Positions 1-64,000 of a stretch of 64,000 nt of DNA are shown one piece after another (position 1 is the first letter of the stretch; every line of letters begins with the position of its first letter). The notes beneath the pieces were generated by a model that saw only the letters and a list, made by a program, of their open reading frames with translations, made no database searches and had not been told where the DNA came from. The DNA is from a virus. Location of the stretch: IMG/VR virus record IMGVR_UViG_3300030493_000012; one strand, given 5' to 3'. A program made the position numbers and the translations under genes.

Positions 1-2
1 AA

Positions 3-934
3 GAAATGCTGGCGAACGTGATAGAAAAAGAAAAACATAAATATGCCGAAATAGATAAAAGCGTTAATAGATTTCATATTGAAACCTTTTTTGGACGAAA
101 ATCTGGACAAGACCAAATTTCAGGATTCTCAGCGCAACCATCTGCGCCAAGCATACACGCAAACCAACAACCATTCACCGAACCACTTTTTTATACCAAT
201 TTCGTGATAGAAAATCAAATTCAAGAAAAAATGATTGGATACTCTGTTTCTGATGCCGAGATAAATTTTCCAGATGTGGTTGAAAACAAATACAAATTCA
301 CAAAAACTGGATTGTCGGTGTTATCAAAACGCGAAAAATGGCTAAATTCAAGAGAATGGTATCAAAAAAGAAACATTACATGGAAAAGAGGCTTTTTGTT
401 ACACGGCAAGCCGGGAAACGGAAAAGTTCGTTAGTTCTTGAAATAGCAAAGAAATTAAAAATTCCTATTTATATTTTAGACCTATCCTCAATGAGCAACG
501 AAGAATTTGAAGAAATCATAGACAAAAGAATCACGTGCGAATCTTCAATTTTACTTATAGAAGATATTGATAATATTTTTGACAAAAGAACAAACATAAC
601 AAGAACACAAAATTCTTGCGGTTTAACTTTTGATTTTTTATTAAATAAAATTTCTGGCGTTAATTCTATCCAAAATAAGCTGCTTTTTATTACGACCAAC
701 CATATAGACAAAATTGATGAAGCATTAATTAGGCCGGGAAGAATTGACGAAATCGTAGAATTGCAGCCATTAAATTATAATGAAAAACTTTGTTTAGCCG
801 AAAATATTATAAATAATGATAAACTAATACCTCGCGCTCTGGAAGATGGAAAAGACGACACAACAGCAGAATTTGAAAATCGGTGTATTAGAATTGCGAC
901 TGATAACTTTTGGAATAAAACGATTGACATTTAG
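3..934 (+). CDS. BCS1-like AAA+ ATPase, 5'-truncated by the window edge and interrupted by a -1 frameshift in Walker A (ORFs 6..434 and 338..934)
   Basis: ORF1 ends WYQKRNITWKRGFLLHGKPGNGK. ORF2 continues SSLVLEIAKKL...LLIEDID (Walker B)...ITTNHIDKIDEALIRPGRID (sensor and Arg finger). The join is at GGAAAAGT, 420-427. Confidence 0.8.
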
Positions 935-952
935 CATAAAATGCTTTATTCT
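924..952 (+). promoter_or_regulatory. sigma70-type promoter TTGACA-N17-TATTCT
   Basis: TTGACA at 924-929 and TATTCT at 947-952, upstream of ATG 971. Confidence 0.7.
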
Positions 953-970
953 TTATAAAAGAACAAAATT

Positions 971-1537
971 ATGGAAAAATATCAAGAAAGAGTAATTATT
1001 GAAAAGAAAGAACTAGACGAAAAGCGCGGAAAACTTCTTAAGTTTATTGCTGGCCGTTTTAAGATGTCACCAAAGGAACAGTCTCAGCTTAATCGCCAAC
1101 TTGAGGCTATGACGTTGTATTCCAACATTTTAGAGGAAAGAATTCGCGGTTTTAATACTGTAGAAAAAGAAATTTGTAATTGGCACGAAAATCAAAATGG
1201 TTTTTATTGGACAGATTGTTTAAATACAATTCCTATTGAGGAATATTGTCCAAAATGTCATGTTTATTGCAAACACTGTGCAAGGCCGCTCTTAATTCAT
1301 AAAATTAAACCACTTATTAAATACGAAAGGAAGCCGGTGTGTCCGTCTTGCTACACGAGTGGCGGTGTCAAAATTGTAGAAGGACAAGCGCGATGTTTAA
1401 ACTGTGGAACGTGGTGGATGATGCCTTTGCCTTTAGAAAAGACACCAGAAAATACTCAAAATGATTGTGGAACAGACTCCAAACCAAGAACAATTCCTGA
1501 ATTTACATCCATGCCACCAGTTGAAATTCCTATTTAA
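971..1537 (+). CDS. hypothetical protein: crAss001_48-like N-terminal helical domain plus Cys-rich (zinc-ribbon) C-terminus
   Basis: N-terminus YQERVIIEKKELDEK...QLEAMTLYSNILEERI resembles a common small phage family. Several CxxC pairs follow. Confidence 0.55.
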   Translation: MEKYQERVIIEKKELDEKRGKLLKFIAGRFKMSPKEQSQLNRQLEAMTLYSNILEERIRGFNTVEKEICNWHENQNGFYWTDCLNTIPIEEYCPKCHVYCKHCARPLLIHKIKPLIKYERKPVCPSCYTSGGVKIVEGQARCLNCGTWWMMPLPLEKTPENTQNDCGTDSKPRTIPEFTSMPPVEIPI

Positions 1538-1545
1538 AATATTTT

Positions 1546-1893
1546 ATGAACACAAACCAACACTCGATATTCTTACGAGAATATGCTGAAAGTTGCAAGC
1601 CTCCATTTGGAAACGGAGCAAATCACCTAATGCTTGCGGCTGCTAATGAGATTGACAAACTCACTTTTCTACTACAAAAAGCGGAAACACAGATTAAAGA
1701 ATGCGATGCTAAGATTGACGGCCTCACTATTGACCGTAAATATTTATGCGAATATATCCGTTCTGCCGATTCTTCAAAGTATGGTATAATCTGTAATATT
1801 ACTTCTAAAGATTTAGCGGAACCAATAGAAAAATATATGGAAGAAGAAGTTTCTCAAAAGGAGTTTGAGACCGAGTTTGGAAAACATTCTTAA
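1546..1893 (+). CDS. hypothetical protein
   Basis: 115-aa ORF, tightly packed in the + strand early cluster. Confidence 0.6.
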   Translation: MNTNQHSIFLREYAESCKPPFGNGANHLMLAAANEIDKLTFLLQKAETQIKECDAKIDGLTIDRKYLCEYIRSADSSKYGIICNITSKDLAEPIEKYMEEEVSQKEFETEFGKHS

Positions 1894-1898
1894 AAGTT

Positions 1899-2237
1899 AT
1901 GAAAAAGCCAGAACAATGGATGGAAAAAATAAAAATTCCATCGGCGCAATATGGAATAGTTTATGAGTCTTGGATTGAATTTATTAAAGAGATTCAAGAT
2001 GATGCTGTTAAAAATGCAGCAGTATCAATCGAATTGGCGGAAAAGAATGATGCACTTGAGGCAAGAAACCAAGAACTCGAAAAGTTTCTTTCTGAATGCG
2101 TCAATCTGGACTGTAAAATTATTCCAACGAGCCAAGCGAGCCCAGAATTAATTGCTCATTCGCAAACTTGTGGCTGTTTTATTTCTTTGCCGGACAACAC
2201 AGGATTAATATTAGCATTAAAAAATTATCAAAAATAA
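1899..2237 (+). CDS. hypothetical protein
   Basis: 112-aa ORF, tightly packed. Confidence 0.6.
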   Translation: MKKPEQWMEKIKIPSAQYGIVYESWIEFIKEIQDDAVKNAAVSIELAEKNDALEARNQELEKFLSECVNLDCKIIPTSQASPELIAHSQTCGCFISLPDNTGLILALKNYQK

Positions 2238-2246
2238 TAAAAATCT

Positions 2247-2774
2247 ATGAATCACGACTTAACATGGTACGAAAACGTGCTAGACCTTGAAGCAGAAAAA
2301 TCAAGGTTAATTAGCAAAATAACCGAACTTCAAACCGCGCTTGGAAAAGCTCAGGACGAAATTCAAGCAAATAAGAAAACTTCTGAAACATGGCAAGAAA
2401 TGTGTCGTTCTGCCGAAATGGATTATAAAAACCTCGTTGACTTTTTAGATGGAAATCCTCCAGATGACTACAGGCTTCATGTCAAGGTTACAGCGGAAAG
2501 GTTCCTTGAAAACACCGTACCCAAAACAAGTTTTGTCAATGAATATGATTTATATCTAATGGCAGATTTGCAAGCACGGCTCTTAATCGAAGAAAGTAAG
2601 ACTAAAGAGACGGCTAAAAAACTTAAAGAGCGCGATGCTCTAGTCGAAAGACTCCTTAATGAACGCGAGGTAACTTTAAATTATATTTGCGCCACACAAA
2701 AGGTCGTTGACATTCCAAGTAAAGTTAAAAAATATATCGAACAATGGACTTTTGACAAAAACTGGCCCGCTTAA
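2247..2774 (+). CDS. hypothetical coiled-coil protein
   Basis: 175-aa ORF with heptad-like, charged helical segments. Confidence 0.6.
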   Translation: MNHDLTWYENVLDLEAEKSRLISKITELQTALGKAQDEIQANKKTSETWQEMCRSAEMDYKNLVDFLDGNPPDDYRLHVKVTAERFLENTVPKTSFVNEYDLYLMADLQARLLIEESKTKETAKKLKERDALVERLLNEREVTLNYICATQKVVDIPSKVKKYIEQWTFDKNWPA

Positions 2775-2775
2775 A

Positions 2776-2931
2776 ATGGAGACAGTTTCCACAAAAATGA
2801 AAATTCAAATAAAATTCGTTATTCAAGATTTGTGGATTGGCGTTTATTGGAAAAGAGACAAAATTGAAACCAAAGTTTATATATGCGTTATTCCGTGTTT
2901 TCCAGTTATTCTTACCTTTCAAAAACATTGA
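2776..2931 (+). CDS. small hypothetical protein (DLWIGVYW motif)
   Basis: ATG 2776 lies just after the previous stop and is in frame with track ORF 2707..2931. Confidence 0.5.
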   Translation: METVSTKMKIQIKFVIQDLWIGVYWKRDKIETKVYICVIPCFPVILTFQKH

Positions 2932-2956
2932 CACAAGCAACAAAATACAGTATTCT
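2928..2956 (+). promoter_or_regulatory. sigma70-type promoter TTGACA-N17-TATTCT, probably leaderless
   Basis: TTGACA at 2928-2933, TATTCT at 2951-2956, ATG at 2963 six nt later. Confidence 0.7.
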
Positions 2957-2962
2957 TTAAAT

Positions 2963-3274
2963 ATGACACCAAAAGAAACGCTCAAATATTTGGAAACAGA
3001 GTTTAACTCATTGCAAAAGCAAGAAAAAGACCTGAATGACAAAATCTGGCTTTTTGCAGAAGCTATGGATTTTGATAATGTTGATAATATTCAAAATAGA
3101 AAATGGAGAGATGTTTCTGATGTTGATTTAGACCTCGGCGCATCCTGTATTATTTGTCAAGTTTGGCCGGATGGAACCAGAAGCAAACCATGTGTTGCGG
3201 TTTGGACGGCGAATGGGTGGAATTATGTATCTGGTGTTGGTTTTGGAGAATTTAAGATTCAGGTTTTGTGTTAA
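2963..3274 (+). CDS. hypothetical protein (start moved from 2837 to 2963)
   Basis: In-frame ATG directly after the promoter; this start avoids overlap with the upstream gene. Confidence 0.6.
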   Translation: MTPKETLKYLETEFNSLQKQEKDLNDKIWLFAEAMDFDNVDNIQNRKWRDVSDVDLDLGASCIICQVWPDGTRSKPCVAVWTANGWNYVSGVGFGEFKIQVLC

Positions 3275-3289
3275 ATTCAATTTTTTAAG

Positions 3290-3460
3290 ATGAAGATTAA
3301 ATGCCATTGGTGCGGCAAAAAGAATCGAACGGCTTCAAATTGGGAACAGATGTCAGTAACAAGAGGATGGCTTGCTCTATGCATTAAATGTGCTAATAGG
3401 AGGCTTAAAAATCCATACAATGCACTCCTTGAAATTCGAGAATGCCTAAAAAATAAATAA
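3290..3460 (+). CDS. small putative zinc-binding protein, 56 aa, absent from the ORF track
   Basis: Translated by hand as MKIKCHWCGKKN...LCIKCANRRLKNPY... It has two CxxC pairs and fills the 3274-3476 gap. Confidence 0.6.
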   Translation: MKIKCHWCGKKNRTASNWEQMSVTRGWLALCIKCANRRLKNPYNALLEIRECLKNK

Positions 3461-3475
3461 TTCAAATTATTAATC

Positions 3476-3844
3476 ATGGAAAGATTTATAAGAATAAAAG
3501 AAGGTCTTATATTAAACTTTAAAACTCTAACTTGGAATGATGGCTGGGAATTTGAACGTCCAAGTTTGATGTTGTCTCCAATTATCAGATGCTGGGAAAG
3601 GCAAATGTGTCACGAACAAATGGTAGAAAACGTTCTGATTGATGCTGTCGTCGAAGGATTTCTAAAAGATGAAAGTTTTGAGGAAACTTGGGGATGGAGA
3701 GGTTATAATTTAAAATATTTACAACGAAAATTTCGAGAATCGTTAGCCGGAAAGTCCTTTCCAAAGGTTAATTATATAGCAGAACAAAGTTCAGCAGAAA
3801 TTATCAGAGACGAAGATGATGAATTAGCTTGGGAAATATTATGA
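3476..3844 (+). CDS. hypothetical protein
   Basis: 122-aa ORF; its stop overlaps the ATG of the PHP gene (ATGA). Confidence 0.6.
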   Translation: MERFIRIKEGLILNFKTLTWNDGWEFERPSLMLSPIIRCWERQMCHEQMVENVLIDAVVEGFLKDESFEETWGWRGYNLKYLQRKFRESLAGKSFPKVNYIAEQSSAEIIRDEDDELAWEIL

Positions 3845-4614
3845 TTCAGCCTTATTTTAGCTCAAATTATTCGATTGGCCGCTCTTTATTTACTTTAGAG
3901 CCACCAGAAGAGATTAAAAACAACTCACCAGTTTCGCTGTTTTCTGTCGCCAAGCAAGAAAAACTAGATAAAATTGTTTTAGTTGATTCCTCGATGACAG
4001 GCTTTATTAAAGCTCACCTTGAGGCTCAAAAGCAAAATATTCAGTTAATGTATGGTATTAAGTTTATTGTGTGCCACGATATTAATGACAAATCAGACGA
4101 AAGCCGCAAAACAGAATCTAAATTAATTGTATTTATGAAAAATTCGGCGGCTTATTCTGAAATGTGTAGATTGTATTCCAAAAGCTGGGTTGATGGAAAG
4201 TATTATACAAATAGGCTGGACTGGAAATATTTGAATGAAACAAAAAGCGCGAATTTTAGTTATGCCGTGCCTTTTTACGACGGCTTTATTCATCTAAATA
4301 CTTATGGAAACGGCCAATCTGTTCCTGATATTGCAAAATTAGAGCCAACTTTCTTCACTGAGGAACATGAGCTACCAATTGATAATTTGTTACGAAAATC
4401 AGTTCTAAAATACACAGAGCAAAATAAGTACGCAACAGTTGAAATGCACAGAACTTTGTATTTGAATAATGATGACTTTTTGGCTTTGCAAGTTTTAAGG
4501 CTGGCCACAGGCCGAGGCGGCTCAACAGATAAACCAAGTATTGATAAGCCTAACATTGATGGCTATGCAAGCAATAAGTTTAGTTGGCAGTATTATAAGG
4601 AAACAAAATTATGA
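3841..4614 (+). CDS. stand-alone PHP domain of DNA polymerase III alpha, metal ligands degenerate
   Basis: FSSNYSIGRS matches HxHSxYSLLD. KIVLVDSSMTGFIKAH...NIQLMYGIKF matches ALAITDH..G.V.F...GIKPIIGCE. It lies 1.6 kb upstream of a dnaE that lacks PHP. Confidence 0.75.
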   Translation: MIQPYFSSNYSIGRSLFTLEPPEEIKNNSPVSLFSVAKQEKLDKIVLVDSSMTGFIKAHLEAQKQNIQLMYGIKFIVCHDINDKSDESRKTESKLIVFMKNSAAYSEMCRLYSKSWVDGKYYTNRLDWKYLNETKSANFSYAVPFYDGFIHLNTYGNGQSVPDIAKLEPTFFTEEHELPIDNLLRKSVLKYTEQNKYATVEMHRTLYLNNDDFLALQVLRLATGRGGSTDKPSIDKPNIDGYASNKFSWQYYKETKL

Positions 4615-4910
4615 CAAAATCAATCAGTTGGTTACTTGAAAACGAGGATAACTTTTCGATATTACTAGGAAAACTCCTTTTATTCGACAGAAACTCTCCA
4701 TATTTTTGGATGAGTGGACTAGTATCTGGATTAAGATTAATTAGCCCACAAGACGAAAAGATGTCGGTTTTACAGATAACGCATCCAATAAATCATAAAA
4801 AGATGTACGCCGTTCTTGACAGAGAAGATTTAATAAAGCATCTTAAGGCATGTGTTGAGATTATCGGCAATGAGGAAAGCGAAAATCTAGTTATTGATTT
4901 TAATCATTAA
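4611..4910 (+). CDS. hypothetical protein
   Basis: 99-aa ORF overlapping the PHP stop. Confidence 0.55.
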   Translation: MTKSISWLLENEDNFSILLGKLLLFDRNSPYFWMSGLVSGLRLISPQDEKMSVLQITHPINHKKMYAVLDREDLIKHLKACVEIIGNEESENLVIDFNH

Positions 4911-5100
4911 AACTGTGAAACCTGAAATTGGCAAAAAATATAAATTAAAAGTTAACGAAGAAGAACTAGAAGGAGTCTGTCGTCGTTATCATGAGAATTA
5001 TTACGGATTAGATATATGGTATTTTGACGGACTTACAAAATTTACCGATTACAAAATTTGTGGCTTTCTTGACAATGAGATTATTGAGGAAATTAAATAA
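4894..5100 (+). CDS. small hypothetical protein, start uncertain
   Basis: 68-aa ORF filling the gap before the exonuclease. Confidence 0.45.
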   Translation: MILIIKTVKPEIGKKYKLKVNEEELEGVCRRYHENYYGLDIWYFDGLTKFTDYKICGFLDNEIIEEIK

Positions 5101-5103
5101 ATT

Positions 5104-5763
5104 ATGCAAGACCTTGGAGAGAAATTACTGAGATTTCGGATTAATAAGGATTTAAAGTACCTGATTTTTGATTGCGAATCGGAATCCCTCAATTTAGGCT
5201 GTAATAATAGACCTTGGAACTTATCTTGGCTAGTCATTGAAAATGGCCAAATCAAAGAAGAATTTGATTTATATCCTTTTATTCATGATTTACAATTAAG
5301 TGAAGGCGCGGCTACAATCACAAGGTTTGATTATAATGATTATAAAAGAAAATCAACTCCAGCCATTGATTGTTATAATACTCTGGCTAAGTACATCTAT
5401 AATCCAGAATATTTGGTGGTTGGGCAAAATTTACTGAATTTCGACTGCTATATGCTGGCTAATTTGCAAAAATATCTTGGAATCAAGCCTGACTTTTCGT
5501 ACATTGAAAGAATCTACGACACAAAAAGCATAAACTTCGCATGGCAAACAGGAGTGCCTTTTCCTAAAATCAAAGATGAAATTCCAGCGTGGATGATAAA
5601 AATGTGCTCTTCTTATAAAAAAGGAATTAAAACTTCAAATATGGCGACGGCAAAAATGTTAGGTGTTAATTACGATATTGCACACGCTCATGAGGGTTTA
5701 AGTGATTGTAAATTGAGCAATGAAATATTTAAACAGTTGATTTGGAAATTAGAAGTATGGTAG
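5104..5763 (+). CDS. DEDDh 3'-5' exonuclease (DnaQ/epsilon-like)
   Basis: ExoI IFDCESE, ExoII GQNLLNFD, then YDT, and ExoIII HEGLSDC. Confidence 0.85.
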   Translation: MQDLGEKLLRFRINKDLKYLIFDCESESLNLGCNNRPWNLSWLVIENGQIKEEFDLYPFIHDLQLSEGAATITRFDYNDYKRKSTPAIDCYNTLAKYIYNPEYLVVGQNLLNFDCYMLANLQKYLGIKPDFSYIERIYDTKSINFAWQTGVPFPKIKDEIPAWMIKMCSSYKKGIKTSNMATAKMLGVNYDIAHAHEGLSDCKLSNEIFKQLIWKLEVW

Positions 5764-5766
5764 AAT
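5737..5766 (+). promoter_or_regulatory. sigma70-type promoter TTGATT-N18-TAGAAT with extended TG, probably leaderless
   Basis: TTGATT at 5737-5742, TGG-TAGAAT at 5758-5766, ATG 5773 six nt after the -10. Confidence 0.55.
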
Positions 5767-5772
5767 AGCATT

Positions 5773-6213
5773 ATGATTAATCTAACAAAAGAACAAATTG
5801 TTGAATCTTTGGAGCGCCTAAAAGATTATTCTCAATGGATGTACTTTTCGGAACTCTGTGGAGAGATGCTTAAAAATCAAAAAGTCACCTTTGAAAACCA
5901 TACTTTTTATTTGTCATTAGCGAAAGACGGATTAATTGAAATGGTTCTTGAAGACGGTGTTATTGGAAGATTTGATTTTCGAATACAAAGAATTGCGCCA
6001 CTAAATAATTTAGTTAACAATGTGGATTTTCAAACAAAACTTATTAGTGTTACTCGCGACGACAGTGAGCATATAGAGTATTTTAATAAAAATGAAGTAA
6101 GAATGTTTATTTGCTCTTTTATTCAAAGGCAAATGGCGTTTACGTTTTTCGCCAGAATGCAACCAGAAACAATTAATGGAATATCAGAGTATTTGGTCGC
6201 TTGTAACAAATAA
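5773..6213 (+). CDS. hypothetical protein
   Basis: 146-aa ORF immediately upstream of dnaE-N. Confidence 0.6.
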   Translation: MINLTKEQIVESLERLKDYSQWMYFSELCGEMLKNQKVTFENHTFYLSLAKDGLIEMVLEDGVIGRFDFRIQRIAPLNNLVNNVDFQTKLISVTRDDSEHIEYFNKNEVRMFICSFIQRQMAFTFFARMQPETINGISEYLVACNK

Positions 6214-6215
6214 TT

Positions 6216-7994
6216 ATGTTCGACAAATTTGAAAAATACGTTTTTCCAAAACTTGGTTATATTAGAATTCCAAAGGCGACTCAAAATAAAGAGGACTTGG
6301 ACACTTTAGGAATTACAACAAAGATTTCTGACGACGAATTTCTATACAAACTAGCTTATTCTGGCCTCGAAAACAAGATTAAAAACAATTTAATTCCAGC
6401 CGACAAACATCAGCAATATAAAGATAGAATTGAATATGAGTATGCTGTAATTTCTAAATTGAAATTTTCCAGCTATCTTTTATTGGTTCGAGATGTCTTG
6501 AATTTTTGCTATAAAAACAATATTTTAACTGGTTATTCGAGAGGAAGTTGCGGTGGCTGTTTAATCCTTTATTTACTAGGTGTTATCAAAATAGACCCAA
6601 TCAGACATGATTTGTTATTTGACCGCTTTATTTCGGCGGCAAGAACAGAAACTAAAGAATTTGATGGCGAGACGTATATTTTATCTGGCTCATTATGTGA
6701 CTTTGACGGGGACTCGGATAGAAACAAAAAACATCTCGTCAATGAATTTCTTGAGTCATTATATCCAAACAGAACGGCGGCAATTAAGAATGTATCAACT
6801 TTTCAGTCTAAAGCACTAATTAAGGATGTTCTTAAAATTTACGAAAACACATCAGAGGAAGACTCTAAAAATGTTTCTGACCTAATTGAGACTGTTTTCG
6901 GACATGTAACTTCTATTGAAGATAGTATTAAAAACAATCCTGCATTTAAAGAGTGGGCCGAAGAGCATAAAATTACTATTTCAATAGCCTCAAAATTAAT
7001 GGATTTTCCAAAAAATGCCAGCGTTCATGCTTCTGGTATTTTATTAAGCGACGAAATTATTGAAGATGTTATTCCGCTTGAATTGGCGTCTGATGGCAGA
7101 ATTGTCACTTGCTATGACATGAATGACGCTCAAATGTTTGGAATTAAGTACGATAATCTTGGACTAAAGAATTTAGGTATTATTCAAGAATGTCTCCACA
7201 TGGTTAAAAAAGACATGATTGATATCAATGTCAATGACCCAAGTATCTATCAGTTTTTGAATACAAGAGACCAATTTTACGGCATTTTTCAGGCAGAAGA
7301 AGGGCTAGGCAAACAGGTTTTAAAAAAACTAGAATGCCAAAATATTGATGACGTAGCTATTTCTATTGCTGTCGGTCGCCCCGGCTCTATGGCTTTTATT
7401 GACGATATTGTTTTAAATAAGAAAAACGGAAATTCCACAAGCGTTGAACCTAGAATTGACGAAGTTTTGAAACCTACCTATTCCATCGTAATTTACCAAG
7501 AGGAATTAATGGAATTATGTAAAGTCATGGCAAACTTCAATCCACAGGAGCGAAATGGAGTGCGGGCTGCGACAGGAAAAAAGGACGTTGCTAAAATGAA
7601 GTCCTATAAAGACAAATTCATTAAGCAAAGTATCGAAAACGGTTTTAAAGAAAGCGTTGTTAATGATATTTGGGATATTTTTGAGAAGAGCGGAAATTAT
7701 TTGTTCAACCGCTGTATTTTTGAAGAATGCGAGGTTGAAACAAAAAATGGAACTAGAAAAATTAAAAACATTAAAACCGGCGATAAAATAAAAGCGTTTA
7801 ACTTAAAAAAGAGAATAAGCGAATTTGTCGCTGTTAAAAATGTATTTATAAATGAAAAGCCGGTATATGAAATAACGCTTGAAAATGGAAGGTCAATAAC
7901 CTGTTCGTTAGAGCATAAAATTCTGTGTGAAGACTTTTTAATGCATACTTTACGAGATATTATGATAAATAATCTCAAAATTGCTAGTTCATAA
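6216..7994 (+). CDS. dnaE: DNA polymerase III alpha, N-terminal half (palm/thumb/fingers) fused to split-intein N fragment
   Basis: RIEYE..I.KLKFSSY, RGSCGG, DLLFDRF, catalytic DFDGD, HASG, DNLGL, GIFQ, RPG, YQEE and GNYLFNR, followed by the intein Cys1. Confidence 0.95.
   Translation: MFDKFEKYVFPKLGYIRIPKATQNKEDLDTLGITTKISDDEFLYKLAYSGLENKIKNNLIPADKHQQYKDRIEYEYAVISKLKFSSYLLLVRDVLNFCYKNNILTGYSRGSCGGCLILYLLGVIKIDPIRHDLLFDRFISAARTETKEFDGETYILSGSLCDFDGDSDRNKKHLVNEFLESLYPNRTAAIKNVSTFQSKALIKDVLKIYENTSEEDSKNVSDLIETVFGHVTSIEDSIKNNPAFKEWAEEHKITISIASKLMDFPKNASVHASGILLSDEIIEDVIPLELASDGRIVTCYDMNDAQMFGIKYDNLGLKNLGIIQECLHMVKKDMIDINVNDPSIYQFLNTRDQFYGIFQAEEGLGKQVLKKLECQNIDDVAISIAVGRPGSMAFIDDIVLNKKNGNSTSVEPRIDEVLKPTYSIVIYQEELMELCKVMANFNPQERNGVRAATGKKDVAKMKSYKDKFIKQSIENGFKESVVNDIWDIFEKSGNYLFNRCIFEECEVETKNGTRKIKNIKTGDKIKAFNLKKRISEFVAVKNVFINEKPVYEITLENGRSITCSLEHKILCEDFLMHTLRDIMINNLKIASS
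7713..7991 (+). mobile_element. split intein N fragment (IntN, 93 aa)
   Basis: Block A CIFEECEVETKNG..KIKNIKTGDKI and block B YEITLENGRSITCSLEHKIL, then a stop. The pattern resembles gp41-type split inteins. Confidence 0.9.
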
Positions 7995-8832
7995 CAACAG
8001 AAGCATGTGTGTCGCCTCTTTTTATTCCATTTATCGTCATGTACGGGATTGAGTATTTTTTTGATATATCAATCATCCTAATTCCGTCTTTGATGTCTTT
8101 TTTTATTTTTTTTACAAAATCTTCTGTATATTTATGTTTTTCTTCTTGTACTTTTCGGTCTAATATTTCTTGTATATTATCGTCAACTTTTATATGAGAC
8201 CATGTTTTTCCTCTTTTAATATTACTTATGACAGTCGTTGATACTCCAAACTCTTTAGAAAGATTTTTAAGCAGTTCTCCTTTTGAGAGCCTGGTTTTTA
8301 TGTCTAAAACTTTTAAATTTGTTAGTTTTGACATTTCTGACATTTCTCCGGTATGCCTTTCTCTTATTCTTTGTCTCCCCTCTTTTGATATTTCGCAATT
8401 TAATGCTCTAAATGCTGATTTTGAAATATTAAACCCATTTTCACCAAAAGGCTTAACATAATCAAGAAGTTCTTGCTCTCTGTTTTTTAATGCTATTCTA
8501 TTATCGTTTAATATTTCTAATATTCCGAATTTAAAATTTTCAATTCCATGTTTTTTAACAGAATTTACAAGCGGAAAATTATTTCTAACCTGTCGCCTAT
8601 TAAAGATTCCCAAATAAGATAATAGTCTATTCCACAAGCAAACGGCACTTCCGATATAGATTCTATTGTCTATTAAACTTAACCAAAAATAAATACCTGA
8701 TTTTCTTTTTAAAAAATCTCTGCATTCCGAGTTTTCCGAAAGCTCGATGTTGATAGTGTTTAATTTTATTTTGTTATTTGTGACCACCGAGCCTTTATCA
8801 AAAAACAATTGACAATACAACAATTTACTCAT
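7984..8832 (-). CDS. GIY-YIG homing endonuclease with two C-terminal HTH-like repeats
   Basis: KSGIYFWLSLIDNRIYIGSA...R...HGIENFKFGILE...REQELLD...GFN. C-terminal repeats DIKTRLSKG...LSKEFGVSTTVISNIKRG and KIKKDIKDG...ISKKYSIPYMTINGIKRG. ATG 8832 is preferred over GTG 8847. Confidence 0.9.
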   Translation of the reverse strand: MSKLLYCQLFFDKGSVVTNNKIKLNTINIELSENSECRDFLKRKSGIYFWLSLIDNRIYIGSAVCLWNRLLSYLGIFNRRQVRNNFPLVNSVKKHGIENFKFGILEILNDNRIALKNREQELLDYVKPFGENGFNISKSAFRALNCEISKEGRQRIRERHTGEMSEMSKLTNLKVLDIKTRLSKGELLKNLSKEFGVSTTVISNIKRGKTWSHIKVDDNIQEILDRKVQEEKHKYTEDFVKKIKKDIKDGIRMIDISKKYSIPYMTINGIKRGDTHASVVMN

Positions 8833-8837
8833 ATACT
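8809..8837 (+). promoter_or_regulatory. sigma70-type promoter TTGACA-N17-TATACT for dnaE-C, overlapping the 5' end of the antisense GIY-YIG gene
   Basis: TTGACA at 8809-8814, TATACT at 8832-8837, ATG at 8861. Confidence 0.75.
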
Positions 8838-8860
8838 GTATATACACGCAAATTTGTTAA

Positions 8861-8980
8861 ATGAATATAGAATTTTCAAAAATAAAATCAATTAAATCGC
8901 TTGGCGTAAAAAAAACCATTGATTTAGAGGTTGACAGTGAATTTCACAATTTTTACTGTGGAGATATTATTGTGAGCAAC
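8861..8980 (+). mobile_element. split intein C fragment (IntC, 40 aa)
   Basis: MNIEFSKIKSIKSLGVKKTIDLEVDSEFHNFYCGDIIVSN contains block F (D.EV...HNF) and a terminal Asn, followed by Ser+1. Confidence 0.9.
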
Positions 8981-10099
8981 TCTCACTCAGTTGGTTATGC
9001 ATATCTAACAGCCGCAACGACTTACCTCAAAGCCAACTATACAGTAGAATATTTTACTTGCTTGCTTAACTCTACTCAATACGAACAAAAACCAATCGAA
9101 GAAATCTCAAAAATTCAGTCTGAACTACCTTATTTTGGCATCAAACTCCTTCCTCCAGACCTTTTAAAATCAAATATTAAATTCTCTGTTGAGGATGGCA
9201 ATATAAGGTTTGGTTTGTCTTTTATTAAGGGAATTTCCGAAAAGACTATTGACAAAATTAATCAATTCAAGCGCCATTATTCTAATAAATTTGAGATATT
9301 TCAGGCGGCATCGGAGTCAGGTTTGTCAATTGGGCACCTTTCCTGCACAATCAAGTCGGGCGCGATGGATAGTTTTATTGATAATCCAGATAAACGTTCT
9401 AAATTATGCCTTGAGGCTCAATTATGGGGTTTATTGACAGACAGAGAGAAAGAATTATGTTTACAGTATGCTCAACAGTATGATTTTCAAATATTTAAGC
9501 TAGTCAAAGATTTAAACGAAAAACTTAAAAACGAAAAAAGCAAACCTTTAATCAAAGACTCAAGATTAGCCACGCTTAAAAAACATTATCTTCCATATAA
9601 AGAAATCTACGAACAAAACCATAAAAATGAAAAATTTTCAAATTGGTATTTTGAATATCAATTGCTGGGCTTTTCTTATTCTCGTACTTTAAAAGAAATC
9701 TTTTCGGAAAAACAACCCGACTTGTTGCAAATCAAGGACTTTAATGATACAAAACTCGAAAGAACAGGCCGAATTGTTGGAATTGTCAAAGAATGCAAAC
9801 TAACAACATCAAGAGAAAAGAAAACAAAGTATATTAGGCTCAACCTATTTGACGAAACTGGCGAAATTACAGTTTTGATGTTTAACACCAAAAAAGAGGA
9901 CAAAATTGAAGAATGCCTTGATTTAAATGGCAAATTACCTGACGAAAATGATATTGTTATTGTGCGAGGGACTAAAAAGAAAGATGTTATATTCGCAGAT
10001 GTTATTGCTAATCAGACATTTATGGTGTACAGTCGCTTAAGTGAATTGAAGTCAAAAAACCAACCAAAAGAAGAAGAAAAAACTATTGACATTGTTTAG
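8861..10099 (+). CDS. dnaE: split-intein C fragment fused to the C-terminal half of DNA polymerase III alpha (fingers, HhH, OB-fold)
   Basis: After the intein: SHSVGYAYL..T.YLKANY..EYF, LLPPDL..S..KF, IRFGLS.IKG, G.MD, and an OB-fold GRIVGIV...LFDETGEI. Confidence 0.95.
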   Translation: MNIEFSKIKSIKSLGVKKTIDLEVDSEFHNFYCGDIIVSNSHSVGYAYLTAATTYLKANYTVEYFTCLLNSTQYEQKPIEEISKIQSELPYFGIKLLPPDLLKSNIKFSVEDGNIRFGLSFIKGISEKTIDKINQFKRHYSNKFEIFQAASESGLSIGHLSCTIKSGAMDSFIDNPDKRSKLCLEAQLWGLLTDREKELCLQYAQQYDFQIFKLVKDLNEKLKNEKSKPLIKDSRLATLKKHYLPYKEIYEQNHKNEKFSNWYFEYQLLGFSYSRTLKEIFSEKQPDLLQIKDFNDTKLERTGRIVGIVKECKLTTSREKKTKYIRLNLFDETGEITVLMFNTKKEDKIEECLDLNGKLPDENDIVIVRGTKKKDVIFADVIANQTFMVYSRLSELKSKNQPKEEEKTIDIV

Positions 10100-10114
10100 T
10101 TGATGGCCTATAAT
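10086..10114 (+). promoter_or_regulatory. perfect sigma70 consensus promoter TTGACA-N17-TATAAT
   Basis: TTGACA at 10086-10091, TATAAT at 10109-10114, ATG at 10134. Confidence 0.85.
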
Positions 10115-10133
10115 AGAAATATAACAAAAAACT

Positions 10134-10799
10134 ATGATAACATTTTATAAACCCAACACCGCAAACCAAGGAGCACTTTTATCTGTAAGTCACACAGCCA
10201 GAGCCGACAAGAAGGTTGATGGCAAGGTAACAGAAAAGGGCGAAAAGGCCGTTTGGCTCAATTTTGTCAAGCAAACCTCTTGGAACGCCACTGAAAAGCT
10301 AGGCTCATTCAAGGATGGCAAGAAACTAAATGTCAAATTATCACCAACAGAAGTAGCCGGGATTATCTTTTCGATTGAGGAAAATAAGACCTTGGCACAG
10401 GCAATGGGCGTTCCTTATGTTTACCATGATGGCGACAGCTACGGATTGACCATTACCTTTGAACCGGCCTTTAAGAAGGAAAAGCAAGGCGACAAGTGGG
10501 TTAGCACTACTGAACAGCGCGGCTTCAAGATGCAAGTGACGAAAACTAATAAGGCAAACAAGGAAGAAAAGGAAACTATTGGCGTCGGGTTAACTTATGC
10601 CGAAATGTCTCTTTTGAAGCATTATCTGATTGACAGTATTTATCATATTTGTGGCGCTTGGAAGGCCGAAGACGTTGCTGGAAGCGGTAAAAAGGCAGAA
10701 AAGAAGGCGGCAACGGCTACCGAACCAGCGGCAGCAGCGCAAACGCCAGCGGCTGCGGCTCCAGTTGTAACAGCAGAGCCAGAGGACGAATGGAGCTAA
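10134..10799 (+). CDS. putative single-stranded DNA-binding protein, Whirly/PC4-like
   Basis: Motif order resembles plant Whirly (FYK..ALL.V, LS.TE..GII, HD, EP, F...V, AE...L, W). It has an Ala-rich linker and an acidic aromatic tail EPEDEWS, and sits next to dnaE. Confidence 0.6.
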   Translation: MITFYKPNTANQGALLSVSHTARADKKVDGKVTEKGEKAVWLNFVKQTSWNATEKLGSFKDGKKLNVKLSPTEVAGIIFSIEENKTLAQAMGVPYVYHDGDSYGLTITFEPAFKKEKQGDKWVSTTEQRGFKMQVTKTNKANKEEKETIGVGLTYAEMSLLKHYLIDSIYHICGAWKAEDVAGSGKKAEKKAATATEPAAAAQTPAAAAPVVTAEPEDEWS

Positions 10800-10822
10800 T
10801 CAGAGAGGTGGGGAACTATAAG

Positions 10823-10848
10823 GCCGCTCGTAATTGAGCGGCTTTTTT
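10823..10848 (+). terminator. rho-independent terminator
   Basis: GCCGCTC-gtaatt-GAGCGGC followed by TTTTTT. Confidence 0.85.
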
Positions 10849-10881
10849 GTTGTTTTTGTTAGTTCTAAGCGTATAATAGAC

Positions 10882-12816
10882 ATGCAAGAGCGAAAGAAAA
10901 GAGTTGGTTTTATAACATCAAGTTTATTGCTTAAAACAGGCTTTAGCACTAATGCCAAGGCTTTAATTCCATATCTATACTCAACCCAAAAGTACCAATT
11001 GTATCATCTAAATCAAGGAATATCGGATGACCCTAATTTTGGCCGCTTTCCTTGGAAGAATCAGGGTGTTTTTACTGATGGAACTTTTGATGCTGGTAAA
11101 TTTCAAGCCGACGATGGTTATAAAAGGTTTGTAAGCTACGGCAACTGTGCAGTCGAAAAGTTTATTATTGACAACAAATTGGATGTTGTTATTCATCAAG
11201 AGGATATATGGTCTTCTAGTGAGGAAGCCTATCTTAATTCTAAATGGTGGCCGTTTATGAAAGATAATTTTTTGAATCATTCAACTTGTGATTCATTACC
11301 AGTTTTGCCGATGTTTAAAACTTGGGCTGAAAAGTGTCCAAATGTATGGTTTTGGGCTTCTTTTGGTATCAAGGCTCTACATAAAGAAGATTTCAAGAAA
11401 TACGGTCATGTAAAACACGTTCCCGGCACTTTGGATGTTAATGATTATTATCCAATTACAGCCTTAGAAAAATACGAACTACGAAAACAATTCAAAATTG
11501 ACCAAGATTGCACTTTGTTTATTCAGTTAAGCAGAAATCAATTACGCAAATTGTTTCCAAATACATTAGAGTCTTTTGCTTTGTTTAAGAAGAAATATCC
11601 GCAATTAAAAGCTAAATTATTGTTTCATTGCAGTTGGTCTGAGCAAATGGGCTGGCCACTTGAAAGACTTTTGAAAGATTTTGGATTGGCTAAAGAGGAT
11701 GTTTTAACCACTTATTATTGTCGAAATTGCGGTAAATGGGAAGTCAAACCTTTTAGCGGAGAAGATCAAAATTGTCCGTACTGTCAAAAAGAAAAGTCTC
11801 AATTGACGGCAGGAATCACTAGCACGGTCAGCAACAAAGACCTGTCTAAGATTTATGGACTGTGCGACGCCTCTCTAAGTTGCTTCGATTCTGGCGGATA
11901 TGAGTACTCGACAATACAATCTTTACTATGCGGACTTCCTGTGTTGTGTTCTGAATACAGTGCTGGTGAAGATTTTATTAATAATGATTTTGTTTTTCCT
12001 CTTGATGGAACTTTCAATTTTGAAAAAAACACTGGCTTCAAAAAACATGTTCCAAATAACAATACAATAGTCAAGTTTTTCAAGACTATCTGTGAAATGC
12101 CAGTAAATAAAAGAAAAGAGATTGGCGAAAAAGGACGAAAATTCGCACTTGAAATGGCACATGTTAATAGAATAGGCAAAATCTTTGAAGATTGGATTGA
12201 TTCGCGGCCTTTAATTACTTGGGACTATAAATATCCTGAATACGATGCTAAAAATCCTAATGCTCAAATTCCTGATATTGCTGACAATAAAGAATGGCTC
12301 AAAACTCTATATTCTCAAATATTGAAAATGTCAGTTTCGGACGAGGATGAGGGCCTAAAATTTTGGTTGAAGAAATTAGCAGAAGGCGGTGATAGACAAG
12401 GTATTATAAACTTTTTTAGGGAGACCGGACTCAAGGAAAATCAAAAGAATCCAACAGTCATACCCTTTGAAGAAGTCCTAATTAAGAATGGCAAAAAACA
12501 TTTTCTAATTGTCATAAAAGAGGCTATTGGTGATATTATTAATGCCACAGCTTTGTTTGAGTCTTTTCGTAACTCATATCCAAGTAATGAATGGAACATT
12601 TATGTAGCCTCAGACCAACAATATCAAAGTTTGTATAATGGAAATCCTTATATTGACAAATTTTTGCCTTACCTGCCAATTTTTGATAATGAAATTTCTT
12701 TAACCGGGCATGGTAATAAAAAAGGTTATTTCCAAGGTTATTGCTTACTAACTGTAGCCACGCAAAAATGTCTTAATTATCTTACCAATAACAACATTCT
12801 ACTTCCTAAAACCTAA
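10882..12816 (+). CDS. GT-B (GT4-like) glycosyltransferase with zinc-ribbon insert, DUF4214-like helix bundle and C-terminal GT9 N-lobe
   Basis: TGFSTNAK, SRNQLRKLFP...F..F, YGLCD...EYSTIQSLLCGLPV and KFALE. Also CRNC...CPYC, LYSQIL...EGLKFW, and AIGDIINAT...SYP...NPYIDKF. The ATG at 10882 is preferred over the track start. Confidence 0.75.
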   Translation: MQERKKRVGFITSSLLLKTGFSTNAKALIPYLYSTQKYQLYHLNQGISDDPNFGRFPWKNQGVFTDGTFDAGKFQADDGYKRFVSYGNCAVEKFIIDNKLDVVIHQEDIWSSSEEAYLNSKWWPFMKDNFLNHSTCDSLPVLPMFKTWAEKCPNVWFWASFGIKALHKEDFKKYGHVKHVPGTLDVNDYYPITALEKYELRKQFKIDQDCTLFIQLSRNQLRKLFPNTLESFALFKKKYPQLKAKLLFHCSWSEQMGWPLERLLKDFGLAKEDVLTTYYCRNCGKWEVKPFSGEDQNCPYCQKEKSQLTAGITSTVSNKDLSKIYGLCDASLSCFDSGGYEYSTIQSLLCGLPVLCSEYSAGEDFINNDFVFPLDGTFNFEKNTGFKKHVPNNNTIVKFFKTICEMPVNKRKEIGEKGRKFALEMAHVNRIGKIFEDWIDSRPLITWDYKYPEYDAKNPNAQIPDIADNKEWLKTLYSQILKMSVSDEDEGLKFWLKKLAEGGDRQGIINFFRETGLKENQKNPTVIPFEEVLIKNGKKHFLIVIKEAIGDIINATALFESFRNSYPSNEWNIYVASDQQYQSLYNGNPYIDKFLPYLPIFDNEISLTGHGNKKGYFQGYCLLTVATQKCLNYLTNNNILLPKT

Positions 12817-12819
12817 TTT

Positions 12820-13974
12820 ATGCACTTGTGCGAGTCATATTCACTTCAGGCTGGGCAATACATTTCAAAACCTTTTATTGCCGAGGAATTTTTTCCTTTG
12901 CCTGTTGAAAAATACATAACCATCCATCCTCAAACCAAGCCATCAAAGACTTATGACCACTGGAATGAAGTTATTGATATTTTAGAGCCAATCTTAAAAG
13001 CCAATAATTTAACTTTAGTCCAAATCGGCGCAAAAGGCGATACTATCTTACCAAGATGCTATCATGTGCAAGGCGAAACAACCTTGAACCAATGTGCTTA
13101 TCTTGTCAAAAATGCCGTTCTACACTTGTCGGCTGATACGTTTTCAGCGCACCTAGCTGGACATTATAATATTCCATTGGTGGCTTTATATTCCAATAAT
13201 TACGTTCATAATGTCAGACCTTATTTTGGCGATAAATCCAAACAAATACTTTTAGAGCCAGATAGAACTAACTCGAAACCAAGTTTTGCTTATGAGGAAA
13301 ATCCTAAGACAATTAACACCATTAAACCCGAACTAATTGCCGCCTCTGTTTGTAAATTGTTAGATATTCCGTTTAATTTTGAATATCAAACTTTATCTTT
13401 TGGCCGCTCTTATGGTGGCCTATTGGTTGAAATTGTGCCAAATGCTCCGATTGACGTTAAATCAATGAATTTGAATAATGCAATCATGAGGATGGATTTG
13501 GTTTTTAATGAACAAACGCTTATTCAGCAGATGAGTAATTCCAAAGTCATTATTTATACCAATAAGCCAATTTCTAAAGATATTATTACCAAATTCAGAA
13601 CACAAATTGACGAAGTTATCTATATTGTTGATGATGTTCAAGATACAGAGTTTATTGAGTTTTTGCGTGATAATATTGTCAGATATGGTTTGATTAGTTT
13701 TTGTAAGGATGAAGACAAAATGAATGATTTGAAGCTCAAATACATGGATTTAGGCTTAATCCACAAACAGGAACCGCAAGTTGTTGAAAGTAAAGATAAT
13801 CTATACTACAAAACAACCAGATTTTTGTTCAATGGCCAAAAAGTTTATCCTTGTACAGCAGCATTTTTGGCTGACAAACCAATTCCAAGTTTACAATCTG
13901 AAATTTGTCCAATTATTGACAACGAAGAATTTTGGAAAGAGTCTGGATATTTTGCTTTTTTAAAGAAGGCTTGA
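12820..13974 (+). CDS. GT9 (heptosyltransferase-like) C-lobe plus unknown C-terminal domain
   Basis: YITIHP...KTYDHW..V, VQIG, GETTLNQCAYLVKNAVLHLSADTFSAHLAGHYNIPLVALYS. Confidence 0.75.
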   Translation: MHLCESYSLQAGQYISKPFIAEEFFPLPVEKYITIHPQTKPSKTYDHWNEVIDILEPILKANNLTLVQIGAKGDTILPRCYHVQGETTLNQCAYLVKNAVLHLSADTFSAHLAGHYNIPLVALYSNNYVHNVRPYFGDKSKQILLEPDRTNSKPSFAYEENPKTINTIKPELIAASVCKLLDIPFNFEYQTLSFGRSYGGLLVEIVPNAPIDVKSMNLNNAIMRMDLVFNEQTLIQQMSNSKVIIYTNKPISKDIITKFRTQIDEVIYIVDDVQDTEFIEFLRDNIVRYGLISFCKDEDKMNDLKLKYMDLGLIHKQEPQVVESKDNLYYKTTRFLFNGQKVYPCTAAFLADKPIPSLQSEICPIIDNEEFWKESGYFAFLKKA

Positions 13975-13999
13975 CTTTTACCTCAGAATAACCTAGAAT
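13971..13999 (+). promoter_or_regulatory. sigma70-type promoter TTGACT-N17-TAGAAT, probably leaderless
   Basis: TTGACT at 13971-13976, TAGAAT at 13994-13999, ATG 14006 six nt later. Confidence 0.75.
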
Positions 14000-14005
14000 C
14001 TTAAT

Positions 14006-14728
14006 ATGGAAAACTTCAAAAGAAATGAGGATGGCCTTATTGAAGGCGTTAAGTATGTCTTTAATGATGACAAAACTGTGAATTGGAGAGCGATGGTTCC
14101 GGTTGAGTTTGTTTACCTTAACCCTGAGCGCCGAAATTCATTAGAGTTAAAGTATGGCAAAAAGTTAGAAGAAATTGATTTATTAACCACAAAAGTTGAT
14201 GACACGGACTTAATTTTGCTTTTGGCGGGTGTGAAATTTTTAGCTCGTTTGAGAGGCTTTACAGCAGTAAGGAATACTCCGTTTATTGCCACAGAAGGTT
14301 ATTGTGCCTGCAACTGTTCAATAGATTTTACTCCTAATTTTGAAACATTCGGCGTTCCTGTAACATTTTCTGACAACGCTTGCGCTCACCTAGGAAATAC
14401 TACAAAATTTGGCCAAAAATATCTTATTGAAATGGCCTCAAATCGCGCTTTTTGTCGTTGCGTTCGCAATTTCCTGAACATTAATATTGTTTCTAAGGAA
14501 GAATTAGGCTCAAAACAAGAGGAAGAAACAAACGAGTCTGACGTTGCTTATCAAATTCTACAGCAACAAATGAACGAAAAGGGAATCTCTTTTGAAAAAG
14601 TAAAGGCAAACCTTGTAAAGGAAAACTTTGAAGGCGCAGAAGCCTTTTCTTCAATCAAAGATATTCCAAAGAAAAAGGTTTTTGATTTAATCTCTCGAAT
14701 CAAGAAAAAAGGCGAGAAGCCATCTTAG
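14006..14728 (+). CDS. putative Rad52/Sak-like single-strand annealing protein
   Basis: ILLLAGVKFLA..RG and EMASNRAFCRCVRNFLNI.IVSKEE, similar to the MAETRA..RA.R...I...EE motif of Rad52-like phage recombinases. Confidence 0.55.
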   Translation: MENFKRNEDGLIEGVKYVFNDDKTVNWRAMVPVEFVYLNPERRNSLELKYGKKLEEIDLLTTKVDDTDLILLLAGVKFLARLRGFTAVRNTPFIATEGYCACNCSIDFTPNFETFGVPVTFSDNACAHLGNTTKFGQKYLIEMASNRAFCRCVRNFLNINIVSKEELGSKQEEETNESDVAYQILQQQMNEKGISFEKVKANLVKENFEGAEAFSSIKDIPKKKVFDLISRIKKKGEKPS

Positions 14729-16866
14729 GACAGTCCGCTATAAATTGTAACCGCCTTAAAAATTGAGGCATAACCATTTCCGGCGTCATTGTAAGCAATC
14801 GGCAGATATTTTCCAGTTGAGCCAATATTTACTAGCGGAAAACTTATATTAACTTTGTTGCCTAATAAATCTTCGTTTAGATAGCTCGAAGAAATGTCAA
14901 ATCCAACATCAGAATAAACCAAGCTAATCTGGTTTGGAATTCCTGTCATTGTGACTTTTGTAACGTCATTCAGATAATTGCCAATCAATGACATATACAT
15001 AGTCTGGCCGCTATACAAAGCTGGAACTCTAACGTCTGTAATAATTGGCGCTGAATTAAATAACGCAAAACTTACACCCGATTCATAAACACTTGACAAA
15101 TCCGCTCTGTATAGATAAACCATTCCTGAATTACCAACAATTCCAGTCGGCACAGTTCCACTTAAAGCATCGCCAACATACTTAAATGTCGAAGCTACGC
15201 CTGCAAAGTCAACTAAATAGCCGCCATTTCCACCCATAGCCGCTAAAAGAGGCTCTTTGATGTTTTGGCCTGTTATAATAATTGAATCACCTAATTTAGC
15301 GCCGGTTGGAATTAAACCTGTAACATTGACGGTCGGAAAGAATTGTTGTTGGCTATATACAGTATTTAAATTAGAATCAATAATTTTAACATAACCAAAA
15401 CTATTGCCAGTTGGAACAGTTATTGAGAATGTATTATCTAAAATTGAACTTGGCGCACCAGCATTAATATCATTAAAATAAACCTCGGTTGTTTTGGCCA
15501 AGCCATAGCCTGATACAATTACTGTATTTCCAGCCCAACCAGTATAAGGAACCAAATTTGTAACTATTGGCTTCGAATAGAACTTATCTACAGAAGTTGC
15601 AATTTGTGAGCGGCCAGTCGAAACAACAGAAATATAACCAGAAGCTGCATTTGGCGAATAAGCAGTAATAGTATTGGAATTAATTGAATTAAAGATTCCA
15701 GTTTGAGCGCCGAACCTAACTTCTGAAACTCTATTCAAATTCTCACCTAAAATTGTAACTAATTCTCCAGAATTAATGAGTTTTGGAGAAAAATCAGTTA
15801 TTGACATTGGCAAATATTGTATTCTATATTGAGTAGGATGCTTTAAAAGACCGGCAAACGATTCAATATTAACAAATCCGCTAATAATATCATTTGGAAC
15901 AGTAGCATCAATTCTGTTTGGATTATTGACAGAAAAAGTCTCGCAAGGTCTGTCTTGCAAATAAACAGCCGTTACCAAGTCTAAATTTTGACCATTTATT
16001 ACCACTATACTTTTATATCCATTGGTGCCGCCCATTTCGGATATTGTGTTGTTGGCCGAAAAAGTTGTGGACTCATCAACATTAATCACCGAAATTGAAG
16101 ATATAGAAGGCGCTGGCTGGTTTATTGTCTGAATTATGCCAATCTCTGTTCTTGCCATCGCATTATCACCAACCGCAAATGATTTAGATTGCAAAACCCC
16201 AGAAGTAACAAATGAATCAATTAATGCACTATTTTTGTCTCGAATATTGGCCTTAAGATACAAAATCTCACCAGAATACAAAGGCTCAACTAAACTTTTT
16301 TCAATTCCTAAAGTTGTTTGAACGCTTATTTCTTTTGGCGCTATTCTGTATGGAAATTCGCTATCTACATTATAATAAGGCTCATAAGACCGACTGTATG
16401 AAAAATTATAATCCAGAATTTTACCACTAATCTTTTCATCAATAAAATCAAAAGTTACATCGCTGGCGTTTAATATTGAAATATTTGAAATTTGTCTAGC
16501 ACTAAAACCTGTAGGTGTTCCAATTATTGGATTCCAGAAAGAAATCGTGGCATTTGATTCAATCGGCGCATTAGGTTGAATTTTTACTGAATAATCTGTT
16601 AAATAACCAGAAATAGCCATTCCAGCAAAATATCCACTAATTTGAGCCTCGGATGTTGTATAAGAGCTTAAAATATCCTGTCCAGTCCAAAAATATGACA
16701 TTCTCCATTGTCCATTAATACCTTCTGATGGCGAGAAATCATAAGTAGCTTTTTGGCCAACCTTATATTGTGGAGTTAAAGAAGCCTCTAAGCTAACATC
16801 TGAGCTATTAGCTATAATCTCGCGACCAGCAATTAAAATTGGACAATTTTGCGCTCTAAAAAACAT
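14725..16866 (-). CDS. tail-tube-like protein with about five C-terminal IPT/TIG (Ig-like) domains
   Basis: The N-terminal ~240 aa share tube-paralogue motifs (GYLTDYSV, YNFSYSR..EP.Y.V.SEFP). Repeats include ITDFSPK..SGELVTILGENL, VTNLVPY.G.AGNTVIVSGYGL and VTGLIPTGAK.GDSIIITGQN. Confidence 0.65.
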   Translation of the reverse strand: MFFRAQNCPILIAGREIIANSSDVSLEASLTPQYKVGQKATYDFSPSEGINGQWRMSYFWTGQDILSSYTTSEAQISGYFAGMAISGYLTDYSVKIQPNAPIESNATISFWNPIIGTPTGFSARQISNISILNASDVTFDFIDEKISGKILDYNFSYSRSYEPYYNVDSEFPYRIAPKEISVQTTLGIEKSLVEPLYSGEILYLKANIRDKNSALIDSFVTSGVLQSKSFAVGDNAMARTEIGIIQTINQPAPSISSISVINVDESTTFSANNTISEMGGTNGYKSIVVINGQNLDLVTAVYLQDRPCETFSVNNPNRIDATVPNDIISGFVNIESFAGLLKHPTQYRIQYLPMSITDFSPKLINSGELVTILGENLNRVSEVRFGAQTGIFNSINSNTITAYSPNAASGYISVVSTGRSQIATSVDKFYSKPIVTNLVPYTGWAGNTVIVSGYGLAKTTEVYFNDINAGAPSSILDNTFSITVPTGNSFGYVKIIDSNLNTVYSQQQFFPTVNVTGLIPTGAKLGDSIIITGQNIKEPLLAAMGGNGGYLVDFAGVASTFKYVGDALSGTVPTGIVGNSGMVYLYRADLSSVYESGVSFALFNSAPIITDVRVPALYSGQTMYMSLIGNYLNDVTKVTMTGIPNQISLVYSDVGFDISSSYLNEDLLGNKVNISFPLVNIGSTGKYLPIAYNDAGNGYASIFKAVTIYSGLS

Positions 16867-16867
16867 A

Positions 16868-17662
16868 TTAACTTATCTTATTGGCCTCAACGGAAAATCT
16901 GATTATATCGTTTGGTTGGATTGATGTTTCAAATGATGAAACTTCTTGTTGGCTTATGTCGAGTGCGAGATAAACGCCTGTATTTGTAAATGTGTCTTGT
17001 AAAGGATTGATTGTTATGCTCTCCAAGTTAATTGCCGACAATAAAGTTTCTGGCCTAAACTTTGCTCCTGTATATAAATCATGAACAACCGAAATTCTTT
17101 CTTGTACGTTTCCTCGATAAATTTGAGGAAATAAACTTCCAACTGAAAAAACTGGCAGTAAATCAATGTCTGCATTATAAGATAAATTATAGACCGTTGA
17201 AATTCCTCCTTCTATTTGTGTGTAGGCGGTATTTGCAAAATCAAACCAATTATAAGCAATATCAGAAGATTTAGCCGTCAAAGTTCCGCTAACACCATTA
17301 AAACACTGAAAATTCGCATTTGCTTCAATTAGACTGTTTGGCTGGACGGTCAGACCATAAGATTTTAGATAAAAAGCACCAGAAACACCACCAAAAGATA
17401 TAAGAACTGGATTTAACGGATCAACTCCAACATAGTCTTTAATGTTGCTCAAATTAGGAAGATTTGGCTCATGCGCGGTGTTTAGATAATAACTTATACT
17501 TACAGAATTAGTAACCGGAGCATTAAAAGCATTACTAACCTGAGACTGAAAACCTATAGCCGAAATTGGATTAGAGCCATTAGCAGAAGAAAAAGATGCA
17601 TTTTGGCACCAAATTCCGGTGCTTCCAACAAATATTTGGCAATTATTGAAATTTAGGCTCAT
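16868..17662 (-). CDS. tail-tube-like paralogue
   Basis: FYLKSYGLTVQPN and YNLSYNADIDLLPVFSVGSLFP align with the other tube paralogues. Confidence 0.55.
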   Translation of the reverse strand: MSLNFNNCQIFVGSTGIWCQNASFSSANGSNPISAIGFQSQVSNAFNAPVTNSVSISYYLNTAHEPNLPNLSNIKDYVGVDPLNPVLISFGGVSGAFYLKSYGLTVQPNSLIEANANFQCFNGVSGTLTAKSSDIAYNWFDFANTAYTQIEGGISTVYNLSYNADIDLLPVFSVGSLFPQIYRGNVQERISVVHDLYTGAKFRPETLLSAINLESITINPLQDTFTNTGVYLALDISQQEVSSFETSIQPNDIIRFSVEANKIS

Positions 17663-18510
17663 TTCTTGTAAGTTAAACTAACTACTGAATACCCATCTTT
17701 ATTAATAGAATATTCTTCTCTAATTAACATCATTTGAGGCAAGTTATAGTTCAAAACCGTAGCCTTGGTATTAAAATCTTTAACAATAACCGAAATATCT
17801 TCAAGAGGCTGTGTTACTGGATAATCTGTTGTGTTTCGAGGATTATAATCTTTGGCATACATCGAAACCTGAAAACCAAAAAGAACAGGCGGATTAAGTT
17901 TTACCTCACAAGGATATTTGCGGCCAACTTTGTAAACAGGATTTCTATTGACTTGAATATCTAAAGTATAACTTTGAATTGCGTCAGTTCCCCAAAGACT
18001 GCCGGAAACCTCAATTCCACCAAATCCAACCGTAACCAATGAGCCTGTAAAATAACCAGTATTAATAACTGAAATATCACTTGAAACTTTGCTATTTCCA
18101 TCAATATAACTCTGTGAAAAAGTCCCGGCATCACCAAAAGCAGTAATATCAACATCAATTTTCGGAACATCGCCAACCGAACAACTTGATTTATAAGTAT
18201 TTAGGTATCCAGAAGTAAAGCAAAAATTGTTGGAAATATCATTTCTTGATGTCAATAAATAACCATTAAACGCAGCATCGCCAGTTAACCCAATTAAATC
18301 GTCCTGATTAGTAAAAACAGAGGTTGAAATTGATGCTTCTATACTATTATTGCCAACTGGTAAAAATATGCCATTTTCGGAACCTAAACCTTGTACAAAT
18401 TCAGTATTTAGGTCATAAGACGCAGAATAACTTTGAAGTCCAGCTATTTGTGTTGAATTCAGAAATAACTGCCTCTCGCCTCTATCCAAAACCTTGGTAT
18501 TAATTGCCAT
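17659..18510 (-). CDS. tail-tube-like paralogue
   Basis: GLQSYSASYD, GYLNTYKSSCSVGDVP and IQSYTLDIQVNRNPVYKVGRKYP match the 383-aa and 476-aa proteins. Confidence 0.65.
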   Translation of the reverse strand: MAINTKVLDRGERQLFLNSTQIAGLQSYSASYDLNTEFVQGLGSENGIFLPVGNNSIEASISTSVFTNQDDLIGLTGDAAFNGYLLTSRNDISNNFCFTSGYLNTYKSSCSVGDVPKIDVDITAFGDAGTFSQSYIDGNSKVSSDISVINTGYFTGSLVTVGFGGIEVSGSLWGTDAIQSYTLDIQVNRNPVYKVGRKYPCEVKLNPPVLFGFQVSMYAKDYNPRNTTDYPVTQPLEDISVIVKDFNTKATVLNYNLPQMMLIREEYSINKDGYSVVSLTYKK

Positions 18511-18527
18511 GCGCCTTATCCTGCTTA

Positions 18528-18562
18528 TAATTACACGAAAAGCATAGTTGAAAAGTGTAATT
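18528..18562. promoter_or_regulatory. divergent pair of putative late-promoter motifs (GTGTAATTA on -, GTGTAATT on +)
   Basis: TAATTACAC at 18528-18536 and GTGTAATT at 18555-18562, between divergent genes 18510(-) and 18583(+). Confidence 0.7.
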
Positions 18563-18582
18563 TAAGGAAAGGAACAAGGTAT

Positions 18583-19107
18583 ATGGCCGGGTCAATTTAC
18601 AATATAGCGGAATGGTCAAGTTTGGCGACTTACGCAAAGCATTTTGTTGTTAAAAACAATAACAGCTATTATTATTCATTGCAAGACCACGTTGCAAGTG
18701 CTTCATTTTCGGCAGATTTAGGCAGCGGATTATGGGGCGGCTACATTACTGATTCTAATGGTGAATCAAAACCTTCATTTTTGTGGACTCCATCAATTAG
18801 TTCCGAAATTGCCGCCAACCCAAGAGTTAAAACCATTTCTTTTGGTGATGGATATTCACAAAGAACCAAAGATGGAATTAACAATAATTTGCTTTCTTTG
18901 CAATTAAGCTTTGATGGTCGAACCTTGATTGAGGCCAAGGCAATTTTGCACTTTTTGTACACCAGAGAAGGCGTCGAATCATTCCTTTGGACACCACCAG
19001 AGCCTTTCAATAAGCAAAAAAGATTCATTTGCAAAGAATTTCCTATGAGTACATCGTTCTTTGGGGCATATAATATTAGATGTACTTTTGAAGAAGTCGT
19101 GTCTTAA
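18583..19107 (+). CDS. lambda gpM-like minor (distal) tail protein
   Basis: F.WTP, RVKTISFGDGYSQR.KDGINN, and FL....GVESFLWTPP. Confidence 0.85.
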   Translation: MAGSIYNIAEWSSLATYAKHFVVKNNNSYYYSLQDHVASASFSADLGSGLWGGYITDSNGESKPSFLWTPSISSEIAANPRVKTISFGDGYSQRTKDGINNNLLSLQLSFDGRTLIEAKAILHFLYTREGVESFLWTPPEPFNKQKRFICKEFPMSTSFFGAYNIRCTFEEVVS

Positions 19108-19108
19108 A

Positions 19109-20116
19109 ATGGATAAATTAACCGCTCAAACAGCCAATAAAGTTTTAAGCTCGGAGATTATGTCTCTGAATCCGGCTACGCTTATTACTTTGTTTGAGAT
19201 TGACTTGTCGGAAATTGCTTTTGATATTGGTTTAGCCACAAACAATACCAATACTGTTTTTAGATTTCATAACAGTAATTTTCTCAGAGCAAAGAACTTA
19301 ATCTGGAAAGGCTTTGAATATCAAGCGGCTCCAATTATTGTTGAAGGTTATGAAATTTCAAGTCAAGGAACACCGCCAACTCCAAAATTGGCAATTTCAG
19401 TCAACGACCAAGGAATTCCCGGTTTGACGCAATTAAAACAATTGCTTAGACAAGTAGGCGATTTAACTGGAGCCAAAGTTACAAGAATTAGGACTTTTGC
19501 TAAATATCTTGACGCTCAAAATTTTATCAACAACGTTACGCCAGAACAGTTTGCGCCAAATTCTAATATTGAATTTCCAAGAGACATTTTTTATATTGAG
19601 CGCAAGTCACAAGAAAATAAAACAACCATAGAATATGAACTATCCTCTATTTTTGATTTGGAGAATGTTAAGTTGCCAGCTAGATTGGTTTTGGCTTCAA
19701 AATGCTCCTGTGTTTATCGCGGCAACGGATGTTTGTATGAATATGCATCAAGGCGCGTAAACACAACGCACGGAACACCTTCTGAGTCAAACCTGCCTTT
19801 ATTAGCGCCGCCAATCGCCAACAACAAAGATGAACTAATTAAAGATATTATTGGTGTTAATAGCCTAAAAGACAGGGGTAAATGGCAAAGAGACACTGTT
19901 TATTCAATTGGCGACAATATATTTATTGAAAAAAATGGAATTAAATACTATTTTGTAGCCAAGGTCAATAATCCTCAAAACGCGCCTCCAAATATTACAG
20001 AATGGGTGGCTGATGTTTGTTCCAAGACAGTAAAAGGATGCCGATTAAGATGGGGAAGAATTGATGACGGCGGCTTAATGTTTAATGGTTTTCCAGCAAC
20101 GAATAAGGCGGTCTAA
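19109..20116 (+). CDS. lambda gpL-like tail tip protein
   Basis: ITLFEIDL, FRFHN, WKG..Y.AAPI..EG, DLTGAKVTRIRTFAKYLD, YELSS.FD, Cys ligands C.CVYRGNGC.Y and DVCSK...GC, and F.GFP. Confidence 0.9.
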   Translation: MDKLTAQTANKVLSSEIMSLNPATLITLFEIDLSEIAFDIGLATNNTNTVFRFHNSNFLRAKNLIWKGFEYQAAPIIVEGYEISSQGTPPTPKLAISVNDQGIPGLTQLKQLLRQVGDLTGAKVTRIRTFAKYLDAQNFINNVTPEQFAPNSNIEFPRDIFYIERKSQENKTTIEYELSSIFDLENVKLPARLVLASKCSCVYRGNGCLYEYASRRVNTTHGTPSESNLPLLAPPIANNKDELIKDIIGVNSLKDRGKWQRDTVYSIGDNIFIEKNGIKYYFVAKVNNPQNAPPNITEWVADVCSKTVKGCRLRWGRIDDGGLMFNGFPATNKAV

Positions 20117-20856
20117 TGCTTACATCACCTGAAATTTTAGACAAAATAGAAGAACATGCTAGACAAGATGTTAGGCGCGAGTGTTGTGGCTTGATTTTAG
20201 AAAGCGTTGATGGCGCGGTTTTTACCATGCCTTGTAATAATGTAGCTAAAGATTCAACTCACGAATTTCAAATTAAAGATTCAGACATTATCTTTGCTGA
20301 AACTTTTGGTAAAATTAAGGCTTATTATCATTCACACCCAAAAACCTGCAAACTTTCGCTACACGACAAGATTATCAGTAATCAAAACAAGTTTCCGGCT
20401 GTAGTTTATTATTGTCCAATTAATCAGTTCGAAGTTTATTATCCAAGCAAAGACCATAAAGAATACTTATTCAGAGAATTTCAATTGGGCAAAAACGATT
20501 GTTTTAGTTTGGTTCGAGATTTCTTTTTGCAAGAGTATGGAATTGTAATTTCGGACTATCCAAGAGTTGAAAAGTGGTTCTCTAAATATCCAAATTTAAT
20601 AACCGACAATTTTACAAAAGAAGGTTTTGATAGAGCGCATATTGGTTCGGTTAAAGATTTTAGAGTCCTGCAAGAGGCCGATGTTATTCTTTTGAACACA
20701 ATAGGCAATAAATATCCTGTTCACATGGCCGTTTATCTTGGTTCTGGATTAATAATGCACCATCCAAGAGACCAATATTCTTGTATTGAAAAATACTCCA
20801 GAGTTTTTCAAAGAATGACTAAATTAGTAGTTCGACACAAAAGTTTATGTTTTTAA
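20116..20856 (+). CDS. lambda gpK-like tail assembly protein (JAB/MPN plus NlpC/P60)
   Basis: ECCGLI, YHSHP..SLHD (JAB); DCFSLVRDF...H.AVYLG.G.IMHH (NlpC/P60). Confidence 0.9.
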   Translation: MLTSPEILDKIEEHARQDVRRECCGLILESVDGAVFTMPCNNVAKDSTHEFQIKDSDIIFAETFGKIKAYYHSHPKTCKLSLHDKIISNQNKFPAVVYYCPINQFEVYYPSKDHKEYLFREFQLGKNDCFSLVRDFFLQEYGIVISDYPRVEKWFSKYPNLITDNFTKEGFDRAHIGSVKDFRVLQEADVILLNTIGNKYPVHMAVYLGSGLIMHHPRDQYSCIEKYSRVFQRMTKLVVRHKSLCF

Positions 20857-23264
20857 GTCCAGAAATTAAGAAAAATATCCAGAATCATGCTTATGAAAAG
20901 CGCGGCTCTGTAGTTTGTGGTTTGATTGTTGATACTGGTCATAACCTTTTAAGCTATGAAATTACTCTTTTTGACGCCAAATTCTTTCTTGTTTCGCCTG
21001 TTGATTTAGCAAACGCTTCAAGGTTGGGCAAAATAGTTGGAATTTATCGCTCTAATATTGACAAATTTAGTCAATTTTCTGATTTAGATATTAAGACCGC
21101 CAAAACCTTAAAATGTCCAATTATTGTCTATGACTTTTCCGATTTCAACGTTTTTGAGCCGGAAATTGAAAAAGATGGATTAGTAAAAATTACTTTGCAT
21201 GGAAAATTAGGAGAAAGCATTGGCAAAACTTGGAGACTGGCTGTTAATAGTGTTTCTGAGGCTGTTCGAGCCATCGAAATGAACAGTAAAAGAAAATTGT
21301 TCAAATTTTTGTATAACAATGATAAGTTTGGCCTGAAATACAGAGTTTTGATTAATGGGAATGACTTTTTGTATTCAGAATTACCAACAATTGACAAATT
21401 AAATACCATAACAGATTCAGAATTAGCTTGCCATATTGAAGATTTAAAGACTATAGATATTATTCCTGTAATGGAAGGCGCGGACAAAATAGGTGGAATT
21501 ATTGGCACTGTTTTGGGCGTAATTTTGATTGTGGTTGGCATTATTCTTATGGTTACGCCAGCTACCGCTCCGCTAGGACTTGGAATTATTATGGCCGGTC
21601 TTGGTCTTGTGGCGGCAGGCGTCATTAATCTTCTCTCTAAACCTCCTAACGGCGGCGATTTTCGAGAAATAGAAAACGCACAAGGCAGAACTTCTTATTT
21701 ATTTAATGGCCCTGAAAATGTAACCAAAGAAGGCGGGCCTGTTCCGCTTGGTTATGGTAGGTTGTTGGTTGGAAGCCAAGTAATTTCCGCCTCTTATATT
21801 GTCAAAAACATTAGCGCCGATATTGGCTCTGATAAGAAATACGACCCCGGCTTTTTTGATACCAGTGTCAATTATGAAATTAATGCTGTCGGCTCTAATA
21901 GATACAAAGCCTCTTATAAAGGAACATCAGCCAAACCAAGCGGATGGGTTTCAGAGCTAGTTCCTATAGAGACTTCTGACATAACATACCAGTATGTTTC
22001 GAATGTTTTCGTTTCGGATTCGTATATCTATCTTATTGTTATTATTTTATTTAAAAATGGAAATGTTTCTAGCATAACAGGTGGCGCTACCACAGAAGCA
22101 TTGACCGTAAAACACAGATACTTGGTTAGGAAATCCCTGTCGGCAACTATCACAGATAAGTTTGAGGCCGTCGCTTATTTATCAGATTGCGATATAAATG
22201 ATTTAATAACACGCGCCAGCGCATTTACACAAAGTTTTGCAACGATAGACAATCCAATTACAGCATTATCAGTATTAGAAACAACCGTCCAAACATCAAT
22301 ATTAATGGCACCGGCGAGACCATTGTTGCCAGAATCCAAGCAGTACGATATAACACAAGCAGGAAACGCTGATTCTAACTATACCAGACTTTCTGGTAAG
22401 ATTTATAAAATTTTGGCCGACAAAGAAAATAACTATTTCTACTATGTTGGAAATTTTCCTAAAACAGCCTCTTATACAGGATTAATCGCCAAAGCACAAA
22501 TTAATGGAAATCTATTTACAACAGCCTCTTTCGGAGCTAGTAATCTCTATGATTATTCAGCCTCGGCTTGTGGGATTGTAGATATTTGCAAGGCAGGAAA
22601 CGATTTGATTGTATCTGGATATTTCTACAACGGCTCTAATTTCTTTAATATTGCAGTTTTAGATGCCAATGGTAATGTCATAAGCACAACAGCGCCAACT
22701 TTTGTGGCGATTCCTGGTTTCGCATATCCATTGATTAAAAGTGTATATTTTGATAGCGCGAGCAATTATGTTTATATAGCTGGTGATTTCGTCATTGACG
22801 GAACGCCACAGTATAAAAACGCGGCCAGATTAACCTTTAATACATCAACTAGAGCGTTAGCCGTTGACACTTCTTGGATTTGTCCGTTTAATGGTGCTCT
22901 GGCCACAAACCACGATTTGGCAGTTGACACTATCAATGTTGTAACTCAGCAAATTTCGGATAAAAAACTCCTGTTTGGTGGCAGATTCGCAATTTTAGCC
23001 AAAGAAGGTCAAGAAGCAGCTTATTCTAGCTACCGAGGATTGTTAAGAACCAACGAAGATGGTAGCTATGATAATACTTTTAATGCCGGAATTGAGAAAT
23101 CTAAAGTTGGAACTGAAAATTCCATCAATTTCGTGAAAGTGACAGAAGCGGCGGGAAGTCAATACGCTGGCCAAATCTTTATCGGTGGCGACTTCACAGA
23201 ATATAATGACTCCACCAACAAAAACTTTGCAATTTTAACCAATGGAACCTATGGACGAACTTAA
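20847..23264 (+). CDS. lambda gpI-like tail assembly protein fused to a degenerate JAB domain (N) and a beta-propeller-like repeat region (C)
   Basis: LHGKLGESIG..W.L.V.SVSEAVRAI, IDIIPVMEG, a hydrophobic Gly-rich segment, SYLFNGP.N...GGPVPLGYGRLLVGSQVISA, and C-terminal KLLFGGRF/IFIGGDFT.YN repeats. Confidence 0.8.
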   Translation: MFLSPEIKKNIQNHAYEKRGSVVCGLIVDTGHNLLSYEITLFDAKFFLVSPVDLANASRLGKIVGIYRSNIDKFSQFSDLDIKTAKTLKCPIIVYDFSDFNVFEPEIEKDGLVKITLHGKLGESIGKTWRLAVNSVSEAVRAIEMNSKRKLFKFLYNNDKFGLKYRVLINGNDFLYSELPTIDKLNTITDSELACHIEDLKTIDIIPVMEGADKIGGIIGTVLGVILIVVGIILMVTPATAPLGLGIIMAGLGLVAAGVINLLSKPPNGGDFREIENAQGRTSYLFNGPENVTKEGGPVPLGYGRLLVGSQVISASYIVKNISADIGSDKKYDPGFFDTSVNYEINAVGSNRYKASYKGTSAKPSGWVSELVPIETSDITYQYVSNVFVSDSYIYLIVIILFKNGNVSSITGGATTEALTVKHRYLVRKSLSATITDKFEAVAYLSDCDINDLITRASAFTQSFATIDNPITALSVLETTVQTSILMAPARPLLPESKQYDITQAGNADSNYTRLSGKIYKILADKENNYFYYVGNFPKTASYTGLIAKAQINGNLFTTASFGASNLYDYSASACGIVDICKAGNDLIVSGYFYNGSNFFNIAVLDANGNVISTTAPTFVAIPGFAYPLIKSVYFDSASNYVYIAGDFVIDGTPQYKNAARLTFNTSTRALAVDTSWICPFNGALATNHDLAVDTINVVTQQISDKKLLFGGRFAILAKEGQEAAYSSYRGLLRTNEDGSYDNTFNAGIEKSKVGTENSINFVKVTEAAGSQYAGQIFIGGDFTEYNDSTNKNFAILTNGTYGRT

Positions 23265-26200
23265 AAGATATATTTTTCAAGGTTCTGAGGAAGTTCCAGA
23301 AGGAGCCATTAATGAAGTTGATGAGCGAGGTCAACAGTTGCCAAGCGGCGCTCTTTCTTCTACTGATATTGAGGTTTTGGATTTAATTTCAGAAGGGCCG
23401 ATTGCTGGATTAGTAAGCGGCGAATACAAATTCTCTGGAATTGCTGGCGAAGTTGGCTATAGAACAGCAACTTTTACCGCTTATTCTGATGCTCCAAATT
23501 TGGAAGGAGTTAACTTTCTGCGCTCAGTTTATTGGAATGAAGTGCCAGTCATTAATTCAGCTAATAAATTTAATTTCCAAAGAGTTGATGTTTCTTATAC
23601 TCACGGAATTGCAAATGGCTCTTATGTCAATCAGCAGCAACCAGAATTAACAGTCAGCCGAACAATTTCAGAGCGCCTTTTCGGAACAGAGCTAAATGCA
23701 TCCGGCGAATCATCTTTAAGTACCGATTATACTAAATATTATAGAATCTTAAACAAAGACTGCAAAGGCGCAATCATTAATATTAAAGTTGGCAGGCTGG
23801 CGGCGACAAATACAGATTCCGGCGAAATGGAAAGAGCGGCAATTGAATATCGTGTCTATTATAAGCCAATTTTTACCTACAATACCTCGTTTTCGACTAA
23901 TTATATTCTTGGTAAAGTAGATAAAATAGAGGGCAAAATCAACTATGGATTCGTAAAATCAACCAGAGTTGACTTTTTCGTGCCAAATGACATGCCTTTT
24001 GATTTTATTGGCTGGGAAATTAAGCTTGTTCGTGTTACACCCGATTCATTGTCAAGCATGTTGGCCAACCAAACAACGGTTGATTCTTTGACTGAAATCT
24101 ACGCTGACAAATTTTTATATCCAAACTCTGCAATAGTAAGGTCAAGATTTAATGCTCAGTTTTTCGCGCAAGTTCCGGCTAGAGCGTTTGACGCTAAATT
24201 AAGAAAAGTCCAAATTCCAAGCAATTACGAGCCAATAACCAAAACATATATTGAAGGCGAGCAAGGTTGGGATGGAACTTTTGCAGAAAGCGAACAATGG
24301 ACAGATAATCCAGCTTGGTGTTATCAAGATTTAGTCAAAAACCCTCGATACGGTCTTTCTAAATTCATTCCAAATTTAACTATTGACAAATGGAGCCTTT
24401 ATGAAGTTGCAAAGTATTGCGACACATTGGTTTATGATGGATATGGCGGCTTGGAACCAAGATTTGCTTGCAATTTAATCATCAATACCAGAGAGGACGC
24501 CTATAAAGTCTTAAATGACATGGCCTCAATATTTCGTGGCATAACTTATTACTCACAAGGCACAGTTTTTGCGGTTCAAGACACAGAAAAAGAGCCGATT
24601 GTTTTGTTTAATAATTCAAATGTCGAAAATGGCGACTTTCATTATTCTTCTAGCGCCAAAAGAGCGCGACATACAGTTGCAATTGTCAGATACAATGACA
24701 AAACCAATTTTTTCAAGCCTGCTTTGGAATATGTAGAAGATTTAGATGGTATTCGGCGCTATGGTATTAAAGAGTTAGACATGACCGCTTTTGGATGCAC
24801 TAGTAAAGGCCAAGCTATTCGGTTAGGACGTTGGGCCTTGCTAACAGAAACGCTGGAAACCGAGACTTGTTCGTTTGTGGCTGGCCTTGAGGCTAATTAC
24901 CTAAGACCGGGCGATGTATTCAAAATCTTTGACCAAAATCGCAAAAATACAAGATTTGCAGGTAGATTATATTCAACCGATATTACTGGCGATGCTGGAG
25001 CTTTGACTTTAGATTGTGCGCTGCCATCTCTGAGCACAAATACCATTTATAAAATCGAACTGATGGCTCCAAGTTACAATTATGACCCCGTAACCACAAC
25101 AGACTTAACAAGTTCTGATGTTTCTGGAGTTCGCCACTCTTTACTTCAAACTGTTTATTTTACAGGTTATTCTACAGGACTACATTCTACATTAAATTCA
25201 ACAGTCAATATTCCTTATGGTTTAGATTTAGATAGTTTTAACTTTACAAAGCCAGATTCTGTGATTTGGAGCATTTCGCCATCTGGAACTTTAACAGAAG
25301 ACCAGTCTAGTCAATTTTCTAGTGATGATTATGACTTGTTCCGCTGCATTAACATCAAAGAAAATGAAGTTCATAAATACGAAATCACGGCTTTACAATA
25401 TTCTCCACAAAAGTATATTGAAATCGAATCTGGACTAAACTTTGAACGCAGTATTTCAACTTATAAAATCCAACCTGTTGCACCACAAGACTTAATAGTT
25501 TATCCACAGGCTGGAAGCGCAAATAAAGCCAGTTTAGAGTATTCCTTTACTGTGCCTAATTATGCTGGAATTAATAGTTTTAATGTTTATGTCAAAAAAG
25601 ATAATTGGGCCGATACGACTGTTCCAAGCGACAATTATTTAGCTGCGATTTTACCTTACAATGTTACCTCTGATACCTTTATTCCGGCTGAAACAGGCAA
25701 TTATTTCTTCAAAGTTTATTCTGTAAATAACGAAGCTAATATTTTGTCAAATAGCGCAGCTACAGGTTGGGTACGAGTTTCAGATATGTTTCCAGTCAAG
25801 GACATTATTATTAATTCTTTGAAATTGGAATCTGATATTGTGCCTAATTTACAAGGAACCAGATTAACAGGTGAATATTTTACTGACAGCCCAACTTTTA
25901 CATGGCAAGCTGGCACTAATAATGATAATTCATTACCTTCCTCTTTTAAATATAGAGTTAGCATTAGGCCGACTAATAATTCTAATGTACCATCTTCAAC
26001 TATTTTGTTCAGCAAAAATAATGTAGCGCCAGAATCTTCTTTGTTGAAATATACTTTTGACTTTGACGATAATAAAAACACAATTGGCGGGCCATATAGA
26101 GAATATGATGTTGTAGTTGAGGCTATTGATACTAATGGTTTGACTTCGGCTGGTAATTCTGTCAATTTAACAACTAATGTTGCAACTGAAATCTGGAATA

Positions 26201-26853
26201 CTGCCAGTTTGAACGCTAATGGTTATGATATTCTGAGTATTTTGAACAATAAACCAAGTGGTTTTTATCTATCACCAACTGGCAATGCCGTTAAATATGC
26301 AAATTATGCTACAAGACAATGGATTGATGGTAATGGTACAATTTTCGGCGCTTTTGTTAGTGGAAATATACCTACAGACATAGTTGGTGGCTTTGGATTT
26401 TATAGCACAGGTTTGATTACGGGATTAGAAGCAGTAACAGGCTCACCTTCTAATTATCAAATTTATACAGGCGAATTTTCTTATGATTCATTGTCACAAG
26501 CGTTTCAAATACCGCCAGCTAAGAATTTAGACCTAGAATCTTCATTGCAACTGGCTAAAACAGGTTATTTAGTGGTTAGTTTGTATGACTCTTTTGACGA
26601 AGAGGTTAAAGATGATTATTTAGCCACGCCAACAGGCAAATTGTATTTTCTAAGTGGTTTATACAGAACAAATCCCGGTCGTTTTAATTCAAAAAGCTAT
26701 GTTAGCACAATTAATGCTGGCGAACTAATGACAATTCACAATGCTGGCGACCAAACAGAATATGCTGGATTTAAGGTTATTAATAATGGCACAAATTGGA
26801 TATTAAAATCTGTTGATGAGGATGGCAACGAGTATATAATCGGAACTAAATAA
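23242..26853 (+). CDS. lambda gpJ-like central tail tip / host-specificity protein
   Basis: DLISEGPI.GLV, YPNSA, KVQIPSNY, WDGTF..W.DNPAW, DKWSLY..AKYCD, EPRF.CN, GCTSKGQA.RLGRW.L.TE, RPGD, plus an FN3-like region. Confidence 0.92.
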   Translation: MEPMDELKRYIFQGSEEVPEGAINEVDERGQQLPSGALSSTDIEVLDLISEGPIAGLVSGEYKFSGIAGEVGYRTATFTAYSDAPNLEGVNFLRSVYWNEVPVINSANKFNFQRVDVSYTHGIANGSYVNQQQPELTVSRTISERLFGTELNASGESSLSTDYTKYYRILNKDCKGAIINIKVGRLAATNTDSGEMERAAIEYRVYYKPIFTYNTSFSTNYILGKVDKIEGKINYGFVKSTRVDFFVPNDMPFDFIGWEIKLVRVTPDSLSSMLANQTTVDSLTEIYADKFLYPNSAIVRSRFNAQFFAQVPARAFDAKLRKVQIPSNYEPITKTYIEGEQGWDGTFAESEQWTDNPAWCYQDLVKNPRYGLSKFIPNLTIDKWSLYEVAKYCDTLVYDGYGGLEPRFACNLIINTREDAYKVLNDMASIFRGITYYSQGTVFAVQDTEKEPIVLFNNSNVENGDFHYSSSAKRARHTVAIVRYNDKTNFFKPALEYVEDLDGIRRYGIKELDMTAFGCTSKGQAIRLGRWALLTETLETETCSFVAGLEANYLRPGDVFKIFDQNRKNTRFAGRLYSTDITGDAGALTLDCALPSLSTNTIYKIELMAPSYNYDPVTTTDLTSSDVSGVRHSLLQTVYFTGYSTGLHSTLNSTVNIPYGLDLDSFNFTKPDSVIWSISPSGTLTEDQSSQFSSDDYDLFRCINIKENEVHKYEITALQYSPQKYIEIESGLNFERSISTYKIQPVAPQDLIVYPQAGSANKASLEYSFTVPNYAGINSFNVYVKKDNWADTTVPSDNYLAAILPYNVTSDTFIPAETGNYFFKVYSVNNEANILSNSAATGWVRVSDMFPVKDIIINSLKLESDIVPNLQGTRLTGEYFTDSPTFTWQAGTNNDNSLPSSFKYRVSIRPTNNSNVPSSTILFSKNNVAPESSLLKYTFDFDDNKNTIGGPYREYDVVVEAIDTNGLTSAGNSVNLTTNVATEIWNTASLNANGYDILSILNNKPSGFYLSPTGNAVKYANYATRQWIDGNGTIFGAFVSGNIPTDIVGGFGFYSTGLITGLEAVTGSPSNYQIYTGEFSYDSLSQAFQIPPAKNLDLESSLQLAKTGYLVVSLYDSFDEEVKDDYLATPTGKLYFLSGLYRTNPGRFNSKSYVSTINAGELMTIHNAGDQTEYAGFKVINNGTNWILKSVDEDGNEYIIGTK

Positions 26854-26854
26854 T

Positions 26855-27316
26855 ATGGTTACAAGATACGCAGGCGACAAATTTACAGCATTATCTTCTG
26901 ATACATTTCCAACAAATGTGGCTGATGGTGCGACTTTGCATACACTAGATACCTTCCAAATTTACACAAAACAAAGCAATGTTTGGAATTTGTCGGCGGC
27001 AACTGGATTAAATCAAATTTCTAGCGGCAATATTCTAGCCAAGGTTAATACCAATAACGAGGCTTTCAAGGTTGTTAGCGGCTCAAGTAACCTATTTACA
27101 ATTTCACCAGCCGGAAACGCTCAAATAACAGGACAAATGTTTGTTTCTGGTGATATTTCAACAAATACAAACGTTATAGCTCAATATTTTACAGCACAAG
27201 GCTCCCAAGGATTTGATGGTTCGATAGCTGTAATAACCAGCATTGATTTTGGAGCACAGACTTTCGGAACAAATACTCTTTATTTTAAAGGTGGTATTTG
27301 TTATAATATAACTTAA
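26855..27316 (+). CDS. putative small virion/fibre-associated protein
   Basis: 153-aa, beta-rich ORF 1 nt after the gpJ stop. Confidence 0.55.
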   Translation: MVTRYAGDKFTALSSDTFPTNVADGATLHTLDTFQIYTKQSNVWNLSAATGLNQISSGNILAKVNTNNEAFKVVSGSSNLFTISPAGNAQITGQMFVSGDISTNTNVIAQYFTAQGSQGFDGSIAVITSIDFGAQTFGTNTLYFKGGICYNIT

Positions 27317-30300
27317 TATCTCGGTGAAGTATTAGCCGAATAAAGCCTGCCACCGGGTCTTTGTTGTTCATTGATAACTCTCAAAGTCTGCTCTTTAATC
27401 ATCAAAGATAATTGTTTCAATTTCTCTGGCTCAATAGATTTGTCATTAGAACTTTGAGTTGTATCAGCGGTTGTAGTTCCATCGCTACTAGTTGTAATAT
27501 TAATACTGACGTTATTCTCAATAATTTGTTGTGGCGCGGCGGCTGTTTGAACCGGCTGAGCCGCTGGCATTGAGCCTCGAACTGGCGTTGTATATTCTGC
27601 TAAACCGCCATTCCGGTCAATTTGTTTCCGGTTTAGACGGTTAAGATAGTCTTGACCATAATAACTTGTCGCGTTGCTATTTAAAACATATTCACCCGGC
27701 GTTAGGATTGCTGGAACGCTATCTGTGCTATATTGGCTGACGCTACCGCCAGCAGCCCTAGTTACTGGAAAATAGCCTTGATTCATTTGAGTCTTTTCGT
27801 AACTATAACCGCCTTTAGCCTTATCGGCGCTTCCAATTGCCCCGCCTGCAATATTCATAAAAGCAGACATATAAGCGCCTGTCATTCTCTGTCTTTGAGT
27901 GCGCCGAAATTGAGCTAAAGCGTCTCTTTTTTGGCCTTCAAATTGATTAAATTCTCTCAAATAAGAATATAATCCAGCCTCGCGCTGTAATCTTATGGCA
28001 TTTTGAGGATTGTTTTCATCCAACAAAGCCATTGCTGACAAATTTGGGTCAACCAAGGCTTGTCCAGAAGTCGGCCTTGTGCCGTTGTAAACAAACTGAT
28101 TTTGGAGGCTAGAATAAGCCGTTTGGCTATTCATGTTCTCTAATAAACCACGATATTTGCTTGCTGAATTGCGGTTTACAACGAATTCGCCAGCACTTAA
28201 TAAAGCTGGAACGTCATCCATTGTACCAGACCCGCCATAAACAGAGCCGCCGCCAGCGAATTTCTTAATAAAACCGCCTCGCGCCTTTTTATTACCACTA
28301 AATAATTTGCCGATTGTGCCACCAAACAAAGAATCTGTACCTATATCTATTGTTTTAGATAGAATATTCTCAAAAATTGAAATTCCAAATTTTCGTGCTG
28401 CATCAGAAGCGTTTTCTGTGCCATCTACGAACGATTTAAAAGCGTCTTTGAAGGAAGATTTGATTGTGTCGGCGGTATCAACGGCCCCTTCTCGGATGCT
28501 TGTCCACATATCCTCTTTTCCAAATATAAACCTGCTTACAAAAGCGTCTTTAACCCCTCCCAAACCAAAACTTCCATTATTTTCACTTATCTTGATGGCG
28601 TCATTAATATCTAATTCCTGTCTAATTTTAGCGCCCGAACTACCTTTTAAAGCAATATCCAGCCTCTTTTTAGCTGCATCTCTTTCTAGCTCTATTGTCT
28701 TTTTAAGAACTTCTTCTTGAGTCCTTGCGCTTTCTTCGGCGCTGAGGATTCCTTTATCTCTTACAATAATTAAATTTATTTCCTGCCTTTGTAGCTCAAC
28801 AACTCTTGCTCTTGCTTCTTCTAATGCAACAATATATTTTTCAGCACCCGGCTCGTTTTTGTTGACCGTTGAGATTGTTGAGTCAATTAATTTTAACGCA
28901 GATTTAAGTTGTCCAGATTCGACTTGTGTTTGTAGCTGCGGAGCCAATTGGTTAAATTTACCCGCAAATTGAGCAGTGCCAGCGTTTCCGAAAAGAGATT
29001 TTCCTGCTCCAAAAATTCCAGCAGAAGCTTCGTTCCGAATTCCAAAAAGAGATTCTCCAAAACCTCTTTGAGCCGAATTTATTGCCGCTATTCTTGCTTC
29101 TCCTATATTTTGCAGTCCAGTTGATTGGCGCAAACCAAAGAAACTTGATGGCGAAATAAGTCCCTGAGCGTTTGAGAGCTTGGAATCACTGATTAATTTG
29201 TTTAAATCCAGATTTCGAGACTGACCCGCTTCGGCTTTTATATTACTTAGTCCTAGCTTGCCAATATCCGAGGCTGTTTTTAAGGATAAAGCGTTGATTT
29301 GTTTTGTAAAATCAGAAATTTGCTTTAAATTACCAATCTCAATTCTTGTTTGTGTTTGTAAAGATTGGACAATTCTTTTTACCTCTTCTGATTTAACCGC
29401 TATATCTTTTCCTTCGGCGCTTTTAATATCTATTTTTGTTTTTTCTAGCGCATTTAAGGCAGACTCTAGTTCATTGGCTTTTTGTAGATAAAATGCTGAC
29501 AAAGCCTCTCTTGTGGCTTCATTGGCTTGTACGAAATCTGTTCTTTTTGCCTCATCTCTAAGTTTTGACGCTAGACCTTCTACATCTTTAGGTGTCTTAA
29601 TTTTTAATCTATCAAACCTGCCTAATACGTTTGATGCGAAATCGGTGAATTGTCCAGTGTCTAGTGTATCAAATCGTTTTTGCTGAGTTGCTTCCTTGAG
29701 AAAAGAAGAAATTCCGCTAGTTTTTATCTCTTCTTTTATATTTCCGCCTCTTTTTAAAAGCTCGCCTTCGGCTTTTAATTCTTCTAATACAGCCTTTCGA
29801 CTGATTTCAGCGATTGCCAATCCGCCTCTTTGTCTTTCTACTTGCGTTGGCGTTAACGCGCCGATTCTACCTTGCAGTCCTATTTCACTAATTTTAGTGT
29901 TTAAGTTAAAACCTCTTTCTTGGTCTCTCAATCTACTGTCTATTGAAAAATTTCTATTAAAATTCTCAATATCAGATTGTCCTGCTTGGTTTATCAACAG
30001 AGCGGACAATGCCTTTCTGTTTTCGATTCCAAAATTTGTTGGTGTTTTAGCGCTCAGCTTTTCACCGGCCTCAGTTGTCCCTTTTACCAATTTATCAACC
30101 GCAATATTTAATTTCGTTACAAACTCAACAAACGCGCCCTCATCAATATCTTTGAACAAAACCTTGGCTGGGCCGCTTTCTAAAAAGCTTCTAAATTCAG
30201 TTAAATCTGTACTTGCTCCTTTAAAACCAAAAGTGTTTTTGAAGAATCCTTCAAATTGACCGCCGATATCCTCGCCGCGCTGGCCTTCTCTCAAAATTCT

Positions 30301-33300
30301 CCCTAGTTCTCGTCTTGCCTCTGGTGTTTCTTGTAAGAACTGAGAAAGAGATTGCTTTCCTTCTTTTCCGCCCCTTAAATCTAATAAACGACCAAATTGC
30401 GCTCTTGCTTCTTCTTGCTTACCCGGACGCAGCCTTAGCTCACCGCCTGCCAGCCTAGTAACGCCGGAAGAACCAAGCGGCGTCAGCGCTCTGGTTATTG
30501 TTCCAAGCGTGTTCCCCGGTAAATTTTGCACTCTTGTCGCGGCTTCACTGTCCGAAAGTCCCTGTTTCTTTAATTCGTCAAACTGTCGCCTTGAAGTTCC
30601 TATTCCTTGTGATAGAAAATCAGCTATTCTAACGCCTTTTCTGTCTCCGCTTTCAGCTAAAGATGTTCCCGCTTGAATAACGCCTAATTGAGCCGACTTG
30701 ACCTCCATTACGTCAACAATTATTTTATTAACCTGCTCTTTATCACCTTTTTCGAAAGCCTCTATTAATTGTTTTTTTACTGAGTCTGGAGTGTCTGACA
30801 AAATATTTCTTTGTTCAGCTTCCAATCTTCCTTTTTCAATAGTAGAACTAGAAACTCTTCCTTCATTTATATCGTCAAGACGGTTTTGGATAGAAGAAAA
30901 CCTTTGGAATGATTCTTGTAATCTTGCGGTTGAGTTTGTAACCTCTTCAAGTCTTTTTCTAAACTCTGGCAGTTTGTCCGTGATAGCATCAATAATCTTA
31001 ATTCCACCGGCTAAACCGCCGATAGCTGCAAATGCAGGTGTTTTTCCGAAAACCGCGCCTAAAGCAGAGAAAGAGACAACATCACCAGCGGCCTCAACTC
31101 CAGCTTTTCCAATCCTATTTTCTTGAGGAACAAACTGCCCCGCTGTTTGTAATATAATTGGCGCGGCGAAAGAAGTTGCCAAACCAACATTTTGCTGTCT
31201 CTGGCTTAATGCCGATGCGGCTTGTTGTGCGCCCGGTAATTTGTTTTGTAAAGAGGGATTTGACGCGATTATTTTCTGTGCCTTTTCAAGCCTTCTATTA
31301 CCCAGAAAAAGACCGCCAAAGCCGGTGCTTCCGCTAATTAGTTTATTAACTTGCGCTTCTTTAGCTTGCAAATCATAAAACTCTTTTGTTTTTTGTTCAA
31401 CCTCCAATTTTGCCGCCTGCTGCGAAGCCATTTTTTGTCTCAAATCAACCAAAGACTGTCTTCTTTCTAGCGCGGAAGAACCTTTTAAGTCTATCATTTG
31501 TGCGCCAGAGGTCAAAAAAGGAAGATTTCCCATGCTCGAACCAGCAAAAGAAGTAGAAGGCGCGTTTCTTAGTTGTTCAAAGTTTTTAGCAATATTTCCG
31601 AGCTTTGTTCTGACCGATTTCGCCGATTTGGAGGTCAAATCGAATTCTTTCGATAATTCCGCAGAAAATTTACCAACTTCTGACATTTTTATCGAACCAG
31701 ATTCTATTGCTTTTGTTAGTTTTTTGTATGCAGATTCGAATTTATTTTCATCGTTTAACCGCCTAACTCCATACATACCGGGTGGATTTTGCTCAAATAT
31801 AGGCATCGCTCCAGACGCTGCAAAATTTGGAATTAAACCACTGGCAACAAAATTATAAGGATTAAAACCATGAGCAGCCTGAAAACTTTTTTTATAATTA
31901 GTTCCGGCCTTGCTATGCAAAGGAGGAATGATTGCTGGCTGACTCATTCCAAAATCAACCACTTTTTCAGCTTTATTATAAGTGATATTTCCAACGCCTT
32001 TGACATGTAAACTTGAAACTGGCCCCGGCAAATAGCCACCAGCATAAGCACCGGCGCGTTCAATAGCTGGAATTAAACCGTCGCTTTTTGTTTTAATTAA
32101 TTCACCAGTCCTTGTATCTAGTTTTATATTAGACTGCTTAAATCCGGCTATAATTCCCGGCGCTAACAACGCCGCATTTTTTTGAGCAGCAAAAGACCTT
32201 TCAACCTGTGCTAGATATTGTTTTTGAACATCTACTAGCGTTATTTTTTTTGAAATTAATTGTTCGGTTAAGTTCTTCTCTTGAGACAAATAATCAACTA
32301 AATTCTTTTCAATAGACCTTTGCAAGTCAACCTGTGTAGTTATTCCAGAAACGGTCTTAAACGCTTGAAAAAAGTCAGCGCCAAGGCGAGAGGCAATTCC
32401 TTGCAATCCCTTGAAAGCCAAAAACACACCGGGGCCACTCAAAAACTGGCCTATTCCTTCAAGCACTCCTTGGCCTATACTTGCTCCTGTTTCCTCGGCT
32501 CTTTTGTCATTGATTGGTTCTAAAATTAAATCATTTACGCTTCCAAGAAGACTTTTAAGAGGTTTAGAAATAGCTGTTCCACCAATATCAGAGCCTAATT
32601 GTTTAAAATTAACAAACGTTCTATTTACTAATGCAGATAATGTTTCATTTAGCTCTTTACTACGAACAATAGCTTCATCTGTGGCTGATGTTGATGTTTT
32701 TAAGGCGCTGGCGTAAAAAGAATTTTCCTTGCTTAAATCACTTAAATAAGATTTTAAAATGTTAATCTGGAAAACACCACCGACTAATTCTGCTGCTTGA
32801 GCCTTTTGAGCGGCACCTAATCTATCGTAAGTTTTAGCGAAATTTTCTAATACTGTTTGAGCCGGAAGGACATTGTTTTGTATGTCTTTTACGGCAACGC
32901 CCAAATCTTCCAAAGACTGGATGGTATCAGTACGTTGTAGTCTTGTAAAAATCGTTTTTAACGAGTTACCAATTACAGCGCCACCGCGAGCGGTTGTTTG
33001 TTGCGCGGAAGTAACCAAAGCAATCAATTCATCAATTCCGACGCCTGCATCCTGAGCCGAAGAACCTACGCGACGAATCGCCTCTGCCAAATCTTTTGAC
33101 GAAACCGCGAAAGCAGCGTCAACTTTAGCAAATTTACTGACCAGCATTGTAGAGTCAATAACCTGTTTATTGAAAGAATTTAGAGCCGCCGTAATGCTAT
33201 CAACCGCTGCCGCTGAATCCATTCCAGTTAACTGAACCAAAACCAATGCATCTTTAGTTCTTTTTAATGTCTCTTGAGCAGAAAGACCTTGACGAGCTAA

Positions 33301-33750
33301 TTCTGTAGCGGCCTTGGCAACAGCCGAAAATGATTGATTTGTGTTTTTTGCTATGTTAAATAGCTCAACGCCAAAACTTTTCAATCCAGACTTATCGGCG
33401 TTTAAAATGACGTTAATATCTTTTAGTGATTTTTCAACTTCAATAGTTGATTTCACCAACTCTGTCATTGCTCTTTGAACCGAATATAGAGCACCAACTG
33501 AGGCACCGAACGCCAAAACACGCGCATTTGAAGCCTCTAAAGACTTATTAAACTCATTTACAGAAGCGGAAATCCTACCCAATGGCCTTGACATGTTATC
33601 GCCAATAGATAGTTTTTTGAAATTCTTATCTAAATTACCGATGGCACGGTTAGCCTCATTTGCAAATTGGTTTAGCTGTCTCGTACCTTTGGAGGTGTCG
33701 AGAATAACTTCCCATAATACTTGTCCAGCCGCTGCTGTTGATGCTGCCAT
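27313..33750 (-). CDS. tail tape measure protein
   Basis: 2145 aa, Ala/Gly/Lys-rich and helical, with a TP901-type core (ELARQGL, A.VD..TAALN.F, GAVIGNSLKTIF.RL). Twin GGS..DDVPALLS.GE.V.N motifs lie near the C-terminus. Confidence 0.92.
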   Translation of the reverse strand: MAASTAAAGQVLWEVILDTSKGTRQLNQFANEANRAIGNLDKNFKKLSIGDNMSRPLGRISASVNEFNKSLEASNARVLAFGASVGALYSVQRAMTELVKSTIEVEKSLKDINVILNADKSGLKSFGVELFNIAKNTNQSFSAVAKAATELARQGLSAQETLKRTKDALVLVQLTGMDSAAAVDSITAALNSFNKQVIDSTMLVSKFAKVDAAFAVSSKDLAEAIRRVGSSAQDAGVGIDELIALVTSAQQTTARGGAVIGNSLKTIFTRLQRTDTIQSLEDLGVAVKDIQNNVLPAQTVLENFAKTYDRLGAAQKAQAAELVGGVFQINILKSYLSDLSKENSFYASALKTSTSATDEAIVRSKELNETLSALVNRTFVNFKQLGSDIGGTAISKPLKSLLGSVNDLILEPINDKRAEETGASIGQGVLEGIGQFLSGPGVFLAFKGLQGIASRLGADFFQAFKTVSGITTQVDLQRSIEKNLVDYLSQEKNLTEQLISKKITLVDVQKQYLAQVERSFAAQKNAALLAPGIIAGFKQSNIKLDTRTGELIKTKSDGLIPAIERAGAYAGGYLPGPVSSLHVKGVGNITYNKAEKVVDFGMSQPAIIPPLHSKAGTNYKKSFQAAHGFNPYNFVASGLIPNFAASGAMPIFEQNPPGMYGVRRLNDENKFESAYKKLTKAIESGSIKMSEVGKFSAELSKEFDLTSKSAKSVRTKLGNIAKNFEQLRNAPSTSFAGSSMGNLPFLTSGAQMIDLKGSSALERRQSLVDLRQKMASQQAAKLEVEQKTKEFYDLQAKEAQVNKLISGSTGFGGLFLGNRRLEKAQKIIASNPSLQNKLPGAQQAASALSQRQQNVGLATSFAAPIILQTAGQFVPQENRIGKAGVEAAGDVVSFSALGAVFGKTPAFAAIGGLAGGIKIIDAITDKLPEFRKRLEEVTNSTARLQESFQRFSSIQNRLDDINEGRVSSSTIEKGRLEAEQRNILSDTPDSVKKQLIEAFEKGDKEQVNKIIVDVMEVKSAQLGVIQAGTSLAESGDRKGVRIADFLSQGIGTSRRQFDELKKQGLSDSEAATRVQNLPGNTLGTITRALTPLGSSGVTRLAGGELRLRPGKQEEARAQFGRLLDLRGGKEGKQSLSQFLQETPEARRELGRILREGQRGEDIGGQFEGFFKNTFGFKGASTDLTEFRSFLESGPAKVLFKDIDEGAFVEFVTKLNIAVDKLVKGTTEAGEKLSAKTPTNFGIENRKALSALLINQAGQSDIENFNRNFSIDSRLRDQERGFNLNTKISEIGLQGRIGALTPTQVERQRGGLAIAEISRKAVLEELKAEGELLKRGGNIKEEIKTSGISSFLKEATQQKRFDTLDTGQFTDFASNVLGRFDRLKIKTPKDVEGLASKLRDEAKRTDFVQANEATREALSAFYLQKANELESALNALEKTKIDIKSAEGKDIAVKSEEVKRIVQSLQTQTRIEIGNLKQISDFTKQINALSLKTASDIGKLGLSNIKAEAGQSRNLDLNKLISDSKLSNAQGLISPSSFFGLRQSTGLQNIGEARIAAINSAQRGFGESLFGIRNEASAGIFGAGKSLFGNAGTAQFAGKFNQLAPQLQTQVESGQLKSALKLIDSTISTVNKNEPGAEKYIVALEEARARVVELQRQEINLIIVRDKGILSAEESARTQEEVLKKTIELERDAAKKRLDIALKGSSGAKIRQELDINDAIKISENNGSFGLGGVKDAFVSRFIFGKEDMWTSIREGAVDTADTIKSSFKDAFKSFVDGTENASDAARKFGISIFENILSKTIDIGTDSLFGGTIGKLFSGNKKARGGFIKKFAGGGSVYGGSGTMDDVPALLSAGEFVVNRNSASKYRGLLENMNSQTAYSSLQNQFVYNGTRPTSGQALVDPNLSAMALLDENNPQNAIRLQREAGLYSYLREFNQFEGQKRDALAQFRRTQRQRMTGAYMSAFMNIAGGAIGSADKAKGGYSYEKTQMNQGYFPVTRAAGGSVSQYSTDSVPAILTPGEYVLNSNATSYYGQDYLNRLNRKQIDRNGGLAEYTTPVRGSMPAAQPVQTAAAPQQIIENNVSINITTSSDGTTTADTTQSSNDKSIEPEKLKQLSLMIKEQTLRVINEQQRPGGRLYSANTSPRY

Positions 33751-33772
33751 AATACCTTACGCCTTTAACTAT

Positions 33773-33781
33773 TAATTACAC
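33773..33781 (-). promoter_or_regulatory. putative late-promoter motif GTGTAATTA upstream of the tape measure gene
   Basis: TAATTACAC on the + strand, 22 nt before ATG 33750. Confidence 0.7.
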
Positions 33782-33787
33782 TAAATA

Positions 33788-34780
33788 CTATCCTTGCATG
33801 GCAATCAAGTCCTTCATTGATAACTTACCTCCCTTTTGCTTGGCTTTCTCAAATAACTGATTAGATTGTTTTAATTCATTACCCATACCAAGCTTTTCGT
33901 AATCAGCCTTACTTGCACCAACCAAAGACACAGCAACACCTTCGGTCGGTTGTTTTTCCATGATTTTTTCAGCATTTCTGGTACTTTCATGCCAATCAAG
34001 CAATTTATCAGGGTCGCCTAAGTAAATTTCTGGTATTTTGTCATGATTTTCGGAAATAATGTTCTTAAACAAGCGCCCGAAGCCAAACAAATCAGCCTGA
34101 AAAATAGTTAAATCAACCACAGGTTTACCATAATAGATGTATGGATTATCCTGACAAAGATAAAAAGAGTTTAAAAACAATGGTATTAGAGCAACTTTCT
34201 TGATGTTTCTTTGGCAAAATAACTCATTAAATTCATTATAGATAGTCACCAAGGCCAAAGTTAACTCGCCATCCAAATCATCATATTCTTCATTATTGTA
34301 AAGCAATTCCGTGGCTTTTTTGTCTTTGAATGTAGAATTACGCAAATAATATTCATTCATCTGTTTGGTGGCGTATAATTCAGCAGTTAAACCAACCAAT
34401 TCATCCTTTTCTGACTCTAATTTCTGGACTTTTTTTGATTGTTCAATAATTTGAGCCTCGACCGCCTCTCTTTGAGAGGGAATTGTCATTTTTGTTTTTG
34501 TAACTCTCAAAGTTGCCACGAAGCGAGCTAATTCATCTAGCTCTTTTTGCTGTTTTGTAGTCCATAATCCTTTTTTGTCTAAATATTCTAATTTGAACTT
34601 TTCAGTTGGTAATTTTTTGCTTACTGCTTTTTCAAAGAATCCATTATAAACATTATCAATATCACAATTATCAATAGGCGTGGCATGTCTAATATAGATT
34701 TCTTTGTCTATTGGCTTAAAATAAAAAGGCGACATCCCTTTCAGAATATCGCCAAATATTCTTTTTAAGTTATCGGCCAT
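33788..34780 (-). CDS. putative tail assembly chaperone (paralogue B)
   Basis: Immediately upstream of the tape measure gene, helical, and similar to 34783..35532. Confidence 0.55.
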   Translation of the reverse strand: MADNLKRIFGDILKGMSPFYFKPIDKEIYIRHATPIDNCDIDNVYNGFFEKAVSKKLPTEKFKLEYLDKKGLWTTKQQKELDELARFVATLRVTKTKMTIPSQREAVEAQIIEQSKKVQKLESEKDELVGLTAELYATKQMNEYYLRNSTFKDKKATELLYNNEEYDDLDGELTLALVTIYNEFNELFCQRNIKKVALIPLFLNSFYLCQDNPYIYYGKPVVDLTIFQADLFGFGRLFKNIISENHDKIPEIYLGDPDKLLDWHESTRNAEKIMEKQPTEGVAVSLVGASKADYEKLGMGNELKQSNQLFEKAKQKGGKLSMKDLIAMQG

Positions 34781-34782
34781 AC

Positions 34783-35532
34783 TTAAACATCAGTCTTGAA
34801 TAGCTGCAAAACAGCATCGAAATCTTCTTTTGTTACCGCCTTGCCCGAATACCAGAAGCCAGTCAAGAACATAAATCTACGAATAACAGAAACAATAAAA
34901 GAATCCTCTTCTTCTTCAAGTTTGTCATTAGATTTTAGCTTAGCTTCATAGGTCGCGCCATCAAATAAAGGTATTGGCTCGCCATTTTTATCCTTAGCAG
35001 ACAAAAAGAGAGTCCACCAAATAATTGTTTTGTTTTTAGCCCAAACTTCGGCGGTATGCTCAAATAAATCATTATACTCTTTTTCAATTTCGCGCAATTG
35101 GTCATAAACAGCCATAAACTCCTTATTGACAGCCTCATCTGACTCTTTTTCTTCTGGAGTTTTGTCCTCAATAGCTTTTTCGGCTGAACGAATTAGTTTT
35201 TCTTGTAATTCTACAAATTTCTTGTATAAATCATCGCGCTTGTCTTGGTCTTGCTTGGGCAAATAACCGCCCGCTTCTTCGTATCGTTTCATCAATAATT
35301 TCTTTGGCAGAAGACCTTTTTCAATACCTTCCGCGAGCTTAATACCATAGAATAACTCGGCCTCTTCAACCATTGAACGAGTTGGGCGTAATAAATGAAA
35401 AGTATTAGGTACAGATTTTTTGACTTTCTTAGTTGTTTTGATTTCATTACCAGATTCGTCTTTGGTAATTTCAACTTCATCAACCAAATCTTCTTTGTCC
35501 AATGTGAAGGAATATAGGATTTTTTTAGCCAT
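34783..35532 (-). CDS. putative tail assembly chaperone (paralogue A)
   Basis: Between the tail tube and tape measure genes; acidic and helical. Confidence 0.55.
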   Translation of the reverse strand: MAKKILYSFTLDKEDLVDEVEITKDESGNEIKTTKKVKKSVPNTFHLLRPTRSMVEEAELFYGIKLAEGIEKGLLPKKLLMKRYEEAGGYLPKQDQDKRDDLYKKFVELQEKLIRSAEKAIEDKTPEEKESDEAVNKEFMAVYDQLREIEKEYNDLFEHTAEVWAKNKTIIWWTLFLSAKDKNGEPIPLFDGATYEAKLKSNDKLEEEEDSFIVSVIRRFMFLTGFWYSGKAVTKEDFDAVLQLFKTDV

Positions 35533-35535
35533 ATT

Positions 35536-35832
35536 TTATTCTTTGTTCTCTAAATTTTTCAGTTCTGCCAGTTTTTGCTCAACAACTTCTTTGAATGATT
35601 TTCCTGTGGATTTCGCCATTCCAAATAATTCATTCGCAAGAGCAAGATTTTGAGAGCCATCAATATTCAATGTTTTGTTTATATTATCTAATTTATTCTT
35701 GATTTCTAATTCAGATAAAAGAAAAGCCTCGATTTCAGCATAAGTCAAGCCTTGAGCCACCAATTCTGGCGCTATTTTAGCCATTTTTTCGCCTATGTTG
35801 TCATCTAATTTATGGAAATCTTTGGCGCTCAT
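35536..35832 (-). CDS. hypothetical protein
   Basis: 98-aa ORF, tightly packed. Confidence 0.55.
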   Translation of the reverse strand: MSAKDFHKLDDNIGEKMAKIAPELVAQGLTYAEIEAFLLSELEIKNKLDNINKTLNIDGSQNLALANELFGMAKSTGKSFKEVVEQKLAELKNLENKE

Positions 35833-36113
35833 TAATTTGTATTTAAATATTTCTTAGTAACAAGACAGCCGCCAGTATAACCAGCGAAGTTATATTCAGT
35901 TTTATGGTTTGTCAAATATTCGGTTATGGGATTTTTACAAATACATGTTGCCGAAGATACGCAAAAAAAATCTTTTTTATCTAAATCTTTTAAACCACGA
36001 AAATATTCAGGCCAAGCTGAGCCTTTCAAAGCAATATTGTCATTAATAGTCTTTTCCCAAGCCAGTGCTTGATTTTCGAGCCAATCATTTAGTTGTCGAA
36101 TTTCGGCGCTCAT
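35832..36113 (-). CDS. hypothetical protein
   Basis: 93-aa ORF whose stop overlaps the next start. Confidence 0.55.
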   Translation of the reverse strand: MSAEIRQLNDWLENQALAWEKTINDNIALKGSAWPEYFRGLKDLDKKDFFCVSSATCICKNPITEYLTNHKTEYNFAGYTGGCLVTKKYLNTN

Positions 36114-36262
36114 TTTTTGTTTATTAATTCACAAATCAATTCTTTGTATATCTTAGCCTTCAAACGGTTGATTCTGTTAATATTTCTTGCTTTATTTTTA
36201 GCTCGGATTTCAGGAGATTTCCAAGGACAACATTCTTGTTCTGTAATTTCGTTATTTTTCAT
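36110..36262 (-). CDS. small basic hypothetical protein, 50 aa, absent from the ORF track
   Basis: Translated by hand as MKNNEITEQECCPWKSPEIRAKNK...LINKK*. Its TGA overlaps ATG 36113. Confidence 0.5.
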   Translation of the reverse strand: MKNNEITEQECCPWKSPEIRAKNKARNINRINRLKAKIYKELICELINKK

Positions 36263-36503
36263 AATCTAAACAATTTTCAGTAATTTCGTGCCATTTATTG
36301 GTGTGGACTGGACATTTGTATTTTAAGACTGGATTTACAAAAGCAAGATTGGTTATAGTGATGTAATTAGTTACGAAAACATCATTGGTTTTGGTTATCA
36401 TGCTGTGGTTTTGAGGCTTTTTACCAAGGTTAAGTATAAAAGAAATAGACACAACCAAACTAAGCACAACAAGTATAGAAAGTAATTGTTGGTTTATTTT
36501 CAT
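36252..36503 (-). CDS. small membrane-anchored protein
   Basis: N-terminal hydrophobic stretch LLSILVVLSLVVSISFILNL. Confidence 0.5.
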   Translation of the reverse strand: MKINQQLLSILVVLSLVVSISFILNLGKKPQNHSMITKTNDVFVTNYITITNLAFVNPVLKYKCPVHTNKWHEITENCLDYEK

Positions 36504-36730
36504 TAATTTTCGGGCTTTAACAAAATATTAACTTTTTCAAAATTGGCCTCGACATCACGATATGAATCATTACTGGAATCCAATATTTTTTTGCGAATTT
36601 GTTTTAGTTTGTCGGGGGGAAATTGATAACCTTCAATTATCAAGTCTTCAAAAATTGACAATGAAACTTTGGCATTAGAAATGAAATGCCTGTTTATGTT
36701 GAACAACAAAATGCCTTTTAATCCTTCCAT
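36503..36730 (-). CDS. hypothetical protein
   Basis: 75-aa ORF preceded by the motif variant GTGTAATC (36762-36769) and AAGG. Confidence 0.55.
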   Translation of the reverse strand: MEGLKGILLFNINRHFISNAKVSLSIFEDLIIEGYQFPPDKLKQIRKKILDSSNDSYRDVEANFEKVNILLKPEN

Positions 36731-36763
36731 AGCCTTTTAAAAACCACCTTTCCTTATAGGAGA

Positions 36764-37531
36764 TTACACTAAAACGGGGGCGTTTTCGGAACTAATTTTC
36801 GGCGGCTCAACCGGCTCATCTTTAACTTTTAATTTAATATCCTCTTTTACCTTAGCTAAATTATCCGCTTTCCACAAAGGGCGAAGATTTTTATAATTAA
36901 AACACTCTTTAAATTCTTCTGGATTTTCGAGCCGGAAACTACAACAAGGCCGAATATGGTCTAAATGGGTCCGGCTCCCGTCTTTGATGTCTTCCCATGT
37001 CATTCCTACAGGCGCGACCGATAAAAGATGGTCTATTAATTCTTTTAATGAGCATCCAAGCATATCAAGAGATTTACATACTTTGTATGTGCTCTTTTGT
37101 TTTATCAATTTTCTAATACGGCTCCGAAGTCTTAACGCCAAAATATATCCTAAATCAGTTTTTCTTCTTTCTTGATGCCTTATACTTCTCCATTCTTTTC
37201 GCTTTTCTTTAGCCTCTGGCGTTTGTCGTCTTTGCTTTACTTTATTCTTATTGCTGTTGTACCAGTTTGTTTGTCTTTGTTTAATATGTTCTGCGTTTTT
37301 TTGATAATATTCTTTACATTTTTCTAGCCTAGACTCTTTGTGTCTTTTATAATCTTCTCTTTTTTCGTTTAGTGTCTTTTCGTGATTTTCATAATATTTA
37401 TCTTTTCTACATTGCTTACAGGTTGGACGATAACCGTCTTTACTCTTTTTTAACAAACCAAACTCCGAGAGTAATTTTACCTGTTTACATTCTCCGCATT
37501 TTTTCTGTGTATTATTTATTAGAGGTTCCAT
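36764..37531 (-). CDS. free-standing HNH endonuclease with N-terminal Cys4 zinc finger
   Basis: CGECKQVK..EF...KDGYRPTCKQC, a basic helical linker, and HLDHIRPC..F....ECFNYKNLRPLW..DN. Confidence 0.85.
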   Translation of the reverse strand: MEPLINNTQKKCGECKQVKLLSEFGLLKKSKDGYRPTCKQCRKDKYYENHEKTLNEKREDYKRHKESRLEKCKEYYQKNAEHIKQRQTNWYNSNKNKVKQRRQTPEAKEKRKEWRSIRHQERRKTDLGYILALRLRSRIRKLIKQKSTYKVCKSLDMLGCSLKELIDHLLSVAPVGMTWEDIKDGSRTHLDHIRPCCSFRLENPEEFKECFNYKNLRPLWKADNLAKVKEDIKLKVKDEPVEPPKISSENAPVLV

Positions 37532-37540
37532 AAAGTTAAT

Positions 37541-37563
37541 AAAAAAGCCTCAAAAAGAGGCTT
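37541..37563 (-). terminator. rho-independent terminator after the major tail gene
   Basis: AAGCCTC-N5-GAGGCTT with a T-run on the - strand (A-run 37541-37546). Confidence 0.75.
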
Positions 37564-37578
37564 GTTTTGTGATTATTA

Positions 37579-38730
37579 TTAGTTGACTCCACTCATAAAA
37601 ACGCCGATTTGCGTCTGCTGAGGCCCGCCTACTTGAGTCACGAAGTTCATGCTTACGCTCTTATTACCTTGTAAACTTGAACTAAAGTTTTCGCTCTCCA
37701 AACGAGCGCCACGAAGTTGGAAATAAGCAGCAACGGCGCTGTCATCTCTCGTAACGGTATCTGGGCGGTACAGTCGAACGCCAATGTTGTATTTGCCAGT
37801 ATCCGAGAACAGTTGCACAAGCGAGCCGGTCGCAAACTCCCCAACGTCCGCCGTTATTGACATTGTAGCCTGAACTGGAAACCGTGGTTCGCGGGAAAAT
37901 GGAAACTTTGTTCCTAGTTTGCGGAGTGGGTCACGCGCCAAATCAAAACTAATGGCATAATTCTGTATTTTAACGTCAGTTAAATCTACGCCTGCGTTTC
38001 CACCAAAAGTACCGAAATCAACAACAATATCACCCGGTTTCAATACTGTAATACCAATCTCACTTCCAACCGAGCCAGTTGGATTTGTCAAAGCATGTGG
38101 CAACATGAAAGTGTTGCTCGCGATTGGTGTACCATCAGAAGGATTGATTGCAGGAATCAGACCGCTGGTATAGTTATTGAAATTAACATTAGCCCCTTCA
38201 AAACGAACGGAACAACTGGGAATTCCACCAACCGCGCCCTCTGTGCTATAAGAAGAAATAAAACAATTTCCGAAACCAAGAGTATTTCCGCCGACACTTG
38301 TGGGCGCACCGGCAATCGAAATTGCGTCGTTGCCTTCTGCTACAGTTCTAATAAAATAATTCTTTTCATCAGTTTCTTTAGTCAATAATCCTGATAAACA
38401 ACTTACCATTGTTCCAGAACTAATATGTAATCCTAAAATTCTCTCATTATACAAAGACGCCAATAAATATGAAATATCCAATGAAACAGTAGGCTCATTG
38501 ATTGACTCTTGTGAAATTGCGGCTAACTGGTTGAATTGATTTACATCAGTTCGAGGAATATTAAATCCATAGTTTGCGCTTTGAACACGCAAAAGCTCCT
38601 TGACTAAAGAGCCTGAAATTGGCCCGACAGCACCAGCGCCACCATCACCGGCAGAAAAGTGATACCCAGTTGCAGGAGATGGGCCAACATAGACAGCTTC
38701 AGATTGGTATATTGTGCGATTGCGTGCCAT
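37579..38730 (-). CDS. major tail tube protein (probable)
   Basis: Downstream of the head-tail joining genes. It has its own late motif (38762-38769), an AAGGA RBS and a terminator. Motifs RVQSANY, FGNCFISSYS.EG.VG and IQNYAISFDL.R.P..KLG.KFP. Confidence 0.75.
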   Translation of the reverse strand: MARNRTIYQSEAVYVGPSPATGYHFSAGDGGAGAVGPISGSLVKELLRVQSANYGFNIPRTDVNQFNQLAAISQESINEPTVSLDISYLLASLYNERILGLHISSGTMVSCLSGLLTKETDEKNYFIRTVAEGNDAISIAGAPTSVGGNTLGFGNCFISSYSTEGAVGGIPSCSVRFEGANVNFNNYTSGLIPAINPSDGTPIASNTFMLPHALTNPTGSVGSEIGITVLKPGDIVVDFGTFGGNAGVDLTDVKIQNYAISFDLARDPLRKLGTKFPFSREPRFPVQATMSITADVGEFATGSLVQLFSDTGKYNIGVRLYRPDTVTRDDSAVAAYFQLRGARLESENFSSSLQGNKSVSMNFVTQVGGPQQTQIGVFMSGVN

Positions 38731-38803
38731 AAATTATTCCTTAATTATTATTGTTACTTAAAATTACACCAAAAACACTCTTTTGATAATTAAAATATCT
38801 ATT

Positions 38804-39661
38804 CTAAAGGCTTCTAGGATACCTGTATTGGCAAATTTCTGTGTCGAAAAATCCTAAATAAATTGGCACTGGAAAGTTGATTGCTCCTAAAAATTGATTT
38901 GTTGAGGCGCTTTTAATGAAAAATGACGTTGAAACATCTTTGGTGGCGGCTAATCCTGTATAATTAAACCCATTAATACCACTAACTAATCCACCCATTG
39001 TATTAAATGGCATTTCATAGTTTTCAATTTTCGGAACATATCTTCTGGCCGTGTCTCTAATCAAAGACTGAACTGAATTTAATTTAAAATCTGAATCAGC
39101 TAAAATTACGCCTCTTAATCTATAATTTGTTTCATCCTGCCCGCCAAAGGCAAAAGGTGTATTTTCGGACTTGCCAAATTTCAAATAAATAGCTGGATAT
39201 ACAGTTTCATTATTGACTAAACCTGTGGGCGAAATTGGAATTTTTGTTTTATTCTGGAATTTTGACTCAATAAGTAAGGTTTCCTCGGTTTTGGAGGTAA
39301 TGTAAATATTAAAATCTTTAATGCTAAAATTACCGCTAACATTAGCTCCAACTGAGCCAGAGAAATATAAACGACCATTTTGATAGTCTATTTCATGAAG
39401 CCCGCTTATATTCTTACTAATTAAGACATTATTTACTGAAACGCCGGTCATTATATTAGCCCCGCTAATGCTTGAGTCAACCACTAACTGAGTATATGGT
39501 AAAGCATAAGTTGTAAAATTCCCGCTTGGCCCCTTAAATATCGTATTAGAAGGATAAAAAACAGACGAAACATTAGAAATAGCCTCGCCTTTTGAACAAA
39601 TAAAATTGTCCAGCCATAAGGCATAACTCGACATTACTGTATTGTCTAATTGAGGCTTCAT
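38804..39661 (-). CDS. putative tail terminator / tail completion protein
   Basis: Directly upstream of the tube gene; YPAIYL...NTPFAFGG.D.T.Y.LRGVILADS. Confidence 0.55.
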   Translation of the reverse strand: MKPQLDNTVMSSYALWLDNFICSKGEAISNVSSVFYPSNTIFKGPSGNFTTYALPYTQLVVDSSISGANIMTGVSVNNVLISKNISGLHEIDYQNGRLYFSGSVGANVSGNFSIKDFNIYITSKTEETLLIESKFQNKTKIPISPTGLVNNETVYPAIYLKFGKSENTPFAFGGQDETNYRLRGVILADSDFKLNSVQSLIRDTARRYVPKIENYEMPFNTMGGLVSGINGFNYTGLAATKDVSTSFFIKSASTNQFLGAINFPVPIYLGFFDTEICQYRYPRSL

Positions 39662-40278
39662 TCTACATTATCTATCATCTTTAAGGCGGCTCTGAAATCT
39701 TTTAACATTGTTGGCAAATACCTATCTACGCCTTTGTATTGAATACTTTTTATCTCTTTTACAGACTGAACACCTTCTTTCGAATAAGAATTTGGAGTTC
39801 CGAAAATACCTAAATAATAATTTAGCCCGCTAATACCATTTTCAATTGCATAAATCCAACTTCCACTAGCCCACTTTGGCATTGGCGCTGACCTATCAAA
39901 ATCTTTCTTCAATGGTATATTTACACTGAATTTATAGCCGAGCCTGCCTTTTTGTGTTACTGGCAAGTCTTGAGGATTATTTTCAACAAATATTCGCTCT
40001 AATTCTTCTAAAACCGGCGAAATTGCATCATAACCAGCATCGAAACCTATAAAACCAAACAATGTACCATGTGATTTGCCTGATAAGTAGGCGCTTCCTT
40101 CATTATGTTCTTGAAGTTCTTTTGTGACTCCGTGGCTTGAAAATTCGCTAATTAAGTTTTCTCTCAAAAGCTGAACTTTTTCTTTCAAATTCAAAAAAGC
40201 AGAACGCCTAGTAGCAGAAGTGTGTTTTGTTACCGTTTTCTGGAAATTATCAAGGAAAATTCTAGTTTTGACAGCCAT
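39658..40278 (-). CDS. putative neck / tail-completion protein
   Basis: Position in the head-tail block; LFGFIGFD and SWIYAIENGISG. Confidence 0.5.
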   Translation of the reverse strand: MAVKTRIFLDNFQKTVTKHTSATRRSAFLNLKEKVQLLRENLISEFSSHGVTKELQEHNEGSAYLSGKSHGTLFGFIGFDAGYDAISPVLEELERIFVENNPQDLPVTQKGRLGYKFSVNIPLKKDFDRSAPMPKWASGSWIYAIENGISGLNYYLGIFGTPNSYSKEGVQSVKEIKSIQYKGVDRYLPTMLKDFRAALKMIDNVE

Positions 40279-40706
40279 TATTTTACCCTTTCTAAGGTAT
40301 AGGCATAAGTTTCCAAGCCTAGGTAATTTCTAATGCCATCGTCACTAATTAAATTAAATAGCTGGCCGTCCACCAGAATATTGACAATTTTACCACCATT
40401 AATGAAATTTCTAGCATCAGCACGAACTTTAATTCTAGTTTTGCCATCAGGAACAGCCACTGGAACATTGCCGTTTTGCCTTAAAGTTTGATTTCCATGA
40501 CTAATTTTAGCTAAAAATCGGCCACTAACATAGTCATAAGTAGTATTTTGAGTTGATTCTCCATAACCTGCATATTGAGAATTATCAACAACTATGGTTT
40601 GAATTGGCTCTTTAAATACAGTAATATATCGGCTATAGGTGTCAAAACCGTTATAAGCAGCACCTGTAGCAGCAGTTATTTGAGTTGAATTTAATAAACT
40701 GGACAT
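40278..40706 (-). CDS. putative head-closure protein
   Basis: 142 aa, beta-rich, in the head-tail block. Confidence 0.5.
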   Translation of the reverse strand: MSSLLNSTQITAATGAAYNGFDTYSRYITVFKEPIQTIVVDNSQYAGYGESTQNTTYDYVSGRFLAKISHGNQTLRQNGNVPVAVPDGKTRIKVRADARNFINGGKIVNILVDGQLFNLISDDGIRNYLGLETYAYTLERVK

Positions 40707-41182
40707 TATTCACTGGTTCGAGAGTATTTATTGACAACCATATCAGCCAAAACATCATTTCCTGGTATTGACAATGGAGTTGAGCCTGTTAGTTTGTAGC
40801 CTTGAGTTAATTTGGATAATGCAGAACGCTCATCATCAAGTAATGTTTTAAATGTTTTTGCGACTTCGTTTCTGTTCAAAAATCGAGTTGTGGTATTATC
40901 GTCCGAAATTTCTAAGACAGAATCAAAAGCCTGAGCGCCAAGGCCAGAATTTATTCTTTTTTGATAATAGTAGATTTTGTATAAATGATAAAATACAGAT
41001 TTTTCTTCGTCACTTGGTTCAGGATTTATAGCATAAGTTGTTTCGGAAATTTCAAAATCAGTATGTAGCAAAAGATTGACCTCGCCAACTTTGTTTTTCA
41101 GCCAAGTAATAATAGCAGGAACAGACAAATCCGTGTCCTCTAAATCATCATAAAGTTCTTGAGCTATGTCTGTGGCTGTCAT
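40706..41182 (-). CDS. putative head-tail connector / adaptor
   Basis: 158 aa and helical; first gene of the head-tail block. Confidence 0.5.
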   Translation of the reverse strand: MTATDIAQELYDDLEDTDLSVPAIITWLKNKVGEVNLLLHTDFEISETTYAINPEPSDEEKSVFYHLYKIYYYQKRINSGLGAQAFDSVLEISDDNTTTRFLNRNEVAKTFKTLLDDERSALSKLTQGYKLTGSTPLSIPGNDVLADMVVNKYSRTSE

Positions 41183-41185
41183 AAA

Positions 41186-43135
41186 TTAAAGCTCCGTTCC
41201 GTTTTTCGTCCAGGAGGTGAGTATGCCGTTGATGTACACCTGAACGTTTGTTACTGCGGTCGTCCCGTCAACTTCCTTGGAATACCAAGTATTGGTGATG
41301 CTCTTGGTTGCGGTGGTTCCGATGTGCGAAAGTGCGCTGATGGTGGTGGTTCCTCCGAGCCAGTTGGTTCCTTCACCAGCAAACACAACTTGCAAATTTG
41401 TAGAAGAATTAAAAAGTTGAAATTGTCCTGCTCGTCCTGCCGCTGCACCCCCTGATCCAGATGAACCAGTTTTAAGCATAACGCGCACATCTCCACCACT
41501 TCCTCCAACGACTGTTCCACTCGTGGGCGTTGCGCCTGCGCCGAGTTCAAAAATAAAAGACGAGGCATCCACAACCCTGGTTGCTGCCGCAAATCCATTT
41601 CGTCCCATCCAGTAAGTATCATTCCCCAAGGAGCTTCTGTTGTCTCTCGCCGAATTGGTCACGGCGAAATAATCATGTCCTGTGGACTGAGCGTAACTGC
41701 CACTTGTCCCCATATTCAGACACAGCCTCTCACCCGCTGGGTTGTAAAGCCAAGTGCCAGTGTTTCCAGTTCGAGACAAAATTGCACCTCGGCGGTTTGA
41801 GAAATAACTGTTATATCCGGTCGTGTCCGTGTACATGTACGAATATCCGGCGGGGTCGAGTAAAAGCCGCGTACCTTCAGTTACGGGGAATAGTTGCCCA
41901 ACTTGATTAATTCCCCAACGATTCGTGCCCCAAGTGCCGAAATAAATCGGCATCGAATTGCTTGTGCCAGTTCCACTGGCAAAAGTCCCCAGATTCATCC
42001 CCGTAGAAGTAAGGCTCATCTGGTACTTCTCAAAATTCACCGCGTCACCATAGCCAGCGCGATGCAGAGTAATTGTGGAGTTGGTTAGTAAATTTAAGCC
42101 GTTGGTTAAGGTTAAATGTGCAAAATTTGTATCTGTTACCGCAGTTCCATGAATAGTTATTACTCCGTCATTTGTAATTAATAAAATATTAGTTCCCTGT
42201 AATAAAGACGTTACTGTATAAATATTTGTGGCTAAATTTATTTGGTTAGTTAAAAACTCTCTATTGGCCATTACATTAGTATTGATATCCAAAATATTAG
42301 GATTATTTGAACTTAATCCATAACCAACACCGGCCCAAGGAATTACGTCATTTGTTGTTAATGAGGATGTTCCAAAACCATTGGTTGCTGTGTTTATGTA
42401 ATTAGTCAAAAAAGCTCGCGAGGCTAAATAATTCGTATCAGCAATACTTGATAAAGTATAAATTGACCGCCCGCTTACAACATTAGAAACTATAGTAATA
42501 TTTGTGCCAACAGCAACACTCGGAAGCCAGTTTGTATGTGCTAAAAAGTTCGTAATTGAGGCAGTTACAAATCCATTAGTGGCCGTATCAATATAATTAG
42601 TCAGAAAAGTCCTAGAGGCCAAAACATTTGTGTTTCCAGAAAATGTTAATTCCCAATTGTTAGTTGTAATATCAACGCCTGAACCAGCAGTTAAAATATA
42701 AATTTGATTTGTTCCAGCTAAACCATTAGTTATTGAACTTGTCACGAATCCATTTGTTGCAGTTTCAAGATAATTGGTCAAAAATATTCTGGTCGCTATA
42801 ACATTAGTGTCAACCTTAATAATTCCTGAATTTGTAATTATGGTCAAATTGTCGAAATTAGTAAAAGAAACATCACTATAACTTGAAGCCGAAATTGTCA
42901 CTGAATTGTCAGCATTGGTCACAAATACCATGTTTGTCCCAATTAAAAGATTTGACTTGGTAAATATGTTGTTGGTGAAGATAAAATTCGAAGGCTTGGA
43001 TAAAACACCATTTGAATCAACCATCACAGTTCTTAAAGCCCCGGCCATAAAAGCAGGGTCATTGGCTGGCGCTGAATTTAACACAGAACCAACTATCGTC
43101 ATTAAAAACAAAACAAAATAATTAATAAATTTCAT
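41186..43135 (-). CDS. Thr/Asn-rich fibre- or adhesin-like protein with signal-peptide-like N-terminus and GC-rich C-terminal module
   Basis: The start MKFINYFVLFLMTIVGSVLNSA (ATG 43135) abuts the previous stop. Four A.R.FLTN...ATNG repeats and TN-rich beta segments follow. Confidence 0.6.
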   Translation of the reverse strand: MKFINYFVLFLMTIVGSVLNSAPANDPAFMAGALRTVMVDSNGVLSKPSNFIFTNNIFTKSNLLIGTNMVFVTNADNSVTISASSYSDVSFTNFDNLTIITNSGIIKVDTNVIATRIFLTNYLETATNGFVTSSITNGLAGTNQIYILTAGSGVDITTNNWELTFSGNTNVLASRTFLTNYIDTATNGFVTASITNFLAHTNWLPSVAVGTNITIVSNVVSGRSIYTLSSIADTNYLASRAFLTNYINTATNGFGTSSLTTNDVIPWAGVGYGLSSNNPNILDINTNVMANREFLTNQINLATNIYTVTSLLQGTNILLITNDGVITIHGTAVTDTNFAHLTLTNGLNLLTNSTITLHRAGYGDAVNFEKYQMSLTSTGMNLGTFASGTGTSNSMPIYFGTWGTNRWGINQVGQLFPVTEGTRLLLDPAGYSYMYTDTTGYNSYFSNRRGAILSRTGNTGTWLYNPAGERLCLNMGTSGSYAQSTGHDYFAVTNSARDNRSSLGNDTYWMGRNGFAAATRVVDASSFIFELGAGATPTSGTVVGGSGGDVRVMLKTGSSGSGGAAAGRAGQFQLFNSSTNLQVVFAGEGTNWLGGTTTISALSHIGTTATKSITNTWYSKEVDGTTAVTNVQVYINGILTSWTKNGTEL

Positions 43136-43136
43136 A

Positions 43137-43625
43137 TTAGGTATAATCTGGCGGGCCAAGCACTAACTGTTGGTCATAAGCGCCAACCGCACGATAACCA
43201 GTAATAGCTCCATCCCAAACCTGCAAATGACCATTTTGGAATCGGTAATTGTCGCCAGTAACAGGAACCACCTGAATAACTACATCAGTATTTGTGATTT
43301 CTGGGTCAACAATTGCTTTGCCTTGTAAAACTCTTTCCGCGCCAGTTATTGAGGTGTAAATTTCAACATCGTAATATAAATTTCCGGCTGGTAATGATTC
43401 TGTGTCATCGGCACCTAAAGCCAAAAGAACCATGCCACTAGCCGGAACCACAACGTTCGGCTCAAGGTTCATTATAGCCGTGCTGGAAGAATAACGATAT
43501 TTGATAACGCCGCGAGCAGAATATCCAGTCAAATTTCTTGCCGTACCGCCGGTGTCAGTGACGGTGTAAAGCAAAGAATAACTGCTTCCTTGAGCTATAA
43601 GTAAATCATAGACTGTTGCGGCCAT
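43137..43625 (-). CDS. BppU/LtfC-like beta-sandwich virion adaptor
   Basis: YDLLIAQGSSY...NLTGYSARG.I...G.V.L.L.A..T..LP.G...YDVEI...RVLQG...V.PEIT, a common phage fibre-attachment domain. Confidence 0.65.
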   Translation of the reverse strand: MAATVYDLLIAQGSSYSLLYTVTDTGGTARNLTGYSARGVIKYRYSSSTAIMNLEPNVVVPASGMVLLALGADDTESLPAGNLYYDVEIYTSITGAERVLQGKAIVDPEITNTDVVIQVVPVTGDNYRFQNGHLQVWDGAITGYRAVGAYDQQLVLGPPDYT

Positions 43626-43637
43626 AGTTTTTAATTA

Positions 43638-44024
43638 TTAAACAGGCTGTTCGATTGGTGTCTCTGGCACTGGCGGGGGCCAATTAAACCCTTCAAGGCT
43701 AAAATATCTAGCCAAAGCCGTTTTTGCCTCATTGCGCTTGGCAAGAACCTCTTCATCAGTTAAATTAATATCACTAGCTACGCTTCTTAAAAATTCGGTT
43801 GTTTTATTTATTCTTTGTGTTCTATAACTTGCGCCAGTAGAATCCCAACCTTTTTGTGCGTAAGCAAGAATTTCTTGGATTGAGATTGGCCGAATATGTG
43901 GAGCATCAACTAATGTTCCTTCTTGTGCTCTAACACAGTAAATTAAATCAATTAGAGTATTTTCGGAAAAATCCAATGAACCAATCTCTTGGTTATCAGC
44001 AAAAATTTTAATCTGAATATTCAT
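43638..44024 (-). CDS. hypothetical protein
   Basis: 128-aa ORF preceded by GTGTAATTA (44048-44056). Confidence 0.6.
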   Translation of the reverse strand: MNIQIKIFADNQEIGSLDFSENTLIDLIYCVRAQEGTLVDAPHIRPISIQEILAYAQKGWDSTGASYRTQRINKTTEFLRSVASDINLTDEEVLAKRNEAKTALARYFSLEGFNWPPPVPETPIEQPV

Positions 44025-44075
44025 AGTGTAAAATAAAGTTTCTCCTTTAATTACACCAAATCCTGCTTCTAAAAA

Positions 44076-44465
44076 CTATTCAGACTCAGGTGCATCAATA
44101 TATTTTGCTCGCTGGCCTGTCTGCTTTAACTCTTCCATGACTTGTTCTTTTGTCAAGGTTGATTTTGGGCGGCTAAAACCTGTTTTTTGTTCTTTAATCA
44201 GATTTTCAAATTTAACTTTTCGAGCAATATTGACCTCACCATCACCTAAAACATCAACTTTAAACATTTCTGGACTAGTTTCAATTTCAGGCTCTAGTTC
44301 TGGCTCCGCTAATTCATTCTTAATAATAGGCGTGATTTTCGGCACAATTTTCGGACTATTCGCCATTACAATAGACATTCCTTTACCACAAACATTACAA
44401 AATTTAGGTTTTTGGAGAGTATAAAGATTTTCGGCACCACAACTTGGACAGTAACTTTTCAACAT
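44076..44465 (-). CDS. zinc-ribbon protein
   Basis: N-terminal CPSCGAEN.YTLQKPKFCNVCG. Confidence 0.6.
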   Translation of the reverse strand: MLKSYCPSCGAENLYTLQKPKFCNVCGKGMSIVMANSPKIVPKITPIIKNELAEPELEPEIETSPEMFKVDVLGDGEVNIARKVKFENLIKEQKTGFSRPKSTLTKEQVMEELKQTGQRAKYIDAPESE

Positions 44466-44515
44466 AATTTTGCCTCTTTAAACTAGATTTAGTTTGTTTT
44501 AAACTAAGAGTTGGA

Positions 44516-44872
44516 TTAAAGCATTAATTTACGAATAATTTCGTTTTTCTTTTGAGCGTCGGACCGAACAGTTTGAGCGCCACCAACTTTATAAAAAGAA
44601 CAATAGCCTCGAAATTCGTTAATTAAAGCATTCATTCCGCGAGTTCGTTCGTTTTTGTCAGTTGGGTCTGTAATCTTTATTCCGAAATTAAGAGCATACT
44701 CGTACAACTCATTGGCAGACATAGATTTAAGCTTGGTCTCGAACTCGGACTCATCAATTGTGCCGAATTTATTACCTGAATTGCCAAAATAGGCATTTAT
44801 AGTGGCGCTCTTAACTTGCTTTGGAACAACCTGACCGTTGGCTTGCTTTAATTCTTTGAGTTTCTTTTTCAT
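44516..44872 (-). CDS. hypothetical protein
   Basis: 118-aa ORF preceded by GTGTAATC (44885-44892). Confidence 0.6.
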   Translation of the reverse strand: MKKKLKELKQANGQVVPKQVKSATINAYFGNSGNKFGTIDESEFETKLKSMSANELYEYALNFGIKITDPTDKNERTRGMNALINEFRGYCSFYKVGGAQTVRSDAQKKNEIIRKLML

Positions 44873-44930
44873 ATCTTTACAAGAGATTACACTTAATGTT
44901 ACGAAAATATCTTGACTTTCGGAAGTATTT

Positions 44931-45929
44931 TTAGGCGGTTATTAAGGATTTATCAATAATAGATTCTGGAGTTTCAAGAGGCTCTTGGATTGTAAGTGCC
45001 TCTGGCTCAGGAATATAGATTGGAGCATTTTGCGGCTCAATAGGAGGTTCGATTTTATAGGTAAATAAATGAGGATACCTTTGCTTAAAAATAAAAAGTT
45101 GTTCTAATATTCTTGGATTTTTCCATTTTCTATCAAGAGTCGGCAAGTTCGGAATCGTGTTAATTACCTCAACAATAGCCATAGCCATTGGCCCGCAAAC
45201 AGCATATCCATAAGCTCTGGAGCCTTTTATTGAATATATTTTACTATTGTTTGGTCCTCTTATTGTTAAAAATTTGTCGTATAAGAAAGACTTGATCCAC
45301 TCTAAAATTTTGATACTTGCGCTAATCCAAGTTATTGAGACTTCATTATTTTTAGTGTTTCTTATCTGGACGCTGCCATCGCCATCCGTATAACCCGCTA
45401 AGTAGCAGAAAGATAGGTAATCATTTAAATTAGGAGGCGCTAATCTGTACGTCTTTTTTGGCTCTATGTTGAAATTGTTTTTCAAATCTACTAAACATTT
45501 TTGAGCGCCACTTATTCTTATTGATTTGCAATAGCTAATTAACCCGCTTTTTCTTTTCATGTTTTCGTCTCGGATGTTTCCTGTAAATTTCATTTGAGCC
45601 TTTAAAATTTCAACTTGCAACTTGTCTTTTTCGTGCAACGTTAAAACAAGCAACGCACCGTGATGGTGCTTAGGATAAGCGATATACCCATCTGCGGCTA
45701 AATAACCAGCCCAATAAGAATTTAATGGATTCGGTATTGCAAAAAAATCATCATCATGTGAATATTTTTTAGGTTTATAATAGTTACTAATACCTATTTT
45801 ATGAGCCTTTGTTCTACATGCGCTGTCGGTTTTATTTATAAGTTTACCAATTTCAGAATAACTTATATTAGTCTCGGCTAATTCTTTTAATTTAGCGACC
45901 TTTTCTTCTGTCCATCTGTTTTCATTCAT
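44931..45929 (-). CDS. free-standing double-motif LAGLIDADG homing endonuclease with N-terminal HTH
   Basis: YWAGYLAADGYI and YLAGYTDGDGSV; N-terminal WTEEKVAKLKEL...SYSEIGKLI. Confidence 0.88.
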   Translation of the reverse strand: MNENRWTEEKVAKLKELAETNISYSEIGKLINKTDSACRTKAHKIGISNYYKPKKYSHDDDFFAIPNPLNSYWAGYLAADGYIAYPKHHHGALLVLTLHEKDKLQVEILKAQMKFTGNIRDENMKRKSGLISYCKSIRISGAQKCLVDLKNNFNIEPKKTYRLAPPNLNDYLSFCYLAGYTDGDGSVQIRNTKNNEVSITWISASIKILEWIKSFLYDKFLTIRGPNNSKIYSIKGSRAYGYAVCGPMAMAIVEVINTIPNLPTLDRKWKNPRILEQLFIFKQRYPHLFTYKIEPPIEPQNAPIYIPEPEALTIQEPLETPESIIDKSLITA

Positions 45930-45948
45930 ATACTATACATCCTTTGCT

Positions 45949-45977
45949 ATTATAGGCACTAAAAAACCGAATATCAA
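45949..45977 (-). promoter_or_regulatory. sigma70-type promoter TTGATA-N17-TATAAT for the LAGLIDADG gene
   Basis: On the + strand, ATTATA at 45949-45954 and TATCAA at 45972-45977. The -35 lies inside the capsid terminator hairpin. Confidence 0.6.
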
Positions 45978-45992
45978 TAAAATATTCGGTTT
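45961..45992 (-). terminator. rho-independent terminator after the major capsid gene
   Basis: AAACCGAATAT-N7-ATATTCGGTTT, followed by a T-run on the - strand. Confidence 0.8.
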
Positions 45993-46007
45993 GTGAATTG
46001 ATTTTGA

Positions 46008-47093
46008 TTAGACTTCTAATCCGGTAACACAGCGACTATCCACGCAAATACGCCCCTCTTCGACCCCGCCGTAAAATCCCAACTTGCCCGAACGCTTAGT
46101 GAATGTATCATCCACATTCAATTGTAGCTCGCTTCCGTTTTCAGTATTTTGTGCTACAGCGCGAATTAATGCGCCACGGCTCGAATCTACGGCTAAAACA
46201 ATCTCGTCAGAGGCAGTTGTAAAGCCGCTAGTTTGATAAGCTCCGTATAATATATTGTACGCTTGCCCAATACCCAGTTCCGCGAGTTCAACTACGTTCT
46301 TTTTGTAGATAGACATTGCACCGGCTGAATCGTATATTTGCTGGCGCACGTTGTCCGGGAGCGGAATTGCGGTTGACTCGTCGGTGTTGGGAACTGCGCG
46401 AGTATTCATAGGTTGATAAGCCCAGCTTCTTAACTGCTCTCCCATTTCGTACGAAATAAACAAATCGGTATATCCATTTGAAAATGGATTAGCCGGTGTT
46501 CCAGAATTGAAGGCAGTGTTTAAGCGTTTACCCAATGTCAAGAGACGATTAAAATCATCTAACTGTAGAACATTGGCAGTAGTCGCGTCAATAACGTGCG
46601 CGGTTCCTTTAGTAGAAGCTTCCGCGAGCGTCTTTAGAACAACCAACCAAGCGTTACGGTCTTGACGAATCGCTACTTCTTGTGCAGCTCGATTAAGAGC
46701 CATTGATACATAAGGAAGGCGACCGCGCTGAACGTTACGAGTTAACAAAGCAATGGCAGTTTCGAGTTGGTAGGTCTGAACCTTTAACTCTTGCAAACCA
46801 GTAACTACGCTGGTGCCAGTGCCGCCAGCAATACTCTGGCTCCACACTTGTACTTGGTCAACACCAGTACCGTAGAACATGTCAAGAGGGAAACTCGCAT
46901 CGTCGTCCTGAGCGAATTGCCAATCAGTGTAAATCAGTTTCGCGGTAGATAAAAAATTAACTACTTGCTGAATAACTGGCCCCATAGCGGCGGCGAAATC
47001 TTCGCGGGCTTTCATGGCTGTGGTTAAGTCATTAGAAGCCATAGCTTTGATTAAAGCCACTTGCTCTTGAGTGTTTTTGAATTGAATCTTCAT
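46008..47093 (-). CDS. major capsid protein (HK97 fold, probable)
   Basis: 361 aa, downstream of the protease/scaffold and decoration-like genes, with its own terminator. C-terminal GFYGGVEEGR..VD.R...GL.V. Confidence 0.8.
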   Translation of the reverse strand: MKIQFKNTQEQVALIKAMASNDLTTAMKAREDFAAAMGPVIQQVVNFLSTAKLIYTDWQFAQDDDASFPLDMFYGTGVDQVQVWSQSIAGGTGTSVVTGLQELKVQTYQLETAIALLTRNVQRGRLPYVSMALNRAAQEVAIRQDRNAWLVVLKTLAEASTKGTAHVIDATTANVLQLDDFNRLLTLGKRLNTAFNSGTPANPFSNGYTDLFISYEMGEQLRSWAYQPMNTRAVPNTDESTAIPLPDNVRQQIYDSAGAMSIYKKNVVELAELGIGQAYNILYGAYQTSGFTTASDEIVLAVDSSRGALIRAVAQNTENGSELQLNVDDTFTKRSGKLGFYGGVEEGRICVDSRCVTGLEV

Positions 47094-47135
47094 ATTTTGT
47101 TTTTTGCTTAAAGATTTATACTGATTTGTTTAGAA

Positions 47136-47678
47136 TTATAGTTCCAGCTTAAATAACACAACACCATTGCTGTCTTTTGGCCCAAGGAATTTTCCTACCT
47201 TGGTTGCGGTTGAAGCAGAATCACCAGTCACGCTAATTTCTGCATTGCTATTAAGATAAGCATTTGCACCAACTGTTACAGTGCCACCAACACCAGAATA
47301 AAGGAAAATACCTTTTGTTACAATATTGACGCCACAGCCAGAGATAATCCAGTTATTCTCAATTGCTTTGCGAGGATTGTAGATTAGTTTTTCGCCATTC
47401 TCGTCGGTCTCGCGTACATCGTACAGGAGCATACCGATTGCGGCATCACCAGTTCCGTTGCAAGCCGCCACTTGAGCAGGCAGACCCCAACGAACCGATT
47501 CAGTACCAGCGAAGTCGTAACCGGCAGTGCCTACGACAGAAGAGAATTGGTCAGCAGCAAATCCGCTTACAATTTTAACGAACGTACCGGCCTGCGCTGG
47601 CATAGTGCCTGAGTAACCGTACAGACCATTGATACAATCGTTTTCGTCAACTACGCGGAAGGGTTTAATTGTTGGCAT
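47136..47678 (-). CDS. putative capsid decoration / cement protein
   Basis: 180 aa and Gly-rich, between the scaffold and capsid genes, preceded by GTGTAACTA (47710-47718). Confidence 0.6.
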   Translation of the reverse strand: MPTIKPFRVVDENDCINGLYGYSGTMPAQAGTFVKIVSGFAADQFSSVVGTAGYDFAGTESVRWGLPAQVAACNGTGDAAIGMLLYDVRETDENGEKLIYNPRKAIENNWIISGCGVNIVTKGIFLYSGVGGTVTVGANAYLNSNAEISVTGDSASTATKVGKFLGPKDSNGVVLFKLEL

Positions 47679-47741
47679 ATATTTTTTCCTTATTATTTAT
47701 CGTTATAATTAGTTACACTGATTTTTTATTTTTTCCAATAA

Positions 47742-49274
47742 TTATTTGCTTTTTTGAACACAAGCATCGAAACTAAATGCTTTCTTGTATTTATTTTCAG
47801 TGGATTCCTGTGCTGTGGAACCATTTGGAATTGTTGGAGTTACAGGTGTGGCTGTTGCCAAGGCGGCTGCAACTACATCAGTTTTAACTTCCTCTTTTTT
47901 GGTTTCAACTGCCTTTTCAACCACTTTTTCAGTCACGACAGTTTCAGAAGCAATAGAAGCTTTTACTTTCTTATTACATTCACTTTCCTTCATTTCTTCC
48001 TCTTCCATCATTTTCTTGGCTTTCTTGGTCTTGTTTTTCATCAAAACCTTCATTTTCTTCGCATAAGCCTCAAATTGCTCATCAGTCATGTCTTTAATAT
48101 CAGCAACAATAATAGCCCGCTCTTCATTATCAAGTTCAAATTCCTCACTTAATGATTCCATGCGGCAGTTAAACTTTGTTTCTGCTTCTTGTGCATCTTT
48201 GGCGGCAACAAGCTCAGTTAGCTTCTTATTTACTTCATCTAGCTGCTTTTTCAAGGTTTCTTGGTCAGCGGCCAATGAAGAATTCTTGGTTTCTAGCTCT
48301 TTGATCTGATTTTCTTTGGCCACTTTCTCAGCTTCCCACTTTTCGTTGGCCTTTTTGATTTCAGAGTCAAACATGTCGGTAATCGAAGATGCAGTACATT
48401 CCTTAAGTGTTTCTTCGTTAAGTTCTTTGATGCTAGTAATTTTCATAATTTCTTTGTTAGTTATTACACTTGATTTATCTAAACTAATATTTTCTGATTC
48501 AATTTTTACTGATGCCTCTATTTCCAAAGGCTCGTCATTTGGCTTAATCAAAGCAATTCCTTTGACTTCGGCGGCTGGATTTTCAACTAATCCCATGCCA
48601 GCGGGAATCAAAAAGTCACCTTTAATGACTCTATATACATATTTACCATCTTTTTTGCCCGAACCGCCATTCATTAACAAGAAATCCTCAAATTTAGCTT
48701 TTTCAGCCTCGTCTGTTATGATTTGGCACTCATTTACATTTTTTGAGCCTATGGCAATGTCATAATCGTTATAATATAGCTCCCAGCTTGTAGATATTGA
48801 GCCATAAGAATCAGATGACTCATCTGCTGAATCCTCTAATTTCTGAATTAATTCCTCTGATAGCAAGGTTTTGTAAATAACTGTGGCATAAGCCATATTA
48901 AAAGGCTCATTTAGCTCGCTGGCTTGTTCTTCTGTCAATAATTCATTTGAGCCGAACTTACTATAGCCAGTATTACAAATAACACCACATATATTTGAGC
49001 GGTCGTGTGAAATGTCAAGCGGTTTTATGTAAAAGAATTTGTTAATAGCAATAGCTGTTTTTGCATCTAAAGAATCACCATTTGCGTTCATTCTGCCAGC
49101 TACAGCGCCATTAAAAACACAACCAATCAAATCAATATTCTTCTTCAAATCAATGTTTGAAGGAAAAAGGCTCTTTAAAGCATCTAAACTAGCTGTAGCC
49201 AACAGTTTATCTATCTCGTCATGGTAAACTTTGGTTATTTTACCGCTAAATGATGTCTTGTATTTAAAAGGCAT
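47742..49274 (-). CDS. prohead protease fused to a coiled-coil scaffold
   Basis: N-terminal NANGD, KPLDISHDR..ICG, STSWEL, G.GLVENPAAEVKG; acidic/basic coiled-coil C-terminal half. Confidence 0.75.
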   Translation of the reverse strand: MPFKYKTSFSGKITKVYHDEIDKLLATASLDALKSLFPSNIDLKKNIDLIGCVFNGAVAGRMNANGDSLDAKTAIAINKFFYIKPLDISHDRSNICGVICNTGYSKFGSNELLTEEQASELNEPFNMAYATVIYKTLLSEELIQKLEDSADESSDSYGSISTSWELYYNDYDIAIGSKNVNECQIITDEAEKAKFEDFLLMNGGSGKKDGKYVYRVIKGDFLIPAGMGLVENPAAEVKGIALIKPNDEPLEIEASVKIESENISLDKSSVITNKEIMKITSIKELNEETLKECTASSITDMFDSEIKKANEKWEAEKVAKENQIKELETKNSSLAADQETLKKQLDEVNKKLTELVAAKDAQEAETKFNCRMESLSEEFELDNEERAIIVADIKDMTDEQFEAYAKKMKVLMKNKTKKAKKMMEEEEMKESECNKKVKASIASETVVTEKVVEKAVETKKEEVKTDVVAAALATATPVTPTIPNGSTAQESTENKYKKAFSFDACVQKSK

Positions 49275-49275
49275 C

Positions 49276-49662
49276 TTATTTTTTGGTTAAATCAACCTCT
49301 GCAATTCTACCTTGGCGGCTGGCATATACTGTCACAAGTGGCTTAACATCAAAATCTTCTGACAAACCACATTTATCAAGAACTTTTTTTAATTGAGTTG
49401 CGGTCAGCTTTGGCAAGTGTCCAATTGTATGTTCGTATTGAACTTCTTGCAGCCTGTCCATATATTTCCAAACATTATCAATCATTTGGTACATATAACT
49501 ATAAGCCTCATACAAATCCTCTTTTGAACACATTTCCTCTTCCTTCTCTTCGCCTTCTGGCTCTGCCATATCATCAGCCTTGGCAACAGGAAGTTTAGCC
49601 TGAATTTTGGCTTGAAGTTCAGTAATCTTGGCTTGTAATTCTTTGAGTTCTTCTAGTTTCAT
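49276..49662 (-). CDS. hypothetical head-module protein
   Basis: 128 aa, preceded by GTGTAATTA (49690-49698), 1 nt before the protease start. Confidence 0.6.
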   Translation of the reverse strand: MKLEELKELQAKITELQAKIQAKLPVAKADDMAEPEGEEKEEEMCSKEDLYEAYSYMYQMIDNVWKYMDRLQEVQYEHTIGHLPKLTATQLKKVLDKCGLSEDFDVKPLVTVYASRQGRIAEVDLTKK

Positions 49663-49692
49663 AGCTATAAAATAAAAATATCTAATTGTTAA

Positions 49693-50562
49693 TTACACCT
49701 TACTTAATAAAAACTCTAGCTTTTCTTCAATTGAAGCAATTTTCATGTCTATGATTGTGAAGGCGTGAGTTATTAAAATTTCCTGATTTTTGGCGTTTGG
49801 TAGAATGATTGGCAACTGAATATTTGGTGTAAAATCTGAATAAATTTCGTAACCAACAGCAGTTTTCGATTCTCCTGTATAAGTTCCATTAATAATTAGC
49901 TCCCACTTATTAACAGACAAATCTCCTTGTTTTAGCCCGCTTGGTATAACTGAATCAACTAAAATCAAACTCTCTTTTTCTGAATTAACAACATTTCGGA
50001 CTGTCACTTCTATAAATTTCTTTTGTGGTATGGCGTTATATTCAATATCCAAAACAGCACCAGAACCAGAGCCTCCTTCCATCATTCCAACTTGAGGATA
50101 ATTCAAATAAATACCCTTTTCGACTAATCCTATTCTTTGAATTTCACCATTTTCGGAAACTTGGTTAACTTTAATCTGAGTTACTTTTGTTTGGTTATCA
50201 AACTTACTTAGTGCCAAAACGCCACCCGCCACAGTTAAAACATCACCAACTTTATAATTTGAACCAGCATTTTTTATACTGTTAACTGTTAATAATTCGT
50301 ATTCGTTGTAAGTTAAAATAGCTTTGTCGCCTCTGAATATCTCAGCCCCACAGTTGCCTTTTATTTTGATTTGAAATTCATTTAAAACCTCAAATTTCTG
50401 GCTATAAGACAAAGGATTTGTTTTAATTACCTGATAAAAACAGGAATCGGAGCTAAATTTGATAAAACTACCTTTTTTAACAGATTGCCAAGAAGCAGAA
50501 GAGTCGCTTATTACTCTGCTTGAATCTTTACTTATAGAACAAGTGCCTATCGAATTTTTCAT
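49693..50562 (-). CDS. putative virion structural protein
   Basis: Beta-rich, with YKVGDVLTVAGG and GGSGSGAVLDI motifs; downstream of the fibre gene. Confidence 0.5.
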   Translation of the reverse strand: MKNSIGTCSISKDSSRVISDSSASWQSVKKGSFIKFSSDSCFYQVIKTNPLSYSQKFEVLNEFQIKIKGNCGAEIFRGDKAILTYNEYELLTVNSIKNAGSNYKVGDVLTVAGGVLALSKFDNQTKVTQIKVNQVSENGEIQRIGLVEKGIYLNYPQVGMMEGGSGSGAVLDIEYNAIPQKKFIEVTVRNVVNSEKESLILVDSVIPSGLKQGDLSVNKWELIINGTYTGESKTAVGYEIYSDFTPNIQLPIILPNAKNQEILITHAFTIIDMKIASIEEKLEFLLSKV

Positions 50563-50565
50563 ACT

Positions 50566-53500
50566 TTACCAAGTTGCAAAAGCCGCTCTACCCCAAGCAT
50601 TTACGCCCGTGCAGCAATATAAGAAGCCGCCGCTTACTGCTAATTGACCAACTGTACCCATCGTGTTATAAGCAGAAGGAACATTTCGATTAATTTCCAA
50701 GTGCATTGAGCCGCCAGTAATAAACACACCGGAATAAAAATTCAAATAACAGCTATCATCTCTGATTGATACCTTGTTTGTGGTTCGGCTATCTGCTAAA
50801 TAAGTTACTCCGTTATGTGAGACGGCAATAGAATTTCCTCTAATTAAAGCATTTGAGCCTGTAATTGAAGAGTTTGTGCCGTTTAATATTGTAACATATT
50901 CACCAGTCCCAATTAAATGAGCCAGACCATTAACAATGGTAGAATGATGGCCGGTTTGAATTACATTGTTTTGGCCATTAAGAATTGTATTATAAATTCT
51001 TGTTCCTTCTAGCGCGGTTGGTGAAATTTGGTTATTAGAGCCGTTCGGCACTGCTGAATGGTAAGCATTAACAACAGATAAATAACTAGAAACAGCATTA
51101 GAATAAACACCACTAATTAAATTAGTGCTACCAGCGCCGATAAAAGCGCCCATTGACAGAGCTTCGCTTGAAGCAATTTCATTTGAATCGCCACCGCAAA
51201 TAACTGATAATCCAGCTTGTGATATGGTGTTTCCATTGCCACCAAGAATTGATGCGTAATTTTCAGCCAAATCTTTAATTACATTACCATCACCGCCACC
51301 AATAACGCTATAAAGACAAGAGCCGCTAATTATATTGCTTCCGCCACCACCAATGAAGCTGTAATTCGAGCTAGAATTTATTAAATTAGTATCACCGCCG
51401 CCGATTACAGAATAAGTAGCTAATGCTGAATTACTTGCGCCACCTAATATTGCAGAATTTGATTCCACGCTATTGGTAAATCCGCCAGCAACAACTCCGT
51501 AATTTGGTGTCGCAGTATTGGCGGAAACTATATTTCCACCTCCACCGCCGATAAAACCATGATTTACACCAGTTTGTATTGAGTTTAATTGGCCACCGCA
51601 AACAACACCATGACTTCCACTAATTACGTTTCCTTGCCCTCCACCAATAAAACTATACGCACCTGTTATGTAATTAGCGCCACCACCTAAAATTCCGCCG
51701 TTATTGGAGCCAATCGTATTGGCCAAACCGCCACCAATAGTAGAATATTGCCCAAGAGTTATTTTATTGGTAAGACCACCAACAATAACTCCATAATTTG
51801 CCGTAATAGAATTTGTATTTCCATTGCCAACAAAAGAATATGTTCCTTTAATTGTATTACTTGCTCCACCAACAACGCTTGCAAAAGCGGCTAACGCTTT
51901 GTTCGTGCTTCCGCCAACCACAATTGTTGCATTGTTTGTTGCGTTTCCAGAAGCCAAATTGCTTTGACCGCCACCAACGAAAGAACCTATACCAGCAGCG
52001 ATATTGGCATTACCGCCACAAACTACAGAATAATAACTGTGAGCGTTATTATATCCAGTGATTAAGTTTGTATCGCCGCCACCAATGACGGAATGTGTAT
52101 TTGAAGCGCTTCCCATTTTGTTGGTTGCGCCACCGCCAATAAAACAGTAATTTGAACCTTGTCCGATATAGTTATTTTCACCGCAACCAATGATTGAAGA
52201 TATTCTATTAGTATTGATTGTATTTTGGTATCCGGCAACGATGCTTGAATAAATAGCTGAAACACCACCTTCTAACATATTACTTTTTCCAGCCAAAATC
52301 GAACCATAAGAGCCTGAAATTATATTGCCTTCACCAGCGCCAATGAATGATTTTGACGCCAAACTAGTAACTTTATTGTTCAAACCACCAACCACAACGC
52401 CATAATCATTAGTTACAGAATTGCCTTGTCCAGCACCAACAAAACAATAAGAAATAGTTGACGAACCACTTATAATGTTTGAATTGCCACCGCCAATAAA
52501 TCCATAACTAGAATTTCTTTCAACATTGTTTTCGCCAGCCACAATTGCGGACGAAATTCCAGAAGAAGAATTATTCTTACCAGCGCCGATAAACATAAAA
52601 ACGCCAGATTCGGCATTTTGATGACCGCCAATTAAAACAGAACCAGAAGAGGAATAAATTCGATTATTATAACCGCCACCTATAAAATTACCGGGATTTG
52701 AATCTGTTTCATCAGTCAAAAGATTTATAATTGAGTTAGTGCTGCCGCCACCAATCATTGATTGTTTAGATGTAACAGTATTATTATCACCGCAAACAAC
52801 TGATGTTTCAACGCCGCTGGCTATATTTGTATTTCCAGCGCCAATAAAGGAGTGGCCGCCAGCAGTATCATAAATAATGTTTGATTCGCCAGCTATAATA
52901 CAAGAATTATCACCAACTAAATAATTATCATAACCGCCACCAATCATTGACCTTGCTCCACTTACTCTGTTCTGAAACCCGCCAACAACTGTTGCGCTCG
53001 GCCCGTTGATTACAGTATTGGAATGTCCACCAACAATAGTACAATATTCTCCTTCTGTGATGGTATTAGAAAGACCGCCGCCAATAAATCCAAAATCATC
53101 CTTAATCTGATTTGTACTACCGCCAAGAATAGAAGAGTTAGTGTTTCCTACGATTTTATTTGATTGACCGCCTATAATTAATGAATAATCAGAGTCTCCA
53201 GAGATAAAATTAAGTCTTCCAGCGCCAATAATTGCATGGTCACTTAATGAAGAAATTCGATTTCCAGTTCCGCCTAAAATTACTGTATATGCGCCACTTA
53301 CATAATTATTTGAACCGGCTAAAATACCAGCAAATAATCCATTAGCCTCATTTACTTCATAATTGCCACCAATAATCTTTTGAGCTACCAAAGTTCCACT
53401 TCTGACAGCTAAATAACCACCTGTAACCAATAACCCGCCACTAAACACATGAAAACGAGCATAAGATTCACCTAAAGTTCCGCCAATAACTGGAGCATTA

Positions 53501-53649
53501 GAATTACTTAAGAAATCACCACTGTAAATACTTCCGAGAATATTGCCTTGTGAGATTTTATAATTTTGACCACCATCAACTACAGGATAAATTGTAGCGT
53601 CGGTGCTTACTCCTAATTCCGTTAAATTTGTAATTGAACTATCTGCCAT
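50566..53649 (-). CDS. Gly/Asn-rich repeat tail fibre or spike (beta-solenoid-like)
   Basis: Dozens of imperfect (I/V)GGGxxN.I repeats; C-terminal GQLAVSGGFLYCCTGVNAWGRAAF is typical of phage fibre ends. Confidence 0.7.
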   Translation of the reverse strand: MADSSITNLTELGVSTDATIYPVVDGGQNYKISQGNILGSIYSGDFLSNSNAPVIGGTLGESYARFHVFSGGLLVTGGYLAVRSGTLVAQKIIGGNYEVNEANGLFAGILAGSNNYVSGAYTVILGGTGNRISSLSDHAIIGAGRLNFISGDSDYSLIIGGQSNKIVGNTNSSILGGSTNQIKDDFGFIGGGLSNTITEGEYCTIVGGHSNTVINGPSATVVGGFQNRVSGARSMIGGGYDNYLVGDNSCIIAGESNIIYDTAGGHSFIGAGNTNIASGVETSVVCGDNNTVTSKQSMIGGGSTNSIINLLTDETDSNPGNFIGGGYNNRIYSSSGSVLIGGHQNAESGVFMFIGAGKNNSSSGISSAIVAGENNVERNSSYGFIGGGNSNIISGSSTISYCFVGAGQGNSVTNDYGVVVGGLNNKVTSLASKSFIGAGEGNIISGSYGSILAGKSNMLEGGVSAIYSSIVAGYQNTINTNRISSIIGCGENNYIGQGSNYCFIGGGATNKMGSASNTHSVIGGGDTNLITGYNNAHSYYSVVCGGNANIAAGIGSFVGGGQSNLASGNATNNATIVVGGSTNKALAAFASVVGGASNTIKGTYSFVGNGNTNSITANYGVIVGGLTNKITLGQYSTIGGGLANTIGSNNGGILGGGANYITGAYSFIGGGQGNVISGSHGVVCGGQLNSIQTGVNHGFIGGGGGNIVSANTATPNYGVVAGGFTNSVESNSAILGGASNSALATYSVIGGGDTNLINSSSNYSFIGGGGSNIISGSCLYSVIGGGDGNVIKDLAENYASILGGNGNTISQAGLSVICGGDSNEIASSEALSMGAFIGAGSTNLISGVYSNAVSSYLSVVNAYHSAVPNGSNNQISPTALEGTRIYNTILNGQNNVIQTGHHSTIVNGLAHLIGTGEYVTILNGTNSSITGSNALIRGNSIAVSHNGVTYLADSRTTNKVSIRDDSCYLNFYSGVFITGGSMHLEINRNVPSAYNTMGTVGQLAVSGGFLYCCTGVNAWGRAAFATW

Positions 53650-53682
53650 ATTATGCCTTATTCCTTGTGCTTAATTACACCG

Positions 53683-55098
53683 CTAATATAAAAGTTGGTA
53701 GTTATCGTACAACATAAACTTGCTTGAATTATCCTCTTGTAAAAGGTAATCTCCACTTTCTTGTGTCAAAAATCCTGCAAAAACTTGGTCAGAAAATCCT
53801 GTTGATGTATTCAAAAGTCCGCTAATAAACAAACCTTTAGAATAATCATCTAAATCAATTTCTGTAGCAAAGTTTAGTGTGGCCACCATATTTGAACCAA
53901 CCCCAACTGAAAAATCCGAAGATATAAATTTACAGCCTTTAATGTCGTATCTAACACCAATGCCTTCTTGATAATAAGTTGGATTTTCAAGCTTGATGGC
54001 CAAATCATAATATTCGTTCTTTTCATTAAGCCGAGCTAATGAGCCTGTCATTAATTCGTTAGCTAAAATTCCAAATGAACAAGTTACTGGAACTGGAAAC
54101 TTAATTGGCCTATCTGCTGGAAATCTATGCCCAATTTGATTAATTTCTTCTCTTGGCAAATTCAAATCTAACGTATATCCTTGAATTGCAAGGTTTTCAA
54201 TGTTTAACAGCAAATCTTTTGAGCTAGAATTATTAGAAGCAACTACTCCTGTGCCATTAATAGCATTTAAATCATGTCTTGGTCTTGAAGTTAAATCAAT
54301 TTTAATATCACCGGGCAATAAAAGCGGAACTAAACTCATTTTATTAACAGAAGGTATGGCAAAATGCATACCGCTGATACTTTCTGCTGTTTTATTGTTT
54401 ATCGCCGGAACGACACAGCCGCTTCCGCTTGATAGATATTCAACATTATAGCACGAAAATGAAACGCTAACTGCTGGAGCCGCACCAACCTCTCCTTTGG
54501 CAGAATAAGAGTTCAAATAACTATTTCCAAAGGCGAAAACGCCATAATTTGGACTATCTGGAGCTATTTGTTCTTGTCCGGTGCTAAAATTATTTAAATC
54601 ATAACCCTCTTGCCTTACCGCCACAAAGAAATTGCGACAATCTCGGTTTTTGAAAGGCCATCTGATTGGATTAATTTCTCTGTCTTCGGTTCTGTCTAAG
54701 AATCCGCTAATACAACACACACCATAATTATTGCTATAATAAGGAGCGTCATTTAAAAAAGGTTGTGCGTAATTGCAATAAAACCCAAGCCTTAATTCAT
54801 TCAAAATACCAGCCTGAACATAATCAAAACTCAAATTTACAGTTGGCGCAAAAATTGGCTGGCTATCTAAAGAAGCTTTTTTGCCTACAGCCTGTTGTGC
54901 AACTCTATTTGTTTGAATTGAATAGCCTACCGACTGAATTCTGTTGATTTCCTTTAATAGATTATAATTAGCGCCAGAACCATGAGAACTTGAAACCGAA
55001 TCGTTCAAAACTCCTAAATCATTAATAAAATGATAGCCAGTACAAGGTGCTGGCCCAGCAAATACTCCTAAAGTATTGTATATGATGCGATTACGCAT
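53683..55098 (-). CDS. tail-tube-like paralogue of the 383-aa major tail protein
   Basis: MRNRIIYNTLGVFAGPAPCTGYHF versus MARNRTIYQSEAVYVGPSPATGYHF. Shared RIQS, FGN..L.SYS.G.VG, LLPGDI and IQ.Y..D.NL.R motifs. ATG 55098 overlaps the portal stop. Confidence 0.7.
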   Translation of the reverse strand: MRNRIIYNTLGVFAGPAPCTGYHFINDLGVLNDSVSSSHGSGANYNLLKEINRIQSVGYSIQTNRVAQQAVGKKASLDSQPIFAPTVNLSFDYVQAGILNELRLGFYCNYAQPFLNDAPYYSNNYGVCCISGFLDRTEDREINPIRWPFKNRDCRNFFVAVRQEGYDLNNFSTGQEQIAPDSPNYGVFAFGNSYLNSYSAKGEVGAAPAVSVSFSCYNVEYLSSGSGCVVPAINNKTAESISGMHFAIPSVNKMSLVPLLLPGDIKIDLTSRPRHDLNAINGTGVVASNNSSSKDLLLNIENLAIQGYTLDLNLPREEINQIGHRFPADRPIKFPVPVTCSFGILANELMTGSLARLNEKNEYYDLAIKLENPTYYQEGIGVRYDIKGCKFISSDFSVGVGSNMVATLNFATEIDLDDYSKGLFISGLLNTSTGFSDQVFAGFLTQESGDYLLQEDNSSKFMLYDNYQLLY

Positions 55099-57134
55099 TA
55101 TTTTTTGCTCCAATAAAGGAGTGAGGCTGTATAATCATCTAATTGAAACTCATAAGCCAAACCTTGAATTTCTTTTACTCTGTCTGGATTTTTGTCCAAA
55201 GGTTTTTCAAGATATTCTGGCATTTTAGAGGCCCAGCTTTGAACTTCCTCGTTTGCAATAATGCAAGCGGCAATATCTTCTGCTACTTCGTTTTGTTCGT
55301 CACTTAATTTCTTTAATTTGAATTTTTTCTTTAAAGAAGTCTTAATTTCAGCCATTAACATATCGGCAGCTTTAATGTTATCAGTTAATTTTTTCAAACT
55401 GTATTCATCGCTGCCGCCCAAAGGCTTAATTTTCTTGGTTGTTTGAGGGGCTGGTGTGCCCGATGGCCTGCCATTCACCTTGGCAGAATCTTCTTCTTTC
55501 TTTACGCCGCCAATTAAAGGTTCATAGAATCCTTTGTCTTTATATTCAACAAATTTAGCCTGATTTTCCAAAGACTCTTCTGGATTTGGTAATTTGTAAG
55601 TGTTTATGGCTTCGATAGTTTCGGATGGCGTTAAAATACCAATTTCGGCTAGACGAGTATAAATACGCGCATAATCAATTTCATCTTTGAGCCTAATTTC
55701 TTGAAAATCTGGCTTTGGATAGGTTTTGAAGCCTAATTCTTTGCTAATTCTTTTAATTTCAGGAATCAAAAACTCGTCTTTGAAGATTTCTCTTGCTTGG
55801 CGCAGTCTTTCAACAAAGATTTCAACTGATATTGATTTATTGGAGTATTTTTCGCCACTTGTATTGCCGCTAATGATGTTATTTAGGCCAATAGCAATAT
55901 CTCTGTCCAACACTTCATACTTTTTGGGGTCTAAAATATCACCGATTTCAGGAATAACGAACTTTGCATCGGTAGTAAAATCAGCCACCAGAACACGACC
56001 AACACTTTGGTTTTCAAAGATTGTTTTTAGTGCTTCGATGTTTTTAGCGTTAACTGTATAGTCGCCATTTTTGCTTTCATAGCCAGTTTTGACCAAAAGA
56101 ACAACCTGTTGCATGGTTCGACAAATCTGAGCGTCCATGCGTTTCATTTCTTCTTTTCTATTAATGTCATCCAATACGCAATAACCTAAAGGCACAGCAA
56201 AAGGCTCATAATCCTGTTTATTATAGGCCACATAGTACAAATCCTTCTTACTTAAAGGCATTAAAATTGAAGTCGAAACCTTTTCTTTGATTTGTTTTTT
56301 TACTTCTGGCGCTAATGAGTCAAAAATTCGTTTGTCTTCATCTGTTTTAGCCTCACGAAGCCTTTGAACCTCATAATCAGTTAATTCTTTGTAAAGGACT
56401 GGTGCTAAAAAGGTCGTGGAGCCGCCCATTAAAATATCTGTGGGATTTAAGACAATGTATTTTGATGGAATGTTGTAAGTAGCTCCTTCTGAAAGACTTG
56501 CGCCATATTCTTTGGTTATTTCATTAACTGCATTATCATTAAGTTTGACATTCAGAGTATAGGTAAAAACATTACAAGACCTAAATAATTCACGGAAAAA
56601 CTGTCTTTGAAAGCCATTCATATTAATAGCTTTGAAATAACTATCAAAGAAATCGCGTGTTTTTTTGTTGCCTTTTGTCAGATAGATTGGCCCAGAGGCA
56701 AATTCGACCATCAAATCAATGATGTTTCGATAGATTGAGAAATTGTAATAGCATTTTTGGCACAGCAAAACAGCGTCTTTAATACTAACATAAGTATTGC
56801 CACCGTAATCACTTTTACTAAAAGGAGCAATGCCATCGGCGATATTTTGAAATCTATGTGCTGGCTCGGTAATTGCCGACTTGTTACCTCTCGTTGAGGC
56901 TTTTGTCATTTTAACGCCTTCAAACAAATCAACAGAAACAGGCTCGGTTCCTTGGTTTAGTTTAACTAACGGATTTGGCGCTGGTTGAGCCGCCAAAGCA
57001 ACTTGGACATCTCTTATAACCACTTTACCATCAACAACCTCGGCGTTTGGAATTTTACCAGCCTTGTAGTGCCTCCATGCTGTTGTAAAGGAAACTCCTT
57101 TTTCGTTTGCGTATTGACCCAAAGACTTGTTCAT
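55098..57134 (-). CDS. portal protein with N-terminal IS607/MerR-type HTH extension
   Basis: Portal-like core (YRNIIDLM.EF, FFRELFRS.NVF, PLG..VL.DI..K, YTRLAEIGILTPSETIE) near terL. N-terminus SLGQYANEKGVSFTTAWRHYKAGKIP. Confidence 0.8.
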   Translation of the reverse strand: MNKSLGQYANEKGVSFTTAWRHYKAGKIPNAEVVDGKVVIRDVQVALAAQPAPNPLVKLNQGTEPVSVDLFEGVKMTKASTRGNKSAITEPAHRFQNIADGIAPFSKSDYGGNTYVSIKDAVLLCQKCYYNFSIYRNIIDLMVEFASGPIYLTKGNKKTRDFFDSYFKAINMNGFQRQFFRELFRSCNVFTYTLNVKLNDNAVNEITKEYGASLSEGATYNIPSKYIVLNPTDILMGGSTTFLAPVLYKELTDYEVQRLREAKTDEDKRIFDSLAPEVKKQIKEKVSTSILMPLSKKDLYYVAYNKQDYEPFAVPLGYCVLDDINRKEEMKRMDAQICRTMQQVVLLVKTGYESKNGDYTVNAKNIEALKTIFENQSVGRVLVADFTTDAKFVIPEIGDILDPKKYEVLDRDIAIGLNNIISGNTSGEKYSNKSISVEIFVERLRQAREIFKDEFLIPEIKRISKELGFKTYPKPDFQEIRLKDEIDYARIYTRLAEIGILTPSETIEAINTYKLPNPEESLENQAKFVEYKDKGFYEPLIGGVKKEEDSAKVNGRPSGTPAPQTTKKIKPLGGSDEYSLKKLTDNIKAADMLMAEIKTSLKKKFKLKKLSDEQNEVAEDIAACIIANEEVQSWASKMPEYLEKPLDKNPDRVKEIQGLAYEFQLDDYTASLLYWSKK

Positions 57135-57139
57135 GCAAG

Positions 57140-57200
57140 TATTTACACTTAATTTTCACTTTTGAAAATTGAATTTTCATTTTCTGACTTTTGGTGTAAT
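57140..57200. promoter_or_regulatory. divergent late-motif pair (GTGTAAATA on -, GTGTAATG on +) flanking AT-rich inverted repeats
   Basis: TATTTACAC at 57140-57148, 5 nt from the portal ATG; GTGTAAT at 57194-57200; AATTTTCA-cttt-TGAAAATT at 57151-57170. Confidence 0.55.
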
Positions 57201-57240
57201 GTTTAGTGGATAGATAAATAAACAATCATAACTAAAACTT

Positions 57241-57465
57241 ATGCCGTTGCCCTCTCCAAAAAAATCACAAAATAAAAAAAGTTTTCTCTCTTCGTGTATG
57301 GCTAATCCAACTATGAATCGCGAATTTTCTGACAATAAAAGGCGATACGCGGTATGTAACAGCCTCTGGGAGAAGCACTTAAAGAAAAACAGTGCCGAAG
57401 AATTAGATTTCGAAGAAGTAATGAAAGAAGAAGAGAAGTGTCCTGTCTGGATTATTGACAACTAA
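57241..57465 (+). CDS. small head-associated-type protein (MP.P.P...F.S.CM...EF.D..RYAVC..W family)
   Basis: This motif is often seen in small phage proteins and protease N-termini. It is the only + strand gene in the packaging block. Confidence 0.6.
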   Translation: MPLPSPKKSQNKKSFLSSCMANPTMNREFSDNKRRYAVCNSLWEKHLKKNSAEELDFEEVMKEEEKCPVWIIDN

Positions 57466-58364
57466 AGTAAATTCTTAGAATAAGCTAGTTGTAAGTCAAT
57501 TTTGGTAATTTCGACTGTGGAAAGCAACTTCTGGATAATTCTGGCTGCTTCGCCTCTGTTGTGAACGAACAAAAATTGAACATTCGGAAAGCTTTGCACA
57601 CACTCTCTGACGTTATGAAAGATAAAATCTGGTGAAACCTTGGTTTTCGATTTTATCCAAGCTAATTCGTTGAAATTCAAGGCTACTTCAAATTTTTCCT
57701 CTATTAGCACAACCATTTGTTTGTTGGCAATTAAACTTCTTTGAAATTCTCTGGATAATCTGTCATAACCAGTTCCAAATGAGGAAATAAAATCAATTAA
57801 GGATTTTCGTTCTATAAAAAGCTCTTTAGCTTCGGAAGTATAATCTCCATAGTCTAATTTGCAAACTTCTGTTGGTAAAGCTAAATTTAACCCCTTCTGT
57901 TCGCGTGTATCGGTAATAATTTTGTCTAATTCAACAGTATGGAATCTAAAATCGTCATAATCATAAAATCTTTCCAACAAACCTAGCTCTTTACATAAAC
58001 CCAGATACTTTTGAGGAAATATTTTGTCATAATAAGCTATCGGAGGCAAATCATCTAGGCTTTTGATTTCAACATAAGATGGAACATAGACAATTTTGCC
58101 TTCATTTTTTCTCTGAATCAATAAGTTTCGACAATATTCCTGTTTTTTGTCTAAAGGCTGTAAATTAAGCCATTGCTTGAGGTTGGCTCGATTGATAAAG
58201 TCCTGCTTGAAGTATTGCTCCTGATTGCGAAAAGGAATAACCTCCTTGGTCAACAAATCAAAGCGTGGGCTATATTGATGAAAATAAGACTCTTGGCTTA
58301 GTTTATGTTCACGCCAGAAATGCTTGTTATCTTTAACTTCTTGGTTGCAAATTTGACAAATCAT
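57462..58364 (-). CDS. ERCC4/XPF-family nuclease with N-terminal C2H2-like zinc finger
   Basis: IITDTREQK, LDYGDY and FIERKSL.DF are the ERCC4 signature; CQIC...HFWREH at the N-terminus. Confidence 0.85.
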   Translation of the reverse strand: MICQICNQEVKDNKHFWREHKLSQESYFHQYSPRFDLLTKEVIPFRNQEQYFKQDFINRANLKQWLNLQPLDKKQEYCRNLLIQRKNEGKIVYVPSYVEIKSLDDLPPIAYYDKIFPQKYLGLCKELGLLERFYDYDDFRFHTVELDKIITDTREQKGLNLALPTEVCKLDYGDYTSEAKELFIERKSLIDFISSFGTGYDRLSREFQRSLIANKQMVVLIEEKFEVALNFNELAWIKSKTKVSPDFIFHNVRECVQSFPNVQFLFVHNRGEAARIIQKLLSTVEITKIDLQLAYSKNLL

Positions 58365-60266
58365 TTAGATTAAGGTTGGCGCAAACATTTCGGTCTTTTT
58401 AGCTTCTAGTTTAGTGAAAAACATATCAAAATATATCTTAGCCGCCCAATTAGCCATCAATAAACAAGTATAATTATCGCGCCTAGCTCTATTTACTGAT
58501 TTATCGCGTCTTAATTCTTGAGGCAAATCATATTGCAAAGTGCCTTGTGAAGTGGCTTTTACCTCAATAAGACCCAATTGAGCCTTGGTTTCGTCTATCC
58601 ATTCGTCTTGTTCATAAATCATTTCTGCCGTGGCTGAATTGTCGTCAATTTTTTCACCATTCTTATCTGTGTATTTAAAAGGTAATTTGACTTCAATATA
58701 ACGCTCAAACGCCTGCTTGTTAGCCTGACATTTTGAGCCAAACCATACTTTTTCAGCAGAAATTTGGTTATGGAGGCTTTCGTTCATGTGTCTAATTGAC
58801 ATAGAATGGAACTTTTGAGCATAAATGAAAGTTTTAGAGCTTTGATTATACTGATTTTTGGCTTTCTTAATTTCATCAATATAAGCGCGAGGCTCTTCTT
58901 CATCTAAATTAGCGTCAATAAAACCTAGCTTAATGTTTTTGTCTTTGGCAATAACAGATTCATTATAACCAGAAATAAACTCCGTACCAGAAGCATCAAT
59001 AGCACAGAATATGATATTAAACTGTGTTAGGAGGAAAGTAAAATAATCATAATGGTCTTTTAATTCACCACCCGCTCGACCATAAGTATGGACTAAGGTT
59101 ATTTTACGCTCATCAAAATTAACTAAATATACGCCCATCGCAAAAAAGTCCGATGATTTACTTGCTGAATAAGAAGGGTCAATTGTTAGAATATAGCTGG
59201 AATTTTTGTCACCAATAATTTGTGTAGTGGGAAAATTACCAACCTTAATCGTGCAATCTTGGAGTTTTTTGACATTGAAATAACTATCGCTGGCGTCTGA
59301 GAACAAAGCCTTGTATTCGCGCTTAAAATATTCAGAATTTTCGCCAATTGAAGTTTTAGCTGCTTCAATTTGAGTATAGTCCATGAATGAACCCTTTGGA
59401 ATCGCTTCATAGGACATCCTGATTGCAAAATAGCTAGGACGGTCTTTCTCGTCCTTTACTGCTGGAGGATTTTCAATGTTTTCAATGATTGATTGATATA
59501 ACTCATAAAGATATTCAAATTTATAAGAAGCAGAAGACAGAATGTGGTATTTGTTTTTTGGGAATGATATTCTATCGGCCTCAGTAATAACTCCAGCGGC
59601 AATAAGTTCATCTTCTCTGGCTCTAATCATTGATTCTTGACTGAAATCTTGTTTAGCTGTTAAGAATGGGCGAATTACTAATTCTTGAATATCTTTTGTA
59701 ATCAATAAACCTTCGTCCACGCATACGCACGATGCGCGTGTGCCGCGTAAGCCATCACCCCCGCTACCAGATGTTAAAGGCAAAGCAAACACTTCCGAAT
59801 TAGCCGGGCTTGGAATTTTGAGCCTAAAAATATCATTACCTTTTCTCAACGAGTCTGGAAAGCATTGTTTTAATAAAAAGTTCTCTTTATTGTTAATCCA
59901 CTTATCGCACTCTTCCAAAATAGCTCTTGAACGACGAAAGTTTGCAGAAATGATACAAAGCTTACTGTTAAAGTGAAAAATTGGATACAGTAAAGCAAAC
60001 ACGCTCAGCAAAAAAGATTTGCTCGAACCCCGCCCTGCTACAATAATGCCATTGTCTCTATATAACATCGCCTTCAAAATTAACTCTTGAATAGGCTCAA
60101 GTTTAATCTTAGTAAACAAATAAACCATGAAGCCTAAATTATATCTTAAGAATTTTGCCAAAGTAATTCTTGCCGTTACGTCATTCAAGGTTCCCGTTAA
60201 TTGCTTAACCTCTTCATTGAAATCTTTAACGCTTACAGTCTTTTGTGCTCCGGTGTACCAAGCCAT
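58365..60266 (-). CDS. terL: terminase large subunit
   Basis: Walker A GRGSSKS, motif LRGTRA..V.VDE, LSSAS, REY.A.F, nuclease TIDPS...SDF, and RRDNY. Confidence 0.9.
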   Translation of the reverse strand: MAWYTGAQKTVSVKDFNEEVKQLTGTLNDVTARITLAKFLRYNLGFMVYLFTKIKLEPIQELILKAMLYRDNGIIVAGRGSSKSFLLSVFALLYPIFHFNSKLCIISANFRRSRAILEECDKWINNKENFLLKQCFPDSLRKGNDIFRLKIPSPANSEVFALPLTSGSGGDGLRGTRASCVCVDEGLLITKDIQELVIRPFLTAKQDFSQESMIRAREDELIAAGVITEADRISFPKNKYHILSSASYKFEYLYELYQSIIENIENPPAVKDEKDRPSYFAIRMSYEAIPKGSFMDYTQIEAAKTSIGENSEYFKREYKALFSDASDSYFNVKKLQDCTIKVGNFPTTQIIGDKNSSYILTIDPSYSASKSSDFFAMGVYLVNFDERKITLVHTYGRAGGELKDHYDYFTFLLTQFNIIFCAIDASGTEFISGYNESVIAKDKNIKLGFIDANLDEEEPRAYIDEIKKAKNQYNQSSKTFIYAQKFHSMSIRHMNESLHNQISAEKVWFGSKCQANKQAFERYIEVKLPFKYTDKNGEKIDDNSATAEMIYEQDEWIDETKAQLGLIEVKATSQGTLQYDLPQELRRDKSVNRARRDNYTCLLMANWAAKIYFDMFFTKLEAKKTEMFAPTLI

Positions 60267-60269
60267 AAA

Positions 60270-61448
60270 TTATGAATTAATTACTCCTTCATCTAAACCC
60301 CAAATTTGAATATGCAAATCATCTAAACTCTTAATTCTTTGAATTTCATCTTTTAGCTTAGATTTTCGTACCTCGGCTAATTGTATTAATTGGTTTCTTT
60401 TGTCTTCGTTCTTCCAAGCTTCAATTAACTGAATTAAACTGGCATTTTCTAATACTCTATTCTTAATCCTATCATTTCTTGTACCTTCAAGATTTTTCCA
60501 AGCTGCTGATTGGCGTTTTTGGTTATCGTCCATCTCTTTACGCAAATTTTTAATGTCTTCAACTAATGACATCGAGATTTTTCGGCCTTCTGAATCATCG
60601 GCACAAGCAGATTTATAAGCCTTTAAGTCCTCTAGTTCGCCCTGCATATCTGTCAAAGCCACAATATCGCAACAAACATTACACACCAAGTCTAGCTCAA
60701 TCTCTGACAAATCGGGTTTATCCCAAATAAATCGAATATATGACTGTTCGAACAGTTCTTTGTTTTTTGGGTTTTTGTAATTATTAATCAACATTATATA
60801 ACGATACATGTGGCAAAACCTAATCAAAGACTTCATGCAGGTCTGTAGTTTAGGATTGTTATCAATATCATCAACGTTAATAGCGTTCAAAATATATTTA
60901 TTAACACGAAAAGCGGCTTTTCTAATTGTGGTCGGTGGCTCATAATCACCTTTAGAATTTTCGTTATTATTAGTAGCCTGACTGCCTAATTCATTTTTAA
61001 TATAATCAAGCACCAACCTTACTTCACCGCTGCCAAAAGAACATTCTTTCTTGAAGATAATATTGGTCATTTCTATTACCTTCATGGTTTTACAGTTGGC
61101 GGCAACAAATTCTTTCTGTTCCTCTGTTAAAAATGGTTTATCTTTGGTTTTGTTCTTTAATTCTTCTTCTAATTTGGTTTGGCGCTCGGTTAGAAAGGTT
61201 TTAACTGATTTAGAATACCTGCTTCTGCCATCCAGCTCCAATTCTGTCAATTCACCAAACGCCTCAATTACTAATTCTCGAATAGAAGGAGGATTGTCTT
61301 TGCGGCTGTTCCATAAATTAATGATTTTAGCCTCTTGTTCTTTTGTTAAAACAGAGTCAATGACAAAAGTAGCGGGCTTAACCTCTTGTTTTGGAGGCTC
61401 AATAACTGGCGGTTGTTCGAATAAACTAATATCTTCTTCTATATCCAT
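60270..61448 (-). CDS. hypothetical protein, candidate small terminase
   Basis: Immediately upstream of terL, with two LT.EQ-initiated helical repeats and a coiled-coil C-terminus. Confidence 0.45.
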   Translation of the reverse strand: MDIEEDISLFEQPPVIEPPKQEVKPATFVIDSVLTKEQEAKIINLWNSRKDNPPSIRELVIEAFGELTELELDGRSRYSKSVKTFLTERQTKLEEELKNKTKDKPFLTEEQKEFVAANCKTMKVIEMTNIIFKKECSFGSGEVRLVLDYIKNELGSQATNNNENSKGDYEPPTTIRKAAFRVNKYILNAINVDDIDNNPKLQTCMKSLIRFCHMYRYIMLINNYKNPKNKELFEQSYIRFIWDKPDLSEIELDLVCNVCCDIVALTDMQGELEDLKAYKSACADDSEGRKISMSLVEDIKNLRKEMDDNQKRQSAAWKNLEGTRNDRIKNRVLENASLIQLIEAWKNEDKRNQLIQLAEVRKSKLKDEIQRIKSLDDLHIQIWGLDEGVINS

Positions 61449-61453
61449 AATCT

Positions 61454-62122
61454 CTAAATGTCGAAATCTTTATTATAAACCAACTCTCTGGCTTGACGGC
61501 TAATAGCTTTTCTTATCATTTTCAAATACTTATGGCCGCGAGCCATTTCAACTTCTGTCTGATAACCAAGCAATTTGACGACTTTTTCATCATCCAAATT
61601 ATCAATAAAACACCATTTGTAGATTTTGAACTCATAAGGGCGCAAAACCAGTTTCATTTTTTTATTCAATTCACGAATTGCAGGCTCAACATCAGTAATT
61701 TCACCTGATTTTTCATAAACCTCCTTCTGATGGTTCTCAATAGGCAAAGGCATCTTAATATCGTGTGCGAATTTTTTGTTTTTGCACCATTTCAAGAATA
61801 AAGGACAACTTTCGCATTGAGTGCCATAAAGTTCACATAAATCGCCACCTTGGTTAAATTCACAGGCATTACAAGGCTTAGAATAGACCGAGAAATTATT
61901 ACGAATTAAATTACTTATCTGGTTTGAAATGATAGCATTGAGCCAGTTAACTAAAGGCTTCTTTTGGTCATATAAATGCCATTTTTTCCAAATATGAAGG
62001 CGTAAAATTTGCGCTACATCATCATAATCCATTGATGTTAAAGAAGTTAGAGTCCACTTTCCGCGCCTTTTCTTGATTTCGGTATCAATTGTGGCGATTG
62101 AGTCTTCAAAAGTGATAGGCAT
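61454..62122 (-). CDS. phage-encoded ECF-like sigma factor with Cys-rich linker
   Basis: Region 2: DYDDVAQILRLHIWKKWHLYDQKKPLVNWLNAIISNQISNLIR. Region 4: LRPYEFKIYKWCFIDNLDDEKVVKLLG. Six Cys lie between them. Confidence 0.75.
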   Translation of the reverse strand: MPITFEDSIATIDTEIKKRRGKWTLTSLTSMDYDDVAQILRLHIWKKWHLYDQKKPLVNWLNAIISNQISNLIRNNFSVYSKPCNACEFNQGGDLCELYGTQCESCPLFLKWCKNKKFAHDIKMPLPIENHQKEVYEKSGEITDVEPAIRELNKKMKLVLRPYEFKIYKWCFIDNLDDEKVVKLLGYQTEVEMARGHKYLKMIRKAISRQARELVYNKDFDI

Positions 62123-62141
62123 ATAATAGTATCTTATACCT

Positions 62142-62171
62142 ATTTTAACCTACCAAAGTTCCGAAAATCAA
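62142..62171 (-). promoter_or_regulatory. sigma70-type promoter TTGATT-N18-TAAAAT upstream of the sigma gene
   Basis: On the + strand, AATCAA at 62166-62171 and ATTTTA at 62142-62147. Confidence 0.5.
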
Positions 62172-62173
62172 AG

Positions 62174-62932
62174 TTATTTTGCTGGAAACATCGGCTCAAC
62201 TCTGCTGTCATCAAGTGTTTTCAGAATAAAACCTAGAATATCAGACCTTTTAATGTCCTCGTCCCCTAACGAAAAACAATAAATTCCATTATCTCTTGAT
62301 TGCTGATTATCAAAAAGGTCATAAATTCTTTTAAATGCTCCTTGTTTTTTAGCGGGCAAATCTGTTTGTGAAAAGTCACCAACAAAGACCATTTTAGACT
62401 TCATACCATATCTTGTCAGTAAAAGTTTATATTCACCAAAAGTATAATTATTGGCTTCTTCCATTAAAATGTATTTAACAGCCCAGCTTAAACCGCGAGC
62501 AAAATTAACAGGAACAAAAGTTACTCTATTGTCTTGCTGGAGTTTTTGATTATCTTCGGCCTTTAATAATTCTTGACATTTATCAGTGAATACTTGATAA
62601 TAGGGTAATAGCTTGCTAAGAAGGTCGCCTTTCAAGTAACCCAAACTGGCCGAATCAGAGACTTCTAATGCGGTTCTAACGAAAATAATATCAGAGACTT
62701 TCTTTGTTGATAGTAATTTTAATCCACAATAAGTTGCCAAAATTGACTTGCCCGTTCCCGCATTCCCGTTTACAAATACAATTTTTGATTTGCTATCTAA
62801 GATGGTATCAATAATTTCTTTCTGTTTAGTTGTCCAAGGCAATTCTTTTATGAAAATTGAGCCTTTGAATTTATCTCTTTGTGGAATCGTCGGTGAATTG
62901 TCTTTTAGATAAGAAACTTCTTGTTTTTGCAT
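62174..62932 (-). CDS. phoH: PhoH-family ATPase
   Basis: GNAGTGKS, LGYLKGDL..K..PY, FARGLS, EEANN, LTR.G..SK.V.VGD..Q.DL. Start placed at MQKQ (62932), downstream of GTGTAATTA at 62941-62949. Confidence 0.9.
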   Translation of the reverse strand: MQKQEVSYLKDNSPTIPQRDKFKGSIFIKELPWTTKQKEIIDTILDSKSKIVFVNGNAGTGKSILATYCGLKLLSTKKVSDIIFVRTALEVSDSASLGYLKGDLLSKLLPYYQVFTDKCQELLKAEDNQKLQQDNRVTFVPVNFARGLSWAVKYILMEEANNYTFGEYKLLLTRYGMKSKMVFVGDFSQTDLPAKKQGAFKRIYDLFDNQQSRDNGIYCFSLGDEDIKRSDILGFILKTLDDSRVEPMFPAK

Positions 62933-62939
62933 ATTTAAG

Positions 62940-63998
62940 TTAATTACACTCAAGAGGTTGCGGCTGGTGAACCTTTTTCCATCTATGGCTCGACTCTAAG
63001 TGCTTTATTAGATGCAATAGTTTATGTTTCATTATATAACCGTAAGTAGCCATGTCGTTTTTGATAAAATCTTTCAGTGTTGTGTATTTTCCAACAACCG
63101 CCGATATGTCGTCTATGGTGCGCGGTCTTCTTGGCTTATCGCGCATGTGCTCAATAGCGGTATCAATCAATTTCATTTTCCATAATCTATGATAAACCTT
63201 TTTCTCTTTATCTTTAAAATCTCTAAATGATGAATAGCTTTTAGCAACATTAAGTAAATCTTCTTTATTATAAATTTTAGAAAAAACATCGCCAACCTTA
63301 TAATTTAATATATCACTTTCGGTAATACTTTTGTTGCAAATTTTGTTTATCTTGTCTAAATTACCGACCAACTGTTGTTTTACATCTTCTTCGTATTTTC
63401 GATTGTTCTCTCTAATGTAAATAATGTTAATTTTCTTTTCTGCAAACTTTTCCAGCTTAAGAGCATCATTTTTATTATCAAGATGCCAACCTTTGCCGTT
63501 GTACTCAAAAGCTAAATTAAAATCTGGATAATAAACATCAACCTCATAAGGAGGAATGATTTTTCGACTATTGTATATAGCTTTGACACCTAAAATTCCA
63601 TCCATTATATCTTGAAGTATCATTTGCGGAATACTAAAACTACAAACCGCCATGTGACCGCAAATCGCCTCCAAAAAGCCGGAGTTTCTAGCTACTTGGT
63701 ACGCGGAACCATCTTTTGTTTGAAATTCTGCTCTCGACTTGTATTTCAAAGCAATTTCTTTTAATAAATCAAACGTTAAATCTCTTCCTAAAATTGTTTT
63801 ATTTCTTTTTACTAAAAGCTCTTTTCTAGCTTCCGTCTTTTTTCTTTCAAACTGCTCAGACCTCTGTAGTTTTAACCTCCTTGCCTTTGCTACAATAAGA
63901 GACTTCTTACATCCAAGTTCTGTAGAAATTAGTTGTGTTGAAGTATTTGGGTATAATTCTATTAATCTATTTGTTTTTTCGTCCGTCCATCCAAATGG
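62940..63998 (-). CDS. Vsr-like / PD-(D/E)XK putative homing endonuclease with HTH and three helical repeats, 5'-truncated
   Basis: The frame is open to the window edge (PFGWTDEKTNRLIELYPNTS...). PYEVDVYYPDFNLAFEYNGKGWH; repeats KYKSRAEF..KD..AY, SYSSFRDF.DK...VY and KYTTLKDFIKND..TY. Confidence 0.7.
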   Translation of the reverse strand, partial: PFGWTDEKTNRLIELYPNTSTQLISTELGCKKSLIVAKARRLKLQRSEQFERKKTEARKELLVKRNKTILGRDLTFDLLKEIALKYKSRAEFQTKDGSAYQVARNSGFLEAICGHMAVCSFSIPQMILQDIMDGILGVKAIYNSRKIIPPYEVDVYYPDFNLAFEYNGKGWHLDNKNDALKLEKFAEKKINIIYIRENNRKYEEDVKQQLVGNLDKINKICNKSITESDILNYKVGDVFSKIYNKEDLLNVAKSYSSFRDFKDKEKKVYHRLWKMKLIDTAIEHMRDKPRRPRTIDDISAVVGKYTTLKDFIKNDMATYGYIMKHKLLHLIKHLESSHRWKKVHQPQPLECN

Positions 63999-64000
63999 AT

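What the first reader, a model, noticed from the sequence alone, without database searches (positions are those of the whole stretch)
6216..10099. Fractured dnaE: naturally split intein with an antisense GIY-YIG endonuclease between the halves
Seen in sequence: DnaE-N ends ...GNYLFNR|CIFEEC... (IntN, 93 aa, then stop). DnaE-C begins with a 40-aa IntC ending ...IIVSN|SHSVGYAY. Splicing would restore FNR-SHSVGY, the conserved DnaE FNKSH motif. A GIY-YIG gene fills the gap on the opposite strand. Established: fractured genes with split inteins and free-standing endonucleases are known in phage metagenomes (gp41, NrdJ, IMPDH, DnaE), mostly described with Vsr-like nucleases. The cyanobacterial DnaE intein inserts three residues earlier (before CFNKSH). 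Inference: this pair needs protein trans-splicing to make the replicase. Its site, Ser+1, penultimate Ser and antisense GIY-YIG partner make it a candidate new, possibly orthogonal, split intein.
Basis: partly seen in the sequence, partly recalled or inferred. Interest (0 to 1): 0.85.

Follow-up and report, generated by a model that had tools for sequence, protein, structure and literature searches.

The report
Split-intein phage dnaE, backwards endonuclease
An uncultured phage encodes its DNA polymerase core as two genes that most likely must be stitched together by a split intein, with a selfish GIY-YIG nuclease gene lodged backwards between them; this layout is a known kind ("fractured gene"), and only the backwards orientation of the nuclease gene is unusual.

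Summary
ORF 6216-7994 (+) is the DnaE palm and fingers followed by a 93-residue IntN. ORF 7984-8847 (-) is an intact I-TevI-type GIY-YIG homing endonuclease. ORF 8861-10099 (+) is a 40-residue IntC followed by the rest of DnaE.

Both exteins meet at one position of a phage DnaE profile, between K/R and S of the conserved FNKSH motif. The splicing residues Cys1, SxxH, block F Asp/His, terminal Asn and Ser+1 are present.

The intein is not a one-off. Among the 150 best DnaE relatives I count about 36 split, 27 contiguous and 64 intein-less forms at exactly this site. 37 IMG/VR loci carry it, with GIY-YIG (antisense), Vsr-like, LAGLIDADG, HNH or no nuclease at the break.

Four IMG/VR contigs share the antisense GIY-YIG layout, with 42-47% identical nucleases.

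It is a fractured gene in the sense of Dassa et al. 2009, who already reported fractured DnaE and GIY-YIG cargo but with all genes on one strand. Antisense nucleases are published for contiguous inteins.

This scan has noted fractured dnaE, and one antisense fractured gene, on other DNA.

Verdict: real, a new variant of a known kind, of moderate interest. Splicing and homing are inferred, not shown.

The parts
6216..7712 (+). DnaE N-extein (residues 1-499): palm and fingers of Pol III alpha, ending ...GNYLFNR
   Evidence: Pfam PF07733 and PF17657. phrog_405 positions 319-793. Aligns to Taq DnaE 386-815. Palm aspartates D162, D164 and D313 are invariant in alignment A1.
7713..7994 (+). IntN: 93 residues starting at Cys1 (CIFEEC...), block B SLEH, then a TAA stop at 7992-7994
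   Evidence: TIGR01445 intein_Nterm matches from residue 500, above its cut-off. phmmer hit to the gp41-1 intein 6qaz, E 3e-5. C500, S564 and H567 are invariant in 27 split relatives.
7984..8832 (-). Free-standing GIY-YIG homing endonuclease gene, 282 aa from the ATG at 8832 (the ORF is open up to a GTG at 8847). Its 3' end overlaps the IntN gene's 3' end by 11 nt.
   Evidence: Pfam PF01541. TIGR01453 81 bits. phrog_7168 and phrog_314 homing endonuclease. Aligns to the I-TevI catalytic domain 1ln0 with GIY, YIG, the Arg27 equivalent and GFN/GYN kept. 42-47% identical to antisense GIY-YIG genes at the same place in L004/L005 and L006/L008.
8809..8837 (+). Sigma-70-like promoter-like site (TTGACA, 17 nt, TATACT) inside the first codons of the antisense endonuclease gene, reading towards IntC-dnaE-C
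   Evidence: Best consensus match (11 of 12) in 7400-9400. Comparable plus-strand sites sit in the 5' part of the antisense HE gene in L004 (10 of 12) and L006 (11 of 12). These are consensus matches only; function is inferred.
8833..8860 (.). 28-nt divergent spacer between the endonuclease ATG and the IntC ATG. A TAA stop at 8858-8860 closes the IntC frame upstream.
   Evidence: Sequence read directly. L006 has a similar spacer sequence.
8861..8980 (+). IntC: 40 residues with block F (DLEVDSEFHNF) and block G (IIVSN), terminal Asn40 and penultimate Ser
   Evidence: phmmer aligns residues 5-40 to the C-terminal 35 residues of gp41-1, and also to the DnaB, DnaX and NrdJ-1 inteins; these hits are weak (E 0.04-0.5) but all are inteins. 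The same IntC pattern ending SN|SH is present in all 37 related loci.
8981..10099 (+). DnaE C-extein (372 aa) starting SHSVGYAY: end of the fingers, HhH and OB fold
   Evidence: Pfam HHH_6, and tRNA_anti-codon OB just below its cut-off. phrog_405 positions 793-1096. Aligns to Taq DnaE from S816.
3829..4614 (+). Context: the PHP domain of Pol III alpha is a separate gene, four genes upstream of the core
   Evidence: Pfam PHP 7e-11 and phrog_405 positions 66-288. No intein-like sequence was seen at this break.

Best explanation
This is a 'fractured' phage dnaE. A mobile cassette, made of a class-1 mini-intein broken at its usual endonuclease-insertion loop by a free-standing GIY-YIG homing endonuclease gene, sits between the K/R and S of the conserved fingers motif FNKSH.

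Two polypeptides are made: DnaE(1-499)-IntN(93 aa) and IntC(40 aa)-DnaE(372 aa). The intein halves associate into a Hint fold. Cys1 then makes the thioester and Ser+1 attacks it. Asn40 cyclises and the O-N shift leaves ...FNR-SHS..., an intact palm-fingers-HhH-OB polymerase chain.

The endonuclease is expressed on its own from the opposite strand. It most likely cuts endonuclease-free dnaE alleles of co-infecting relatives, so that repair copies the cassette in (homing).

Because the nuclease gene points backwards, the C half probably relies on a promoter embedded in the first codons of the nuclease gene, or on read-through across 866 nt of antisense sequence.

Shown: the gene anatomy, the exact junction, the conserved splicing and nuclease residues, and the recurrence of the layout in other phage contigs. 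Inferred: splicing itself, nuclease activity and its target, and the promoter.
For: Exact junction: both exteins abut at position 793 of phrog_405 and at Taq K815/S816. Intein-less relatives read YSFN(K/R)SHS... without a gap; I count about 64 among the 150 best representatives.

Intein identity: TIGR01445 matches from Cys500 above its cut-off. gp41-1 is the nearest solved structure for both IntN (3e-5) and IntC. Cys1, S564 and H567 are invariant in 27 split relatives. All 37 loci end SN|SH.

IntN-IntC complex: score 0.73 against a best control of 0.00; runs share at least 93% of contacts; partner pLDDT at least 71. That mark was reached by 51 of 78 solved complexes and 2 of 108 mismatched pairs. 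Split-intein complexes have been solved, so this pass may reflect likeness to them.

Contiguous relative: P0018 has a 135-aa mini-intein at the same site. It is 50% identical and colinear with IntN+IntC, with only a 2-residue gap at the break.

Endonuclease: TIGR01453 scores 81 bits, the I-TevI motifs are kept and the ORF is full-length. Genes 42-47% identical sit in the same place and orientation in L004/L005 and L006/L008, which argues for conservation by selection.

Promoter-like sites facing the C half lie inside the 5' part of the nuclease gene in all three diverged loci.
Against: The penultimate intein residue is Ser, not the usual His. This is family-wide and, from general knowledge, tolerated by some inteins.

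Block B is SxxH, as in gp41-1, rather than TxxH.

Pfam Intein_splicing is below its gathering score (19.9 against 35.8 bits), and the IntC-only matches are weak.

The promoter sites are consensus matches in AT-rich DNA and are not at identical positions in the three loci.

The catalytic Glu of the nuclease aligns one residue out of register with I-TevI E75, and the L006 orthologue has Lys at that column.
Confidence: 0.85

Rival explanations
1. The intein halves act only as a non-covalent clasp. The two DnaE pieces are held together by IntN-IntC association without splicing, comparable to the split Aeh1 NrdA assembled around a mobile-element remnant.
For: The penultimate His is missing (Ser instead) and block B is SxxH. 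Earlier notes of this scan describe splicing-dead intein tails on other fractured dnaE genes (e1-5929837, e1-5778618; unchecked leads). The predicted complex shows association, not chemistry.
Against: Every nucleophile and the terminal Asn are present and invariant or near-invariant across dozens of diverged split and contiguous relatives. Contiguous relatives at the same site must splice to give a working polymerase. gp41-1, the nearest solved intein, aligns S-E-E-H at block B and is reported as a fast splicer (the activity is from general knowledge).
Confidence: 0.08
2. The cassette is a fixed relic. The endonuclease no longer homes, being inactive or without remaining targets, and the split is simply inherited vertically.
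For: HE-less split alleles exist: L002, L007 and L037. L037 is sister to the GIY-YIG-bearing L004 at 100/97 support, which shows that nuclease loss happens. Nuclease remnants are seen in L009/L031. The L006 orthologue lacks the Glu column.
Against: The window's gene is a full-length 282-codon ORF with the GIY, YIG, Arg and Asn motifs and two C-terminal helix-turn-helix-like repeats. It is conserved along its whole length at 42-47% identity with orthologues. Five different cargo types occur within one intein family, which argues for ongoing turnover.
Confidence: 0.2
3. The break is an assembly or annotation artefact, or a contiguous 'non-canonical' intein read through on the sense strand over an antisense nuclease gene.
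For: Contiguous inteins with antisense endonuclease ORFs are known (bioRxiv 10.1101/2025.01.02.630785 citing Gorbalenya 1998).
Against: All three plus-strand frames carry 7-24 stops across the spacer, and IntN and IntC are in different frames. The same holds in L004 and L006. The 592-aa product is on record from three contigs. About 36 representative proteins end 92-106 residues after the junction.
Confidence: 0.01

Closest known systems
Fractured genes of Dassa, London, Stoddard, Schueler-Furman & Pietrokovski 2009 (PMC2677866), including their three DnaE loci
   Same: A conserved replication gene is broken in place into two genes. [quoted passage not shown] The source is phage-like metagenomic DNA. 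IntN (88-105 aa) and IntC (33-54 aa) sizes match, and the DnaE integration points differ from the cyanobacterial one.
   Different: That paper states that all three coding regions lie on the same strand, with a 27-51 nt non-coding region before the endonuclease gene. Here the endonuclease is antisense. Its 3' end overlaps the IntN gene by 11 nt and its start is 28 nt from the IntC start. Whether the FNK|SH site equals one of their DnaE-1/2/3 sites could not be checked, because no supplement is held.
gp41-1 split intein (PDB 6qaz, 6riz)
   Same: It is the nearest solved structure for both halves. It shares Cys1, SxxH at block B, Ser+1, similar fragment lengths and a phage metagenome origin.
   Different: Identity is only roughly one third over the aligned IntN part. 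The host gene differs (gp41 helicase). gp41-1 has a penultimate His (THN), whereas this family has Ser (VSN). Its published endonuclease lies on the same strand.
Cyanobacterial split DnaE intein (Ssp/Npu DnaE)
   Same: A split intein in the fingers region of Pol III alpha, in the intein hot spot described by Novikova et al. 2016 (PMC4760082).
   Different: Its site is four residues upstream (before CFNK; PMC2664965). It has Cys+1 rather than Ser+1. The two halves are at distant loci with no endonuclease, and it is cellular rather than phage-borne.
Non-canonical contiguous inteins with an antisense homing endonuclease ORF (Gorbalenya 1998, as cited in bioRxiv 10.1101/2025.01.02.630785)
   Same: The endonuclease is encoded on the strand opposite to the intein and extein.
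   Different: In those the sense frame stays open and the intein is contiguous, and the published cases are LAGLIDADG. Here the sense frames are closed, the intein is split and the nuclease is GIY-YIG.

Membership tests
Class 1 intein (Hint splicing domain) | Cys or Ser at intein position 1, directly after the N-extein | tested here: met
   Cys500 follows FNR. TIGR01445 aligns from it. It is invariant in 27 relatives.
Class 1 intein (Hint splicing domain) | Block B T/S-x-x-H | tested here: met
   S564-L-E-H567 aligns to gp41-1 S-E-E-H. S564 and H567 are invariant.
Class 1 intein (Hint splicing domain) | Terminal Asn followed by a Ser/Thr/Cys +1 nucleophile | tested here: met
   IIVSN|SHS. Every related locus ends SN|SH.
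Class 1 intein (Hint splicing domain) | Penultimate His in block G | tested here: not met
   It is Ser here and throughout the family. From general knowledge this residue is helpful but not obligatory, so it lowers the confidence only slightly.
Class 1 intein (Hint splicing domain) | Hint fold formed by the two halves | tested here: inconclusive
   The predicted complex scores 0.73 against a best control of 0.00 (mark reached by 51 of 78 solved complexes and 2 of 108 mismatched pairs). At least 93% of contacts are shared between runs and the partner pLDDT is at least 71. The pass may stem from likeness to solved split inteins. No fold search was run.
Class 1 intein (Hint splicing domain) | Protein (trans-)splicing activity | not testable with these tools
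   Needs co-expression and detection of the ligated product.
Fractured gene (Dassa et al. 2009) | Host gene broken into two genes kept in the original order, orientation and locus, each carrying one split-intein half | tested here: met
Fractured gene (Dassa et al. 2009) | Free-standing homing endonuclease gene between the halves | tested here: met
   GIY-YIG ORF 7984-8832.
Fractured gene (Dassa et al. 2009) | All three coding regions on the same DNA strand | tested here: not met
   The endonuclease is on the minus strand.
GIY-YIG homing endonuclease (I-TevI type) | Catalytic domain with GIY, YIG, Arg, Glu and Asn motifs | tested here: met
   PF01541 and TIGR01453 are above their cut-offs. The alignment to I-TevI 1ln0 keeps GIY, YIG, the Arg27 position and GFN. 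The Glu is one residue out of register.
GIY-YIG homing endonuclease (I-TevI type) | Separate C-terminal DNA-binding region | tested here: inconclusive
   Residues ~160-280 match the C-terminal parts of homing-endonuclease PHROGs (phrog_59, 6156) and hold two similar helix-turn-helix-like repeats. No curated domain model passes.
GIY-YIG homing endonuclease (I-TevI type) | Site-specific cleavage of the cognate empty allele | not testable with these tools
   Needs a cleavage assay.

The most novel reading that the evidence does not exclude
The antisense nuclease cassette is a distinct, self-sufficient form of fractured-gene element. It carries an outward-facing promoter that drives the downstream extein half, while its own transcription runs head-on into dnaE transcription. 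Polymerase maturation and nuclease expression would then be timed against each other. In addition, this FNK|SH intein family offers dozens of diverged natural split pairs (Cys1 or Ser1, Ser+1, penultimate Ser) that splice and are orthogonal to gp41-1 and Npu DnaE.
Probability: 0.2. Interest if true: 0.6.

Novelty: new variant of a known kind. Interest (0 to 1): 0.4.

Why it matters
For phage biology, the only replicative polymerase core of this phage would depend on protein trans-splicing, on top of a PHP domain that is already a separate gene.

For mobile-element evolution, one insertion site in one phage DnaE family shows side by side:
- intein-less alleles
- contiguous mini-inteins
- split inteins with four different nuclease families, in either orientation or fused to IntN
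- nuclease remnants
- nuclease-free split alleles

That is a natural series for testing how free-standing nucleases invade inteins, how split inteins arise and how they become fixed.

For protein engineering, the family is an uncharacterised pool of natural split inteins related to, but distant from, gp41-1. Some members have Ser1, so they may be cysteine-less.

None of this changes the known concept. It extends it.

Tried and rejected
- No near-identical DNA in the INPHARED phages.
- The single-protein scan of IMG/VR found nothing; the alignment-based scan then worked.
- The word-indexed protein search on the junction+IntN region returned only the protein itself; the HMMER representatives search was needed.
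- No whole genome is held for the window.
As a result there is no sample source, no read-level polymorphism and no RNA evidence.
- The supplement of Dassa et al. 2009 is not held, so their DnaE-1/2/3 sites could not be compared.
- A conserved TATnTACAC element upstream of IntC was tested as a phage promoter motif. It has only 3 matches in the window against 1.6 expected, so it is not significant and was dropped.
- The antisense 316-aa ORF in L015 has an HNH-like motif by eye but matches no Pfam or PHROG family; it is left unassigned.
- No paralogue of the GIY-YIG gene exists elsewhere in the 64-kb window.
- The host could not be assigned. The nearest isolated-phage DnaE is only about 31% identical.
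- Literature searches for an antisense nuclease in a split-intein DnaE found nothing. The library is incomplete, so this is weak evidence of absence.


Full report
**What is there**

The window is phage DNA. It encodes a tail protein J, a tail assembly protein and a large terminase. It is about 35% G+C and has no tRNA genes. No whole genome is held for it and it has no near match among deposited phages.

At 6216-7994 (+) lies a 592-codon ORF. Residues 42-476 are the Pol III alpha catalytic and finger domains (Pfam 7.7e-51 and 7.1e-31). The chain then reads ...GNYLFNR, followed by CIFEEC..., 93 more residues and a stop.

At 8861-10099 (+) lies a 412-codon ORF. Its first 40 residues end in IIVSN. 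It then continues SHSVGYAY into the rest of the fingers, the HhH domain and an OB fold.

Between them, on the minus strand, lies a GIY-YIG gene at 7984-8847. Its likely ATG is at 8832, giving 282 codons. It passes the curated cut-offs of Pfam PF01541 and of TIGR01453, the I-TevI-type group I intron endonuclease model (81 bits against 56).

**Is it more than chance?**

The phage DnaE profile phrog_405 is matched by the first ORF up to profile position 793 (residue 499). The second ORF matches from position 793 (residue 40). Against Taq Pol III alpha the two pieces meet at K815/S816 of the FNKSH motif.

The extra 93 residues pass NCBIfam's intein N-terminal model, starting exactly at the Cys. 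Their best solved relative is the gp41-1 split intein (E 3e-5).

The extra 40 residues give only weak hits, but all of them are C-terminal ends of inteins: gp41-1, DnaB, DnaX, NrdJ-1 and PolB16.

All plus-strand frames across the 866-nt spacer are closed by 7-24 stops, and the two halves are in different frames. This is therefore a split intein, not a contiguous intein with a hidden antisense gene.

**Relatives**

An HMMER search of 1.84 billion representative proteins and my parsing of the 150 best hits show four forms at this exact site:
- About 64 intein-less DnaEs reading YSFN(K/R)SHS...
- About 27 with a contiguous 128-156-residue mini-intein (FNK|C...SN|SH).
- About 36 that stop 92-106 residues after the junction, which are split forms like this one.
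- Five whose IntN continues into a further ~170-185 residues.

The contiguous mini-intein of P0018 is 50% identical to IntN+IntC. It is colinear with them, with a 2-residue gap exactly at the break.

Cys1 and the Ser and His of block B are invariant in 27 split relatives. Every relative ends SN|SH, so the penultimate Ser and Ser+1 are family traits. A few members start with Ser instead of Cys.

**Genomic context of relatives**

An alignment-based scan of IMG/VR returned 37 loci with the intein at this site. The content of the break differs between them:
- Twelve loci have a same-strand 314-333-codon ORF. The one tested (L001) has NUMOD3 and weak Vsr/MTES_1575-like matches, which is Dassa's Vsr-like class.
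- Four loci (one sequence type) have a same-strand LAGLIDADG gene.
- In L012, L022/L023 and probably L029, a NUMOD4-HNH module is fused in frame to IntN.
- L009/L031 keep a 93-codon nuclease remnant.
- L002, L007 and L037 have no nuclease and only about 20-40 nt between the halves.
- L013, L014, L016 and L032/L033 are contiguous inteins.
- L015 has an unassigned antisense ORF.
- L004/L005 and L006/L008 have an antisense GIY-YIG gene that is 42-47% identical to the window's.

The antisense GIY-YIG loci share the window's geometry. The 3' ends overlap convergently, and about 27-31 nt separate the divergent starts.

In an intein tree, the window groups (87/85 support) with L004, L006, L015, L037, L017 and L032. 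The HE-less L037 is sister to L004 at 100/97. Within one intein lineage the cargo has therefore been exchanged or lost.

**How it most likely works**

The two precursors associate through the intein halves. The predicted complex scores 0.73 against a best control of 0.00. At least 93% of contacts are shared between runs and the partner pLDDT is at least 71. That mark was reached by 51 of 78 solved complexes and 2 of 108 mismatched pairs. Because split-intein complexes have been solved, the pass may only reflect likeness to them.

The contact list pairs IntC residues 8-23 with IntN residues 540-555. The first 20 IntC residues carry a net charge of +4.

Standard class-1 chemistry would then join FNR to SHS: the Cys1 thioester, attack by Ser+1, Asn40 cyclisation and the acyl shift. 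This chemistry is inferred.

The palm aspartates are intact, so the product should be an active polymerase core.

The nuclease keeps GIY, YIG, the Arg27 equivalent and the GFN motif of I-TevI. A Glu lies one residue from the E75 position. Two helix-turn-helix-like repeats follow. It most likely cleaves nuclease-free alleles and spreads the cassette by repair, but the target is unknown.

The best sigma-70-like match in 7400-9400 is TTGACA-17-TATACT at 8809-8837, on the plus strand. It lies inside the nuclease's first codons, 24 nt before the IntC ATG. L004 and L006 have comparable plus-strand sites in the 5' part of their antisense nuclease genes (10 of 12 and 11 of 12).

I read this as a cassette-borne promoter for the C half. 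It rests on consensus matches only.

**Comparison with what is known**

Dassa et al. 2009 defined fractured genes. They listed three DnaE loci, with GIY-YIG and Vsr-like nucleases, at integration points different from the cyanobacterial one. They state that all three coding regions are on the same strand.

Novikova et al. 2016 describe the Pol III alpha fingers as an intein hot spot with several insertion points.

The cyanobacterial site lies before CFNK (PMC2664965).

Antisense nucleases are published for contiguous inteins (Gorbalenya 1998, as cited in the 2025 actinobacteriophage intein preprint).

I found no paper describing an antisense nuclease in a split-intein fractured gene, but the library is incomplete.

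Earlier notes of this scan record fractured dnaE with GIY-YIG on other DNA, and one fractured gene with an antisense nuclease in an archaeon. These are unchecked leads. They suggest the layout is not rare.

**Verdict**

It is a fractured gene of a known kind. It belongs to a large, apparently uncharacterised phage DnaE intein family. The backwards GIY-YIG gene is a recurring architectural variant.

Interest is moderate. The value lies in the natural series of alleles at one site and in a pool of new split inteins, not in a new principle.

Splicing, homing and the promoter remain to be shown. No read or transcript data could be obtained.

Noticed in passing
window 3829-6213: The PHP domain of Pol III alpha is a separate 261-codon gene (3829-4614; phrog_405 positions 66-288). 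Four genes separate it from the polymerase core, among them a DnaQ-like DEDD exonuclease (5104-5763, phrog_192). With the intein split, the polymerase is therefore spread over three genes. Many relatives also start at the core (~860-aa forms), while others have the PHP domain fused (~1250-1480 aa). No intein-like sequence was seen at this break.
   Followed up: partly
L012:8465-9310, L022:8402-9292 (also L023, L029): In these relatives IntN runs on in frame into a NUMOD4 + HNH_3 endonuclease module, and the IntC gene follows within about 6-620 nt. The result is a split intein whose N half is fused to its own nuclease.
   Followed up: partly
L015:8666-9613 (-): This is a second kind of antisense cargo at the same intein break: a 316-codon ORF with an HNH-like NIDHIIP motif by eye but no Pfam or PHROG match.
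   Followed up: partly
L012:9333-9935 and L030:9803-10930: DNA methyltransferase-like ORFs (a DPPW motif in L012; N6_N4_Mtase just below its cut-off in L030) sit between the split-intein halves in two relatives. The break can therefore collect cargo other than nucleases.
   Followed up: no
proteins P0033, P0046, P0093, P0104: Members of the same intein family at the same site start with Ser instead of Cys (SLCP..., SISL..., SIGA..., SLSP...). They may be cysteine-less at the splice junctions.
   Followed up: no
proteins P0068, P0092, P0116, P0128, P0138 and others: Some relatives carry a ~385-410-residue insertion a little upstream of the FNKSH motif. It is probably a second, larger intein at another fingers site.
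   Followed up: no
window 7713-7730 and 8954-8959: Block A reads CIFEEC (Cys1 and Cys6), and IntC has a Cys in HNFYC. The same pairing recurs in close relatives such as P0002, P0018 and L004. Whether these extra cysteines matter, for example through redox control, is unknown.
   Followed up: no
window 10834-13974: Directly downstream of dnaE-C lie a 660-codon glycosyltransferase-like gene (phrog_2170) and a 384-codon ORF. Both sit between the replication and tail modules.
   Followed up: no

What the first reader, a model, noticed from the sequence alone, without database searches (positions are those of the whole stretch)
18528..62949. Phage sigma factor plus a recurring GTGTAATTA motif before most late transcription units
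Seen in sequence: exact GTGTAATTA on the - strand at 18528, 33773, 44048, 49690, 53672 and 62941. Near-variants lie at 18555(+), 36762, 38762, 44885, 47710, 57140 and 57194(+). Each is 5-40 nt upstream of a start codon (tube paralogues, M-L-K-I-J, tape measure, chaperone block, major tail, head-tail block, decoration/capsid, protease, fibre, portal, PhoH). No shared -35 is visible. Early genes use TTGACA/TATAAT instead. An ECF-like sigma gene (61454-62122) has its own host-type promoter. Established: T4 gp55 and SPO1 sigmas drive such cascades, and T4 late promoters are -10-only. Inference: host sigma70 transcribes the phage sigma, which then reads a new -10-like element (R)GTGTAATTA. My scan was by eye and may have missed sites.
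Basis: partly seen in the sequence, partly recalled or inferred. Interest (0 to 1): 0.8.

Follow-up and report, generated by a model that had tools for sequence, protein, structure and literature searches.

The report
One-box GTGTAA phage late promoter
An uncultured 182-kb phage marks the heads of its virion-gene transcription units with a near-invariant GTGTAA(T) box. It is most likely a one-piece promoter read by a phage-made sigma factor, which is a new version of a strategy already known from phages phiEco32 and T4.

Summary
GTGTAATTA occurs 6 times, all on the minus strand, against 0.75 expected. The real unit is GTGTAA(T). Of 27 copies in the window, 13 lie 8-41 nt before a same-strand start codon (P = 2e-15). 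Two back-to-back pairs sit at the window's two divergent junctions.

In 87 related viral contigs GTGTAA is the most enriched hexamer before genes (234 seen, 5.8 expected). Every one-base variant falls to background. The box is avoided inside genes on both strands. No -35 element accompanies it. This fits a DNA-level, single-element promoter.

The neighbouring 222-aa protein is a real two-domain sigma (sigma2 plus sigma4 folds) with a conserved four-cysteine linker.

That this sigma reads the box is plausible but not shown. Relatives carry one or two further sigma genes, and 118 kb of this genome could not be examined. The "host-type promoter" of the sigma gene is weak here (9 of 12) but strong in several relatives, and the gene also lies downstream of a box.

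Closest known: phiEco32 gp36 and its AATGTA promoters. This scan has already reported the same box and sigma on at least eight other genomes. I found no paper describing it. No RNA 5' end has been mapped.

The parts
18531..18536 (-). GTGTAA box (exact 9-mer 18528-18536), 20 nt before ATG 18510; heads the three-gene minus unit 14725-18510
   Evidence: half of a back-to-back pair in the 72-nt divergent gap
18555..18560 (+). GTGTAA box (GTGTAATTT), 22 nt before ATG 18583; heads the plus-strand tail-tip unit 18583-27316 (M/L/K-I/J-like)
33776..33781 (-). GTGTAA box (exact 9-mer), 25 nt before the tape-measure gene (27313-33750)
36764..36769 (-). GTGTAA box (AGTGTAATC); its TAA is the stop codon of the endonuclease VII-like gene 36764-37531; 33 nt before ATG 36730
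38764..38769 (-). GTGTAA box (GTGTAATTT), 33 nt before ATG 38730 (383-aa gene)
44051..44056 (-). GTGTAA box (exact 9-mer), 26 nt before ATG 44024
44887..44892 (-). GTGTAA box (AGTGTAATC), 14 nt before ATG 44872; lies just downstream of the endonuclease gene 44931-45929
47713..47718 (-). GTGTAA box (GTGTAACTA), 34 nt before ATG 47678; this unit continues into the Mu GpT-like major capsid gene 46008-47093
49693..49698 (-). GTGTAA box (exact 9-mer); its TAA is the stop codon of gene 49693-50562; 30 nt before ATG 49662
53675..53680 (-). GTGTAA box (exact 9-mer), 25 nt before ATG 53649 (1027-aa gene)
57143..57148 (-). GTGTAA box (GTGTAAATA), 8 nt before the portal-like gene's ATG 57134; leaderless-type spacing
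57194..57199 (+). GTGTAA box (GTGTAATGT), 41 nt before the plus-strand 74-aa ORF 57241-57465; second divergent pair
62944..62949 (-). GTGTAA box (exact 9-mer 62941-62949), 11 nt before the probable PhoH start ATG 62932; the sigma gene follows PhoH
61454..62122 (-). Phage sigma factor, 222 aa: sigma2 fold (about residues 1-80), Cys-rich linker (invariant C84, C87, C96, C106), sigma4 fold (about residues 145-220)
   Evidence: Pfam Sigma70_r2 26.3 bits against a cut-off of 24; alignment A1; AF2 model, pLDDT 78; domain-level matches to sigma2 and sigma4 structures, Z about 8, rmsd 1.9-3.0 A
62142..62171 (-). Weak sigma70-type match TTGATT-18-TAAAAT in the 51-nt gap before the sigma gene
   Evidence: 9 of 12, a score common by chance in this A+T-rich DNA

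Best explanation
GTGTAA(T) is a single-element promoter in the -10 region that drives the morphogenesis genes of this phage. RNA polymerase carrying a phage-encoded sigma factor recognises the box without any -35 element. Transcription would start roughly 7-10 nt downstream of the box.

In this phage most such messages then carry a short leader with a Shine-Dalgarno sequence. The portal and PhoH messages would be leaderless or nearly so, as most are in relatives. The sigma gene is first expressed from a host-type promoter, which is weak here and strong in several relatives. It may then also be transcribed from the box in front of PhoH.

Shown: the motif, its placement, its conservation, its avoidance inside genes, and the sigma fold.
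Inferred: promoter function, the start-site position, and which protein reads the box.

My odds:
- the box is a promoter, about 0.85;
For: - 13 of 27 GTGTAA copies lie 3-45 nt upstream of same-strand starts (P = 2e-15).
- Both divergent junctions of the window (18511-18582 and 57135-57240) are places where a promoter is needed for each unit. Each holds exactly two opposed boxes.
- An unbiased hexamer screen of the upstream gaps in 87 related loci, leaving the window out, ranks GTGTAA first (234 seen, 5.8 expected).
- 57% of 505 copies lie within 60 nt upstream of a start, where 3.6% of positions lie.
- Every single-base variant drops from an upstream/background ratio of 1.13 to 0.01-0.12.
- Inside genes GTGTAA is the rarest of 90 same-composition hexamers on the sense strand and the second rarest on the antisense strand. 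It is also below the order-3 Markov expectation on both. That is expected for a DNA signal, not for an RNA signal.
- The spacing to ATG peaks at 8-9 nt in relatives, which is leaderless -10 geometry.
- There is no -35 element. The only positional signal upstream is an inverted copy of the box.
- G at positions 1 and 3 is obligatory. In the TGTAAT register the -11 base is G, which a primary sigma does not accept (established knowledge).
- The sigma has sigma2 and sigma4 folds.
- None of 58 distinct sigma upstream regions in relatives has a box within 90 nt. Several sigma operons are headed by 10-12/12 sigma70-type promoters placed 1-5 nt from the ATG.
- Precedent: phiEco32 gp36 reads AATGTA centred at -11.5, with T-12 and G-11 (PMC12276001).
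Against: - No transcript 5' end, binding assay or expression data exist.
- Relatives encode other sigma-like genes. A full sigma70-like type (273-301 aa) occurs in 2 of the 5 longest contigs. An ECF-like type of about 200 aa occurs in the 4 most complete of those 5. In some relatives a second ~202-aa sigma-like gene lies about 4.4 kb from the Cys-rich sigma.
- In about half of the informative relatives, and probably here, the Cys-rich sigma gene sits downstream of a box. That requires priming from another promoter.
- The candidate host promoter in this window is only a 9/12 match.
- The sigma has an intact sigma4 fold although no -35 element is conserved.
- The plus-strand tail-tip unit also has an 11/12 sigma70-type match (18504-18531) that overlaps the opposite box.
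Confidence: 0.55

Rival explanations
1. The box is a promoter, but another phage-encoded sigma reads it. Candidates are the ~200-aa ECF-like type seen in relatives, or a sigma encoded in the unread 118 kb. The Cys-rich sigma would then be one of the box-driven genes with a different role.
For: - The four most complete of five long related contigs carry the ECF-like sigma as well as the Cys-rich one.
- Some relatives have a second ~202-aa sigma-like gene 4.4 kb from the Cys-rich one.
- In 28 of 55 informative loci the first signal upstream of the Cys-rich sigma operon is a box.
- PhoH, directly upstream of the sigma gene here, is box-led.
Against: - No such gene is present in this window (tblastn).
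- A typical ECF sigma uses a conserved -35 element, and none accompanies the box.
- The box precedes the virion genes, the last temporal class. That leaves no obvious regulon for a later sigma.
- Many Cys-rich sigma operons in relatives have strong host-type promoters, as expected for the first link of a cascade.
Confidence: 0.2
2. The host primary sigma (or the phage's full sigma70-like copy) reads the box as an unusual extended -10 promoter that needs no -35. Phage proteins would retarget RNA polymerase late in infection, as in Thermus phages P23-45 and phiYS40.
For: - In one register the box reads GTG + TAAnnn, with T-12 and A-11 and a TG just upstream.
- The leaderless spacing mirrors this phage's early promoters.
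- Thermus phage middle and late promoters are -10-only and leaderless (own knowledge; also cited in earlier notes).
Against: - The TG abuts the hexamer, whereas an extended -10 has one base between them.
- The -7 position of that register is not conserved (A 38%, T 44%).
- G1 and G3 are as strictly required as T and A, which the primary sigma does not need.
- In the TGTAAT register -11 is G.
- Early promoters of the same phage are ordinary TTGACA/TATAAT.
Confidence: 0.1
3. The box is not a promoter. It would be an RNA-level signal (a processing site or translational operator) or the binding site of a non-sigma DNA-binding regulator.
For: - It lies in the short gaps of what could be long polycistronic late operons.
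- It lies close to start codons.
- No 5' ends are mapped.
Against: - Avoidance inside genes is as strong on the antisense strand as on the sense strand.
- The distance to ATG varies from 8 to 41 nt in this window, with or without a Shine-Dalgarno sequence.
- Boxes occur at both divergent junctions, one per direction.
- The element is asymmetric, single and only 6-7 bp. That is unlike dimeric operator sites.
Confidence: 0.07

Closest known systems
Escherichia phage phiEco32 (and Salmonella phage 7-11) sigma gp36 with its middle/late promoters (AATGTA centred at -11.5; PMC12276001, PMC4331800)
   Same: - A phage-encoded, highly diverged two-domain sigma.
- The only conserved promoter element is a short box in the -10 region that shares the core TGTA.
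- Early genes use host-type promoters.
- In 7-11 the sigma gene is served by both host-type and phage-type promoters.
   Different: - No detectable sequence homology.
- A Cys4 linker that the gp36 structure paper does not describe.
- The box is GTGTAA, not AATGTA.
- 13 boxes in this 64-kb window, against the 10 predicted sites listed for phage 7-11 (PMC4331800).
- No gp79-like partner was identified.
- The host is unknown and the phage is a 182-kb long-tailed one.
T4 late transcription: gp55 sigma, gp33 co-activator, gp45 clamp, promoter TATAAATA (own knowledge)
   Same: - A -10-only late promoter in front of virion genes, read by a phage sigma.
- By earlier notes on this genome, homing endonuclease genes also appear to be box-driven, as I-TevI is late-promoter-driven in T4.
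   Different: - gp55 lacks a sigma4 domain and depends on gp33 and the sliding clamp.
- This sigma has a sigma4 fold.
- The box sequence is unrelated.
Thermus phages P23-45 / phiYS40 middle and late promoters (own knowledge; cited in earlier notes)
   Same: -10-only promoters without a -35 element, placed so that many messages are leaderless.
   Different: - Those are read by host sigmaA after modification by phage proteins gp39 and gp76, and no phage sigma is involved.
- They have a TG-type extended -10 with an ordinary -10 hexamer.
ECF (group 4) sigma factors such as SigL, SigH, SigE and SigW
   Same: - The best structural matches.
- The sigma2-linker-sigma4 architecture and a similar size.
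   Different: - ECF promoters are bipartite with a conserved -35 element, and none is seen here.
- The Cys-rich linker of about 65 residues is not an ECF feature.
- Pfam detects only region 2.

Membership tests
sigma-70 family | sigma2 domain (regions 2.1-2.4) | tested here: met
   Pfam PF04542 at 26.3 bits against a cut-off of 24. Residues 1-78 align to sigma28 sigma2 (Z 8.2, rmsd 2.5 A, 77 residues) and to the SigE N-domain (Z 7.8, 73 residues).
sigma-70 family | sigma4 helix-turn-helix domain | tested here: met
   No Pfam hit. Residues 144-222 align to SigW sigma4 (Z 8.3, rmsd 1.9 A, 63 residues), SigD sigma4 (Z 8.2, 62 of 62) and SigE region 4 bound to -35 DNA (Z 8.1, 69 of 69). These Z values are middling for helical domains.
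sigma-70 family | binds core RNA polymerase and directs promoter-specific initiation | not testable with these tools
   Needs biochemistry.
ECF (group 4) sigma | bipartite promoter with a conserved -35 element | tested here: not met
   If the box is its promoter, no position from -45 to -7 exceeds 0.22 bit. The only positional upstream signal is an inverted box.
ECF (group 4) sigma | two-domain architecture without regions 1.1 and 3 | tested here: met
   222 aa with sigma2 and sigma4 folds joined by a linker. The linker carries an atypical Cys4 cluster.
phiEco32 gp36-like phage sigma | sequence homology to gp36 | tested here: not met
   tblastn of the sigma against 50,697 phage records gave no match at 1e-3. 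A profile search of PDB sequences gave no sigma hit. Foldseek ranks chain 9m7y_F of the gp79-dependent phiEco32 promoter open complex only 33rd, at E 0.25; that this chain is gp36 is my inference from the entry title.
phiEco32 gp36-like phage sigma | single conserved promoter element centred near -11 | tested here: inconclusive
   The single element is confirmed. Its position relative to the start site is only inferred from the 8-9 nt spacing to ATG in relatives.
T4 gp55-type late sigma | sigma2-only protein that needs a co-activator and the sliding clamp | tested here: not met
   A sigma4 fold is present. Clamp dependence is not testable.

The most novel reading that the evidence does not exclude
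The Cys4-linker sigma defines a new, widespread subgroup of the sigma-70 family. At least 592 IMG/VR stretches encode it, and it also occurs in marine and freshwater assemblies. By itself it would confer initiation at a strict 6-bp box, GTGTAA, with no -35 contact. The zinc module would take the place of region 3.2. That would give a compact orthogonal sigma/promoter pair and a regulatory marker for a large uncultured phage clade.
Probability: 0.45. Interest if true: 0.65.

Novelty: new variant of a known kind. Interest (0 to 1): 0.55.

Why it matters
If confirmed, it gives the late-gene switch of a large and abundant clade of uncultured aquatic phages (about 100-200 kb genomes). Temporal classes could then be read straight from sequence. 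It would add a sigma subgroup with a metal-binding linker and an unusually stringent one-box promoter to the known ways of retargeting bacterial RNA polymerase. Avoidance of the box on both strands inside genes also shows how strongly such a short signal shapes genome composition. It is not a new principle: phage sigma cascades with -10-only promoters are textbook (T4, phiEco32).

Tried and rejected
- Nearest cultured relatives. Megablast of 18 kb against phage records found nothing. The terminase gives only about 25% identity to Bacillus phages. The sigma has no match.
- The rest of the genome. No whole genome is held. The metagenome scan did not return the window's own contig. So 118 kb, where a second sigma could lie, stayed unread.
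Long contigs that carry the closest sigma homologues could not be fetched.
- Presence or absence profile to decide between the Cys-rich and the ECF-like sigma. The 30 further contigs are all 55% complete or less. Contig G040 (70% complete) has the ECF-like sigma and 7 GTGTAA-N8/9-ATG sites but no Cys-rich sigma. It also lacks portal, terminase and PhoH homologues, so the block that would hold the sigma is simply missing. This is uninformative.
- A search for a -35 element by position-specific 4- and 5-mers found only the inverted box and signals from closely related loci.
- The 9-mer with one mismatch is no better than chance. The 9-mer is an over-extension of the true core.
- Literature. GTGTAA with "phage" and "late promoter" returned no paper describing this element. 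The hit in PMC4331800 is a chance substring in one 7-11 middle promoter.
- PHROGs and Pfam gave no names for most genes between the terminase and the tape measure. Capsid and portal rest on Atlas look-alikes only.
Full report
**Observation**

The exact 9-mer GTGTAATTA occurs six times, all on the minus strand, at the coordinates given. 0.75 are expected, and no shuffle of 100 reaches six. All seven listed variants are present. Allowing one mismatch anywhere in the 9-mer gives 32 hits against 22 expected, which is not informative.

The conserved unit is shorter: GTGTAA, usually followed by T. There are 27 GTGTAA copies in the window. Thirteen of them lie in the 2.1% of strand positions that are 3-45 nt upstream of a same-strand start codon (binomial P = 2e-15). 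About 97% of the window is coding.

Two gene calls needed correction.
- The plus-strand box at 57194 precedes a plausible 74-aa plus-strand ORF (57241-57465). The low-complexity minus-strand TTG ORF that a longest-ORF rule picks there is probably not a gene.
- PhoH most likely starts at ATG 62932, 11 nt after its box.

**Setting**

The window is part of an uncultured phage of about 182 kb (earlier notes). I could not reach the rest of the genome. There is no cultured relative at the DNA level.

Genes I could name:
- tape measure, 27313-33750;
- lambda-like tail-tip genes on the plus strand, 18583-27316;
- a weak large terminase match, 58365-60266;
- PhoH and an ERCC4-domain protein;
- a Mu GpT-like major capsid protein, 46008-47093, and a portal-like protein, 55098-57134, by Atlas look-alikes only.

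So 14.7-63 kb is the morphogenesis module. Positions 1-14.7 kb hold replication genes on the plus strand. They have no box on the sense strand. Sigma70-type matches there are above chance (102 against 73 +/- 9), including a 12/12 match at 10086-10114 and a leaderless-type TTGACT-17-TAGAAT placed 6 nt from ATG 14006.

**Placement of the boxes**

Sixteen co-directional gaps of 10 nt or more lie in the minus-strand late block, from 33.7 kb to the sigma gene. Ten of them carry a box, and an eleventh box sits at the gene boundary before PhoH.

Both divergent junctions of the window each contain exactly two opposed boxes, one facing each unit:
- 18511-18582, boxes 18 nt apart;
- 57135-57240, boxes 45 nt apart.

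These are places where each unit must have its own promoter.

Several gaps without a box hold other signals:
- a terminator-like hairpin before the endonuclease VII-like gene (37532-37578);
- a hairpin plus an 11/12 TTGATA-17-TATAAT before the second endonuclease gene (45930-46007);
- a weak 9/12 sigma70-type match before the sigma gene.

**Conservation**

The sigma family is abundant in metagenomes. 227 homologues have E <= 0.001, many on contigs of 160-208 kb. At least 592 IMG/VR stretches encode a relative.

I screened hexamers in the upstream gaps of 87 related loci (1.09 Mb, window excluded) without any prior motif. GTGTAA ranks first, with 234 seen against 5.8 expected.

Of 505 copies in the window plus loci, 57% lie within 60 nt upstream of a same-strand start. 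Only 3.6% of positions lie there.

Every single-base variant falls from an upstream/background ratio of 1.13 to 0.006-0.12. The mildest loss is GTGTAT. So all six positions, including both G's, are close to obligatory.

Position 7 is T in 64% of sites. Nothing from -45 to -7 exceeds 0.22 bit. The only position-specific upstream signal is an inverted copy of the box roughly 13-18 nt away, which reflects recurrent back-to-back divergent pairs.

In relatives the distance from the box to ATG peaks at 8-9 nt, with shoulders at 11-13 and 17-19 nt. In five long related contigs GTGTAA-N8/9-ATG occurs 44 times, against 4 for the reversed control.

**DNA signal or RNA signal**

Inside genes GTGTAA is the rarest of the 90 hexamers of identical composition on the sense strand (69 against a median of 280). 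It is the second rarest on the antisense strand (78 against 214). It is also below the order-3 Markov expectation on both strands (115 and 137). A 162-kb relative has only 23 copies in all, where base composition predicts about 111.

Selection against the word on the untranscribed orientation fits a signal read on DNA. It does not fit an RNA processing or translation signal.

In this window the spacing to ATG ranges from 8 to 41 nt. Eight of the 13 spacers contain AAGG/AGGA 6-17 nt before the ATG, and these always lie at least 8 nt after the box. A start site about 7-10 nt after the box would therefore give leaders of roughly 10-35 nt, eight of them carrying a Shine-Dalgarno sequence. It would give near-leaderless messages for portal (8 nt) and PhoH (11 nt). 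This phage thus differs from most relatives, where the leaderless spacing dominates.

**The sigma**

The 222-aa product of 61454-62122 passes the Pfam Sigma70_r2 cut-off. In a 28-sequence alignment it shows three parts:
- an N-terminal block with invariant W48, Y51, W60, Q68, N71, R74 and N75;
- a linker with invariant C84, C87, C96 and C106;
- a C-terminal helix-turn-helix-like block.

The AlphaFold model (mean pLDDT 78) has two well-predicted helical domains and a poorly predicted stretch at 119-140. All leading Foldseek hits are sigma factors.

Domain by domain:
- residues 1-78 superpose on sigma2 domains (Z about 8, rmsd 2.5-2.7 A);
- residues 144-222 superpose on sigma4 domains, including SigE region 4 bound to -35 DNA (Z about 8, rmsd 1.9-3.0 A).

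It is therefore an ECF-like two-domain sigma with an unusual, probably metal-binding linker. It has no detectable sequence relationship to phiEco32 gp36 or to any solved sigma.

**Who reads the box**

This is the weak link.

- None of 58 distinct sigma upstream regions in relatives has a box within 90 nt.
- Where the sigma operon starts at a strand switch, it is often headed by a near-consensus sigma70-type promoter that ends 1-5 nt before the ATG. Three loci have 12/12 matches and several others 10-11/12.

Against a simple reading:
- In 28 of 55 informative loci the first signal upstream of the sigma operon is a box.
- In this window the sigma follows box-led PhoH after a 51-nt gap whose best sigma70-type match is only 9/12. 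Priming followed by positive feedback would reconcile these, as proposed for phage 7-11 (PMC4331800).

More seriously, relatives carry further sigma genes:
- a full sigma70-like type of 273-301 aa in two of the five longest contigs;
- an ECF-like type of about 200 aa in the four most complete of them;
- in some, a ~202-aa sigma-like gene 4.4 kb from the Cys-rich one.

None of these is in the window, but two thirds of the genome is unread. A presence/absence test failed because the available contigs are incomplete.

The host primary sigma is an unlikely reader, for these reasons (sigma70 requirements from established knowledge):
- G1 and G3 are obligatory.
- In the TGTAAT register -11 is G.
- In the TAAnnn register -7 is not conserved, and the TG abuts the hexamer.

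**Comparison with known systems**

The closest analogue is phiEco32. Its diverged two-domain sigma gp36 reads middle and late promoters whose only consensus is AATGTA centred at -11.5. T-12 is the last base pair and G-11 the first unpaired base (PMC12276001). The related phage 7-11 was analysed purely from sequence in the same way (PMC4331800). The shared TGTA core is suggestive, but the proteins are not detectably homologous.

T4 gp55 differs because it lacks sigma4 and needs the sliding clamp. Thermus phages use the host sigma.

A literature search for the box returned nothing relevant. This scan itself has reported the same box and sigma on at least eight other genomes, with the same reading. 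Those notes are leads, not evidence, but I re-derived their main points independently here.

**Verdict**

The promoter reading is well supported by sequence statistics and comparative data. The assignment to this sigma is the best single guess but is unproven. This is a new variant of a known kind.

Noticed in passing
window 36764-37531 and 44931-45929 (minus strand): Two endonuclease-like genes are inserted in the late module: PHROG endonuclease VII/HNH-like, and PHROG endonuclease phrog_4645. A terminator-like hairpin precedes each. The second also has an 11/12 TTGATA-17-TATAAT. Each is followed by the same box variant, AGTGTAATCTC, and the two downstream stretches are alike over about 20 nt. 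It looks as if mobile cassettes re-supply a late promoter for the gene they displaced.
   Followed up: partly
window 57177-57465: The minus-strand 94-aa TTG ORF is low-complexity and probably spurious. A plus-strand 74-aa ORF (57241-57465) with its own box is the likelier gene. It makes a small antisense island between the ERCC4-domain gene and the portal gene.
   Followed up: partly
window 61454-62122, residues 82-145 of the sigma: The linker between sigma2 and sigma4 carries four invariant cysteines (C84, C87, C96, C106) across 28 homologues. It may be a zinc module at the place of region 3.2. I know of no sigma with this feature.
   Followed up: partly
related contigs G001-G005 (loci L088-L095): Relatives of this phage encode up to three sigma-like genes: the Cys-rich type, a full sigma70-like type with classic region 4.2, and an ECF-like type of about 200 aa. 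This hints at a multi-step sigma cascade.
   Followed up: partly
window 18504-18531 (plus strand): An 11/12 sigma70-type match (TTGCCA-16-TATAAT) overlaps the reverse complement of the 18531 box and points toward the tail-tip unit. It may be chance, because the complement of GTGTAATTATAAG contains TATAAT.
   Followed up: no
window 36764-36766 and 49693-49695: The TAA inside the box doubles as the stop codon of the upstream gene at two sites. This shows how tightly the signal is packed between genes.
   Followed up: yes
window 62940-63749 (minus strand): A 269-aa ORF just upstream of PhoH matches homing/HNH endonuclease PHROGs (phrog_3339, phrog_559). It is another selfish-element candidate next to the sigma block.
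   Followed up: no
locus L014 about 9560-9604 and L010 about 6770-6812: In two relatives the sigma operon is headed by ATGTAATAT, 6 nt from the ATG. This is a one-base variant of the box that also reads as a TAATAT -10 hexamer. It may be a promoter usable by both the host sigma and the phage sigma.
   Followed up: no

Follow-up and report, generated by a model that had tools for sequence, protein, structure and literature searches.

Portals are described as sequence-blind channels (PMC9611059), with the small terminase credited with recognising the viral DNA. Why, then, would a portal protein start with a helix-turn-helix (HTH) domain of the type that IS607 transposases use to bind DNA? This question is raised by a gene in the 64,000-nt stretch of DNA analysed here (the window), which belongs to an uncultured phage of ~180 kb. 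The gene, whose product is designated P0001, is a single uninterrupted ORF, and its translation exactly matches the peptide quoted in an earlier note on this DNA, which had described a portal protein carrying an IS607-type MerR HTH at its N-terminus, followed by a Pro/Ala linker. The parts of the gene and its relevant surroundings are as follows:

55098-57134, minus strand: whole portal gene (678 aa, P0001), a single ORF with >2300 metagenomic homologues and a predicted portal fold
57009-57134, minus strand: residues 1-42, IS607-TnpA-type (MerR/excisionase class) winged HTH (wHTH), from the AlphaFold2 (AF2) fold, profile matches and dN/dS
56904-57008, minus strand: residues 43-77, variable Pro/Ala-rich linker, predicted disordered (pLDDT ~30)
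56784-56903, minus strand: residues 78-117, conserved N-arm of the portal family, with columns invariant across 49 sequences
55098-56783, minus strand: residues 118-678, portal core (wing/stem/clip/crown region) and C-terminal helical domain, from VIA-align and Foldseek
57142-57148, minus strand: GTGTAAA promoter-like box, 7 nt 5′ of Met1, from the motif count and relatives
57462-58364, minus strand: ERCC4-type nuclease gene, between terminase and portal (PF02732 at 7e-08; phrog_3490 at 2.6e-15)
58365-60266, minus strand: large terminase (TerL) gene (PHROG 2 at 5.8e-13; Terminase_6N)

These genes form part of a conserved module with the order sigma-like gene, 360-390-aa gene, large terminase, ERCC4 nuclease and portal. 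The synteny of TerL and portal is kept in four related loci (L001, L002, L005 and L006), and the nuclease gene is also kept in relatives. The conserved 360-390-aa gene 5′ of TerL has a weak match to YonG_N (score 0.81), and it may already encode a small terminase (TerS).

The portal assignment cannot be read from sequence libraries: for the whole of P0001, searches of Pfam, PHROGs, NCBIfam and PDB sequences returned no portal or HTH family, and tblastn of the portal against 50,697 cultured-phage records gave no match. P0001 has more than 2300 metagenomic homologues, which together make up a sequence family absent from curated libraries. An AF2 model built from 49 of these homologues is of moderate quality only (mean pLDDT 62.7), but every match listed when it was compared with solved structures by Foldseek is a portal (best E 3e-5). 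With VIA-align, the top 50 entries are likewise all portals, with Z values from 13.8 (PhiTE) down to 7 over residues 117-537. In the tailed-phage portals of PhiTE (9cc7), Pakpunavirus P7-1 (11bp), P23-45 (6qjt), T4 (gp20) and SPbeta (YonE, 9pha), this region folds alike (Z 13.8-11.8) and the gene lies beside that of the large terminase, as it does here, whereas P0001 matches none of the portal models of Pfam or PHROGs. By predicted fold and gene context, we therefore accept P0001 as a portal in an uncurated sequence family, as the earlier note had proposed, and the protein would be expected to assemble as a dodecamer at one capsid vertex. The N-arm that precedes the core occurs in both the HTH-bearing and the Lys-rich clade described below; six of its residues (R82, N84, N97, G101, P104 and F105) are invariant across the 49 sequences, and it has no fold in the monomer model (pLDDT <50).

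The N-terminal domain required a different approach, because the lone peptide from the window only grazes curated models: it reaches E 0.12 with NF033518 (IS607 transposase; positions 2-40) and E 0.023 with DUF3853. A word-based search with residues 1-50 returned the closest relative alone, the N-domain has no match to MerR_1 in Pfam, and PDB-sequence searches with N-domain profiles gave chance matches or none. A profile was built from five portal N-termini and scored against 1.84 billion (1.84e9) representative proteins. This yielded 369 proteins at E<=1e-3, among them IS607 transposases at E 1e-10 to 1e-6. The serine-recombinase motif YARVS occurs in at least 27 of the best 150 of these 369 matches; eight YARVS proteins were scored against NF033518 transpos_IS607 (cut-off 110) and all reached 116-184 bits, and the Resolvase domain was found in all four of the eight that were also scanned against Pfam. 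In a direct BLASTP comparison, residues 1-50 of the window protein and the transposase P0129 share 19/38 identities (50%) without a gap, at E 2e-13. The gapless alignment covers residues 5-42, and the conserved columns common to both families are L5, A9, Y/F16, A19, W/Y20, G26, I28, A31 and G36.

Residues 1-42 are predicted by AF2 to form a strand, two helices and a β-hairpin (pLDDT 87-91 in the full model, 84-89 when modelled alone), which is the fold of the IS607 TnpA domain. The best structural matches of the isolated domain are BldC (6amk, Z 6.4), Pukovnik Xis (4j2n, 6.2), the P2 DNA-binding protein (6.2) and the RdfS excisionase (8dgl, 5.5), the BldC, Pukovnik Xis and RdfS matches extending over 48-49 residues. 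Tn916 Xis and MerR regulators follow (at values down to Z 4.5), along with a CbpM-like match and the DNA-binding domains of two small terminases (Z 4.5 and 4.4). These values are modest because the domain is tiny, and it is the sequence evidence that carries the argument for an HTH. On that evidence, the similarity to the IS607 HTH is far beyond chance, and the N-domain is a homologue of the DNA-binding module at the N-terminus of IS607 TnpA serine recombinases, which has been defined as MerR-family (PMC4058570). The earlier identification of an IS607-type MerR HTH is thus upheld (profile E ~1e-10, 50% identity to P0129, wHTH fold), including on the point that could have undone it, namely whether residues 1-42 match any HTH at all. 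The description of the linker is borne out too. P0001 is not a transposase, because the serine-recombinase catalytic (Resolvase) domain is absent and the HTH is followed by the linker and the portal core. It also differs from MerR-family regulators, in that only the wHTH is present, without the long dimerisation helix and the effector domain. The small wHTHs of the Xis, BldC and MerR type occupy repeated DNA motifs as arrays of monomers, and they are free-standing regulators or recombination directionality factors rather than parts of virion proteins.

Every position conserved family-wide is still intact in the portal HTHs, whose net charge is +2 to +4, but they also bear a signature of their own. 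Arg17, which is typical of TnpA (13/19 copies), is missing from all 19 portal copies, while Arg21 is present in 17/19 portal HTHs versus 6/19 TnpA copies, counts that are phylogenetically non-independent. This signature fits a single origin and constraints specific to the portals. The lack of Arg17 implies that base-specific reading may have been altered or lost.

How widely is this architecture shared? Among the 120 best full-length homologues (of >2300), only five have the HTH. The other 115 begin with a Lys-rich stretch such as MSKKTKK, with a net charge of +1 to +6 over the first 15 residues. The N-domain profile search added 14 more portal-family representatives with an N-terminal HTH (nine full-length or nearly so and five fragments), each from a different 50%-identity cluster, so that the HTH is borne by at least 15 divergent portal clusters at this identity level. 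In a tree of the portal core, built without an outgroup, the HTH sequences lie on long branches (0.5-1.9 substitutions per site) and the abundant Lys-rich group forms a shallow clade; one or two changes are needed to explain the trait on this unrooted tree. As far as these comparisons reach, the HTH-portal has been stably kept in a deep and diverse branch of the portal family. The earlier note had spoken of a captured HTH and had asked whether related portals share the extension. They do, and of the capture idea it is the homology that stands, while a one-off event in this phage does not agree with at least 15 clusters and one or two changes on the tree. In 14 HTH-portals, the linker between HTH and N-arm measures 25-75 residues; it is predicted to be disordered, and its sequence shows no relationship from one lineage to another. 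Neither the window nor L001-L004 yielded a second or split copy of the HTH, and none was found within 10 kb of two Lys-rich portals. To judge from the Lys-rich tail that takes the place of the HTH in the sister clade, affinity for nucleic acid may be a conserved need of the portal N-terminus.

Outside this family, a DNA-binding-type domain at the N-terminus was found in none of the solved or cultured-phage portals searched, and tblastn with the N-domain against the 50,697 cultured-phage records returned only the IS607-type transposases of the Thermus phages TMA and YS40. No HTH-portal was found in these records or in the full-text literature searched. This agrees with the earlier statement that portals normally lack a sequence-specific HTH, and the architecture looks undescribed.

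Compared with L001, the closest relative (72% protein identity), the stretch encoding residues 1-42 has 32 nucleotide differences, of which 22 fall at third codon positions, giving a dN/dS of ~0.05 with dS saturated. The other two frames of this stretch contain 4-10 stops in all five genes. Judged from these substitution patterns, the extension is translated and under purifying selection. Only seven codons separate the upstream in-frame stop from Met1, and none of them is a start codon. A GTGTAA box precedes the portal ATG in seven related loci from both clades (L001-L006 and L011), and 10 of the 23 copies of GTGTAA[AT] in the window lie within 40 nt upstream of gene starts. This motif behaves like a phage promoter element with a very short leader and fits initiation at Met1. 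The earlier suggestion of a shorter form made from the internal Met at 56909 fares less well: the four close relatives have Leu, Leu, Thr or Ser in place of Met76, and a conserved short form is therefore unlikely. We conclude that the HTH-portal is a real, selected, lineage-wide domain architecture, and we are highly confident that the fusion is both real and functional.

What the domain does is a more tentative matter. In our preferred reading, to which we give a probability of roughly 35%, twelve DNA binders, tethered in a ring on the outside of the portal, help to capture or hold DNA during packaging. Residues 1-42 would still bind DNA, as their homology, conserved positions and net positive charge suggest, and assembly of the portal ring would bring together twelve copies, each on a floppy linker of 25-75 residues. 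These would lie on the outer, terminase-facing side of the portal, by analogy with two known cases: the phi29 portal has its N-terminus at the outer end, exposed to solvent, and binds pRNA with it (PMC1636484), and Hoc fused to the N-terminus of T4 gp20 was labelled from outside, around the portal (PMC9026906). Such a collar of weak, flexibly tethered HTHs could make phage DNA locally more concentrated at the procapsid or, alternatively, could keep a DNA end at the vertex while packaging and neck attachment proceed. At the ends of the transposon, IS607 TnpA occupies arrays of several short motifs with many copies (PMC6188088), and multi-copy binding of this kind would suit an avidity device.

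The closest functional parallel is the basic tail of the phi29 connector gp10, likewise an element of nucleic-acid-binding type (predicted in our case) at the extreme N-terminus of a portal. The phi29 tail is present in 12 copies, is needed for packaging and binds pRNA (PMC1636484), and it resembles the Lys-rich tails of the sister clade. The two differ in that phi29 uses an unstructured basic peptide with an RNA partner, whereas P0001 would use a folded wHTH on a long linker. Together, the Lys-rich tails and the phi29 tail suggest that the binding of nucleic acid by portal N-termini is a wider, little-studied theme, and twelve copies of a sequence-reading-type domain under selection suggest that the portal vertex may help to choose, capture or hold DNA directly.

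Several observations count against the collar. No array of binding-site repeats was found in the packaging region (56900-64000) or in tandem-repeat scans, the genome ends lying outside the window; this result is no measure of binding as such. The Lys-rich clade packages its DNA without an HTH, and the gene upstream of TerL may already provide a small terminase. The missing Arg17, with its possible cost to base-specific reading, weighs in the same direction.

Where the N-terminus lies is the point on which the next reading turns. In several phages, portal N-termini are found at the capsid-portal interface, touching the capsid interior, or are cleaved, as in lambda gpB, which loses its N-terminus. 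This counts against an external collar and in favour of an internal position: with the N-terminus inside the capsid, twelve HTHs would grip the packaged genome (e.g. the first-packaged end, or a ring of DNA around the portal), or the domain would be a propeptide that the prohead protease cuts off. A course along the inner wall of the capsid is conceivable for the long disordered linker together with the conserved N-arm, and in the sister clade the Lys-rich tails would also be suited to touching packed DNA. However, in T4 and phi29 the portal N-terminus has been placed on the outside (PMC9026906, PMC1636484), and a recognition helix conserved as in TnpA would be unnecessary in a domain that is to be cut away. 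We hold an internal anchor or propeptide to be unlikely.

The domain might also bind no DNA at all, and serve instead as an adaptor that brings a partner (e.g. terminase, scaffold or a neck protein) to the portal. Small wHTH domains have at times been turned to contacts between proteins, as the CbpM-like match recalls, and the portals' own residue signature at positions 17 and 21 could reflect such a change of partner. Against this, the family-wide conserved positions and the positive net charge have all been retained, and we regard a pure protein-protein role as improbable.

About equally improbable, by a small step further down, are two readings that would give the domain a sequence-specific task. 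In one of them, the portal itself would read the genome: its twelve HTHs would recognise a packaging signal or genome end and would take over part or all of the DNA recognition performed by the small terminase. Recognition of packaging sites and a link between packaging and DNA had both been put forward in the earlier note as possible roles. If true, a genome-reading portal would add a third means of bringing the right DNA to the procapsid, besides TerS and the pRNA/terminal protein of phi29. The small-terminase N-domains that matched in structure (lambda-like TerS; PDB 7lxs, 6hn7; PMC9611059) share the small wHTH fold class; a ring displays many copies of them, and they pick out phage DNA for packaging, as the portal HTHs might do in this reading. 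A sequence relationship was not detected, however, and the low Z values do not establish kinship; neither P0001 nor its N-domain matched a TerS family in the Pfam and PHROGs searches. P0001 also lacks a TerS-like oligomerisation core, in place of which the portal ring could serve as scaffold.

In the other, unassembled portal or a released N-terminal fragment would act as a moonlighting regulator, binding promoters (e.g. its own divergent one) to time late or early expression. The portal gene does start at a divergent promoter region with a perfect 15-nt palindrome (57164-57178), and autoregulation had been among the suggestions of the earlier note. In L001, a different palindrome takes its place between the divergent promoters, although the two proteins have identical recognition helices; simple autoregulation is therefore unlikely. 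Tethering a regulator to a 12-mer structural protein would moreover be an odd design, and the window holds no other copy of the HTH.

The HTH could, finally, be a neutral passenger, i.e. a functionless leftover of an IS607 or homing-endonuclease insertion before the portal gene. It does travel with mobile DNA. Apart from IS607 transposases, the same HTH is found in short stand-alone ORFs (one directly 5′ of a TnpB gene), fused to a LAGLIDADG-like endonuclease (P0125) and in two to four tandem copies inside one protein, settings which together indicate a mobile DNA-binding module. Phages of this group are also rich in homing endonucleases. Yet residues 1-42 are under strong purifying selection, the HTH has been kept along those long branches and in all those clusters, and no remnant of a recombinase or endonuclease was found adjoining it, all of which makes a passenger very improbable. 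Its presence in portals is a case of the IS607 DNA-binding module put to use outside transposition, and in practical terms the N-domain is a small soluble domain open to binding and deletion experiments. That the HTH is an annotation artefact, an untranslated leader ahead of a true start at Met76, is hardly credible: Met76 does stand just ahead of the conserved core, but it is missing from all four close relatives, and the codon-position bias with low dN/dS, the stops in the other two frames and the promoter-like box 7 nt ahead of Met1 all speak for the longer protein.

Elsewhere in the neighbourhood, a 2145-aa protein was considered as a candidate single-chain RNA polymerase; this assignment was rejected, and the protein is a tape measure protein.

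The heptamer GTGTAA[AT], frequently in the form GGTGTAATTAA, occurs 23 times in the window, and 10 of these copies lie 14-39 nt 5′ of ten gene starts:

57142-57148, 53674-53680, 49692-49698 and 44886-44892, (-) strand, GTGTAA[AT] near gene starts
44050-44056, 38763-38769, 33775-33781 and 18530-18536, (-) strand, GTGTAA[AT] near gene starts
57194-57200 and 18555-18561, (+) strand, GTGTAA[AT] near gene starts

Seven related loci likewise have the box 11-45 nt ahead of the start codon (ATG) of their portal gene. The box probably serves as the late promoter element, read with a phage-encoded sigma-like factor, which would imply very short leaders. A gene for a sigma-like factor heads the packaging module and is kept in relatives, its product matching Sigma70_r2 at 26.3 bits (cut-off 24) and phrog_1740. 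The module further contains a conserved 360-390-aa gene and a nuclease gene, one on each side of the large terminase gene (TerL):

61454-62122, (-) strand, sigma-like factor gene
60270-61448, (-) strand, conserved gene, upstream of TerL and the ERCC4 nuclease gene in all relatives
57462-58364, (-) strand, ERCC4 (XPF/Mus81-type) nuclease gene, adjoining TerL

The product of the conserved gene is a candidate small terminase; the sole lead to its identity is a protein-atlas neighbor with YonG_N (score 0.81). The ERCC4 nuclease, which may resolve branched DNA ahead of packaging, is encoded beside TerL in all relatives fetched, with the order of the two genes reversed in the sister portal clade that has a Lys-rich N-terminal tail.

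Between the portal gene and a small opposite-strand ORF (57241-57465), the divergent GTGTAA boxes of these two genes flank a palindrome:

57164-57178, perfect 15-nt palindrome, GAAAATTCAATTTTC

At the equivalent position, the related locus with the closest portal (L001) carries a different perfect palindrome, TTGCAAATTTGCAA.

Within the portal itself, one segment is common to all family members, with R82, N84, N97, G101, P104 and F105 invariant:

56784-56903, (-) strand, portal residues 78-117, strongly conserved

Despite this conservation, the segment has no fold in the monomer model, and it probably needs ring assembly or contact with the capsid to become ordered.

Elsewhere in the window, a 2145-aa protein is the tape measure protein, and its length implies a very long tail:

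27313-33750, (-) strand, tape measure protein, PhageMin_Tail (E 1.5e-27)

Given this match, its reading as a single-chain RNA polymerase was rejected.

The portal HTH family also occurs in other settings, including the locus L009:

6001-6270 of L009, (+) strand, HTH-only ORF, 89 aa

This ORF overlaps a downstream TnpB gene (6257-7327; Cas12f1-like_TNB), and the pair looks like an IS607-like element with its TnpA cut down to the DNA-binding domain. Among the proteins matched by a profile of five portal N-termini, P0121, P0122, P0123, P0126, P0132 and P0125 carry the same HTH in tandem or fused form. The tandem forms hold two to four copies in a single protein, and in P0125 the HTH is joined to a LAGLIDADG-like segment.
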